Shown here: positions 1 to 64,000 of the stretch, piece by piece
How the letters are laid out: every line of letters begins with the position of its first letter
Position numbering within the stretch: position 1 is the stretch's first letter
Assembly: GCA_004431415.1 (NCBI GenBank)
Contig: QPMI01000040.1
Location: 452,322-516,321 of the forward strand
Reading direction: 5' to 3'
Length of the DNA stretch: 64,000 nt
From: Cyanophora paradoxa CCMP329
Taxonomy: Eukaryota; Plantae; Glaucophyta
Program-made: the position numbers and the translations under genes
Notes under the pieces: model-generated
Seen by the model: only the letters and a program-made list of their open reading frames with translations
Database searches by the model: none
Told to the model about the DNA's origin: nothing

Positions 1-3000
1 GAGGGGCCGCCGGAGCGGAACTGGGTCCCGGGGGGCAGCTATCCCCTCGACGTCTTCTCGTCCGCCGGCGTCAGCACGCAGCTGGCGTCGCTCTCGCTGC
101 TGCAGTTCCCACAGCTCACGCACGTCACCACCGTCGCCCCCGTCCTGCCCCTCGCCGCCGCGGGCAAGGGCAAGGCCCGCGCCGGCGCCCGGAGCCGGGG
201 CCTCCTCGGCGCCGCCGCGGCCGACCGCCTACTCTTCGCCAACTACAGCTGGCCCATCCCGCCGGGCACGCCCGACGGGCTTTACATCCTGCAGGCAGAC
301 GTCCACTCGGACGCCGTATCGGGGCAGTCGCCCCCCTTCTGCATCGGGCCCAACCCCTGCGCCCGTGCGCCCCCGCGGCCGGCCGCGCCCGCCCGCCCTT
401 CGAATTCTCGCACCGCTTTGATTCGCGTTGTATGACGTCCTATGATTTGCGCACCCAGCTGGCTTCGTCTTCCGCGCGCCGTACGCGGCGCCGGGGGCGC
501 TCGAGCTCCCACGCCTCACGATCGGGCGGCCGTACTCGATCCGCTGGGCGAGCGCCGGCGTGCCGAGGGGCGGGCTCGTGCAGATCTCCATCGCCAACCT
601 CGCAGACGGCAAGCCGATGCCGGTGTGCACGCGCTTCCCTCTAGATCTCTGCAGTCTTCTCGTCGTTGGTGCCACCTCTGCCTCCCTCTTCCTGAGTGGC
701 ATCCTTGCAGATCGCGGTGGTGGAGAACTCGTGGTCGTTCACGTTCGCGCCGAGCCCCGAGCTGACCCCCGGCGTGTACTACTTCGAACTCTCCGCGCAC
801 GTCGACGGCGCCCCCGTCCGCTCCGCCTCCACTCAGGTGCCCGGGCCCGGCCCCCGCCCGCCCGCGTTGATCATGAGCTCCGAATTCGGATTTCGCGCCC
901 CCCCATAGCTACCGGTCCCTTGATCAAGCGCGCCCGCAGTTTCTCCTCGAGCTGCCCGCGGCGTACCTCCTCTGGCGCCTGCCCGACGGCGCCACCGACT
1001 ACAGTGCGGGCGACCGCGTGCCTCTCCGGTACGGACCCGCCCGCGAACGAGGCCCCGCCGCCTCGGCCCGGCCCGCGAATTTCCGAATTTCCGCCCCGCC
1101 AGGTGGTACCTAGGCGGCGTCGGCGCGCTGGCGGTCGCCCTTCGGATCGTCCGCGTTGAGGATGGATACGCCAAGGTGCGCATTCAGTTTCCTTTTAAGC
1201 ATCTCCTGCGAGCCCTTAAGCGCCTCTTGACTGAGCGTGCCGCCAGATGATCTCGCTCTCTGCGCCCAACACGGGCTCGTATGCGTGGACCGTCGACGGC
1301 GACACGCCGCCCGGCCGGTACCGCATCGAGGCGCCTCCTCTTCCCTCCTCTCCCCGCGCTCTCTTCTCACCCATATGCATCCCACCGCCAGATCGGCGTG
1401 GATGGCTTCCGAGTCTCGGACACCAGCGCGGCCTTTGCCGTAGCCTCGCGGCCCGCCGTCCGCGTCGGGAGCCCCCCCACGGACCTCGTGCCGGGCCGCT
1501 CCTACCGGTGCGCTTTCCCCTCGCCCCCGCCCCCTTCGCTCACGTGCGCGCCGCGGGCCCGGGCAGGATCCAGTGGAGCTCTGCCGCGGTGCCCCGTGAG
1601 GCGGCCGCGTCGGTCGCCGTCGTGCCCATCGCCTCGGGCGCCCTCACACCGGCCCCCGCCATCGTGCGCTCCCCCCTGGCCTGGGCCCGCACCCCCCTCC
1701 ACCTCCTCCGCCGCCGCCGTCGAGCGCATCGAGCGCAGAAGTTGGAGACGACCAACGCGGAGCGGGAGCTCGAGTGGGCGCTGCCCGCGCAACTCGTGCC
1801 GGGGCAGTACCGCATCGAAGTCTCCCTCGCCTTCAGCGGCGCCGTCGCGGCGGCGGGCAGCAGCGCGCCGTTCCGCGTCGTGACCGGTGCGCGCGTTTCG
1901 GGCTCGCGACGCTGAATGCAAATAATAATAATCGAATCTGCGATGAGCCGTCAGCCCCCGCCACGCCGGACCCGTGCATCGGCCGCCCCCCGACGGTCTC
2001 TGCGAGCATCCGCGAGGTCGTGTCGAGCACTGGTGCGCGCTGCCTCGTCTCGCAGGCGGGCGGCCGCAGGAACGTCGAACTCACGCTCCGGATTGCAGGC
2101 CCCGCCCGCGAGATCACGTTCGAGTCGGGCCGCAACGAGGCGGAGCTCGACGCGACGGGCACGGCCACTTGCGACGGCGCCCCCGCCGCCCTCCGCTGGG
2201 CGGAGGTCGACCCCCTCGACCCGCGGCGCCCCGCCCTAGTCGAGGCGCCCACCGCCGCGAAGACGGCCGTTCGGAGGCTCCGCGTCGGCCTCTCCACGTC
2301 CGCGCCCCGTCCCGCCCCGCCCCGCGCGACTTTGCTGTCCGCGTCGACCGTGCGCTGACGGCGCGCGGTCGCGATCGCGATCGCGAGTCCAGGTTCCGGC
2401 TCACGGCGACGGACAGGCTCGGGCAGAGCGCCAGCGCCGAAGTGTCCATCCGCCTCCTCCACCGCCACAGTCCGCCCGTTTGATTGTTCGATGATCTCAA
2501 AGCTTACAAGCGCGGAACACATATATACAAATTAAAGCTGCTTAACTTGGGCTTAAGCTTGCAGATACAGCTCTATATATCGCACTCTGACGCGGCCCTT
2601 GCGCGCGCACAGCGGTGATGGCGGTGCTCTGCCTTGGGGCGCCCCACGGGCTCTCCCTCAACGAGTCGGACGCCCGGGCCCTCTTCGAGGCGGGCCTCGG
2701 CCCCTTCCTGGGGCGCCCCGCCCCCGCAGCCTCCTTCGCGGCCGTCCGCGCCGTCCGCTGCCCCGGAGCGGAGGCATCGGCGGCCATCTCCGCGCAGCTC
2801 CCGGCGATTCCGGGCGCGCACGCGGCGCTCGCCCCGGCCCGGCCACCCGATGTCGATCCTTCGTCGGCTGACGCGCGCGTGCAGGCCTCACGGGGACGGA
2901 GGTGGCGCAGGCCCTCTCCCGGATGCAGCCGGCGGACTGGGAGCGCCTCGCCGTGCCCGCGCCGGCCCCCGTCACGCGCCTCCTCATCGACACCGAGGCC

Positions 3001-6000
3001 GCGTACGGTGCGCGCAAACCGCCGCGAAAGCCGCCGCGAAAGCCGCCGCGAAAACCGCCGCGAAAACCGCCGCGAAAACCGCCGCGAAAACCGCCGCGAA
3101 AACCGCCGCGAAAGCTTACACCGCCGCGAAAATCGCCGACTCGCGATCGCCGGGCGCAGCGAACGAGCCGCCCGGCGCGCCCGTCCTCTCGTTCGTCCCC
3201 GCCTCCCGCCTCAACGTCCTCCTGGTCAACAAGCGGACCAAGCGAGCCAGCGTGGAGGTGCTGGTGGCGGCGCGGGACCGGCCGCCCGGCGTCGTCGCCG
3301 CGTACGAGTGGACGCTTGGGGGCGAGCTGCAGGCCTCAGCGGCCCCCTCGCTGAGCCTCTCGCTGGGCGTGGGCGAGTACACGGTGCGGGCTCTGGCCGT
3401 CGACGATGAGAACGCGTACGCGGAGAGTGACGGCCTCGTCATCCGAGTGCTGGACGAGTACGGCTGCAATGCCGCGAAGGAGATCGTCGTCGCGCTGGAC
3501 GCGGCCGCCTCCCCGGCCGCCGCCGCCGCCATGACTGGCTTCCTGCGGCAGCTCCTGCGGCCGTTCTTCCTGCAGAGCGCCGACACCTACGTGACCGTGG
3601 TCCGGTACAGCCTCGCCCCCGCCGGCGCCGCCCGCATCGCCATCGCGCGGGGTGAGGCGATGGCCGTCCATGACGCCATCGGGCGCGACCCCGCGCTCGT
3701 CGCCGCGGACGCCGACCCCTCCGTGCCTCGGCTGGCGGCCCCCGCCATCAACGCAAGCGCGGCGGCGGCGGCGGCGGCGGCGGCGGAGCGCCCCGGCGTC
3801 GTCAGCTCGATCATTCTCGTCTCCTTTGGGGAGCCCCTCGACGGCCCCGCCGCCCTCAACGCCAGCGCCCTCGCCCGCCTAAGCAGCAACGCGCGCCCGC
3901 CCCCAGGCTAGGCTCGCCTCGCGCCTCGGGCTCCACTGAACGCGGGGCGGCGCAGGTGTACGTGGTGCCGGCGGTCGATAGCCGGCGCTCCTTCCCGCTC
4001 GGCTTCGATCTCTTCCGGCAACTCGCGACGCAGCCAAACGCGACGAGCGTGCAGCCCGCCACGCTTGAGCTCCAGGAGGAGCTGCAGCGCGCCGCCGCCC
4101 GCCTCGCGGAGGTTGTCTGCGAGGGGCGCGCCCTGCCCGGCGGCAACGTCGCGCTCGGCAAGCGCATCGGGGACGTGATTACGGTGCCCATCGCCTCGCC
4201 TCGAGCTCGCCCCGTTCGCAGCGTCGCGCAGGCCGGCGTCGACCGAGCCCCGCGCGCAGGCCGGGGTCGCGGCGTCCGTCGCGGTCGGCGTGATCGCCGC
4301 CTCCGGGTCCGGGGGCGGCGGCGCCGGCATCGGCTTTGGCTCTGTCGTCGGTCCCCTCGCGCAGTCCCAGGTACCCCCTCTCCACATCCCCCCCCCCCCT
4401 CAAATCCCGCTCACCCGGGCGGCAGGCGATCGCGGCAAACGGGTACCTCGGCGCGCAGCTACCTCCGGGGTACAACGCGACGGCCTTCGCCGTCGACTGG
4501 ACCCTCCTGTTCCTCGGCTCGTTCTGGCAGCAGAACAAGACGGGCTTCGGCGCGACCGTCGCGGGCGGCCAGGGCCCGCGGAGGCGCGGCCTGCGCGGCG
4601 TCGACTCGTTCACGCGGGAGGTGGGGGGGGAGATCGGTCGGCCCTTACTGGAGGAGAACATGTGCACACACGCGTCCCGCTCGAATTCCCCCCGAATTCG
4701 AATGTACCCCGGCCGCGCCCGCCCGCCCACCCGACGCTCGTGCTCCCGACAGGATCTGGACGGGCTGCCTCCTCGTGCTGGTGACGGGCCTGCAGGGGGC
4801 CGTCTTCGCCGCCTCCCGCGCCCTCCGGAGGCCCTTCCCCAGGATGTTCTGGTTCCTAAAGCCCCAGCTCTCCGTCATCTACGTCGCGTACGAGGCGCGC
4901 CCCGCGCCCTGCGTTACAGATTATAATCATTGAATTATACGATATCGAGCTTAGAAACTCACACAAACCAACGTGACAAATCTCGGATTGGCCTGGCGGC
5001 CCTAAGCTACTAACTGAAAGTGATTTCTTGCAGGGCTTCGTGATCGCCGCGGCGGTCACGGCCGGCTTCAACCCCGCTGCCCGCATTACCGCCACCTGCC
5101 TCCTCGCGCGCCCCGCCCCCCCCCCCCCCCCCCCCCGCCCTCCTCTGAGCGTACCCCCCAGGTCGTCCTCGTGGGAGCCTTCACGATCTCGGCCGCGGGC
5201 GCTGTCTTCTGGTTCCTCAAGTACCGCAAGCGCATCCGCTGGTCGCCGCACGCGGAGCCGGAGTGGGGCCGCCTCTGGCGCGGCGCGTCGCTCGAGGAGG
5301 ACGAGGCGGAGCTGAGCAAGGCGGACCGGCTCGTGGCGCTGCCGCAGAGCGTGCAGGCATTCGCGTGGCGCGCGCGGCAGGTCATGCTCCACCGGCAGCT
5401 CAGCGCGGGCGGCGCGGGGGCGTTCCGTGCGGTCGCCCAGATGGGGCTCGCGCGGACCACCTCGCGCAGTGCCTGCGACACGTCGACCCATGGCCAGCGC
5501 AGCGCGGCCAGCGAGGCCTGTACCCCGCGCAGCGCCAGCGGTGCCTGTACCCCGCGCGGCGCCGGCGCGCCGGCGGGCCCTGCAGTCTCGCTCAAGTGGG
5601 GCAAGGCCGGCGCCGCGGCACTCGAACAGCGGTCGGCGAGCGCCCCGCCGGCGCCGGCGACCCCGAAGCTCGTCCCCATGGGGGATCCGGAGGAGGCCCG
5701 CGACCCGAGCCCGCCGAAGCTGCTCCTCGCGGATCCACCGCACGTGCAGCCGGCGGGGCCGGGGGGCGAGATCCTGCGCCCCCGCGTCCGGATCAATTCT
5801 ATGTGCCAGGTGCTGCCAATCCCGAGCGGCGGGCACGACGTCGACGTCGACCCCGTCGACGCCGATGGCGGCGGGACGGCGAGCGAGGAGCTCGAGGCGC
5901 GCTCGGCCGAGAGCGCGGCCGCGGGCGCGGGCGCGGGGGCCAAGAAGAGGGATCCCGTCACGCTACTAAAGCTGCGCATGCACCTCCTCGCGACCTGGTG

Positions 6001-7750
6001 CGCCGCGCCGACGCCGGCGCCGCCGCGCCGCCACTCGAGCTCAGCCGCCCTGACCGCGATCGGCGGGGCCCCCCTCAGGCTGAACTGGGAGCGGGGCATC
6101 TGTGCGCCCTGCCCTCGCGATGGGCCCTGGGCCTGCGCTCCGCCGGCCTGCCCGCACGCGCTGAGGCCCCGCAGGGGTACTCGACGACGGCTCGCAGGAT
6201 CCCGGAGGCTCGAACGCGAGGAGGGAGCTCAAAGGGCGCACCATCGTCTGGTCCTGTGCGCCTCCAAGCGCCCCCTCCCCCGGCCCGGCCCGGCGGCCCC
6301 GCCCCGCGACGCCTCACGGGCGCCGCGCAGCGGAGAGCTTCATGTACACTTTTGACATATTCTTCGCTTCCTTCCGTGGGGACAACGTCGGCATGTGTAC
6401 GTCCCTTCGATTCGGGGTTTCGGGTGCCCCGCGATCGGCCCGAGCCCCACCCAGGGTACGGGATCTTCGACCTTGTGCACAAGGCGATCTCCGCCCTCGT
6501 GACGGGTGCGCATGCGGATCCGCTGCGGCGGTACCCGGTGGCCGCCCGCGCCCCCCGCCCACTCGTTTCGCGCCGTACCCCCGCAGGCCTCGTGGTGGAC
6601 CCCGCCACCGTCGCCGACGGTGGCCCCGGCGCCTTCTCGTACGCCGCCGTCCAGGTAACCCCCCCCCCCCCCCCCCCCCCCCTTCCCCTCCCGCGCCCCG
6701 CGGACGCACGCGACCGCCGGGCGCCGGCCGGCAGATCTCGATCCTGCTCGCGATGAACGCCCTCGAGATCGCCTTCGTCCTCGTCGTCCTTCCCTTCCGG
6801 CGCGCGCGCCTCCTCGAGCTCTCCCCGCGGCCATGGCCAGGCGCCCGCGGCTGCACATGCGCTGAGCCCGGCCCCCCGCAGGGAGTGGATCGAGAACGGG
6901 GTGCAGGTCCTCGCCGTCGCGTGCCAGGCGCGCCCCGCCCCCGCCCCCAGTTCTTTGCAGCGCCGGCCGCCCAGCTGCAGAGTGACGCGCCACGCGCAGA
7001 GCGCCGTGCTGGCGCTGCTGCTGGCGGCGACGGCGGACCCGTGGAGCCCGCGCGTCCCCGCCATGTCCCTCGCCTCCTCCCTCCTCTCCGCCGCCTCGGT
7101 CGGCCTCGTGCTGGCGAACCAAGTCCGCGCCGAGCGCGACCTCTTCCGCCGCGCCCTCCGCTGGCTCGCCCGCCCCCTGCCCAAGCGGGGCACGATCGCG
7201 AGCCCGCGCGCGCGGCCGGGGCCGTCGACGTCGACGTCGGAGGACGGCTCGAAACTTAAACCGTGGGGTACCAGTGCTGTGGCGGCCATGGCCAGCGGCG
7301 GCGGTGGCCATGGCACGCAAAGCCCGCGCGACTCCCCGCGCGAGGTCCTCCCCGGCTTCCACCGGCGCGCCCCAGCCGCGTCCTCGCAGTGGGACGCCGG
7401 CGGCGCCCATGGCCAGGTGCGCCGCCCGTGGCCATGGCCTGCCTGAGGTGGCGCTGAGGCCGCCGCGCAGGGGCCGCCCTCCGCGCCGGAGGCGGACCTG
7501 GTGGTTGAGGACGTAGAGGTGCTCGACCGGATCGCGCGCCCCGCTACGCCCGCGCGCCTCCGCGCCGGCACCGGCGGGCGGTCGAGGTGCGTTCCGGGAT
7601 CCCCCGCGCCCGCCGCGCCCGCCCGCCGCCGCGCCGCGCCTCTCATCGGCGCGCGGCAGCCCGCGGAGCGCCGCGACGGTCACCGCGCCCCCGAACGAGG
7701 ACGAGGCGCGCCCCGCGGGGTACAGCGCCAAGCACATTGTCGTGATGTAG
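1..7750 (+). CDS. Large multi-exon membrane protein (5' end outside window): repeated Ig-like beta-sandwich domains, PKD-like domains, degenerate VWA domain, then FLC/TRP-like multi-TM region
   Basis: Most exons join in frame through G[T/C]..AG introns. Repeated motifs NYSWPIP..PDGLYILQ, NSWSFTF..TPGVYYFE, NTGSYAWTV..PPGRYRI, ELEWALP..PGQYRIE; PKD-like VVAAYEWTL..LSLGVGEYTVRALAVD; VWA-like EIVVALDAAAS..FLRQLLRPF..TYVTVVRYS; TM part QAIAANGYLGAQLPPGY..FAVDW and FDLVHKAISALVTG..QISILLAMNALEIAFVLVVLPF. Stop TAG at 7748-7750. Not every junction was verified. Confidence 0.7.
3018..3131 (+). repeat. 12-bp minisatellite (ACCGCCGCGAAA, about 9 copies) inside an intron
   Basis: Directly visible tandem array between donor GTGCGC (about 3008) and acceptor CAG (about 3159). 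Confidence 0.9.
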
Positions 7751-8393
7751 ACTAGCTATAGTATACGTAGGGGTACAGCACTTCGCATTCGCAGGACGTA
7801 CTATTCCCGGAATGCTGCAGCACAGTATTTATTAAATTTCGAAATCATCGGATAGTGCTTTTTTTTGTTTCAGATACGTATATATATTTATACTTGGAGG
7901 GGCGACTCCCCCAATAGGGCCGTCCCCTGTAGCTCTAGATGTACAGTTTCAAGTTTTCAACTTTTTGAAGCCTTTAATGGACCGAAGACCGGAATCGATA
8001 GCGATGATCGTCAGCTACGCCCGCGGGGCATTAATATATTCCAATGATTGGTCCCTATGGTCATGGGTTCCGGAACGCTGACACGACGCTCGCGATCGAC
8101 GACGAGCAGAGGCATGCGTAGTTCGTGACTGTTCGTCGCCACGTGCACCGTGCACGTCGGCAGTCCAAGTTCGGATACGTATACTATAGTCGTATGCTGC
8201 ATATTTATACACTACTATGATAGCCTGGTTCTAGATCTGGCCATGAGATCCTGATTTTCGGAAGTATGATTGGACTGTACATGCACCGTAGCACTGCAGC
8301 TATACATGTTTGCCGGTATCCCATTCCCCGCCCACCCTATGCCGCCCCCCTGACATCCATCCGGGGCAGCCCGCCCGGCGGCCCGCCGGCTGC

Positions 8394-11300
8394 TCAGGTC
8401 GCGCGCCCGCCGGCCGCCGCGAGCCGCCGGATGTGCTCCGCGAAGCTGCGCATGCGGCGGCTCGGCTCGGATCTGCGCGCGTACGGGGCGGGGCGGGGCG
8501 GGGCGGGCGCGCCTGGAGTTCTTGATGAGGTCCTCGAGGTCGCAGTGCACGCGGAAGGCCCAGTTGTGCTGCGGGCCCCTGCCCGCCCCGCCCCGACTTA
8601 GCCGGGCCTCGCAGGGAAAGAGGGCCGGAGTGGACGGACCCGAGCTCGGGGGCGTTGATCTGCTCCTCGGCGGGGTGCCCCGGGCGCCTCGCGTCGGCCC
8701 GCACGGCCATGAGGTCCTGGATGGGGAAGACGGCCCACATCGAGGAGCCGGCCATGTGCGCCGCCACCACCTAAGGAAAAGACGTAGGCGTGAGCCGCCA
8801 GCTAGCTAGCTCTCGGGGGGCGGGGGGCGGGGGCGGGCCTTCTCGGCGAGCCAGGGCTCGCAGAACTGGGGCGCGGGGCCCGGGGCGCGGAGGACCTCGT
8901 TGAGGAGGCGCTGCCGCTGGCTGGCGTCGAGGCGCTCCCACCAGAGCCGCAGCGGCGCCGTGTCGTGCGTCGACGTGCTGCACACCGTCCCGTACCTGAG
9001 GACAGGCGTGAGCGAGCGGCGAGGGGGTGCTGGGGGGCCGGGCGGGCGGGCGGGCGAACGGGTAGCGCGAGGGGTCGCCGAAGGGCTCCGGACCCGTCGG
9101 GAACCTGCGGCGGGGTACGGTTTGAAGGCCGGGGACAGGGAGGGGGGCGGCGGGGGGTACGGGGCGCGCCGCTGGATGCGGAGGCCCAGGATCGAGTGCC
9201 GGTCCAGCGTCCGCGGCACGCAGGCCGGGATCATCCCTGCCGGGGGTATCGATTTCATCGATTTTTGCGGAGGGGATGGAGAGGGGAGGGGTACCGAGGT
9301 CCTCGGCGAAGGCGAGCATGGGGCTGGCCGCCTGCGCGCGCTCAGAGGCTAATTGGGGGTGGGGGAGAAGGCCGGGGGGTAGGCCCGCCTTAAGCATTGG
9401 GAGCTTCTCGTCGGCGCTCGCCTCCCACGTCGCGTCCTGCCTGCGGGGGTACGGGATTAGACCGAGGGAGGGGGGGGGGAAGGAAGGCCCCCGGGGTACG
9501 GCCGCCGCACCGGCGCCAGCAGTAGTCGTCGGCGAGCTTGGCGAGGGCTGGCTTCCAGGCGGCAGGGAGCTCCGCGAACGAGCGCGAGTCCTGCTCACGC
9601 ACGCGCCGGCCGCCTCAGCGGGGGCCCGGGCCGGGGCCGGGGGCGCCTGGCGGGCGGGCCTGGATGCGGAAGCGGGGGTGGAAGGCCTTCGGGTCCTCGT
9701 CGTCCTGCCCGGGGGGTACGCGGTCGATTTGGGCCGGGGGTACGCGATCATCGGACGAACGGGGATGAGGACGACGGATCCGAGGGCGGCGAGGAGGGTC
9801 TCGAGCGTGTAGTCGCGCTCGCGCCGCTCGGCGTCGGTCGCCCACGCCGGCAGCCGGTCCAGCTCCTTGAAAATCTTCTCCTCTGATGATCACATATCGC
9901 ATTAGAAGATTATATTAGATTAGTATCCATCCTGTTAACAGGCACCGGTGTCGAAGCAGGGCTTGAAGCGGAGGCGGTCGCCGCCCGCGGGGGCCGCCTC
10001 GAACCACTTGGCGAGGACGTCCCCCGCGCGCCCGCCGAAGGCCTCCTCGACGTGCTGCCGCCGCACGAACGGCGCGCTCAGGCGCTCCAGCTCCGCGGGG
10101 GACGTCCTGCGCCCGGTCGGCGGGGCGGCGGGGCGGGCGGGCGGGCGGGCGCACCCGACGCCGGCGGCGGCGAGCTCGGCGACCGAGAGGGGCCGCGCGG
10201 GGCGGAAGCGGCCCATGAGGCCCCGCACGCAGCTCCCGGGCACCTGCGCGCAGCGACCGTCAGCTCGAGGCGGGGCGAGGCCCGGCCGGGCGGATCTCTA
10301 AATATAGATCGCGGGGGTACGCGCCTCGTAGATGCGGAAGAAGCCGAGCACGTGGTCGATGCGGTACGCGTCGAAGTACTGAGCCATGTGCTGCGCGCCG
10401 GCGGGGTCAGCTGAGAGCGAGAGACGGGTCGGAGGCTCGCTCGCCTGCATGCGGCGGCGCCACCAGCTGAAGCCGGCGGCGCGCATGGCGCCCCAGTCGT
10501 ACGTGGGGAGGCCCCACTGCTGTCCCCAGAAGGAGCCGCCGTCGGGCGGCGCCCCCGCGCTCGTGTCCATCTTGAAGAGCTCCGGGTGCACCCTGCGAGG
10601 AGCCTTTCTCAGGGGTACTGCAGCGCTCGGCTTCGAAGAGAACGACAAGGGGTACCAGGTGTCGACGCAGAAGCGGCCGACGCCGATGGGGAGGTCCCCC
10701 TTGAGGCCGACGCCGCGGGCGCGGGCGTGCCGCGAGGCCTCCAGCAGCTGCCGGTGCGCGTGCCACTGCGCCCACGCCCAGAACTCCACGTCCGCCGCCT
10801 CCGCCGGGCACGCCCGCGCAGCCGGAGCCGGAGCCGGAGCCGGAGCCGCCTCCTCGGCGGCGGCCTCGGGGGGTACGTCGACCGCGGACGTCATCGCGTA
10901 CACCTCGGCGAGGGTCGGGTGCACGAGGCCGGCGCCCCACTGCGGACCGCGTCAGGGGCTACAGGGAACGGAGCGGGGGTACGGGGGCGGACCGCGGTGT
11001 AGTCGCACGTCTTCTTGGCCTCGCGCAGCGCCGAGAAGAGGGCGTACGGCATCAGCCAGTCCCGGTTCGCGGACTGGTACCCCCCTTCCGTCTCAGCCGG
11101 GGGTAGGGAATCTAAAGGGGGGAAGGGAGAAGGGGGTACGCGCCTTGAACGCGCGGTACTCCGGGTCCTGGACCTGCGCCCCGCGCATTTCCTCGAAGGC
11201 GCGCTGCGGTACCCCCTGTCAGGGCGGGAGGGGGGGGAGAAGGAATGTGGAAGGGGGGTAGGGGCACCCGGAGAAGTCCCATCTTGGCGCCCTGGACGGC

Positions 11301-13102
11301 GGTGTAGTCGAGGCGGCCCTTCTCCAAGCCGCCCTTGGCCTGCGCGCCGCCCGGCTCGGCCCCGCCCAGCCGGGGTACGGAGTACATGGTACGGGTACGC
11401 ACGTCCTGGATGGATTTCAAGAGGCCCGGGGAGAGGGAGCCCGTGGCCTGCAGGCGGATGTAGAGGGGGTGCAGAGCGAACGAAGAGATCGCGCTGCGGT
11501 GCGTATCCACCCCGAGTGAGGCGCGGCGGGGCGGCTCGGGCGCAACGCGGCCGCTCTCGCCTGTAAGGAGATGCGTCGTGCCTGGGGCCGGGCCGGCGGG
11601 AGTCAGACGCGCGAGGCGGGCCCAGCTCGCAGACGAGGGGGGCGGGGGGTACCAGTCGTGGAAGTTGGTGGTGTCGTTGACGGGGAGGATCTTCGGGAGG
11701 GGGTGTAAGACGGGGGTACGAGGGGCGGGGAGGGGGTACAGGGCGCGGCGTCAGCGGACCTGAACGAGCTTCAGGCCTGCGGAGAGAAGAGAATCAGGGG
11801 CGCACAAAGGGGCGAGGGGGCGCGCGTGGGAGGGGCGCGGAGGCGGCGCGGCGGAGGGCGGACCGGCGTCGCGGCACCAGTCGGCGAGGAGCTGGAGGTC
11901 GGGGAACTCGCCGATGCCGCACGAGGCGCGGGAGCGCAGCGCGAAGACGGGCGCGGCCACGCCGGCCGCGCGCCACGCCGCCGCCCGCGCGTTCCGCAGC
12001 GAGTCGTAGTGCACGACCGCCGCGGAGGCGGCGAAGGCTGAGAGGTCCGAGAAAGGGTCGGCGGAGGCGGCGGGGGCGGGGGCGCCGGAGAGGGAGAGGG
12101 CGGCTAGGGCCGCCTCGGGGCCGCCGGGGCCGGCGCAGAGGCGCTTGAGGACGGCGAGGGACTCGCCGAGGCGCCCGGCGGTGATCTGCCGGTTCGGGTC
12201 CGCCTCCCACGTCACGTCCTTGCGATCGGGCCCGGCGAGGATAAACTTGTACTCCAGCGGGGCCGCCAAGTCGGCCTGCTCGGGCAGCAGTCAGGGGCGG
12301 GCCGGGGCGGCGGCGGCGGCGACGACGACGGCGACGCGGAGAGATTTGATCGCGCGCCTTGCGAAGGAGGAGGTCGGCGTGCCACACGTGCGAGTCCGGG
12401 TCGCAGCTGCGCGAGCGAGCGAGCTCGGCGGGCGTCGCGGCGGGCGTCGCGGCTGAGCGGCCGGGAGGGGCGCGCGGACCTGAGCGCCACAGCGTTGGCG
12501 GGCTGCCACTTGCCGAGCAGCGGCGAGGAGCCGACGGCGAAGACGCGGCGCCCCTGCAGCGTCGTGGCGTTCGCGGGGGCGGAGACGGCGAGCCGCACGA
12601 GCACGGCGCCCTCCGCGCCGCCCTCCGCGCCCACGAGCGGGATCTCCGTGCGCTCCACAGGCGGGAACTTCACGCCGAGGACCGCCTCCATCAGCTCGTT
12701 CTGGAACGCCTCCGGCAGCTCCGCGCTCGCCGCCCTGCTCGTGTACACGTCCTCCACGATGACGTTGCGCTCCGCAAGCCGCCCGAGGAATGTTGCAGCA
12801 GCCCGCGTCGTGCCTGCGCGCCCGCGCGGCCGGGGAGGGCCGGGCCACCGTCAGATTCAAGTCGCGTACGTGCTGGTCAGACGGGCCGGACCTCGCTCGG
12901 CGGCGCCTGAAGCCGAGCGCACGCGAAGCTCGTAAGCAGCTCCATCCTCCGGGAGCTTGGCGAGAAAGGCCGGTGTGCCCTTCCCAGTCGGGAGCGACTC
13001 AAGGGGCGAGTCGCCGCCGACGACCGCGCAGAGCGTGTCGCCCTCCTGTAAGTTTGTCGGCAAGGGCGCCTTGACGAAGATCTGCCTGGACGCCTTCGTC
13101 AT
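8394..13102 (-). CDS. DPE2: 4-alpha-glucanotransferase (GH77, DPE2 type) with N-terminal CBM20 domain(s); about 27 exons
   Basis: Hand-spliced protein contains CBM20 (VFAVGSSPLLGKWQP..LEYKFIL..VTWEADPNR) and GH77 motifs WRAAGVAAPVFALRS..GIGEFPDL, LVQILPVNDT..SPYSAISSFALHPLYI, LKGDLPIGV, GAPPD..GQQWGLPTYDW, YRIDHVLGFFRIYE, AEDLG, STHD, PIQD, EQINAP..NWAFR. ATG at 13102, TGA at 8394-8396. Confidence 0.93.
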
Positions 13103-13760
13103 GGTTGTTTTCCACGTCAGAAGGATCAAGCCGCGGGCTTGTACCCCTTTCAGAGCGGCTAGATGCCCCGCCGGCTAGATGCCCGGCGGCCGGGCCGCTT
13201 TCTGCGAGCTTTCCACCTCGCGGGGACGCTGCCAGGCCGCAATCGCAGGAGAAATTGCTGATGCAACCCTGCAGGCCCCCGGCCTAGTGCACACGTTGCC
13301 TAGTTGGGATCACGGAAGGAGTGAACAGGACCCGGGGGTTCTATTCCGCCGCCCGACCAAACGGGTTTATTTAGACAGGGAAAAGGAAGCTCGCCTCAGA
13401 CGGAAGGAGATACTTGCCCCGGCCTGTGCTAGCGCTATTCCCGTTTCAGAGAGTCTAAGGTGTGGAAGGAATTGCAATCCCCGTGAGGCCAGGGCGTGCA
13501 CGGCGGGCGGTAGAGAAGCGTAAGAAAGAAAGCCCTCATTCATAGAGACAGGTGCGGACATGGGCATATGGGCAGGGCCTGGTGATGCCCCGCGTGATCC
13601 TGAGGCCCCTAGTCCAGGTGCGGTTGCTCAGCTCCAACGGGCGGCAGCCGGTGCTAGCTGCTCCAATCCGCCGAGACGGCGCTAAGTTTGCGAGCTGCGT
13701 TGCTGTCCGGCTGACCATCCCGCTCGCGCACGCCGGTGCTGGCCGGCGAGCCGAGTGCGC

Positions 13761-14269
13761 TTAGTAGAAGAAGCCGAGGATCTTGCCGCCGGTGTGCTTC
13801 CGGCGCGCCTCCTCGTGATCAATGATGCCGTAGGAGGTGGTGAGCACAAGCACGCCGAACTGGCGGGACGGCAGGAGGTTGCCAGTCCACTTCTCCATAT
13901 CGGTGGCCTTCAGGTCGAAGCGGGGGCTGATCACGCCGGCCTTGTTGATGCGGCCAACGAGCTCGACCACGATCTTGCCAGAGCGGTGGTCATCGACAAT
14001 CTCGAACTCGCCGATGTAGCCTGGGCGAGGGCGAAGGCGGGCATGGTTAGCGACGGCCGGCGAGCGCTTCCGCGCTATGCTGCTGCGGCCTAGCTTGTGA
14101 AGACTCTCTTTAAACGCATCCTGCGACGCGGCGCACCGTGCTTCTGCATGACCTGAAGGAACTTGATCACGACCTTGGAGCTCGGCCGGATCATGACCTG
14201 GCGCTTGCCGCGCCGCTCCGCATTGACGATCGCGTTGAGGGCGTCGTTGAGCACGCTAACCCGCACCAT
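13761..14269 (-). CDS. RPS15A: 40S ribosomal protein S15a (uS8), 130 aa, two exons (14269-14137, 14020-13761)
   Basis: [79 protein letters not shown]; 116-nt GTGCGC..CTAAC..CAG intron at 14021-14136. Confidence 0.98.
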
Positions 14270-14467
14270 TTTCTGCGCGATGGCCGACACGTTAAAAGGG
14301 CGTCGCTGACGACACAGCCTGCTTCTAGAGCTCGCGTTTTGCTAGCAGCCCGGTCGCCGCCGCACTAATCCCTCGGGAACCCGCCTGCCAACGCGATCGC
14401 TGACCTGAGAGCTTTGGTGGCCTACCCCCCCAGGGCTTGCCCCCCACGCAAAGGAAGTTGGCTCGAA
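14270..14467. promoter_or_regulatory. Probable bidirectional promoter between RPS15A and the ankyrin gene
   Basis: Head-to-head start codons at 14269 (-) and 14468 (+), about 200 bp apart; no specific elements identified. Confidence 0.5.
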
Positions 14468-16213
14468 ATGGAATCCGGCTCGGCAGAGGACGGGCAGCTG
14501 GCCGCGGCGGCGGTACCCTTCAGTGCGCCAGGCCGTCTTGAATCCGCGCCAGCGCGCCTCGCTGCTGATCCGCCCCGGCCGCGCTCGGCCGGCTCCTCGC
14601 AGTGACCGCCGTGAAGGAGAACAGGATAGATGAGATCAAGAAGCAGCTACAGGAGGCGGCCGACGTCGAACAGCTAGTCCTGCAGGTCGACGAGAAGCGG
14701 TGCGCCTTCGAGCCACCCCCACGCAGGCGGACGCTCTTGCTAAGCTTCCGAGCGCGCGCAGGTGGACGCCCTTGCATCATGCGTGCGCTCGGGTCCCTCG
14801 CCGCGCCGTCCCGGGCCTTAGCTAACCCGATCCCGCCCCCAGAGCATCGAATGGCTTTGAGCGCGCGTGCGAGGTGCCCACCGCGCTGAAGCAGCGCTGC
14901 CCCGGTCGCGCGCTCATCGCGCCGCGCAGTACCTGATCCAGTACAAGGCGGACGTGAACGCGAGGAACGCGGTGGGCGACGCGCCGCTGCACTGGGCCGC
15001 CTTCCACGGCCACGACGCGGCGTGCTGGCTGCTGCTGGCGAACGGCGCGGACATCAACGCGAAGGGCAACCTCGGGAACACGCCCCTACACCTCGCAGCG
15101 TCCGCGGGGCACGGCCGGGTCCGCCCCGGCCCCGGCCCCGGCCTCCGCCCCGGCCCCAGCCCGGGGCCGAGACCCGCCCCGCCCCGCCCGCAGGTGGTGG
15201 AGCTGTTGCTCTCCTACGGACCCGACATCCACATCAAGAACGGGTACGGCAACACGGCCCTTATGCTGGCCACCCACGGCTCCGTCATCCACGTCCTGAA
15301 GTGTACGCCGCCCCGGCCTGCCCCCCCCCCCGACCCCGCCGACCGCGTACCCCCCCGGCAGTCGCGTTCACGGCGAAGCACTGCAAGGTCTGCGAGAAGC
15401 CGTACACGGCCCAGTTCCCCAGGGTGCCCGCCTGCCCCCCCGCCTCCCCCCGCCGCCTCCGGGTACGGATGCTGATGCCGGGGGGTTCGCCCTCAGATGG
15501 CGTGCAAGTTCTGCCACGAGATGTTCTGCGACAAGTGCACAGTGAAGGAGCTGCTCCCCGAGCGCGAACGAAGGTGCTTCCCTCCTCCTCGTCTGTCTGT
15601 CTGTGTGAAGCCTTCGGCGCGGGGCGGCGGGCGTGACGCGCGCGCCTGCAGGTGGCCGCTGAGGACGTGCAAGGAGTGCCTGGGGCGCGTGCGGGAGGAG
15701 ATAGCGCGGGAGCTCGAGGAGCGCCGCAAGCGCGAGGAGGAGGAGCGCAAGCGGAGGGAGGAGGAGGAGCGCGTCCGCAGGGAGCGCGACGAGCAGGTGC
15801 GGGAGGGAGCGGGAGGGGGGTACAGAGAGGAATTGCGGACGCCCATCTAACGCGCGGCGGGCGCAGGAGCGGAGGGAGATCGAAGAGGAGAACAGGATCA
15901 AGAGGGAGAAGGAGGAGGAGGAGCGACGAATCCGCGAGGAGGAGGAGCGCAAGAAGAAGGAGGAGGAAGGTGAGGCCCCCCCCCCCCCCCATCCCTTCTT
16001 CGCCAGCGTACCCCCCCTGAGCGCCGCTGACCGGTCCCGGCAGAGCGGTTACGGCTCATGGAGGAAGAGCGGCTGAGGTTGGAGGAAGAGGATCGGAAGA
16101 AGAAGGCGCGCCTGTACCCCCTCGAATCTGCACCCCCCCGCGCCATGGCGAACGACTGACCGCGCCCCGCCGAGCAGAAGAAGAAGAAGGGCAAGGGCAA
16201 GGGGAAGAAGTAG
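14468..16213 (+). CDS. Ankyrin-repeat protein with FYVE-like 8-Cys zinc finger and E/R/K-rich C-terminal helix
   Basis: Spliced product: WTPLHHAASNG, GDAPLHWAAFHGH, GNTPLHLAASAGH, GNTALMLA; CKVC..CKFCHEMFCDKC..RTCKEC; EERRKREEEERKRREEEER; ends KKKKGKGKGKK, TAG at 16211-16213. Confidence 0.88.
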
Positions 16214-17670
16214 GGCCGCGGCTCCTCGTCGTAGATAGGCGCAGTGCGGGATTAGCTATCGTAGAACTATCGTAGAATGGAGTTCGGACCCGAATTGGGG
16301 GTGCAGCGGCGCGTGCCCGACGACCCGCGTTGCCAAGTTGGGCGCGGCGGACTCATGCCATGCCTTGGTGATGAGCTCGAGTCAGCGCCTCAGCCTGGCA
16401 GTGGCCGGCGCCACTGACGTCGACAGCCGGCGCCTGCGGCCGCGCGCGGCGCCGGCCGCCAGGCGCCGCGGCGCGATCGCGAGCCCAGCGGCCTCGAGCT
16501 CGGCGACGGCTCGCGCGGCCGCCGGCGACGGCGCGCGCGGCCGCCGACGCCGGCGCTCCGAGGCTCAGTACTACTAGGCTAGTACCGTAGTACCACGGTC
16601 CAACGATCATGATCATGATCAGGCCCTGACTCATATGCATGTGCATCATGGCCGGCGCCTACGCGTGATCAGTGAGGTGCGCTGTCGGCGACGGCAGCTC
16701 CGACGCGTACTACGGTACTATGGCCCTGCATGCGCAGCTGATTTCGAGGCGCCCGGCTCGCGCGCGCCGCGGCGCTCCGCCGGGCCGGATATCGATCCAA
16801 TTGCAAGGCCGGCGCCGGCGCTGCAGCTGAGGCTCGCGCGCGCCGCGGCGCTGGCCATACACGTGCATGCGCAGCCAGGCTGGCAAAGTTCCGTCAAATC
16901 GAAGAAAAGTTGCTGCCAGCGACGTCCAGCGCTAGCTGAGACGTGTCGGCGCCGTTGCAGCTGCAGCGTGTCGGAGCAGAACGCGTACTGTCCGGCGGCG
17001 GCTGACGTCCGCGTGCCGAGCGCTAGCGCTAGCCGCTGAGCATCGGCGTCGAAACCGGCAAAGCCGAAAGCTCGGGTTCGAATCAGTCTGGTCTCATTTC
17101 CCTGAGAGCTTTTTCGGGCTCAGCATCTGACAGCTTGCAGAGGCGAAGCACGCACGCAGGCCGGCTTCCCAGCAGCTCAGCAGGAGTTAAGCAGGCGGTC
17201 TGAGACTTTAGCGTCGTTTTGGGCAGCCCGCGTGCGCGGCGGTAGCTGGTAGGGCGCAACTTTAGCGCGCGCCAGGCCGTGGGCCGGCGTTGAAGGGAGA
17301 ACGCCCCGGTTATATAGCTTAGACATAGCAGCTATGTTCTGGAGTGCAGATGCGACGGTCCCTGGCGATCCCAGCCTACCACGTCCCCTTCCGCCTCCGA
17401 ACGCAAAGAGGTCAACTTGCAGCGCGCTTCGGCCGCTTCGCTTGCCAACCACGCAGCGCAGAGCGCCTCCGAAGCCCGCCAGAGGGGAGCGCGACATGCC
17501 ACAGGACCACTGGACGATAGGTGATCATGCCGTGGATAACACCCGCGCGCGTGCTCTGACTCCACGCAGACGAGTGGACGGCGGCACCCGTCCCCAAGCC
17601 GCGCGCGAAGAAGGGTCCGGGAGGACGCGGCAGCCCGTCGCGCTCGCAGGGCTACTCACCCAAGTCGTCA

Positions 17671-20600
17671 ATGGAGCACCTGCCCGCGATTGAGCAGCGC
17701 CCGGGGACTTCCGGATCGGGGACCAGCAGCCACAGGAAGATGATGGAAGCCACGCAGTCTTCCCAGGAGCTGTCGCACGCGCAGTTCGACACGCAGCCGG
17801 CGCCGCGGGGCCAGCAGCACCTGTCGGGCGTCGCCGGCGTGAGGCGCATGGCGCGGGAGAAGCGGAAGGAGGAGGAGCGCAAGAAGCTGCTGCGCGAGGT
17901 CGGCTGGAACAGCGGCGCGCCGGTCGTCGAGCGCATCATCCCGCCGTGCGCCCCCGCCCGCTCCCGCGCCGCCTCTCTCCGCCCCCCGCCGACCGCCCCG
18001 CAGGTACGACGCGCGCAACGATCCGTACCTTCCGCGCGCGTATCGCCTCCGGGTGCGCTCGCCTGGCGCCCGCCCGCCCGCCCGCCCGCCCGCCCGCCCC
18101 GCCCCGCCCTGAGAGCGCCCCCGCGCAGCTGCGGCAGCTGCAGCTCCCGATGTCGCCGGAGGAGTCAGTGATGGTGCACCACCTGTACACCGTGGCCTCG
18201 TCCGAGGCGGCGAAGCAGAAGGCGCGGGTCGGCGAGAAGCTGAAGGAGGGGGACGCCCGGGGCCGCAAGAAGGTGCCGGCCGGCCTGCCTGCCGCTCCCG
18301 CTCGGGGCTCACCGACGCGCCTGCGCGCCGCGCGGCAGCAGGACCACTCGACGTCCTCGCCGGGCAAGTCGTTCCCAGCGGCGAACAACTCCCCGCCGCA
18401 CGGCCGCGGCACCCGCTCGCTGCCCGCCCTCCCGCCCGCAGAGGGCCGCAAGGCCCGCCCCCCGCCCGGCCCGGCCCCTTCGAAACCGTCTCTGAAGCGC
18501 GCGCGCAGGCGAGGCAGGGGCCGCCGCAGGACGAAGGCAAGTCGGCGCACGAGTTGCTGGAGGACCTTCTCCGCGAGGTGGACGAGGCGGAGGCGCCGGC
18601 TTCTCCGGCTCCGGCGGCAGCGGCAACGGCGGCGGGCCCGACGGCAGCGGAGGCGGCCGAGGAGGCCGGGCTGACCGAGGAGGAGCTGAACCGGCGGCTG
18701 GCGAAGCTGCAGGCGCGGTTCCGGGGCATCAAGACCCGGAAGGAGTTGGAGGAGCGGGGGGTCCTCCCCCGCCGCGTCTCGCCCGAGGCCGAGGGCGCCG
18801 AGGTCGCAGCCGCGGAGGCCCAGGCGCGCGCCGAGGAGGAGCGCGCGCGGGACGAGATGAAGGAAGAGGCGCGGGCCATCCGCGGCGAGTACGACGCCGG
18901 CGCCATCGAGAGCGACGAGCTGAACAGGCGGCTCGCCAAGCTCCAGGCGCGGTACAGGGGCTACAAGGCCCGCAAGGACCTGGAGGAGCGGGGGATCGTC
19001 GTCGCGCCGCGGCGGGCATCCGTGGGCGAGGCGGAGCGCGCCGGCATCGCGGCGGACGCGCGGGCGCTGCACGAGGAGGCCAAGGCCGGCGACGTCGACG
19101 ACGCGGAGCTCGGCAGGCGGCTGGCGAAGCTGCAGGCGCGGTACAGGGGCTACAAGACGCGCAAGGAGCTCGAGGGACGGGGCATGCTCCCCAAGTCGCG
19201 CGAGCGGTCCGAGCCGGGGACGGCGGAGCCTCCGGGAGCGGCCGCGCCGGCGGCGCCGGCGCAGGAAGCCGACCCGAAGAAGGTGGAGAGGGGCGTGGCG
19301 AAGCTGCAGGCGATGTACAGGGGCCAGAAGGCCCGCGAGCAGGTGCCGCCGAACCCCCCAACTCAATCGCCTTTTGCTCTTGCGCCCCTCTGAGGCGACC
19401 CTTCCTTCCTTCGCCGCAGGTGCGCAAGAAGCGGGCGGAGGTCAAGCGCGCCAGGGCGCCCCCGCCGAAGCCGCCCGGCTTCGCCCTCGTCATCGACAAG
19501 GTGCCCCCCGAGGGCTGGAAGGTGCGGCCGCGCTCGCTTCCCCCGGCGGCGTGTCCGCCCGCTCCGTCGAACGCGAAGTCCGACCCCCTCTCCCCCCGCC
19601 CCGCAGGAGCCCGAAAAGGTGGACAAGCAGACGCAGGAGAAGCTCGCCAAGAAGATCCAGGCCCTCTACAGGTGGGGAATTCCCGATTCTCTAAGCTTGC
19701 GAGCTCCGCTCTCTCGCTGAGCTAGCTGACTAACGAGCCGGGCGCCCGGCAGGGGCCACCACACGCGCGCCAAGCTCGGCAAGGGCCCGCGCAGCCGCGC
19801 CGGGAGCGAGGCCTCGACCCAGGCGGAGCCGGCGGCGGCGGCCGCAGCGGCCGCCGCTGCGGCGGAGCTGGCGACGGCGACGCCCTCCCAGGCGCGTCGG
19901 GCCGGCCCCTCTCCGACTCACCTGAGTCTGAGCCGCCGCCGCCCTCGCAGCGCGGGGACTCGGCGACGAGCGGGGAGGACCTGGACAACGTCGACCTGGC
20001 GCCGCAGCCGCAGGCGGCGCCGGCGCGGCCGCAGCTGAAGCTGAACCTCGGCGGGTCCGCCGCGCCGGCGCCGGCCCCGGAGGCCCGCGACAAGTCGGCT
20101 GCCAAGGTCCAAGGTGCGCGCGGCGCCGGCCGGCCTGCCGCCCCCGCCGTAAGAAGGCGCCGCCTAACCCAACCGGCGGGCGGGCAGCGATGTTCCGGGG
20201 AGCGAAGACGCGCAAGGAGCTGGGCGCGCGCGGGCTCAAGACCGTCACGCCGCACCAGGCGCACGAGCGGCTCAAGCTCGACATCGCCGGTTCGCCCGCC
20301 CCACCACCGTCCCCTCCCTCCTCCCCGCCCTCCTTCTCACGCCGCCGGGGCGGGCGGGCGAGCAGCGGTGAAGCGGGCGGAGGAGGAGGTCGTCGAACCG
20401 CGCCACGCAGAGGCCGACCTCGACGACGTCCCCCTCGCCGGTTCGAATCCTCCTGGCGCTGTTTCGCCTCTGGCGCTCCGGCGCTAACGCGGCCCGGCCG
20501 CCGCAGCGCCCGCCGAGTCGGTCAGCATGAAGAACAAGAAGGGCATCAAGCTCGACCTCAAGTCGCCCTCCATGAAGAGGCCCAAGAGCTCGAAGGAGCT

Positions 20601-21314
20601 GATGGAGGACCGGTGCGGCACGCGCGCGAGCAGATAGATAGCTTCGCAGCTGCCGCCTGCCTGCCTGCCGTGCCCGGCGCTCGATCAGCCCGCTCACTGA
20701 CGGCCGGCGCGAGCAGCGGGGCGCACAGCGAGGCCGAGGGGCACGACCTCGATGACGTCGACCTCGTGCCCTCCGAGGGTGCGCGCGCTGCGCCGGGCCG
20801 CCCCGGGCGCTCCAGGACCGTGCAGCCCTGACGCCCGCCCGCCCGCCCGCTCGGTCGCAGAGGTCGTCGCGGCGTCCGTGAGCGTGAAGAACAAGAAGGG
20901 TATCAAGCTGGACCTCAAGTCGCCCTCCATGAAGAAGCCCAAGAGCTCGAAGGAGCTCCTCGAGGACCGGTGCGCGCCGCCGCCTCCTCCTCCACGCGCG
21001 CGCGCGGCTCACTCACTCGCGGGGCCAGCGCCGCGCACGACGACGAGGGGCGCGAGCTGGACGAGGTGGATCTGGCCGAGGGCGAGGGCGACGCTCCCAA
21101 GAAGAAGCTGGCCCTGAAGGCACCCGCCCCCCCCGCCCTCCCTTCGCGTCGCGCACGCCCTGACCGGCGCTCTGCAGCTGGACCTGCGGTCGGCGTCGAT
21201 GAAGCACCCGCCCGTGAGCGTCGGGGAGCTCATCGAGGACCGCGACGCCGCCCACGGGTGCTTTGCTTCTGCTTTCTTTCTGTCTTCTTCTGCTCGCGCT
21301 CAAGCGGCCGGGCA

Positions 21315-21346
<32 letters not shown>

Positions 21347-23696
21347 CACGAGCTCGACGACGTGGACCTCGCCAAGCCGGACACCAACGCCGGCGCCGCC
21401 ACGGCCCGCGCCAAGCCGGCGGTCCGGCTGGACCTGGGCGCCGCCAGCTCGACGACCACGGGCGAGCGGGCGGACGCGATGCTCGAGAAGCGGCCGGAGG
21501 AGATCGAGCGGATGCTCGACGACGTGCCGCTCGCCCCGCCCGAGGCCGGCCCGCCCAAGGAGGCCTCCCACCGCCGCTTCAAGCTGCAGTTCGGGGGAGC
21601 GGCGGGCCCCGAGGGCCCCCGCCCCGAGGAGGAGATCGTGGAGGGCCGGCCGGACCGCGAGCGCGCCGCGACGCGCGTGCAGTCGATGGTGCGGGGCTAC
21701 CAGACGCGGAAGCACCTCTCGCAGAAGGGCATCAAGACGACGGCGCCCTCGCTGCGGATCCAGCTGCCGCAGTCCGGCACCGTCAAGAAGGAGGAGCTCA
21801 CGGAGTCGCGCCGCAAGTCGGAGGACTCCGACGCCGACGAGAGCGAAGCGTGCGTGAGCCGCGCGGGGCCGGCGCGGCCAGACAGCGCCTCTGACGGGGC
21901 GGGGCGCCGCGCCGTGCAGGACGACGTCGAGCCGTGGCGTGGCGCCGGCCATGACGCACCGCGCGTGGGGCGGCGGCGGCGGCGGCGGCGGCGGGGACGA
22001 CCGGTACGCTGACGGGGCGATGACGGCGCGCGGCGCGCGAAGGAGGCAGCAGGAGGAGGTGCGCGCGGCCTCGCCGCCGCCGCCTCCGCAGCTCGGCTCA
22101 TGCCGCGCCCGATCAGGAGGACGAGCTGGAGCGGGAGATCAAGGAGGCGGAGGCGGCGCGCATCCAGGCCATGTTCCGGGGCGCCCGCGCCCGGGAGGGC
22201 CTGCGGAAGAAGGGCCTGAAGGCCAAGGCCCCCGGCGAGGCGAAGAGGGCCGCCCCGCCGGCCCCGGCGGCGCCCGCTGCGGGCCCCTCCACCTCCTCCG
22301 CGTCGCCGGTGCGGTCGGGCTGCCTCGCCGCACCCCGCGCCGGAGCGAGCGAGCGAGCGAGCCGGGGGTCCCGAACGCGCAGGCCAAGCCGGCGGCCAAG
22401 TTCCAGCTCGCCAAGCCGCAGTCCGCCGGCTCGTCGCAGAAGCCGGCGACCAAGTCTGCCCGCTCGGACGTGCGCCGCCGCCTCTGCCGGCTCCGCCGCC
22501 TCTGCCTCTGCCTCCGCTGACCTCTCGTGTAACTCGGCAGGGCAACTCGGCCAAGGGCGGCAAGGGCGGCATTCGCTTCGCGGGCGGGGACGACGAGAGC
22601 GGGGGCAGCAGCGGGTCGGACAGGCGAGCCGCCCCCTCGCTTCGCTTCCTCTCTCGTCCGTCGTCCGCGGGCCTGAACCCCTTTCGCCGCAGCGAGTCGA
22701 CCGCGAGCGCCGGCGTGGCGCCGGCCATGACGCACCGCGCGTGGGGCGGCGGCGGCGGCGGCGGCGGGGACGACCGGTATGCGGACGGGGCGATGACGGC
22801 GCGCGGCGCGCGGAGGAGGCAGCAGGAGGAGGTGCGCGCGGCCTCGCCGCCCACTCATCACACTCGGCTCACGTCGCGCCCCGCCAGGAGGACGAGCTGG
22901 AGCGGGAGATCAAGGAGGCGCAGGCGGCGCGCATCCAGGCCGGCATCCGCGGCTACCTCGAGCGGAAGCGGCTGGAGGACAAGGGCGTCGTCACCGTCGC
23001 CAAGAAGAAGCGCGAGGCAAAGGCGAAGCAGCCAAAGGCCAAAGGCGAGGGCGGTGCCGGGGCCGGGGCCGGGGGCGAGGAGGGCGAGGAGGACGACAGT
23101 GCGGCGGGGCTGAGCGAGGGCGCGCTGAGCCGGCGCGTCGCCGCGAACAAGTCGTTCTGGCGGCCGGCCGCCAGCGAAGCGGACCGCGAGGACGACGGCC
23201 TCGACGACGACATAAGGTGCCGCCCGCCCGCCGGTTTCGCCGGCGCGGCTGGCTGGCCGCTAGCCCCTCTCAACGTTAACGCTCTTGCAGGGAATCCTCC
23301 GCCATCCGAATCCAGGCGGCATTCCGCGGCGCCAAGACGCGGGACGGGCTGCGCGCCAAGGGCCACAAGGCGAGGGCGGCGGGGCGGGGGCCGGCGGCGG
23401 CGAGGGCGGCGGTGCCCCTGTCGGCGCACTCGACGAAGCAGCTGGCCAGCACGAGTGGCATCAAGAAGGTGGACCACGAGGAGGGGCGCATCTCGCACGA
23501 GCGGGCGCGCCGCGAGTCGAACGACCTGACGCCCACGCCGGAGATCACGGACAAGATCCGGCGCATCCACGCGGACAGCGAGTTCGCGGCGACCAAGATC
23601 CAGGCGCTCGGGCGCGGCTTCGTCGGGCGGAAGCGCGTGCAGAGAATCAAGGCCGAGCGGGCCAAGGGCAGCGGCGGCGGGGACCCGGACGCGTAG
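17671..23696 (+). CDS. Large low-complexity protein with about 11 IQ calmodulin-binding motifs
   Basis: LQARFRGIKTRKEL, LQARYRGYKARKDL, LQARYRGYKTRKEL, LQAMYRGQKAR, IQALYRGHHTR, VQAMFRGAKTR, VQSMVRGYQTR, IQAMFRGARAR, IQAGIRGYLER, IQAAFRGAKTR, IQALGRGFVGR across many exons; TAG at 23694-23696. Confidence 0.85.
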
Positions 23697-24758
23697 CGTA
23701 GCGCGCTCGGCGCTGGGCCCGGGGGCGCTGCCCCCCGCGGCCCTTGATGCGCCGGACCTTCTTAGAGCCGAGGAGGGAAGGGCTGCGGCGCGGCCTCCCG
23801 CGCCCGTATCGTAGTAGTATTCGCTGGCACTGCTATAGCTAGCTAGCCCTATCTTTAGTGCGAAATCGATGATGATCTATCGATGTCGATGAGGACGCAG
23901 CAGATCCCAGAAACGATCACCATGGCATGGTATCTTAGACGGGTGGCCCGTACGCGTGGTCGCCGGGCAGGCGCCGGCTCTCGGAGGCTAGCGCTCTAGC
24001 TCACTGTCATGATCAGTACTACTACTAGTGATGCATCTTTTAATTTCTAGTTGATCTATAAGCTTACTAAGTTAAGCCGTGAAGAAGCCCAGTTGTAGCC
24101 TAGTAGCGCCCAGATTGAAGTGGCAAAGTGAAGGATGCCGACCATCGACGTTGATATCGATCATGATACGTAGTACTATGATATTCAAATTGTTCCCGGT
24201 CCCACAGTGCGACTGTTGAGCCTCGGAGGCAATTAATGTTGATCATGATCATGATATAGAAATCAGACATCGATTTTGAGCCCCATATGCATATGCATAG
24301 GCCTAGCCTTCAAAAGCTTGGCTTCTAAACAGTAGCCTTGCATATCTGAGCTTGAGCTTGAGCTCGAGTACGGGCTAGGATGCATGTGCTCATGATCATC
24401 GCATCCTAGCCCCGCAGCTCGCTGTTCATGGTAATTGAATGAGGACGTCGACAACGAACAAGCACACTCATGATCAGTGACTACAAGATAGTTCTATAGC
24501 TGTTGGCTGTGTTAACGTTCATGATCGCATACATGTGCATCGTTCGCAAGGAGTCACAATCGCTCACCGTGGCGCCGTGGCACTGGCGATTGTTTAAAGT
24601 GTCTACGTCGAAAACTTGAAATGCAAAGTGTGCACTCTACAAATTAGATCGGCGAGAAAAGCTTGAAAAGCCTCTCGAGCTCGCCCGAAAGACTGCTGTG
24701 ACGATTCGAAATCGCGAACGAAGGGTCCGTACATGTACAAGCACCGGCCGCGGGCCGC

Positions 24759-26760
24759 CTACAGAAAGGGGATGCACTTGTAGACCCAGGAGAGGGCCTG
24801 GACGCCCGCCCCGCGCTCCGCGGCGGCCAGGCGGGCCGAGTCCAGCAGGCACAACTCGATCATGCTGGGTCGAGGGAGGTGAGCGTCGGCCGGTGAAAGA
24901 CGCGTGCGCGAGAGCGTAAGATTTAGCGCGAGCTCGCCGCACCAGGCTGCCGAGGAGGACAGGACCGCCGAGGAGAGCGAGGCCGGCGCCTGCTCCTCGT
25001 AGGACGAGTAGGCCAGGGACGCCACCGCGAGGCAGGCCGCGGCGGCCGCCGCCCCCGGCAGCGTCTGCGCTCCGTTTGGGAGAGGCGCGCGGGAGGCGGG
25101 AAAGGCGGCCGCTCCGGGTGGGGCCCGGGGTTGGGGGGTGGGGGGTACCTGAAAGAGGAAGGCGGGGTCGGCCTTGCGCCAGAGCGTCGCGAGGTAATCG
25201 GCGCAGGGGGCCTGCGGGGGTACGTCAAGTGTGGGCGGATGGTGAGGGAGGGGTCGAGCGCGCCTTGCCGCAGGCGCCGGACGACTCCATCAGGACGTAC
25301 GACGCGGCAGCCACGGAGAGAGCGGCGAGGGCGAGGGCGAGGACGAGCGAGAGCGGCGCCCTGCGGAGGGGCGAGGAATCAACGGGGCGGGGGGGGTGGG
25401 GGGAGGAGTGGGGGAGGGGATGGAGGGGACGCCGGGGGGTAGACCCACCGAAGGACGCGGGGGAGGATGCGCCCCAGCGAGGTGGTTCGCCTGGTTGGGG
25501 GGGGTACGTGGTTGGGGATGGGGATGGGGGTACGACGGGTGGGGGTAGGGGATCAACCGCACCAGCGGCGGAGGATGATTGAGGAGAAGGTGAGGTGACT
25601 CGCCAACGCGAGGAACAGCGGCGCCGCGGCCGCGAGGGGTACCTGCGCCGCTCTTAGAGGAAGACGAGGGGGGGGGAAAGACAGGGCGGGGTACCCCGTT
25701 GAGGCGGACGGAGAGGGAAGTGAGGCTGACGTTGGGGGCGAGGGGCGTCTTGAGGTAGTGCCAATAGTAGCTCAGGGCTGCGCCCCAGCCGGTCAGTCCT
25801 CGGCGTCGGTACCCCCCCCCCGTTGGATCGATGTACCCAGGAACGTGTGCGTGGCGATCCACGCGAAGGCCTTGAGCGCGTGCCGGTCCCGAAGCGCGAG
25901 CTTCCGGTCCGGCTGGGGAGGGGTACCGTGAGCGGGGGGCGGGGGGGGCACGACGCCCGCGCGGGCGTACCCCGGAGGGGAAGAGCAGCGGGACGAGGAG
26001 GGCGGGGGCGGCCGCAAGGGCCCCCACCAGGGCGAGCTCGCGCTCCCCTCGGAGGAGCTCCTGAGGACGCGGGTTCGAGTCCGGACGGGGCCGGACGGGC
26101 GCGCGCTGGGCGCGCGCACTTTGGTTGCGGCGGGGTTGGTCAGGGGCGCCGCAAGAAAGGCGACCCACGCGAAGCTCAGCACCCTGCGAGGTTTCAGTGC
26201 CGGGCGGCCGGGCGGGGGCTGGCGGGCGTCACGGCGCACAGGTACAGCTTCTCGCTAGCGCGCTTCGAGGGGCGCGCGGCGAGCCACGACGCGCGCTCCT
26301 CCGTCGGCCTGGGCGGACTCGTCTCGGCGCGGCGAGGAGGACGCGCACGCGGCACCGAAAGCGAGCGGACCTGATGGATCCCTCGCGCCGGAACGAGCTC
26401 GTCCAGATCTTCTCCGCCGCGGAGGCGTCGCCCGCCTCGGCCGCGCGCTTCTTCCTCAGCTCGTCAACCGCCTTCAGGACAAGCAGGCGATCCTGCAGCA
26501 GGTCTGCTCGACGGGCTCAAGGTCAGAAAGAAGGGCAGGCACAGTGGCCAGCGGTCACGCGCCGAAGCCCAGTTCTTTCAGGGAGGAGTGGTCGAGGGCC
26601 AGGAAAGCCTCCTCATCCGGGACGGCGCGCGCGAAGCTCTCCTGCAGAGCTCGAGCTCGGGCCGAGAGCTCGAGGTCCTGCGCCACAGGCGGTCATCAGC
26701 CAGCAATCGCCTGCGGACGCGGGGTTGCGAGCGCGCCTGGAGCCACCGCAGCGGATCCAT
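24759..26760 (-). CDS. SAM domain fused to a divergent cycloeucalenol cycloisomerase (CPI1)-like polytopic membrane domain
   Basis: Spliced N-terminus MDPLRWLQDLELS..LQESFARAVPDEEAFLALDHSSLKELGFDLLQDRLLVLKAVDEL fits the SAM pattern. It is followed by SWLAARPSKRASEKLYLVLSFAW, APALLVPLLFPSGPDRKLALRDRHALKAFAWI, WHYL, SVRLNGVP, SSIILRR and MIELCLLDSARL, collinear with plant CPI1 blocks as I recall them. Confidence 0.78.
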
Positions 26761-27242
26761 GGGCGCGCTACGGCCCTGCAGCGAGTGCTCTGCTCGGCTC
26801 CTGGCTGAATCTTGGCAGCCGAATTGAGAATCGATGCTCGCGGTTCGAGTGGATGTTCAGTACTAGTCTGTGCCCGGCTTGTGCAGCCGGTGATGAGAAT
26901 GCGGAGGAGCAGCCGGCTTTACGACCTTTTGTGATAAAAATGTGTACCCCCTAGCCCGCACTCGCATCGTCGGCGTGTACATGTTGTAGTTGGTTGCGCG
27001 AGCGGCGGCGACCGACTGAAGTGCGATGGGTATTCGCGAAGTCCGGATCGGCCCGGCCCGCCGCGGCTCAAGCTCCTAGCTAGGCCTCACGATATCGATC
27101 AGATCTGCAGAGGAACGTACATAATAGTACTAGTACTAGTACGTATACGTATACTAGCACGCCGGCGGCCTCGATCTGCTGGCCATATACAAGCGAGTCC
27201 CTGCGGAGCAGGAGTGGCCTTGGGATCTTGGGGCTTCAAGGC

Positions 27243-27243
<1 letters not shown>

Positions 27244-27331
<88 letters not shown>
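27244..27331. repeat. (TA)n microsatellite, about 43 units
   Basis: Directly visible. Confidence 0.98.
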
Positions 27332-27332
<1 letters not shown>

Positions 27333-28848
27333 GTACGCGTGAGAGTGGCCGCGCTTTGTTTTTTAATCGGGGCCTCGGCGCCGGCGCCCGGCGGCCAGCT
27401 AATATAAGCTTAAGCTTAACCTCCAGCCTGGCAGGCGGGGCGGGGCGGGACTCCGGACGGGGGAGGGGCGGCCGCGCGCGGGCCGGGCCTGGGGGGCTGG
27501 TCGGGGGCCTCCAGGATATCGATATATAGTGCCTGATATGTATAGAGGAGTTGGACCTTGCACCGGCAACGGCACCTGGGAGCCGCCTGCGCCGCCAGGG
27601 CTGAGGCCCCGCTGTTCAACGGTTTAGCTCTAGAAGGCGTCGGGCAGGAGAGAGACTCGCGAACCAAGCGGAGGCCCAGGGAGGGCCGCCGCTGCTTCGA
27701 ATTCCCGGCCGCCTTCTCCGCGAATTCGAATGCGCCGCGGTTCAGCTGCAGGTCTCCTGCGCTCGCCCCGCCGCGTCGCGCGAGGCGCGGCGCTGAAGGG
27801 CGGGGAGGCGCGCACCAAGCGGGGAATTCAGCTGCTTTTCGACTGGCTCCGCCGCGAACGCGCCGGACGCCACTGTACATGTTCGAATTCAGGTCTCGAT
27901 CGATATCTCCTGCGCATGCGCAAGGGCAGGGCCGGGACGCGCGCACCACTCGGAGGGAGCTCCGCCGCTGCTTCGAATTCCCGGCTGCCGTGCACCGTGG
28001 CACGTGTCCGCGCGCTCTCACGTGCACCCTGTAGCGCGGCGCAACCGCGCGCGCGCGCAGCTGCAGATCATCGGATGGCGGCCCGCGGGCTCTTGAACTT
28101 GCATGTGCGAATACGATATCGATGGCTGCCCGGCCGCGGCCGCGGGCTCTTGAACTTGGCGCGGTTGCAGAGCTGCTAACCGCAAGTGCGCGCCCGCTAC
28201 GTCCAGCTTAAAATTGCAAGGGGGGGTCAGCTGCTCAAACCCCCCTTGCTACCCGTCGGATTGTCTGTCACGCTGTCCAAGTCGGCCAGTTTGCAAGTCG
28301 GTCTTTTTTCCGTCGGCGATAAGTCTTTTTGTTGTACCCCGCTGTGGATAAGGCCAGCGCCGCTGGACGTCTCTTTTTGCTGTATCCCGCGCAAGGCTCC
28401 TTGCCGCCCGACGACTTACCGCGATGTGCCAGCCTGCATGCGCAGCTGCACTGCACTGCGGCAGCATGCACTGCTTGTAGAGCGCAGCTAAGCCTTGAAG
28501 CATAATCGCGCCGCGCGCCGCCCGCCGCGCCTCCGCGCGCGGCCGGCCGCGGGGCGTCGCGCCCCGCGCGCGCTCCGCTCTGCCGGCGCGCGAGCCGCGC
28601 GCGCCACCGCACTCGAGCTCCCGTGTCCGACGGTCCCCGCGCCTGGCCCGCGCGGCACTAGCTGCTCGGCTAACCCGCGGCCGGCCCAGGCGCGGGACGC
28701 GGGAGTGCGGAGCGGCCGGCTGCGCGACGCGAGGCCGGCGCCATGCATATGACGGGCGGGGCGGTCGGCAGCGGTCGGCGCGGCTCGCCAAGCGGGACGG
28801 AGCCTCGGAGGCGCGACGCGCGCGTGGCAGCTCAGCTAATGATCGGCC

Positions 28849-29072
28849 GGCCGGCGGCGCGGCTCGGCCGGCCGGCGGCGCGGCTCGGCAGGCGGCGGCG
28901 CGGCTCGGCGGGCGGCGGCACGGCTCGGCAGGCGGCGGCGCTGCTCGGCAGGCGGCGGCGCGGCTCGGCAGGCGGCGGCGCGGCTCGGCAGGCGGCGGCG
29001 CAGCTCGGCAGGCGGCGGCGCGGCTCGGCAGCTGCAGGCGGCGGCGCGGCTCGGCAGGCGGCGGCGCAGCTC
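28849..29072. repeat. 20-bp GC-rich minisatellite (GGCGGCGGCGCGGCTCGGCA, about 11 copies)
   Basis: Directly visible tandem array with a few substitutions and one small insertion. Confidence 0.92.
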
Positions 29073-29956
29073 TCCTGGCACCGGCGCGCGGGGCGGAGGT
29101 GCGGGCGGCGGTGCGGTTCGCCGGGCGGGGCGGAGGCACTGTGGGCGGCCGCCGGGCGGCGCTGCGCGCAGGCCCAGGCCTAGCCGCCTACGCCTAGCAT
29201 TATACTTAGTTGTATAGGTAGTCGCTGAGTATTACTTACTAAGTTATATATAATTAGTTGTTGTATTCTGTCAGCGTCCCTACTTTAGACCCCACCTTGC
29301 ACCTCCTGAGACGAGTGGGGGCGGGGGCGAGTCGAAGACCTAGTAAGTGCTTGAGAGCCGCGCGTTGGTGACCGCGCGCCTACGTACGTACGCGTGGAGC
29401 CGCGCTCGTGGCAGGCAGCGGGGGTTACAGAATTTGGATGGGAAAGAGCGCGTTCGCCATTTGCTGACCAATGGGACCCTTCCTTCTATATTTTTCTTTC
29501 GTGAAGAACTTCGTTCGCGACCCAGTCTCGGCTTGGAGCTTGGACGTAAATCCGATTCGTCGGCTTGAATAGAAGCCAGTTTCGGTGCAGTCGTCGAGAT
29601 CCGGCTTGACGTCTAGCTGACGAATGGGATTTCGATTCCGGCTCCAAGCCGACAAAAGCCGGATTTCGGCGCCATCTCCTGCTTCAGCCTTGCATGCGCG
29701 AGGTGCGCTTGGAACTAGTCTAGGCTGAAGTTCATGTGCTCCATCTTTTCCAAGTGAAGCCGAGTCCAGGGTCTCCTCCCCTCCAGAGATTCAGGGGGGA
29801 TTTTCATTTCGATTCGGTGTTAGTGCCCGAAAACGTTCGAATCAGGCAAAATGAGTATCATTTTCGGGATCCCAGAGGCCGAAAATGGGGTAGTAGGTCG
29901 ATTCGTTTATGCTAAATTTTGATGGCGGTGGCAAATTATGCCCAGCTGCAGCACCA

Positions 29957-30289
29957 ACCTAAGGGCCTCTCCTTTCCCCAAGGCCGATATGCATGGGTCT
30001 CTGACTGGGCCGGCCGCCGATTCTGAGCGAAGAGACCAGAGGTTCTACTGTTCACTGCTTAGATGTCACATCGAGCTATTAATATTTGGTGTGCACGTGT
30101 GCTCATGAAGCGCGATGGCTCAGAATGCGGCCGTCAGAAATCGGCCTTGGGGAAAGGAGAGGCCCTTAGGTCTGTGCCTGTCCTGTCCGGGATCGGCCTT
30201 GGAGAAAGGAGATGCACTTATATAATTATATTAGGTATGTGCCTATCCTGTCTGTAAATCGGCCTTGGGGAAAGGAGAGGCCCTTAGGT
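29957..30289. mobile_element. MITE-like non-autonomous DNA transposon with a duplicated right end
   Basis: 32-bp ACCTAAGGGCCTCTCCTTTCCCCAAGGCCGAT at 29957-29988 has exact inverted copies at 30140-30171 and 30258-30289, plus a partial copy near 30192-30212; TA flanks the AGGGCC..GGCCCT termini. Confidence 0.75.
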
Positions 30290-31073
30290 CTGTTGGTCAC
30301 TTGTCACAAAATTTTAGAAAGCGAAATTCGTATATTTGGGATCCGATTTGCATTAGCACACAACAACAACTACTAGGAGTTTCACATCGCTCAGCTTATC
30401 TCTCCGACTAAATAACACTGGGGACCGTCGAGTGCTGTGCTCTGTCTACGATTGGTTGCGAGGTTTTGCTTCTAAGTACCTACCTACTTACACAACCGGC
30501 CTAGTTATAATATCATCTATAACTAGGGCTAGATTTGGTAATGAAGGGAGAGAAGGTGAAGTAGAGGGGCTGAGTTGAGAGGGAGAAAGGGGAAGCTTGA
30601 TGCGCACGCCGTCGGCCCCCATTGGAGCCGCCGACTCTGGCCGGATTACGCCGGCACGCCGCGCCTCAGGGCACCAAATCCCCCCCGCCTCCCTCCGCCT
30701 CCAGCCACCCCAGTCCTCACCCCGCCCCGTCCCCCCTTACCCACCACTGGTTCATGAGCCCGCGGCGGAAACATTGAGGGACTGGCGCTCTGCCAGCCAT
30801 CGACGTCATACTGCCTTTGCAGCCTGTCAAGAGCAACTGACAGAAAGCCAATATGCTTTGTCAACGGCACCCAAAGGAAGGTAGAATGGTGTGGTGGTGC
30901 CTTTCAAGGCAAAAGGAAGAAGCCATGCGGGAGCTACTAGTGCTGACCGAGGCAAGAAACTAGTGCAAGGGACTACTCGCTGATCAGAAGGCAAATGGAT
31001 GAGCAAATCAATGAGTATGAAAACTACAAGAAAGAGAGCTCTGCAGTGCAAGATGCAAGAGGAGACGGTAAAT

Positions 31074-34071
31074 CTAGTGCTGCTGGGCAGAGCTAAGGAT
31101 GTGCATGAGGGCCGCCTGCGCGCCGGCGTGGGAGAGAGCGATGGGGGCAGAGAGCATAATCTGAGAGGCATCGAATGGGAATCCTCCTGGGTACAGGACT
31201 GGCTGCATGAAAGCCTGCTGGCCGGGCGCGCGCTGGCGGTGCGGGCCAGCGGCTCCCGGAGCTGCTACGCCGGGGTGGAAGGGGCCCGCCAACCAGGGCG
31301 ACTGGCCGTGGGCGGGAGCGTAGGCGGTGGGCGGCGCGCCCGCCCACGCGAACGATGGCGCCTGCTGGAAGAAGTGGGCGGGGGCGTTCGAGGCGGAGAC
31401 CGCCTCCGCGTAGGAGGGCCGGGGGCGCTTCGAATTCGAATTCGAGCCCGCAGGCGTGAAGAACTCCTCGCGCGGGTCCGGATCCGGCTCGCTGGCCCCG
31501 CGCTTCGCACTCGCGCGGCCGGCGTTGCCGCCGCCGCCGCCACGCCCGCCGCCGCCCACTGGCTCCGCGCCTCCACTTGCCTGTCCGGCGCTGGGGTTGC
31601 CGGGGGCGCCGTCCGAACGGCCGCCCGGGCGGCCGCCCGAGCGGCCGCTGGGGGCGCTGTTGGGCGCCCCGCGCCGGTCAGGGCATTCTATGTGGCGGTG
31701 CCCGTAGAGGCACGTCATGCGGTGGCGCCAGCAAGCCGGGGGCAGGCGGCGGTTGCCGGGCCGCCGGGCGGGGAAGGCACGCCAGAGGGTGTAATCGGTC
31801 GGCTCGAAGCCGTCCGAGCCCAGGAAGGACGCGTTCGACGTCAGAACCGTGTAGCCCTTCGGGGTCGCTGCACTGGCTGCCGGCTCCATGAAGACCTCCA
31901 GTTTCTCCGCCTCCTCGGGCGTGAGACGAAGGCTGAGCATTTCCATGGGGCGCAGAGACGCGCCCAGCTTGAATCCGCAGTGGTGGTACGCGAGGACGAT
32001 GTCGACTGGCATAGCCGACATCACGCGAGCCATCTGAGCAGCATGTCCAGGTCAAGTGGCGCCCTCGCCCGTTCGTCCCGGGCGGCATACCTGGAATTTT
32101 GCCGCTCGTTTGATTGCGAGGGTGAAGACTCGGGTGCCGCTGAAGTCGGGGGCCTCTTCCCGCCGCCACGCAGTGATCGGGCAGGACTGAAAGCGGAGCT
32201 CGAAGATCTCGCTGAGCTCGCACAGCCTGGCGTGGCTTTCGTTCATGTCTGAATATTAATATTCAGCAACTGAACAAGCTCACCGTTTGGCGAGCATCGG
32301 GTTCGCAATGGTGACGTAGTCTCGGCGGGTCCACCGCCATCTCGTGGCCTTTTACGGCTCCTGGCGTGCCTGCGCGGCACTTGACAACGAAGCCCAGAAT
32401 CATTGCATCAATCTGAATGACGAGCCTCAGACAACCCAATCGTGGCCGCGATCGGACCCAATCAAGTACGGACCATGTCTTCGGAGTAAGGCAGTTTGCC
32501 GGGCGCGATGTCGCGCTCCGCCTGGCGGAGAAGAGCGCGGATGAAATGCATCACCGCCTTGTACGTTTCTTCTGAATAGTTGCCATCTGGCCGGAGATCG
32601 CCTCGCGAAGAAAAGACGGGGCAGCCGTCGAGAACAATCTGCTCCGCATGATCGGGATCGTGCAGAAGGATCCAGCGGTGTGGTTTCCGCTGCATATGCA
32701 TGCGCGCCGTCAATATACGACTGCTGCGCACGCTACAAAGCGGCTAGCGGACCTCGAGCACGGGCCCAAAGCAGGTGATCTTGGTCACCTCGTGCACTTG
32801 CGCTGTGCAAGTCTTGACGTTGAGCCGCCTTTTCATCTCATCGAGCCACTGCCGCACATCAAGTCAGCTTAAGCAAAAGGATCGGAGAAAGTTTCCAGTG
32901 CTCGAGACCGACCTTCTTCGCTGATGAGAAAGTCAGTCCGTCCATGACGTGGGGCGGAGCTTCAATCGCTATGCAGCCCTGGTACGGGCAGTGCTCCCAC
33001 AGCTTGGTGCCCGAGCCAGCACCGATTCCACGCTGGTCGAATGTCTGGGGCTTCCGAGTCAGCCGCGCGGCGGCGACATTATGCGCACGCTGAGTACGGA
33101 CCTCGAGGAGCATTGCCGTGCGCTCCTCCATCGGCGCTATGGCGCTCCCGTCCCAGTCCGCGGTCTTGCCAGCGTACTTTGGCGGGACGAGCTCGTCCGG
33201 CTTGAAGTAGAGAACGACCTTGTCGTTCGGGCCCAAAGGCACTTCCACGTCCCCTTGCGAGGTAGTCAGCATAAGTAAGCAAGTATCGTGGTCTTGCGCA
33301 TTCATCTCGGCACCTGTACCGGCCGATGACTGGCCGGCAGCACTTGCAGATGGGCCTTCGGCCTCCTCGCCGCCCTCAGCGCCGCCCTCGGCGTACTCCT
33401 CATCTCCACCGTAGTCCTCAGCATCTTCGAGAACTTCTTCATCTCTCTGTTGGTCGATTAGCTCGGTTACGCAAAGTGCCATCAGCTACTCTCACCAGCG
33501 GCTGTTCCGGAACTTCGGGAGGCGCCGGAGCAGCGGGATGGACCGGAGCAGCAGCTGCTGCTGCCGGAGCAGGCGGCGCTGCAGCACCATGCGCTGGGGG
33601 CCGCGCCTGCGGGTTCTACGCGGAAGTCAATCCCACGATTGCAAGATCATCTTCCTAACAAGCGCACCGATGAGGCGGGCGCGGCCGGAGCAGGATGCTG
33701 AGGAGCGTGGGCCTTCGCCCCAGCCTTGATCTACGGATCCGTTGGGATCAACTCTCCCGGGAAGGCGTGGGTCCCACGCCAATGACCGCACGCTCACCGA
33801 TGCCGCCGGAGCGGTCGGCTTCGCAGTCTGCGCTGTTGCGGCATGCTTCGCAGGCGCCGCCGGCTTCGCCGCGGCCGCAGCCGGAGCATGATCAGATGGT
33901 GGCGTGAAGGGGAGCCGCCGACGCACTGGCGCCGGCGAGTGAATGCTTCCACTCGATGAGCTCTGCGAATGCCATTAAGCGTTCAGGCCGCGGGCACTCA
34001 CATCGCGCGGCGAACTCGGAATGGCCGCAGAGAATTCAATTATTGAATCGGCCCATTCGCACGCGCACCAT
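31074..34071 (-). CDS. Spliced orphan gene (about 11 introns): Ala/Pro-rich N-terminus, acidic tract, globular core of unknown family, Gly/Pro-rich tail
   Basis: The track ORF fragments (33627-33926, 32859-33482, 32462-32731, 32052-32246, 31074-32033) join in frame through short introns with G[T/C]..AG ends and branch-like YTRAY; the first coding exon appears to be ATG only (34069-34071). Confidence 0.62.
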
Positions 34072-34849
34072 GGTTGCTGGACGCAGAAAAAATCAATCGT
34101 CACGCTCGCGATCGGAGGTCGTGGAATCAAGAATGCAGGCTCCTGCGTGTCGGTCGCGCAGTTTTGAAAACATTTCCGCGGAGCAGCGGCGCGGCTCAAA
34201 GCAGGACAGGAAGAGGGGCTTCTGACACCGACAGCAAGGGGAAGAGGGGCTTCCGTAACGATCCAATGCGCCGGGGAGGCGATTCAAGCATTTTGGCCAA
34301 AAATTTAAATTTTCGGCGCCAAAATTCCGCGCGCGCGGCCAGGGGGCCGCGCTGACATCCTACATGCACTAGCACCCCATTTCTCCCCGCGTGGCGGCGC
34401 GCTAGCGTACCTTTCCGGACCGCCTGCTCTTTTTCCCGGGTACCGGAATCACCGAAATTCGTATATTTGAAGACACGTACTACCCCATTTCATAATTAGA
34501 CCCTGGGGAGCACGATGGTCCGGCCCGTTTTCCTATGAGAGGCCTCTAATGGGCAGTAACAGCACGTCGAAAAGCACAGAAAAGCATTTTCCCGGAAAAA
34601 AAATAGAAAGCGCAAATCACATTGGCCTTCCAAGTCGAAATTTGAAAATTAATAATTTGAAGAGACCGCACCCCATTCGCTAGGAAATAGTCTCCAAATT
34701 AACGGAGCGCCATCTGGCCGGCCAGCAAATTTGTATGAGTCAGGGTCATTGTGTGCCACGAGGTGGGTTTTAAATATACTTAATGCGTTAGTTGAAAGAT
34801 TATCAAAATAAACAATTTAGACAGAGCCTTATTACTGCGAAAAACATTC

Positions 34850-35483
34850 TTTTTTTTTTTTGAGAGACTACGGTGGGGCGAACCCCCCGTAGGTAGTAAT
34901 ATTAGGGACAACAAAGCAATCACAAATCAAAGAAACAGGAAACTAGCACAAAATACAGAATCAAGAGGGATCACGAGAAGGGACACGATCAGAAGAACGC
35001 AAAAGATAAGGAGAACGAGCACGAGGAGAAGGAGTAGAAGAGCTCAGGGACGTCGACGCAGAAGTACTAGTCACACTACGAGGAGCACGGGGACGCAGCG
35101 AATAAGGAGAACGAGCACGAGGAACTACAGTCGAAGACGAAGATCTAGACGAAGACGACAAGACAGAGCTAACAGCAGAACTAGAAGACGTAGTCGCAGG
35201 AGGCAGATCGAGAGGTGGCAGAACAGTAGGAGAGGCGAAACGTAGGACACCACTAGAGGGGAGAATCAAAGCTGGCGGAGTGTCTAAACGGAATCGAGGT
35301 TGTATAGTTGGTACTACGGTAAAACAATGGACGGCTGAAGACTAATCTGAGGAACTGGGGACGACACGAGGAAAGGGGCAGAACTCGGATTCAGACTCGG
35401 AATCGGCAGTATAAGAGGAGGGGCGAAACGCAAGCCAGTAGTGACAGGGAAGGCAGACGATGGGGCTGAACCAGGCGGGAGAG
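34850..35483 (-). mobile_element. 5'-truncated non-LTR retro-insertion (3' fragment with poly(A))
   Basis: T12 at 34850-34861; stem-loop CTACGG(T)GGGG-CGAA-CCCCCCGTAG next to it; strongly purine-skewed body; residual ORF with RSPYSLRPR; candidate 6-bp TSD ACATTC at 34844-34849 and 35484-35489. Confidence 0.6.
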
Positions 35484-35867
35484 ACATTCAAATGATTCAT
35501 AGATAATTATTAACCACCTCCAAAAATTAAAGCGCCGAAAGTTGTTTTCATTCAGCTGAGACGACCAATGGGCCCCTCGGGGCCTGTACTCGGTACAACT
35601 GCGGCCGATTGGGCCGCGCATCGATATCTGTACCCTTGCGGCACAACTCTGTAACCTCTCACTTGAGTGTGAGTTGCATGCCCGTGGCCATGGCTGCGAA
35701 TGAACATGCAGTTGCATACTAGTTCTTTGATCACAATTTGGATCACAAGGAATCAAAATCTTCGCAATAAACAAATCCTAGGCGTTCTGCGAAGAACTAC
35801 TATATATAGCTAACTACGTATACTATACACTAGCACTAAAATAAGATGGACCAGTTGTAACTGCCAC

Positions 35868-35911
35868 GTACTTAAATTCTAGCTCTGCAGTACTTAAATT
35901 CTAGCTCTGCA
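35868..35911. repeat. Perfect 22-bp tandem duplication (GTACTTAAATTCTAGCTCTGCA x2)
   Basis: Directly visible, just downstream of the giant gene's stop codon. Confidence 0.85.
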
Positions 35912-36005
35912 TAGAAAGATGGGGAATGTGCGCAAATAGCAGAAGTACAATAGTAGATAGAATCAATAAGATTTAACTAAATGATAGCCTCAGCGTCTCG
36001 GACGC

Positions 36006-39000
36006 TCAGCGACGGAGGGGTACCTCTGCTTTCGGCATAGTCGTGCAGAACCACGTCACTGAGGGGTGTGCAACACAGATGCACATTGCGGTCGATGCGC
36101 TGCCTGCCGGGATCCGTGCCACAGGGCCGCCGCTATCAGAGATTCTCGTTTCTTTAGTGCAGGATCTAGCCGAGGCAACAGAGAGGTCAATACATCGAAA
36201 ACAGAGAGGATTGCAATCGCAAAGACGCACGACGACGATACGACGATATACGCGATGTACCCAGCCCCACTCTCTGTGCACTGCGGAAGGTACACGTTGT
36301 AGACTGACGTAGTACCGCTGCAGTTGACGGCGATGATGTTCTTGTGCGTGCTGTACGGCGTGCTGGCCGCAATACTGTAGGTCGTAGCGGCGTTCCCAGT
36401 GTACGATAGCTTGCCTGCAAGAGCATTCATATTAGAGCGATGCAGACATGCGAGAAATCAGCTCGAAGACGCACTCAGATAAACCGTGCCGTCCGAGGCC
36501 GAAACAGTGAACTTGTTTGTTCCAACATTCACTCCCCCGTACGAATTGATGAGCCCGGTGACTGCTTGAGCGCCTGTGATGGATGCCGCGCCAGTCACAC
36601 CCAGAGTTCCTGTGATCAACGTGCTGCCCGTTTCGTCGACTGTAAATCGGTTTATAGCGCCTGTGGCACCGGAATTGACCACCAGTCCAATGCGCGCAGT
36701 CAGGAGCCCATTGACAGTGACTGCGTCGGAAGCGGTCACTGCGCCCGTGAATGTCGAGGCACTCGTAACTTTGAGCGTTCCTGCAGCTTCAACGTTTCCG
36801 GACGCGTCGACTGTGAACATCGTTCCCATCACAGTGACACCGCCGTTAGCGTTGATCGCGCCCGTGAACGTCGACACTCCAGTGACGTCGAGGGTGCCTG
36901 AAATGTCGACGGTTCCTGCAGCGTCAACTGAGAACATCGATGTGGCCACGTTGATGCCGCCGTTGGCGTTCAGAAGCGCCGAGCTGGTCGTGGTGCCCGT
37001 GATGCCGAGTGTGCCCGTAACCAACATGTTTCCTGACGCGTCTACGGTGAGCCGGTTCAGCCGAACATTGATCCCGCCAATTGCGTGTAACAATCCCGTC
37101 ATAGTAGCAGTCCCAGTGACGCCGAGAGTTCCCGATACGAGGGCATTGCCCGATCGGTCGACGACGAAGCGGCTCGTCGCAACATTGATGCCTCCGTTAG
37201 CGTTTAGGATGCCAGTCGACGTCGAAGTGCCCGTAACGCCTAGCGTGCCAGAGACGAGCACACTTCCCGAAGAGGACACCGAGAACCTGTTCACAGTGTT
37301 CACAGACACAGCCAGGCCGTCGTTCGCGTTGATGAGGCCAGTCCATGTCGAGGAGCCAGTGACGCCGACGGAGCCCGAAACAAGAAGGGTTCCAGACACG
37401 CCGACATTGCCCGCAGCGTCCACAGTGAACATCGATGTGGCCACGTTGATACCGCCGTCAGCGTTCAGAAGAGCAGAGCTGGTCGTGGTGCCCGTGATGC
37501 CAAGTGTGCCCGTGATCAGCGTATTGCCCGACATGTCAATAGTGAGCTGGTCCAGGCGCACGTTGATCCCGCCGTTCGCGTTCAGCAGACCTGCGCTTGA
37601 GGCCGTGCCGCTCACGCTCGCCGAGCCCAGCACCGTCAGCAGGCCCGTCATGGTCGCGGTCCCAGTCACTCCGATGGTGCCGGAGACGAGGGTGTTGCCC
37701 GAGGCATCAACGACGAATCTGTTCGACCGAACATTGATCCCTCCATTCGCGTTGAGCAGGCCAGTCAAAGTCTGAGTGCCAGTCACGCCCAAGGTGCCAG
37801 CGACGAGAACACTGCCTGAAGACGTGACCACGAACTTGTTCGCCGCCACATTCAGCCCGCCGTTCGCGTTCACGAGGCCAGTCCATGTCGAGGAGCCAGT
37901 GACGCCGACGGAGCCCGAAACAGAGAGAGTTCCAGACACGCCGACATTGCCCGCAGCGTCCACAGTGAACATCGATGTGGCCACGTTTATGCCCCCGTCA
38001 GCGTTCAGGAGTGCCGTGCTGGTCGTGGTGCCCGTGATGCCAAGCGTGCCCGTGATCAGCGTATTGCCCGACATATCGACGGTGAGCTGGTCCAAGCGCA
38101 CGTTGATCCCGCCGTTCGCGTTCAGCAGCCCCGTCATGGTCGCGGTCCCAGTCACTCCGATGGTGCCGGAGACGAGGGTGTTGCCCGAGGCGTCGATACT
38201 CAACTGGTTCCATCGAACATTCAATCCCCCGTTCGCGTTGAGCAGGCCCGTCATGGTCGCAGTCCCAGTCACTCCGATGGTGCCGGAGACGAGGGTGTTG
38301 CCCGAGGCATCAACGACGAATCTGTTCGACCGAACATTGATCCCTCCATTCGCGTTGAGCAGGCCAGTCAAAGTCTGAGTGCCAGTCACGCCCAAGGTGC
38401 CAGCGACGAGAACACTGCCTGAAGACGTGACCACGAACTTGTTCGCCGCCACATTCAGCCCGCCGTTCGCGTTCACGAGGCCAGTCCATGTCGAGGAGCC
38501 AGTGACGCCGACGGAGCCCGAAACAGAGAGAGTTCCAGACACGCCGACATTGCCCGCAGCGTCCACAGTGAACATCGATGTGGCCACGTTGATACCGCCG
38601 TCAGCGTTCAGGAGTGCCGTGCTGGTCGTAGTGCCCGTGATGCCAAGCGTGCCCGTGATCAGCGTATTGCCCGACATGTCAATAGTGAGCTGGTCCAAGC
38701 GCACGTTGATCCCGCCATTCGCGTTCAGCAGCCCCGACATGGTCGCAGTCCCAGTCACTCCGATGGTGCCGGAGACGAGGGTGTTGCCCGAGGCGTCGAT
38801 ACTCAATTGGTTCCATCGAACATTCAATCCCCCGTTCGCGTTGAGCAGGCCAGTCGATGTTAAAGTACCAGTTATGCGAAGAACCCCAGTAACCAGAGCG
38901 TTGCCAGAGGAATCCACGACGAACTTGTTGGATCGAACATTGAAACCGCCAAGAGCATTAAGCAAGCCTGTAGACGTCATTGTCCCCGATATCCCGACCA

Positions 39001-42000
39001 TTCCTGTCGCCAGCACGTTGCCCGAGATGTCGACGCTGAGTCTGTTGGAGAGCACGTTCAGCCCGCCATTCGCATTCATCAGGCCTGCGCTGGTGGTGGT
39101 TCCGCTCACGCTCGCCGAGCCCAGCACCGTTAGCAAGCCCGTGCTCGTCACTGTGCCCGTCACTCCCAGGGCGCCCGTAGCCAGCACGTTCCCTGAGGCG
39201 TCCACCACGAACTTGTTCGCGCCTACTGCGAGGCCTCCATCCATGGAGAACGAGCCCAGCAGAGAAAGGAGCCCCGTGCTTGTCACCGTGCCCGTCACAC
39301 CCAGGGATCCGGTCACGAGTGCGTTACCCGAGATGTCGACCGCGAAACGGTTCGCCAGCACGTTCAGCCCGCCGTTCGCGTTCACAAGGCCCGCGCTGGT
39401 GGTGGTTCCGCTCACGCTCGCCGAGCCCAGCACCGTCAGCAGGCCCGTGCTCGTCACCGTGCCCGTCACGCCCAGCGACCCAGTCACAAGCGCGTTGCCC
39501 GAGATGTCGACCGCGAAACGGTTCGACAGCACGTTCAGCCCGCCGTTCGCGTTCACAAGGCCCGCGCTGGTGGTGGTTCCGCTAACGCTCGCCGAGCCCA
39601 GCACCGTCAGCAGGCCCGTGCTGGTCACTGTGCCCGTCACTCCCAGGGCGCCCGTAGCCAGCACGTTCCCTGAGGCGTCCACCACGAACTTGTTCGTGCC
39701 TACTGCGAGGCCTCCATCCATGGAGAACGAGCCCAGCAGAGAAAGGAGCCCCGTGCTCGTCACCGTGCCCGTCACGCCCAGCGACCCAGTCACAAGCGCA
39801 TTGCCCGAGATGTCGACTGCGAAACGGTTCGACAGCACGTTCAGCCCGCCGTTCGCGTTCACAAGGCCTGCGCTGGTGGTGGTTCCGCTCACGCTCGCCG
39901 AGCCCAGCACCGTCAGCAGGCCCGTGCTGGTCACCGTGCCCGTCACTCCCAGGGCGCCCGTAGCCAGCACGTTCCCTGAGGCGTCCACCACGAACTTGTT
40001 TGTGCCTACTGCGAGGCCTCCATCCATGGAGAACGAGCCCAGCAGAGAAAGGAGCCCCGTGCTTGTCACCGTGCCCGTCACACCCAGGGATCCGGTCACG
40101 AGTGCGTTACCCGAGATGTCGACCGCGAAACGGTTCGCCAGCACGTTCAGCCCGCCGTTTGCGTTCACAAGGCCCGCGCTGGTGGTGGTTCCGCTCACGC
40201 TCGCCGAGCCCAGCACCGTCAGCAGGCCCGTGCTGGTTACTGTGCCCGTCACGCCCAGCGACCCAGTCACAAGCGCGTTACCCGAGATGTCGACCGCGAA
40301 ACGGTTCGCCAGCACGTTCAGCCCGCCGTTTGCGTTCACAAGGCCTGCGCTGGTGGTGGTTCCGCTCACGCTCGCCGAGCCCAGCACCGTCAGCAGGCCC
40401 GTGCTCGTCACCGTGCCCGTCACGCCCAGCGACCCAGTCACAAGCGCGTTGCCCGAGATGTCGACCGCGAAACGGTTCGACAGCACATTCAGCCCCCCGT
40501 TTGCGTTCACAAGGCCCGCGCTGGTGGTGGTTCCGCTCACGCTCGCCGAGCCCAGCACCGTCAGAAGGCCCGTGCTGGTCACTGTGCCCGTCACTCCCAG
40601 GGCGCCCGTAGCCAGCACGTTCCCTGAGGCGTCCACCACGAACTTGTTCGTGCCTACTGCGAGGCCTCCATCCATGGAGAACGAGCCCAGCAGAGAAAGG
40701 AGCCCCGTGCTTGTCACCGTGCCCGTCACACCCAGGGATCCGGTCACGAGTGCGTTACCCGAGGCGTCGACCGCGAAACGGTTCGCCAGCACGTTCAGCC
40801 CGCCGTTTGCGTTCACAAGGCCCGCGCTGGTGGTGGTTCCGCTCACGCTCGCCGAGCCCAGCACCGTCAGCAGGCCCGTGCTGGTTACCGTGCCCGTCAC
40901 GCCCAGCGACCCAGTCACAAGCGCGTTGCCCGAGATGTCAACCGCGAAACGGTTCGACAGCACATTCAGCCCCCCGTTTGCGTTCACAAGGCCCGCGCTG
41001 GTGGTGGTTCCGCTCACGCTCGCCGAGCCCAGCACCGTCAGCAGGCCCGTGCTGGTAACCGTGCCCGTCACGCCCAGCGACCCAGTCACAAGCGCGTTGC
41101 CCGAGATGTCGACTGCGAAACGGTTCGACAGCACATTCAGCCCGCCGTTCGCGTTCACAAGGCCTGCGCTGGTGGTGGTTCCGCTCACGCTCGCCGAGCC
41201 CAGCACCGTCAGAAGGCCCGTGCTGGTCACTGTGCCCGTCACTCCCAGGGCGCCCGTAGCCAGCACGTTCCCTGAGGCGTCCACCACGAACTTGTTCGTG
41301 CCTACTGCGAGGCCTCCATCCATGGAGAACGAGCCCAGCAGAGAAAGGAGCCCCGTGCTTGTCACCGTGCCCGTCACACCCAGGGATCCGGTCACGAGTG
41401 CGTTACCCGAGATGTCGACCGCGAAACGGTTCGCCAGCACGTTCAGCCCGCCGTTTGCGTTCACAAGGCCCGCGCTGGTGGTGGTTCCGCTCACGCTCGC
41501 CGAGCCCAGCACCGTCAGTAGGCCCGTGCTGGTTACCGTGCCCGTCACGCCCAGCGACCCAGTCACAAGCGCGTTGCCCGAGATGTCAACCGCGAAACGG
41601 TTCGACAGCACATTCAGCCCCCCGTTTGCGTTCACAATGCCTGCGCTGGTGGTGGTTCCGCTCACGCTCGCCGAGCCCAGCACCGTCAGCAGGCCCGTGC
41701 TGGTAACCGTGCCCGTCACGCCCAGGGCGCCCGTAGCCAGCACGTTCCCTGAGGCGTCCACCACGAACTTGTTCGTGCCTACTGCGAGGCCTCCATCCAT
41801 GGAGAACGAGCCCAGCAGAGAAAGGAGCCCCGTGCTTGTCACCGTGCCCGTAACACCCAGGGATCCGGTCACGAGTGCGTTACCCGAGGCGTCGACCGCG
41901 AAACGGTTCGCCAGCACGTTCAGCCCGCCGTTCGCGTTCACCAGGCCCGCGCTGGTGGTGGTTCCGCTCACGCTCGCCGAGCCCAGCACCGTCAGCAGGC

Positions 42001-45000
42001 CCGTGCTCGTCACCGTGCCCGTCACGCCCAGCGACCCAGTCACAAGCGCGTTGCCCGAGATGTCAACCGCGAAACGGTTCGACAGCACATTCAGCCCGCC
42101 ATTCGCGTTCACAAGGCCTGCGCTGGTGGTGGTTCCGCTCACGCTCGCCGAGCCCAGCACCGTCAGAAGGCCCGTGCTGGTCACTGTGCCCGTCACTCCC
42201 AGGGCGCCCGTAGCCAGCACGTTCCCTGAGGCGTCCACCACGAACTTGTTCGTGCCTACTGCGAGGCCTCCATCCATGGAGAACGAGCCCAGCAGAGAAA
42301 GGAGCCCCGTGCTTGTCACCGTGCCCGTCACACCCAGGGATCCGGTCACGAGTGCGTTACCCGAGATGTCGACCGCGAAACGGTTCGCCAGCACGTTCAG
42401 CCCGCCGTTTGCGTTCACAAGGCCCGCGCTGGTGGTGGTTCCGCTCACGCTCGCCGAGCCCAGCACCGTCAGCAGGCCCGTGCTGGTTACCGTGCCCGTC
42501 ACGCCCAGCGACCCAGTCACAAGCGCGTTGCCCGAGATGTCAACCGCGAAACGGTTCGACAGCACATTCAGCCCCCCGTTTGCGTTCACAAGGCCTGCGC
42601 TGGTGGTGGTTCCGCTCACGCTCGCCGAGCCCAGCACCGTCAGCAGGCCCGTGCTCGTCACCGTGCCCGTCACGCCCAGGGCGCCCGTAGCCAGCACGTT
42701 CCCTGAGGCGTCCACCACGAACTTGTTCGTGCCTACTGCGAGGCCTCCATCCATGGAGAACGAGCCCAGCAGAGAAAGGAGCCCCGTGCTTGTCACCGTG
42801 CCCGTAACACCCAGGGATCCGGTCACGAGTGCGTTACCCGAGATGTCGACCGCGAAACGGTTCGCCAGCACGTTCAGCCCGCCGTTCGCGTTCACCAGGC
42901 CCGCGCCGGTGGTGGTTCCGCTCACGCTCGCCGAACCCAGCACCGTCAGCAGGCCCGTGCTCGTCACCGTGCCCGTCACGCCCAGCGACCCAGTCAAAAG
43001 CGCGTTGCCCGAGATGTCAACCGCGAAACGGTTCGACAGCACATTCAGCCCCCCGTTTGCGTTCACCAGGCCCGCGCTGGTGGTGGTTCCGCTCACGCTC
43101 GCCGAGCCCAGCACCGTCAGCAGGCCCGTGCTGGTAACCGTGCCCGTCACGCCCAGCGACCCAGTCACAAGCGCGTTGCCCGAGATATCGACCGCGAAAC
43201 GGTTCGACAGCACATTCAGCCCGCCGTTTGCGTTCACAAGGCCTGCGCTGGTGGTGGTTCCGCTCACGCTCGCCGAGCCCAGCACCGTCAGCAAGCCCGT
43301 GCTGGTCACTGTGCCCGTCACTCCTAGGGCGCCCGTAGCCAGCACATTCCCTGAGGCGTCCACCACGAACTTGTTCGTGCCTACTGCGAGGCCTCCATCC
43401 ACGGAGAACGAGCCCAGCAGAGAAAGGATCCCCGTGCTTGTCACCGTGCCCGTCACACCCAGGGATCCGGTCACGAGTGCGTTACCCGAGATGTCGACCG
43501 CGAAACGGTTCGCCAGCACGTTCAGCCCGCCGTTTGCGTTCACAAGGCCCGCGCTGGTGGTGGTTCCGCTCACGCTCGCCGAGCCCAGCACCGTCAGCAG
43601 GCCCGTGCTGGTAACCGTGCCCGTCACGCCCAGCGACCCAGTCACAAGCACGTTGCCCGAGATGTCAACCGCGAAACGGTTCGACAGCACATTCAGCCCC
43701 CCGTTTGCGTTCACAAGGCCCGCGCTGGTGGTGGTTCCGCTCACGCTTGCCGAGCCCAGCACCGTCAGCAAGCCCGTGCTCGTCACCGTGCCCGTCACGC
43801 CCAGCGACCCAGTCACAAGCGCGTTGCCCGAGATGTCAACCGCGAAACGGTTCGACAGCACATTCAGCCCGCCGTTTGCGTTCACAAGGCCCGCGCTGGT
43901 GGTGGTTCCGCTCACGCTCGCCGAGCCCAGCACCGTCAGCAGGCCCGTGCTCGTCACCGTGCCCGTCACGCCCAGCGACCCAGTCACAAGCATGTTGCCC
44001 GAGATGTCGACTGCGAAACGGTTCGACAGCACGTTCAGCCCGCCGTTCGCATTCACAAGGCCTGTGCTGGTGGTGGTTCCGCTAACGCTCGCCGAGCCCA
44101 GCACCGTTAGCAAGCCCGTGCTGGTCACTGTGCCCGTCACTCCCAGGGCGCCCGTAGCCAGCACGTTCCCTGAGGCGTCCACCACGAACTTGTTCGTGCC
44201 TACTGCGAGGCCTCCATCCATGGAGAACGAGCCCAGCAGAGAAAGGAGCCCCGTGCTTGTCACCGTGCCCGTCACACCCAGGGATCCGGTCACGAGTGCG
44301 TTACCCGAGATGTCGACCGCGAAACGGTTCGCAAGCACGTTCAGCCCGCCGTTTGCGTTCACCAGGCCCACGCTGGTGGTGGTTCCGCTCACGCTCGCCG
44401 AGCCCAGCACCGTCAGCAGGCCCGTGCTCGTCACCGTGCCCGTCACGCCCAGCGACCCAGTCAAAAGCGCGTTGCCCGAGATGTCAACCGCGAAACGGTT
44501 CGACAGCACGTTCAGCCCGCCGTTCGCGTGCACCAGGCCCGCGCTGGTGGTGGTTCCGCTCACGCTCGCCGAGCCCAGCACCGTCAGCAGGCCCGTGCTC
44601 GTCACCGTGCCCGTCACGCCCAGCGACCCAGTCACAAGCGCGTTGCCCGAGATGTCGACTGCGAAACGGTTCGACAGCACGTTCAGCCCGCCGTTCGCGT
44701 TCACAAGGCCCACGCTGGTGGTGGTTCCGCTTACGCTCGCCGAGCCCAGCACCGTCAGCAGGCCCGTGCTGGTCACCGTGCCCGTCACTCCCAGAGCGCC
44801 CGTAGCCAGCACGTTCCCTGAGGCGTCCACCACGAACTTGTTCGTGCCTACTGCGAGGCCTCCATCCATGGAGAACGAGCCCAGCAGAGAAAGGAGCCCC
44901 GTGCTTGTCACCGTGCCCGTCACACCCAGGGATCCGGTCACCAGCGCATTGCCCGAGGCGTCAACCGCGAAACGGTTCGCCAGCACGTTCAGCCCGCCGT

Positions 45001-48000
45001 TTGCGTTCACAAGGCCCGCGCTGGTGGTGGTTCCGCTCACGCTCGCCGAGCCCAGCACCGTCAGCAGGCCCGTGCTGGTTACCGTGCCCGTCACTCCCAG
45101 GGCGCCCGTAGCCAGCACGTTCCCTGAGGCGTCCACCACGAACTTGTTCGTGCCCACCGCGAGCCCTCCTTCCATCGAGAACGAGCCCAGCAGCGAGAGG
45201 AGGCCCGTGCTCGTCACAGTGCCCGTCACGCCCAGCAATCCGGTCACCAGCGCATTGCCCGAGGCGTCGACCGCGAAACGGTTCGACAGCACGTTCAGCC
45301 CGCCGTTTGCGTTCACAAGGCCCGCGCTGGTGGTGGTTCCGCTCACGCTCGCCGAGCCCAGCACCGTCAGCAGGCCCGTGCTGGTTACCGTGCCCGTCAC
45401 GCCCAGCGACCCCGTCGCAACGGCGTTGCCCGACATGTCCACCACGAACTGATTCCACCTCACGTTCAGCCCGCCGTTTGCGTTCACAAGGCCCGCGCTG
45501 GTGGTGGTTCCGCTCACGCTCGCCGAGCCCAGCACCGTCAGCAGGCCCGTGCTGGTAACCGTGCCCGTCACGCCCAGCGACCCAGTCACAAGCGCGTTGC
45601 CCGAGATGTCGACCGCGAAACGGTTCGACAGCACATTCAGCCCCCCGTTTGCGTTCACGAGGCCCGCGCTGGTGGTGGTTCCGCTCACGCTCGCCGAGCC
45701 CAGCACCGTCAGCAAGCCCGTGCTCGTCACCGTGCCCGTCACGCCCAGCGACCCTGTCACAAGCGCGTTGCCCGAGATGTCAACCGCGAAACGGTTCGAC
45801 AGCACATTCAGCCCGCCGTTTGCGTTCACAAGGCCCGCGCTGGTGGTGGTTCCGCTCACGCTCGCCGAGCCCAGCACCGTCAGCAGGCCCGTGCTCGTCA
45901 CCGTGCCCGTCACGCCCAGCGACCCAGTCACAAGCGTGTTGCCCGAGATGTCGACTGCGAAACGGTTCGACAGCACGTTCAGCCCGCCGTTCGCGTTCAC
46001 AAGGCCTGCGCTGGTGGTGGTTCCGCTAACGCTCGCCGAGCCCAGCACCGTTAGCAGGCCCGTGCTGGTCACTGTGCCCGTCACTCCCAGGGCGCCCGTA
46101 GCCAGCACGTTCCCTGAGGCGTCCACCACGAACTTGTTCGTGCCTACTGCGAGGCCTCCATCCATGGAGAACGAGCCCAGCAGAGAAAGGAGCCCCGTGC
46201 TTGTCACCGTGCCCGTCACACCCAGGGATCCGGTCACGAGTGCGTTACCCGAGATGTCGACCGCGAAACGGTTCGCAAGCACGTTCAGCCCGCCGTTTGC
46301 GTTCACAAGGCCCACGCTGGTGGTGGTTCCGCTCACGCTCGCCGAGCCCAGCACCGTCAGCAGGCCCGTGCTCGTCACCGTGCCCGTCACGCCCAGCGAC
46401 CCAGTCAAAAGCGCGTTGCCCGAGATGTCAACCGCGAAACGGTTCGACAGCACGTTCAGCCCGCCGTTCGCGTGCACCAGGCCCGCGCTGGTGGTGGTTC
46501 CGCTCACGCTCGCCGAGCCCAGCACCGTCAGCAGGCCCGTGCTCGTCACCGTGCCCGTCACGCCCAGCGACCCAGTCACAAGCGCGTTGCCCGAGATGTC
46601 GACTGCGAAACGGTTCGACAGCACGTTCAGCCCGCCGTTCGCGTTCACAAGGCCCACGCTGGTGGTGGTTCCGCTCACGCTCGCCGAGCCCAGCACCGTC
46701 AGCAGGCCCGTGCTGGTCACCGTGCCCGTCACTCCCAGAGCGCCCGTAGCCAGCACGTTCCCTGAGGCGTCCACCACGAACTTGTTCGTGCCTACTGCGA
46801 GGCCTCCATCCATGGAGAACGAGCCCAGCAGAGAAAGGAGCCCCGTGCTTGTCACCGTGCCCGTCACACCCAGGGATCCGGTCACCAGCGCATTGCCTGA
46901 GGCGTCAACCGCGAAACGGTTCGCCAGCACGTTCAGCCCGCCGTTTGCGTTCACAAGGCCCGCGCTGGTGGTGGTTCCGCTCACGCTCGCCGAGCCCAGC
47001 ACCGTCAGCAGGCCCGTGCTGGTTACCGTGCCCGTCACTCCCAGGGCGCCCGTAGCCAGCACGTTCCCTGAGGCGTCCACCACGAACTTGTTCGTGCCCA
47101 CCGCGAGCCCTCCTTCCATCGAGAACGAGCCCAGCAGCGAGAGGAGGCCCGTGCTCGTCACAGTGCCCGTCACGCCCAGCGATCCGGTCACGAGTGCGTT
47201 GCCTGAGGCGTCGACCGCGAAACGGTTCGACAGCACGTTCAGCCCGCCGTTCGCGTTCACCAGGCCCGCGCTGATGGTGGTCCCCGCCACGCTCGCCGAG
47301 CCCAGCACCGTCAGCAGGCCCGTGCTCGTCACCGTGCCCGTCACGCCCAGCGACCCCGTCGCAACGGCGTTGCCCGACATGTCCACCACGAACTGATTCC
47401 ACCTCACGTTCAGCCCGCCATTCGCGTTCAGCAGCCCCGTCGACGTCAGCGTGCCCGTCACCCCGACCATGCCTGTCGCCAGCGCGTTGCCCGAGATATC
47501 GACCGCGAAACGGTTCGACAGCACGTTCAGCCCGCCGTTTGCGTTCACCAGGCCCGCGCTTGACGTCGTCCCGCTCACGCTCGCCGAGCCCAGCACCGTC
47601 AGCAGGCCCGTGCTCGTCACCGTGCCCGTCACTCCCAGGGCGCCCGTAGCCAGCACGTTCCCTGAGGCGTCCACCACGAACTTGTTCGTGCCCACCGCGA
47701 GCCCTCCTTCCATCGAGAACGAGCCCAGCAGCGAGAGGAGGCCCGTGCTCGTCACAGTGCCCGTCACGCCCAGCGATCCGGTCACCAGCGCATTGCCCGA
47801 GGCGTCGACCGCGAAACGGTTCGACAGCACGTTCAGCCCGCCGTTCGCGTTCACCAGGCCCGCGCTGGTGGTGGTCCCCGCCACGCTCGCCGAGCCCAGC
47901 ACCGTCAGCAGGCCCGTGCTCGTCACAGTGCCCGTCACGCCCAGCGACCCCGTCGCAAGCGCGTTGCCCGACATGTCCACCACGAACTGATTCCACCTCA

Positions 48001-51000
48001 CGTTCAGCCCGCCGTTCGCGTTCAGCAGCCCCGTCGACGTCAGCGTGCCCGTCACCCCGACCATGCCTGTCGCCAGCGCGTTGCCCGAGATATCGACCGC
48101 GAAACGGTTCGACAGCACGTTCAGCCCGCCGTTTGCGTTCACCAGGCCCGCGCTTGACGTCGTCCCGCTCACGCTCGCCGAGCCCAGCACCGTCAGCAGG
48201 CCCGTGCTCGTCACCGTGCCCGTCACTCCCAGGGCGCCCGTAGCCAGCACGTTCCCTGAGGCGTCCACCACGAACTTGTTCGTGCCCACCGCGAGCCCTC
48301 CTTCCATCGAGAACGAGCCCAGCAGCGAGAGGAGGCCCGTGCTCGTCACAGTGCCCGTCACGCCCAGCGATCCGGTCACCAGCGCATTGCCCGAGGCGTC
48401 AACCGCGAAACGGTTCGACAGCACGTTCAGCCCGCCGTTCGCGTTCACCAGGCCCGCGCTGGTGGTGGTCCCCGCCACGCTCGCCGAGCCCAGCACCGTC
48501 AGCAGGCCCGTGCTCGTCACCGTGCCCGTCACGCCCAGCGACCCCGTCGCAAGCGCGTTGCCCGACATGTCCACCACGAACTGATTCCACCTCACGTTCA
48601 GCCCGCCGTTCGCGTTCAGCAGCCCCGTCGACGTCAGCGTGCCCGTCACCCCGACCATGCCTGTCGCCAGCGCGTTGCCCGAGATATCGACCGCGAAACG
48701 GTTCGACAGCACGTTCAGCCCGCCGTTCGCGTTCACCAGGCCCGCGCTTGACGTCGTCCCGCTCACGCTCGCCGAGCCCAGCACCGTCAGCAGGCCCGTG
48801 CTCGTCACCGTGCCCGTCACTCCCAGGGCGCCCGTAGCCAGCACGTTCCCTGAGGCGTCCACCACGAACTTGTTCGTGCCCACCGCGAGCCCTCCTTCCA
48901 TCGAGAACGAGCCCAGAAGCGAGAGGAGGCCCGTGCTCGTCACAGTGCCCGTCACGCCCAGCGATCCGGTCACCAGCGCATTGCCCGAGGCGTCAACCGC
49001 GAAACGGTTCGACAGCACGTTCAGCCCCCCGTTCGCGTTCACCAGGCCCACGCTGGTGGTGGTCCCCGCCACGCTCGCCGAGCCCAGCACCGTCAGCAGG
49101 CCCGTGCTCGTCACCGTGCCCGTCACGCCCAGCGACCCCGTCGCAACCGCGTTGCCCGACATGTCCACCACGAACTGATTCCACCTCACGTTCAGCCCGC
49201 TGTTCGCGTTCAGCAGCCCCGTCGACGTCAGCGTGCCCGTCACCCCGACCATGCCTGTCGCCAGCGCGTTGCCCGAGATATCGACCGCGAAACGGTTCGA
49301 CAGCACGTTCAGCCCGCCGTTCGCGTTCACCAGGCCCGCGCTTGACGTCGTCCCGCTCACGCTCGCCGAGCCCAGCACCGTCAGCAGGCCCGTGCTCGTC
49401 ACCGTGCCCGTCACTCCCAGGGCGCCCGTAGCCAGCACGTTCCCTGAGGCGTCCACCACGAACTTGTTCGTGCCCACCGCGAGCCCTCCTTCCATGGAGA
49501 ACGAGCCCAGCAGCGAGAGGAGGCCCGTGCTCGTCACAGTGCCCGTCACGCCCAGCGATCCGGTCACCAGCGCATTGCCCGAGGCGTCAACCGCGAAACG
49601 GTTCGACAGCACGTTCAGCCCGCCGTTCGCGTTCACCAGGCCCACGCTGGTGGTGGTTCCCGCCACGCTCGCCGAGCCCAGCACCGTCAGCAGGCCCGTG
49701 CTCGTCACCGTGCCCGTCACGCCCAGCGACCCCGTCGCAAGCGCGTTGCCCGACATGTCCACCACGAACTGATTCCACCTCACGTTCAGCCCGCTGTTCG
49801 CGTTCAGCAGCCCCGTCGACGTCAGCGTGCCCGTCACCCCGACCATGCCTGTCGCCAGCGCGTTGCCCGAGATATCGACCGCGAAACGGTTCGACAGCAC
49901 GTTCAGCCCGCCGTTCGCGTTCACCAGGCCAGCGCTTGACGTCGTCCCGCTCACGCTCGCCGAGCCCAGCACCGTCAGCAGGCCCGTGCTGGTTACCGTG
50001 CCCGTCACTCCCAGGGCGCCCGTAGCCCGCACGTTCCCTGAGGCGTCCACCACGAACTTGTTCGTGCCCACCGCGAGCCCTCCTTCCATCGAGAACGAGC
50101 CCAGCAGCGAGAGGAGGCCCGTGCTCGTCACAGTGCCCGTCACGCCCAGCGATCCGGTCACCAGCGCATTGCCCGAGGCGTCAACCGCGAAACGGTTCGA
50201 CAGCACGTTCAGCCCCCCGTTCGCGTTCACCAGGCCCGCGCTGGTGGTGGTCCCCGCCACGCTCGCCGAGCCCAGCACCGTCAGCAGGCCCGTGCTCGTC
50301 ACCGTGCCCGTCACGCCCAGCGACCCCGTCGCAACCGCGTTGCCCGACATGTCCACCACGAACTGATTCCACCTCACGTTCAGCCCGCTGTTCGCGTTCA
50401 GCAGCCCCGTCGACGTCAGCGTGCCCGTCACCCCGACCATGCCTGTCGCCAGCGCGTTGCCCGAGATATCGACCGCGAAACGGTTCGACAGCACGTTCAG
50501 CCCGCCGTTCGCGTTCACCAGGCCAGCGCTTGACGTCGTCCCGCTCACGCTCGCCGAGCCCAGCACCGTCAGCAGGCCCGTGCTGGTTACCGTGCCCGTC
50601 ACTCCCAGGGCGCCCGTAGCCCGCACGTTCCCTGAGGCGTCCACCACGAACTTGTTCGTGCCCACCGCGAGCCCTCCTTCCATCGAGAACGAGCCCAGCA
50701 GCGAGAGGAGGCCCGTGCTCGTCACAGTGCCCGTCACGCCCAGCGATCCGGTCACCAGCGCATTGCCCGAGGCGTCAACCGCGAAACGGTTCGACAGCAC
50801 GTTCAGCCCCCCGTTCGCGTTCACCAGGCCCGCGCTGGTGGTGGTCCCCGCCACGCTCGCCGAGCCCAGCACCGTCAGCAGGCCCGTGCTCGTCACAGTG
50901 CCCGTCACGCCCAGCGACCCCGTCGCAAGCGCGTTGCCCGACATGTCCACCACGAACTGATTCCACCTCACGTTCAGCCCGCCGTTCGCGTTCAGCAGCC

Positions 51001-54000
51001 CCGTCGACGTCAGCGTGCCCGTCACCCCGACCATGCCTGTCGCCAGCGCGTTGCCCGAGATATCGACCGCGAAACGGTTCGACAGCACGTTCAGCCCGCC
51101 GTTCGCGTTCACCAGGCCAGCGCTTGACGTCGTCCCGCTCACGCTCGCCGAGCCCAGCACCGTCAGCAGGCCCGTGCTCGTCACCGTGCCCGTCACTCCC
51201 AGGGCGCCCGTAGCCAGCACGTTCCCTGAGGCGTCCACCACGAACTTGTTCGTGCCCACCGCGAGCCCTCCTTCCATCGAGAACGAGCCCAGCAGCGAGA
51301 GGAGGCCCGTGCTCGTCACAGTGCCCGTCACGCCCAGCGATCCGGTCACCAGCGCATTGCCCGAGGCGTCAACCGCGAAACGGTTCGACAGCACGTTCAG
51401 CCCCCCGTTCGCGTTCACCAGGCCCGCGCTGGTGGTGGTCCCCGCCACGCTCGCCGAGCCCAGCACCGTCAGCAGGCCCGTGCTCGTCACCGTGCCCGTC
51501 ACGCCCAGCGACCCCGTCGCAAGCGCGTTGCCCGACATGTCCACCACGAACTGATTCCACCTCACGTTCAGCCCGCCGTTCGCGTTCAGCAGCCCCGTCG
51601 ACGTCAGCGTGCCCGTCACCCCGACCATGCCTGTCGCCAGCGCGTTGCCCGAGATATCGACCGCGAAACGGTTCGACAGCACGTTCAGCCCGCCGTTCGC
51701 GTTCACCAGGCCAGCGCTTGACGTCGTCCCGCTCACGCTCGCCGAGCCCAGCACCGTCAGCAGGCCCGTGCTGGTTACCGTGCCCGTCACTCCCAGGGCG
51801 CCCGTAGCCAGCACGTTCCCTGAGGCGTCCACCACGAACTTGTTCGTGCCCACCGCGAGCCCTCCTTCCATCGAGAACGAGCCCAGCAGCGAGAGGAGGC
51901 CCGTGCTCGTCACAGTGCCCGTCACGCCCAGCGATCCGGTCACCAGCGCATTGCCCGAGGCGTCAACCGCGAAACGGTTCGACAGCACGTTCAGCCCGCC
52001 GTTCGCGTTCACCAGGCCCGCGCTGGTGGTGGTCCCCGCCACGCTCGCCGAGCCCAGCACCGTCAGCAGGCCCGTGCTCGTCACCGTGCCCGTGACACCC
52101 AGCGACCCCGTCGCAAGCACGTTGCCCGACATGTCCACCACGAACTGATTCCACCTCACGTTCAGCCCGCCGTTCGCGTTCAGCAGCCCCGTCGACGTCA
52201 GCGTGCCCGTCACCCCGACCATGCCTGTCGCCAGCGCGTTGCCCGAGATATCGACCGCGAAACGGTTCGACAGCACGTTCAGCCCGCCGTTCGCGTTCAC
52301 CAGGCCAGCGCTTGACGTCGTCCCGCTCACGCTCGCCGAGCCCAGCACCGTCAGCAGGCCCGTGCTCGTCACCGTGCCCGTCACTCCCAGGGCGCCCGTA
52401 GCCAGCACGTTCCCTGAGGCGTCCACCACGAACTTGTTCGTGCCCACCGCGAGCCCTCCTTCCATCGAGAACGAGCCCAGCAGCGAGAGGAGGCCCGTGC
52501 TCGTCACAGTGCCCGTCACGCCCAGCAATCCGGTCACCAGCGCATTGCCCGAGGCGTCAACCGCGAAACGGTTCGACAGCACGTTCAGCCCCCCGTTCGC
52601 GTTCACCAGGCCCGCGCTGGTGGTGGTCCCCGCCACGCTCGCCGAGCCCAGCACCGTCAGCAGGCCCGTGCTCGTCACCGTGCCCGTCACGCCCAGCGAC
52701 CCCGTCGCAAGCGCGTTGCCCGACATGTCCACCACGAACTGATTCCACCTCACGTTCAGCCCGCCGTTCGCGTTCAGCAGCCCCGTCGACGTCAGCGTGC
52801 CCGTCACCCCGACCATGCCTGTCGCCAGCGCGTTGCCCGAGATATCGACCGCGAAACGGTTCGACAGCACGTTCAGCCCGCCGTTCGCGTTCACCAGGCC
52901 CGCGCTTGACGTCGTCCCGCTCACGCTCGCCGAGCCCAGCACCGTCAGCAGGCCCGTGCTGGTTACCGTGCCCGTCACTCCCAGGGCGCCCGTAGCCAGC
53001 ACGTTCCCTGAGGCGTCCACCACGAACTTGTTCGTGCCCACCGCGAGCCCTCCTTCCATCGAGAACGAGCCCAGCAGCGAGAGGAGGCCCGTGCTCGTCA
53101 CAGTGCCCGTCACGCCCAGCGATCCGGTCACCAGCGCATTGCCCGAGGCGTCAACCGCGAAACGGTTCGACAGCACGTTCAGCCCGCCGTTCGCGTTCAC
53201 CAGGCCCGCGCTGGTGGTGGTCCCCGCCACGCTCGCCGAGCCCAGCACCGTCAGCAGGCCCGTGCTCGTCACCGTGCCCGTGACACCCAGCGACCCCGTC
53301 GCAAGCACGTTGCCCGACATGTCCACCACGAACTGATTCCACCTCACGTTCAGCCCGCCGTTCGCGTTCAGCAGCCCCGTCGACGTCAGCGTGCCCGTCA
53401 CCCCGACCATGCCTGTCGCCAGCGCGTTGCCCGAGATATCGACCGCGAAACGGTTCGACAGCACGTTCAGCCCGCCGTTTGCGTTCACCAGGCCCGCGCT
53501 TGACGTCGTCCCGCTCACGCTCGCCGAGCCCAGCACCGTCAGCAGGCCCGTGCTGGTCACCGTGCCCGTCACTCCCAGGGCGCCCGTAGCCAGCACGTTC
53601 CCTGAGGCGTCCACCACGAACTTGTTCGTGCCCACCGCGAGCCCTCCTTCCATCGAGAACGAGCCCAGCAGCGAGAGGAGGCCCGTGCTCGTCACAGTGC
53701 CCGTCACGCCCAGCGATCCGGTCACCAGCGCATTGCCCGAGGCGTCAACCGCGAAACGGTTCGACAGCACGTTCAGCCCCCCGTTCGCGTTCACCAGGCC
53801 CGCGCTGGTGGTGGTTCCCGCCACGCTCGCCGAGCCCAGCACCGTCAGCAGGCCCGTGCTCGTCACCGTGCCCGTCACGCCCAGCGACCCCGTCGCAAGC
53901 GCGTTGCCCGACATGTCCACCACGAACTGATTCCACCTCACGTTCAGCCCGCTGTTCGCGTTCAGCAGCCCCGTCGACGTCAGCGTGCCCGTCACCCCGA

Positions 54001-57000
54001 CCATGCCTGTCGCCAGCGCGTTGCCCGAGATATCGACCGCGAAACGGTTCGACAGCACGTTCAGCCCGCCGTTCGCGTTCACCAGGCCAGCGCTTGACGT
54101 CGTCCCGCTCACGCTCGCCGAGCCCAGCACCGTCAGCAGGCCCGTGCTGGTTACCGTGCCCGTCACTCCCAGGGCGCCCGTAGCCCGCACGTTCCCTGAG
54201 GCGTCCACCACGAACTTGTTCGTGCCCACCGCGAGCCCTTCTTCCATCGAGAACGAGCCCAGCAGCGAGAGGAGGCCCGTGCTCGTCACAGTGCCCGTCA
54301 CGCCCAGCGATCCGGTCACCAGCGCATTGCCCGAGGCGTCAACCGCGAAACGGTTCGACAGCACGTTCAGCCCGCCGTTCGCGTTCACCAGGCCCGCGCT
54401 GGTGGTGGTCCCCGCCACGCTCGCCGAGCCCAGCACCGTCAGCAGGCCCGTGCTCGTCACCGTGCCCGTGACACCCAGCGACCCCGTCGCAAGCACGTTG
54501 CCCGACATGTCCACCACGAACTGATTCCACCTCACGTTCAGCCGCCGTTCGCGTTCAGCAGCCCCGTCGACGTCAGCGTGCCCGTCACCCCGACCATGCT
54601 GTCGCCAGCGCGTTGCCCGAGATATCGACCGCGAAACGGTTCGACAGCACGTTCAGCCGCCGTTCGCGTTCACCAGGCCAGCGCTTGACGTCGTCCCGCT
54701 CACGCTCGCCGAGCCCAGCACCGTCAGCAGGCCCGTGCTCGTCACCGTGCCGTCACTCCAGGGCGCCCGTAGCCAGCACGTTCCCTGAGGCGTCCACCAC
54801 GAACTTGTTCGTGCCCACCGCGAGCCTCCTTCCATCGAGAACGAGCCCAGCAGCGAGAGGAGGCCCGTGCTCGTCACAGTGCCCGTCACGCCCAGCGATC
54901 CGGTCACCAGCGCATTGCCCGAGGCGTCAACCGCGAAACGGTTCGACAGCACGTTCAGCCCCCCGTTCGCGTTCACCAGGCCCGCGCTGTGGTGGTCCCC
55001 GCCACGCTCGCCGAGCCAGCACCGTCAGCAGGCCCGTGCTCGTCACCGTGCCCGTGGCACCCAGCGACCCCGTCGCAAGCGCGTTGCCCGACATGTCCAC
55101 CACGAACTGATTCCACCTCACGTTCAGCCCGCCGTTCGCGTTCAGCAGCCCCGTCGACGTCAGCGTGCCCGTCACCCCGACCATGCCTGTCGCCAGCGCG
55201 TTGCCCGAGATATCGACCGCGAAACGGTTCGACAGCACGTTCAGCCGCCGTTCGCGTTCACCAGGCCAGCGCTTGACGTCGTCCCGCTCACGCTCGCCGA
55301 GCCAGCACCGTCAGCAGGCCCGTGCTCGTCACCGTGCCCGTCACTCCCAGGGCGCCCGTAGCCAGCACGTTCCCTGAGGCGTCCACCACGAACTTGTTCG
55401 TGCCCACCGCGAGCCTCCTTCCATCGAGAACGAGCCCAGCAGCGAGAGGAGGCCCGTGCTCGTCACAGTGCCCGTCACGCCCAGCGATCCGGTCACCAGC
55501 GCATTGCCCGAGGCGTCAACCGCGAAACGGTTCGACAGCACGTTCAGCCCCCGTTCGCGTTCACCAGGCCGCGCTGGTGGTGGTCCCCGCCACGCTCGCC
55601 GAGCCCAGCACCGTCAGCAGGCCCGTGCTCGTCACCGTGCCCGTCACCCAGCGACCCCGTCGCAAGCACGTTGCCCGACATGTCCACCACGAACTGATTC
55701 CACCTCACGTTCAGCCCGCCGTTCGCGTTCAGCAGCCCCGTCGACGTCAGCGTGCCCGTCACCCCGACCATGCCTGTCGCCAGCGCGTTGCCCGAGATAT
55801 CGACCGCGAAACGGTTCGACAGCACGTTCAGCCCGCCGTTTGCGTTCACCAGGCCCGCGCTTGACGTCGTCCCGCTCACGCTCGCCGAGCCCAGCACCGT
55901 GAGCAGGCCCGTGCTCGTCACCGTGCCCGTCACTCCCAGGGCGCCCGTAGCCAGCACGTTCCCTGAGGCGTCCACCACGAACTTGTTCGTGCCCACCGCG
56001 AGCCCTCCTTCCATCGAGAACGAGCCAGCAGCGAGAGGAGGCCCGTGCTCGTCACAGTGCCCGTCACGCCCAGCGATCCGGTCACCAGCGCATTGCCCGA
56101 GGCGTCAACCGCGAAACGGTTCGACAGCACGTTCAGCCCCCGTTCGCGTTCACAGGCCCGCGCTGGTGGTGGTCCCCGCCACGCTCGCCGAGCCCAGCAC
56201 CGTCAGCAGGCCCGTGCTCGTCACCGTGCCGTCACGCCCAGCGACCCCGTCGCAACGCGTTGCCCGACATGTCCACCACGAACTGATTCCACCTCACGTT
56301 CAGCCCGCCGTTCGCGTTCAGCAGCCCCGTCGACGTCAGCGTGCCCGTCACCCCGACCATGCCTGTCGCCAGCGCGTTGCCCGAGATATCGACCGCGAAA
56401 CGGTTCGACAGCACGTTCAGCCCGCCGTTCGCGTTCACCAGGCCCGCGCTTGACGTCGTCCCGCTCACGCTCGCCGAGCCCAGCACCGTCAGCAGGCCCG
56501 TGCTCGTCACCGTGCCCGTCACTCCCAGGGCGCCCGTAGCCAGCACGTTCCCTGAGGCGTCCACCACGAACTTGTTCGTGCCCACCGCGAGCCCTCCTTC
56601 CATCGAGAACGAGCCCAGCAGCGAGAGGAGGCCCGTGCTCGTCACAGTGCCCGTCACGCCCAGCGATCCGGTCACCAGCGCATTGCCCGAGGCGTCAACC
56701 GCGAAACGGTTCGACAGCACGTTCAGCCCCCCGTTCGCGTTCACCAGGCCCGCGCTGGTGGTGTCCCGCCACGCTCGCCGAGCCCAGCACCGTCAGCAGG
56801 CCCGTGCTCGTCACCGTGCCCGTCACGCCCAGCGACCCCGTCGCAAGCGCGTTGCCCGACATGTCCACCACGAACTGATTCCACCTCACGTTCAGCCCAC
56901 CGTTCGCGTTCAGCAGCCCCGTCGACGTCAGCGTGCCCGTCACCCCGACCATGCCTGTCGCCAGCGCGTTGCCCGAGATATCGACCGCGAAACGGTTCGA

Positions 57001-60000
57001 CAGCACGTTCAGCCCGCCGTTTGCGTTCACCAGGCCAGCGCTTGACGTCGTCCCGCTCACGCTCGCCGAGCCCAGCACCGTCAGCAGGCCCGTGCTCGTC
57101 ACCGTGCCCGTCACTCCCAGGGCGCCCGTAGCCAGCACGTTCCCTGAGGCGTCCACCACGAACTTGTTCGTGCCCACCGCGAGCCCTCCTTCCATCGAGA
57201 ACGAGCCCAGCAGCGAGAGGAGGCCCGTGCTCGTCACAGTGCCCGTCACGCCCAGCGATCCGGTCACCAGCGCATTGCCCGAGGCGTCAACCGCGAAACG
57301 GTTCGACAGCACGTTCAGCCCCCCGTTCGCGTTCACCAGGCCCGCGCTGGTGGTGGTCCCCGCCACGCTCGCCGAGCCCAGCACCGTCAGCAGGCCCGTG
57401 CTCGTCACCGTGCCCGTCACGCCCAGCGACCCCGTCGCAAGCGCGTTGCCCGACATGTCCACCACGAACTGATTCCACCTCACGTTCAGCCCGCTGTTCG
57501 CGTTCAGCAGCCCCGTCGACGTCAGCGTGCCCGTCACCCCGACCATGCCTGTCGCCAGCGCGTTGCCCGAGATATCGACCGCGAAACGGTTCGACAGCAC
57601 GTTCAGCCCGCCGTTCGCGTTCACCAGGCCCGCGCTTGACGTCGTCCCGCTCACGCTCGCCGAGCCCAGCACCGTCAGCAGGCCCGTGCTCGTCACCGTG
57701 CCCGTCACTCCCAGGGCGCCCGTAGCCAGCACGTTCCCTGAGGCGTCCACCACGAACTTGTTCATGCCCACCGCGAGCCCTCCTTCCATCGAGAACGAGC
57801 CCAGCAGCGAGAGGAGGCCCGTGCTCGTCACAGTGCCCGTCACGCCCAGCGATCCGGTCACCAGCGCATTGCCCGAGGCGTCAACCGCGAAACGGTTCGA
57901 CAGCACGTTCAGCCCGCCGTTCGCGTTCACCAGGCCGCGCTGGTGGTGGTCCCCGCCACGCTCGCCGAGCCCAGCACCGTCAGCAGGCCGTGCTCGTCAC
58001 CGTGCCCGTCACGCCCAGCGACCCCGTCGCAAGCGCGTTGCCCGACATGTCCACCACGAACTGATTCCACCTCACGTTCAGCCCGCTGTTCGCGTTCAGC
58101 AGCCCGTCGACGTCAGCGTGCCCGTCACCCCGACCATGCCTGTCGCCAGCGCGTTGCCCGAGATATCGACCGCGAAACGGTTCGACAGCACGTTCAGCCC
58201 GCCGTTCGCGTTCACCAGGCCGCGCTTGACGTCGTCCCGCTCACGCTCGCCGAGCCCAGCACCGTCAGCAGGCCCGTGCTGGTTACCGTGCCCGTCACTC
58301 CCAGGGCGCCCGTAGCCCGCACGTTCCCTGAGGCGTCCACCACGAACTTGTTCGTGCCCACCGCGAGCCCTCCTTCCATCGAGAACGAGCCCAGCAGCGA
58401 GAGGAGGCCCGTGCTCGTCACAGTGCCCGTCACGCCCAGCGATCCGGTCACCAGCGCATTGCCCGAGGCGTCAACCGCGAAACGGTTCGACAGCACGTTC
58501 AGCCCGCCGTTCGCGTTCACCAGGCCCGCGCTGGTGGTGGTCCCCGCCACGCTCGCCGAGCCCAGCACCGTCAGCAGGCCCGTGCTCGTCACCGTGCCCG
58601 TCACGCCCAGCGACCCCGTCGCAAGCGCGTTGCCCGACATGTCCACCACGAACTGATTCCACCTCACGTTCAGCCCACCGTTCGCGTTCAGCAGCCCCGT
58701 CGACGTCAGCGTGCCCGTCACCCCGACCATGCCTGTCGCCAGCGCGTTGCCCGAGATATCGACCGCGAAACGGTTCGACAGCACGTTCAGCCCGCCGTTT
58801 GCGTTCACCAGGCCCGCGCTTGACGTCGTCCCGCTCACGCTCGCCGAGCCCAGCACCGTCAGCAGGCCCGTGCTCGTCACCGTGCCCGTCACTCCCAGGG
58901 CGCCCGTAGCCAGCACGTTCCCTGAGGCGTCCACCACGAACTTGTTCGTGCCCACCGCGAGCCCTCCTTCCATCGAGAACGAGCCCAGCAGCGAGAGGAG
59001 GCCCGTGCTCGTCACAGTGCCCGTCACGCCCAGCGATCCGGTCACCAGCGCATTGCCCGAGGCGTCAACCGCGAAACGGTTCGACAGCACGTTCAGCCCC
59101 CCGTTCGCGTTCACCAGGCCCGCGCTGGTGGTGGTCCCCGCCACGCTCGCCGAGCCCAGCACCGTCAGCAGGCCCGTGCTCGTCACCGTGCCCGTCACGC
59201 CCAGCGACCCCGTCGCAAGCGCGTTGCCCGACATGTCCACCACGAACTGATTCCACCTCACGTTCAGCCCGCTGTTCGCGTTCAGCAGCCCCGTCGACGT
59301 CAGCGTGCCCGTCACCCCGACCATGCCTGTCGCCAGCGCGTTGCCCGAGATATCGACCGCGAAACGGTTCGACAGCACGTTCAGCCCGCCGTTCGCGTTC
59401 ACCAGGCCCGCGCTTGACGTCGTCCCGCTCACGCTCGCCGAGCCCAGCACCGTCAGCAGGCCCGTGCTCGTCACCGTGCCCGTCACTCCCAGGGCGCCCG
59501 TAGCCAGCACGTTCCCTGAGGCGTCCACCACGAACTTGTTCATGCCCACGCGAGCCCTCCTTCCATCGAGAACGAGCCCAGCAGCGAGAGGAGGCCCGTG
59601 CTCGTCACAGTGCCCGTCACGCCCAGCGATCCGGTCACCAGCGCATTGCCCGAGGCGTCAACCGCGAAACGGTTCGACAGCACGTTCAGCCCGCCGTTCG
59701 CGTTCACCAGGCCCGCGCTGGTGGTGGTCCCGCCACGCTCGCCGAGCCCAGCACCGTCAGCAGGCCCGTGCTCGTCACCGTGCCCGTCACGCCCAGCGAC
59801 CCCGTCGCAAGCGCGTTGCCCGACATGTCCAACACGAACTGATTCCACCTCACGTTCAGCCCGCTGTTCGCGTTCAGCAGCCCCGTCGACGTCAGCGTGC
59901 CCGTCACCCCGACCATGCCTGTCGCCAGCGCGTTGCCCGAGATATCGACCGCGAAACGGTTCGACAGCACGTTCAGCCCGCCGTTCGCGTTCACCAGGCC

Positions 60001-63000
60001 CGCGCTTGACGTCGTCCCGCTCACGCTCGCCGAGCCCAGCACCGTCAGCAGGCCCGTGCTGGTCACCGTGCCCGTCACTCCCAGGGCGCCCGTAGCCAGC
60101 ACGTTCCCTGAGGCGTCCACCACGAACTTGTTCATGCCCACCGCGAGCCCTCCTTCCATCGAGAACGAGCCCAGCAGCGAGAGGAGGCCCGTGCTCGTCA
60201 CAGTGCCCGTCACGCCCAGCGATCCGGTCACCAGCGCATTGCCCGAGGCGTCAACCGCGAAACGGTTCGACAGCACGTTCAGCCCGCCGTTCGCGTTCAC
60301 CAGGCCCGCGCTGGTGGTGGTCCCCGCCACGCTCGCCGAGCCCAGCACCGTCAGCAGGCCCGTGCTCGTCACCGTGCCCGTCACGCCCAGCGACCCCGTC
60401 GCAAGCGCGTTGCCCGACATGTCCACCACGAACTGATTCCACCTCACGTTCAGCCCGCTGTTCGCGTTCAGCAGCCCCGTCGACGTCAGCGTGCCCGTCA
60501 CCCCGACCATGCCTGTCGCCAGCGCGTTGCCCGAGATATCGACCGCGAAACGGTTCGACAGCACGTTCAGCCCGCCGTTCGCGTTCACCAGGCCCGCGCT
60601 TGACGTCGTCCCGCTCACGCTCGCCGAGCCCAGCACCGTCAGCAGGCCCGTGCTCGTCACCGTGCCCGTCACTCCCAGGGCGCCCGTAGCCAGCACGTTC
60701 CCTGAGGCGTCCACCACGAACTTGTTCATGCCCACCGCGAGCCCTCCTTCCATCGAGAACGAGCCCAGCAGCGAGAGGAGGCCCGTGCTCGTCACAGTGC
60801 CCGTCACGCCCAGCGATCCGGTCACCAGCGCATTGCCCGAGGCGTCAACCGCGAAACGGTTCGACAGCACGTTCAGCCCCCCGTTCGCGTTCACCAGGCC
60901 CGCGCTGGTGGTGGTCCCCGCCACGCTCGCCGAGCCCAGCACCGTCAGCAGGCCCGTGCTCGTCACCGTGCCCGTCACGCCCAGCGACCCCGTCGCAAGC
61001 GCGTTGCCGACATGTCCACCACGAACTGATTCCACCTCACGTTCAGCCCGCTGTTCGCGTTCAGCAGCCCCGTCGACGTCAGCGTGCCCGTCACCCCGAC
61101 CATGCCTGTCGCCAGCGCGTTGCCCGAGATATCGACCGCGAAACGGTTCGACAGCACGTTCAGCCCGCCGTTCGCGTTCACCAGGCCCGCGCTTGACGTC
61201 GTCCCGCTCACGCTCGCCGAGCCCAGCACCGTCAGCAGGCCCGTGCTCGTCACCGTGCCCGTCACTCCCAGGGCGCCCGTAGCCAGCACGTTCCCTGAGG
61301 CGTCCACCACGAACTTGTTCATGCCCACCGCGAGCCCTCCTTCCATCGAGAACGAGCCCAGCAGCGAGAGGAGGCCCGTGCTCGTCACAGTGCCCGTCAC
61401 GCCCAGCGATCCGGTCACCAGCGCATTGCCCGAGGCGTCAACCGCGAAACGGTTCGACAGCACGTTCAGCCCGCCGTTCGCGTTCACCAGGCCCGCGCTG
61501 GTGGTGGTCCCCGCCACGCTCGCCGAGCCCAGCACCGTCAGCAGGCCCGTGCTCGTCACCGTGCCCGTCACTCCCAGGGCGCCCGTAGCTAGCACGTTTC
61601 CTGAGGCGTCCACCACGAACTTGTTCGTGCCTACCGACAACCCGCCTTCAATAGAGAACGACCCAAGCACCGTCAGCAGGCCCGTGCTCGTCACCGTGCC
61701 CGTGACACCCAGCGACCCCGTTGCGAGCACGTTGCCCGACATGTCCACCACGAACTGGTTCCACCTCACGTTCAGCCCGCCGTTCGCGTTCAGCAGCCCC
61801 GTCGACGTCACGGTCCCCGTCACCCCGACCATGCCCGTCGCCAGCGTGTTGCCCGAGATATCGATGCTAAGCTGGTTCCACCTCACGTTCAGCCCGCCGT
61901 TCGCGTTCAGCAGCCCCGTCGACGTCACGGTCCCCGTCACCCCGACCATGCCCGTCGCCAGCGTGTTGCCCGACATGTCCACCACGAACTGATTCCACCT
62001 CACGTTCAGCCCGCCGTTCGCGTTCAGCAGCCCCGTCGACGTCACGGTCCCCGTTACCCCGACCATGCCCGTCGCCAGCGTGTTGCCCGACATGTCCACC
62101 ACAAATTGATTCCACCTCACGTTCAACCCGCCGTTTGCGTTCAGCAGCCCCGTCGACGTCACGGTCCCCGTCACCCCGACCATGCCCGTCGCCAGCGTGT
62201 TGCCCGACATATCAACAACGAACTGATTCCACCTCACGTTCAGCCCGCCGTTCGCGTTCAGCAGCCCCGTCGACGTCACGGTCCCCGTCACCCCGACCAT
62301 GCCCGTCGCCAGCGTGTTGCCCGACATATCGATGCTAAGCTGGTTCCACCTCACGTTCAGCCCGCCGTTCGCGTTCAGCAGCCCCGTCGACGTCACGGTC
62401 CCCGTCACCCCGACCATGCCCGTCGCCAGCGTGTTGCCTGATAGGTCGACGCTAAAGTGGTTCCACCTCACGTTCAGCCCGCCGTTCGCGTTCAGCAGCC
62501 CCGTCGACGTCACGGTCCCCGTTACCCCGACCATGCCCGTCGCCAGCGTGTTGCCGGACATGTCCACCACAAATTGATTCCACCTCACGTTCAGCCCGCC
62601 GTTCGCGTTCAGCAGCCCCGTCGACGTCACGGTCCCCGTTACCCCGACCATGCCCGTCGCCAGCGTGTTGCCCGACATGTCCACCACAAATTGATTCCAC
62701 CTCACGTTCAACCCGCCGTTTGCGTTCAGCAGCCCCGTCGACGTCACGGTCCCCGTCACCCGGACCATGCCCGTCGCCAGCGTGTTGCCCGACATATCAA
62801 CAACGAACTGATTCCACCTCACGTTCAGCCCGCCGTTCGCGTTCAGCAGCCCCGTTGACGTCACGGTCCCCGTCATCCCCACCATGCCCGTCGCCAGCGT
62901 GTTGCCCGAGATATCGATGCTAAGCTGGTTCCACCTCACGTTCAGCCCGCCGTTCGCGTTCAGCAGCCCCGTCGACGTCACGGTCCCCGTCACCCCGACC

Positions 63001-64000
63001 ATGCCCGTCGCCAGCGTGTTGCCTGATAGGTCGACGCCGAAGTGGTTCCACCTCACGTTCAGCCCGCCGTTCGCGTTCAGCAGCCCCGTCGACGTCACGG
63101 TCCCCGTCACCCCGACCATGCCCGTCGCCAGCGTGTTGCCCGACATGTCCACCACGAACTGATTCCACCTCACGTTCAGCCCGCCGTTCGCGTTCAGCAG
63201 CCCCGTCGACGTCACGGTCCCCGTCACTCCGACCATGCCCGTCGCCAGCGTGTTGCCCGACATATCGATGCTAAGCTGGTTCCACCTCACATTCAGCCCG
63301 CCGTTCGCGTTCAGCAGCCCCGTCGACGTCACGGTCCCCGTCACCCCGACCATGCCCGTCGCCAGCGTGTTGCCCGACATATCAACAACGAACTGATTCC
63401 ACCTCACGTTCAGCCCGCCGTTCGCGTTCAGCAGCCCCGTCGACGTCACGGTCCCCGTCACCCCGACAATGCCCGTCGCCAGCGTGTTGCCCGAGATATC
63501 GATGCTAAGCTGGTTCCACCTCACGTTCAGGCCGCCGTTCGCGTTCAGCAGCCCCGTCGACGTCACGGTCCCCGTCACCCCGACCATGCCCGTCGCCAGC
63601 GTGTTGCCCGACATGTCCACCACGAACTGATTCCACCTCACGTTCAGCCCGCCGTTCGCGTTCAACAGGGCCGTCGATGTGACAGTGCCCGTCAATCCGG
63701 TCATTCCTGTCGCAAGCACGTTGCCAGACGAGTCAACAATGAACTTGTTTGTGCCGATCGCAAGGCTTCCCGCAAATATGAACGGCCCGAGGACGTGAAG
63801 AGCTCCAGTGGCCGTCAATGTGCCGGTGACGCCAAGGGCGCCAGTAACCATGGTATTGCCAGACATGTCCACCGCGAACTGGTTCCACCTCACGTTCAGC
63901 CCGCCGTTCGCGTTCAGCAGCCCCGTCGACGTCACGGTCCCCGTCACCCCGACCATGCCCGTCGCCAGCGTGTTGCCCGAGATATCGATGCTAAGCTGGT
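36006..64000 (-). CDS. Giant (>9,200 aa, 5' end beyond window) Gly/Thr/Ser/Val/Asn beta-repeat fibre-like protein with Cys-rich C-terminal cap
   Basis: 6,025-aa uninterrupted ORF (36458-54535) continued by the same repeats to 64000, with 1-bp deletions in 54.5-61.0 kb. Terminal introns 36415-36474 and 36166-36230 (both GTGCGT..AG) add exons 36231-36414 and 36006-36165 in frame, ending ..TWFCTTMPKAEVPLRR-stop. Confidence 0.85.
47397..61560 (-). repeat. 594-bp (198-aa) higher-order coding repeat, about 24 near-identical copies
   Basis: Antisense ORF starts recur every 594 bp (47451, 48045, 48639, ...); each unit comprises 57+45+57+39-aa modules. Confidence 0.95.
61750..64000 (-). repeat. 117-bp (39-aa) coding tandem repeat, about 19 copies in window
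   Basis: Unit MVGVTGTVTSTGLLNANGGLNVRWNQFVVDMSGNTLATG with variants, and one diverged pair near 63660-63870. Confidence 0.95.

What the first reader, a model, noticed from the sequence alone, without database searches (positions are those of the whole stretch)
36006..64000. Giant hexad-Gly beta-fibre protein: a eukaryotic phage-tail-fibre-like filament whose length may be gene-encoded
Seen: >9,200 aa in which Gly recurs every 6 residues (GNALAT-GSLGVT-GTVTST-GLLTVL-GSASVA-GTTTSA-GLVNAN-GGLNVx), punctuated by a 9-residue xNxFxVDxS motif. The main modules are 9+6n aa long (39, 45, 57), so indels preserved the hexad register. Pro, Cys and Tyr are almost absent. Known: short Gly-delimited strands with hairpin knuckles characterise trimeric triple-beta-helix fibres of phage tails and spikes. 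Inference: at about 0.48 nm per strand layer the part in this window alone would be roughly 0.7 um long, the scale of flagellar hairs, extrusome or mucocyst threads, or adhesive fibrils. It carries host-type spliceosomal introns, so it is a host gene. This is the best candidate for an undescribed system here.
Basis: partly seen in the sequence, partly recalled or inferred. Interest (0 to 1): 0.9.

Follow-up and report, generated by a model that had tools for sequence, protein, structure and literature searches.

The report
Giant virus-like trimeric fibre in alga
The freshwater alga Cyanophora paradoxa has an expressed, spliced gene for a protein of over 9,200 amino acids built from the repeat of phage and giant-virus tail fibres, which most likely folds three-at-a-time into a secreted thread at least 0.7 micrometres long, possibly one of the alga's unexplained flagellar hairs.

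Summary
A minus-strand Cyanophora paradoxa gene holds about 185 modules of 39/45/57 aa (9+6n in 117 of 119; Gly opens 98% of hexads), then two introns that are spliced in RNA contigs from three studies, and a 112-aa Cys-rich tip. The 5' end lies outside the window. The module matches phage and giant-virus fibres, several ending in an S74 chaperone. AlphaFold gives a three-strand knuckle plus unpaired hexads, as expected for one chain of a trimeric triple beta-helix. New evidence for secretion: no N-glycosylation sequon in 48 distinct Asn contexts, against 26% in viral kin. Two marine algal lineages carry similar giant fibres, one with signal peptide and S74. The category is not new: TLP-12/Amoebophrya is a ~20,000-aa eukaryotic triple-beta-helix fibre, though with another repeat and an ICA that this gene lacks. 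Trimer, location and function are unshown; flagellar hair is the lead candidate. The scan noted a similarly titled gene on another piece of this genome (s1-512873, unchecked). Verdict: new variant of a known kind.

The parts
36475..64000 (-). Giant exon encoding the fibre shaft (about 185 modules of 39/45/57 aa, about 9,175 codons); continues beyond the window's right edge, so start codon, signal peptide and anchor are not seen
61755..63998 (-). Block of almost only 39-aa modules (117-bp repeat), open frame; EukProt fragments tig00021105_g18219/g18225 carry the same module
47393..61754 (-). About 24 copies of a 594-bp (198-aa; 57+45+57+39) higher-order unit, 98-99% identical; about 31 strand layers, roughly 15 nm per unit (inferred)
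54542..61007 (-). 29 single-base deletions breaking the frame, probably long-read consensus errors
39041..47392 (-). Irregular mix of 57- and 45-aa modules
36475..39040 (-). Diverged terminal modules, including a 603-bp duplication
36415..36474 (-). Intron 1, 60 nt, GT-AG
   Evidence: spliced in X15, X17, X19
36231..36414 (-). Exon 2: first half of the C-terminal tip; weak resemblance to the Phage_depo_C (PF25692) beta-sandwich
36166..36230 (-). Intron 2, 65 nt, GT-AG
   Evidence: spliced in X15, X17, X19
36006..36165 (-). Exon 3: second half of the tip (4 Cys, terminal Trp motif) and stop codon; no membrane helix or GPI signal by eye
35707..36005 (-). 3' UTR covered by the same RNA contigs
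   Evidence: table 8

Best explanation
A host gene of Cyanophora paradoxa, derived from a phage/giant-virus-type fibre module, encodes one chain of a secreted homotrimeric filament. Each Gly-led hexad is one short strand of an intertwined triple beta-helix (one 0.48-nm layer); each 9+ residue knuckle is a three-strand antiparallel meander that forms a beta-prism with its two partners, as in T4 gp34. The Cys-rich 112-aa tip probably nucleates trimer folding in the ER and forms the distal end; the anchor would be N-terminal, outside the window. Because the filament is one unbroken trimer, its length (at least about 0.7 um) is set by the number of modules, which changes by unequal crossing-over. 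Role: an extracellular hair or thread; the 'long, narrow' flagellar hair is the single most likely structure (about 35%), then a cell-surface fibril or a mucocyst thread. Shown: gene, splicing, repeat geometry, homology, sequon loss. Inferred: trimer, secretion, length. Unshown: location and function.
For: Spliced transcript in three studies. Module homologous to viral fibres: PHROG tail fibre and structural protein hits, 9 of 44 relatives end in S74, the chaperone of triple beta-helices, giant-virus contexts, 19 IMG/VR loci. AlphaFold monomer pLDDT 86 with a three-strand meander per module and unpaired extended hexads; BFVD tail-fibre matches down to E 1.8e-7; weak PDB lists led by Mu fibre, T4 gp34 and spikes. 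Length steps of 6 aa fit one layer of a triple helix. Sequons: 0 of 48 distinct Asn contexts against 471 of 1,822 in IMG/VR relatives (Fisher p 1.5e-6); 2 of 135 in a marine algal relative whose neighbouring proteins show the expected rate; loss of buried sequons marks secretory proteins (PMC5562741). Syntenic algal relatives have a signal-peptide-like start, introns and S74. C. paradoxa has long narrow flagellar hairs and mucocysts (PMC6704402).
Against: No trimer model could be run; PDB matches are not significant (E 0.1 or worse, Z 3.8 or less). No signal peptide seen (5' end missing). No S74/ICA, and the tip's assignment is statistically weak exon by exon. One algal relative (L004) keeps sequons, so the signature is not universal. 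29 frameshifts stand in the assembly. No protein-level or localisation data.
Confidence: 0.7

Rival explanations
1. Monomeric beta-solenoid or bactofilin-like triangular beta-helix (three hexads per rung) acting inside the cell or as an ice/surface-binding rod.
For: Weak Pfam Bactofilin hits, E 0.004-0.012; Gly/Thr/Val hexads suit beta-solenoids.
Against: Scores are below the cut-off (17.9 against 27.9 bits). Modules differ by 6 aa, not by whole 18-aa rungs. AlphaFold leaves the hexads unpaired. Relatives carry S74. Sequon loss argues against a cytosolic protein.
Confidence: 0.07
2. Fibre gene of an endogenous virus (polinton-like or giant) still serving a virion rather than the cell.
For: Closest modules are viral/phage-type; the scan notes many proviral fibres in this genome (unchecked); the upstream flank is not visible.
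Against: Two spliced short introns and a 3' UTR; GC3 0.84-0.91 in the array; sequons purged while viral relatives keep them; no viral gene recognised downstream; 28 kb or more is as long as a whole polinton-like genome (14-40 kb, PMC12220804 abstract).
Confidence: 0.07
3. A decaying pseudogene or an assembly-inflated repeat: the frameshifts are real or the array is much shorter.
For: 29 frameshifts; 98-99% identical 594-bp units are hard to assemble; annotation breaks the gene into small models.
Against: All indels are one-base deletions, mostly in C runs, none shared as a fixed allele, no in-frame stop among 85 distinct clean modules. Copies carry private, mostly synonymous substitutions. The repeat-like bin 37553-37700 has about 100 times the unique depth in DNA contigs and 17 times in one RNA run (rough).
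Confidence: 0.08
4. Secreted trimeric fibre as proposed, but used as a heavily O-glycosylated thread (TLP-12-like glycofibril, mucilage or mucocyst cargo, or virus decoy) rather than an anchored hair.
For: 27% Ser+Thr, mostly at alternating hexad positions; TLP-12 precedent; mucocysts in this cell; no C-terminal anchor.
Against: The TLP-12 motif GSxxS never occurs and the relaxed motif never stands in tandem; glycosylation untested. This rival differs from the best reading only in role.
Confidence: 0.25

Closest known systems
TLP-12 glycofibril and Amoebophrya giant proteins (e.g. A0A8J1ZHD7, 19,853 aa; bioRxiv 10.1101/2025.09.30.679562)
   Same: Eukaryotic, giant, Gly-led 6-residue strands, trimeric triple beta-helix, 4.8 A per strand, extracellular fibril of unknown function.
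   Different: TLP-12 is an uninterrupted GSxxSx7 dodecapeptide array with a C-terminal ICA, known from alveolates. This protein has knuckles every 39-57 aa, no GSxxS, no ICA, a small Cys-rich tip, and comes from a glaucophyte.
T4 proximal long tail fibre gp34 C-terminal region (PMC5537660) and related phage/giant-virus fibres (phrog_697, phrog_28263)
   Same: Triple beta-helix punctuated by antiparallel beta-prisms; sequence-similar modules in phage and giant-virus fibres (up to about 50% identity).
   Different: Host gene with introns; at least 7 times longer than gp34; three-strand rather than five-strand knuckles; sequons purged; no virion context.
Phage_depo_C (PF25692), C-terminal beta-sandwich of tailspike depolymerases
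   Same: 8 of 23 tips of related fibres match it; the order of motifs in exons 2-3 resembles it.
   Different: Direct match of these exons is weak or absent; six Cys; no depolymerase beta-helix.
Chlamydomonas mastigoneme (MST1 polymer; PMC7265326, PMC11015965 abstracts)
   Same: Extracellular filament on an algal flagellum (candidate role only).
   Different: MST1 hairs are hydroxyproline-rich polymers of subunits; this shaft has no proline and would be one trimer of gene-set length.

Membership tests
Triple-beta-helix/beta-prism fibre (T4 gp34 type) | Short strands with Gly/Ser/Asn turns and alternating aliphatic residues | tested here: met
   Gly 98% at hexad position 1; L/V/A at positions 3 and 5
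Triple-beta-helix/beta-prism fibre (T4 gp34 type) | Antiparallel sheets punctuating strands that pair only between chains | tested here: met
   AlphaFold monomer: three-strand meander per module, hexads unpaired, pLDDT 86; prediction only
Triple-beta-helix/beta-prism fibre (T4 gp34 type) | Homotrimer | not testable with these tools
   Only single-chain prediction is offered
Triple-beta-helix/beta-prism fibre (T4 gp34 type) | Significant match to a solved fibre structure | tested here: inconclusive
   PDB Foldseek E 0.1 (Mu fibre, gp34), VIA Z up to 3.8, no sequence hit; BFVD E 1.8e-7 to 1e-3
Viral tail fibre (as a virion part) | Encoded in a viral genome among virion genes | tested here: not met
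   Spliced introns, host-like GC3, no viral gene recognised downstream; upstream flank unseen
TLP-12/Amoebophrya glycofibril | Giant eukaryotic chain of Gly-led hexad pairs | tested here: met
   At least 9,290 codons, host C. paradoxa
TLP-12/Amoebophrya glycofibril | Tandem GSxxSx7 dodecapeptides | tested here: not met
   0 GSxxS; 169 G[ST]xx[ST], never two in tandem
TLP-12/Amoebophrya glycofibril | C-terminal ICA (S74) domain | tested here: not met
   No PF13884 hit in the end of exon 1, exon 2 or exon 3
TLP-12/Amoebophrya glycofibril | Dense O-glycan coat | not testable with these tools
   Needs glycoproteomics or cryo-EM
Phage_depo_C tip (PF25692) | Profile match over the whole ~90-aa sandwich | tested here: inconclusive
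   Exon 2: 7.8 bits, about 9 of 1,000 shuffles as high, Atlas lead 0.87; not reproduced with half profiles; exon 3 no match; joined form not searched
Bactofilin / monomeric beta-solenoid | Pfam gathering score and whole-rung repeat | tested here: not met
   17.9 of 27.9 bits; 6-aa length steps; no solenoid in the model
Trimeric autotransporter adhesin (YadA) | C-terminal beta-barrel anchor PF03895 | tested here: not met
   Atlas shape match TM 0.62 to a YadA-family stalk but no anchor domain
MST1-type mastigoneme | Hydroxyproline-rich subunit polymer | tested here: not met
   No proline in the 6,064-codon ORF

The most novel reading that the evidence does not exclude
Algae have repeatedly domesticated a viral tail-fibre module, purged it of N-glycosylation sites and amplified it into single-trimer hairs of gene-set length; in Cyanophora this protein is the long, narrow flagellar hair, a mastigoneme class unrelated to the Chlamydomonas and stramenopile types.
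Probability: 0.25. Interest if true: 0.85.

Novelty: new variant of a known kind. Interest (0 to 1): 0.58.

Why it matters
It gives a testable molecular candidate for glaucophyte surface filaments whose make-up is not given in the ultrastructural study read here, and extends giant eukaryotic triple-beta-helix fibres from alveolates (TLP-12) to a second, knuckled repeat type in a glaucophyte and two marine algal lineages. Such genes are invisible in annotation because long-read errors break them into fragments. The sequon purge is a simple sequence mark that a viral fibre fold was moved into the secretory pathway, usable to screen other genomes. Freshwater cryo-EM surveys could look for a 2-nm fibre with knuckles every 2.9, 3.4 or 4.3 nm.

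Tried and rejected
PDB sequence searches with the repeat (single and profile) found nothing significant. Pairwise and profile comparisons of exons 2 and 3 with related tips were weak. A proxy model of a relative's tip had pLDDT 61 and best Z 4.5 to an Acinetobacter tailspike C-terminus: a lead only. The long plus-strand ORFs (e.g. 38379-45452) are antisense shadows of the repeat and contain no Gly. The host of L003/L005 could not be named; its TTL neighbour is nearest to green algae. The 43-column module tree is too short, and its viral rows were picked by similarity, so direction of transfer is not claimed. Pfam scan of ten neighbouring ORFs gave only an ankyrin protein. The spliced tip was searched exon by exon; the joined form was left out, and the frameshifted stretch was not searched as a read-through.

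Full report
Observation. The finding is a minus-strand gene running in from the right edge of the window. The longest open frame is 54652-36461 (6,064 codons); another open stretch covers 63998-60978. Read in whichever frame is open, the array has about 185 modules, each starting at an F/L-x-V/I-D knuckle motif: 85 of 57 aa, 53 of 39, 42 of 45 and 5 others. In the clean ORF 117 of 119 modules are 9+6n long; Gly occupies the first hexad position in 98%, positions 3 and 5 are mostly L/V/A, and the others mostly T/S/N. Pro is absent and Tyr 0.03%. The array is layered: 39-aa modules at 61.8-64 kb, about 24 near-identical 594-bp units at 47.4-61.8 kb, a 57/45 mix at 39.0-47.4 kb and diverged modules at the 3' end. 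Extra alleles among module copies are about twice as frequent at third codon positions, with no stop in 85 distinct clean modules.

The frame breaks. Between 54542 and 61007 there are 29 one-base deletions and no insertion; 21 lie in runs of three or more identical bases (18% of the unit), at 24 different unit positions. The assembly was made from PacBio RSII reads with Canu, Quiver and majority-rule Illumina correction (PMC6704402), which cannot place short reads in 99%-identical units. I infer errors, not decay, at about 85-90%. The frameshifted stretch was not searched as a read-through.

Expression and host. RNA contigs from three runs of three studies skip 36415-36474 and 36166-36230 (GT-AG on the minus strand) and extend to about 35707; the DNA run does not. 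This gives a 112-aa tip with six Cys and a stop at 36006. The runs are only guessed to be RNA, but the spliced joints settle that. Repeat-like positions 37553-37700 collect about 100 times the unique depth in DNA contigs, roughly in line with a real array. The best database relatives of the 39-aa module are EukProt Cyanophora paradoxa models tig00021105_g18219 and g18225, short frameshift-broken fragments, and a variant on tig00001333_g8181, a likely paralogue. So the host is C. paradoxa and the gene is not annotated as a giant.

Relatives. The module (consensus of 98 segments) is common in phage and giant-virus proteins: 401 representatives at E 0.001 or better; 9 of 44 hits carry S74 (PF13884); PHROG hits include a structural protein (E 4e-17) and a tail fibre; one relative sits among A32 ATPase, VLTF3 and TFIIB genes; 19 IMG/VR loci encode it. 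Composition inflates such scores, but the knuckle motif aligns in register. Two eukaryotic lineages have giant versions. One, on marine contigs up to 1.9 Mb beside UTP24, ABC1 and TTL genes, yields pieces of 6,417 and 7,495 aa, one ending in a small tip domain; its TTL is nearest to green algae. The other, beside a GTP cyclohydrolase II gene, has introns, a signal-peptide-like first exon, at least 15 kb of repeats and, in a syntenic relative, a terminal S74. Cyanophora modules score higher against viral-type modules (up to 150) than against these algal ones (118 at most) and group apart from them in a short tree; this hints at separate capture but does not show it.

Structure. AlphaFold2 on 214 aa with 98 aligned segments gave pLDDT 86: a three-strand antiparallel meander per module, joined by confident but unpaired extended hexads. 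That is what one chain of an intertwined trimer looks like. T4 gp34 has the same plan, a 2-nm triple beta-helix with only inter-chain hydrogen bonds, punctuated by antiparallel prisms (PMC5537660). PDB matches are not significant, though Mu fibre, gp34, Bdellovibrio fibres and spikes lead the lists; BFVD gives tail-fibre matches to E 1.8e-7 and the Atlas a mostly chlorophyte cluster at TM 0.51. Steps of 6 aa add one layer to a triple helix but would break a three-sided monomeric solenoid. Counting 6, 7 and 9 layers per module gives 0.66-0.69 um for the part in the window. The tips of relatives belong to PF25692 Phage_depo_C (8 of 23); exon 2 resembles its first half weakly and exon 3 not measurably. 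The tip was searched exon by exon and the joined step was left out.

Secretion. The 5' end is missing, so I tested N-glycosylation sequons. The shaft has 494 Asn in 6,015 aa and no N-x-S/T where about 133 are expected. Collapsing repeats, 0 of 48 distinct contexts are sequons against 471 of 1,822 in IMG/VR relatives (Fisher p 1.5e-6); the first marine lineage has 2 of 135, while neighbouring proteins of these marine hosts have 10 observed for 9.6 expected. The fold therefore tolerates sequons when made in the cytosol, and two eukaryotic lineages lost them. Loss of buried and interface sequons is a described mark of secretory proteins (PMC5562741). The second marine lineage keeps some, so the mark is not universal. 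The six-Cys tip also suits an oxidising lumen (inference).

Mechanism. Most likely the chain enters the ER, three tips associate, and the shaft zips up from the C-terminus into one stiff trimer whose length is the module count. Zipping from the C-terminus is taken from known ICA and tailspike fibres, not shown here. No C-terminal anchor is visible, so attachment would be N-terminal. C. paradoxa has short flat and long narrow flagellar hairs and mucocysts (PMC6704402); the long narrow hair is the best single candidate (about 35%), with a surface fibril or mucocyst thread as alternatives.

Comparison and novelty. TLP-12 is a freshwater glycofibril made of three chains of dodecapeptides in a triple beta-helix, rising 9.6 A per 12 residues, matched to ~20,000-aa Amoebophrya proteins with a C-terminal ICA (bioRxiv 10.1101/2025.09.30.679562). 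The category of giant eukaryotic tail-fibre-like filament is thus known. This gene is not a TLP-12 member: no GSxxS motif, no ICA, regular knuckles. It works like gp34 and TLP-12 but belongs to neither. I found no paper describing this knuckled type in algae (one search, open-access papers only). Verdict: new variant of a known kind, interest 0.58.

Noticed in passing
window 34413-35668: AT-richer element just downstream of the gene with DNA contig depth of 1,000-27,000 against about 44 for unique DNA, and high depth in RNA runs: a high-copy, transcribed repeat or transposon fragment with a poly-T run near 34850.
   Followed up: no
window 33000-33960, minus strand: A spliced gene with four 49-60 nt introns seen in one RNA run (X19); DNA depth is about double and two variants are seen at 33678-33794, suggesting a two-copy region. 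No Pfam match for one ORF piece.
   Followed up: partly
EukProt tig00001333_g8181 (P0072): A second C. paradoxa locus with a variant of the module, so the alga has at least two such genes; may be the gene noted as s1-512873.
   Followed up: partly
L006 2078-18403 and L008 3053-16361: AT-rich marine contigs, probably giant viruses, with the same module in fibre genes of about 5,400 and at least 3,600 codons, the first broken by long-read frameshifts.
   Followed up: partly
L004 8041-21134, L035 2389-19286, L034 5720-7702: Syntenic giant fibre gene in an intron-rich marine alga (Micromonas-like by GC and intron style, not identified) with signal-peptide-like first exon and S74 end; appears undescribed.
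   Followed up: partly
window 27244-27331; 35868-35911; 14861-15472: (TA)44 microsatellite in a 70% GC region; exact 22-bp tandem duplication in the fibre gene's 3' UTR; ankyrin-repeat ORF.
   Followed up: no
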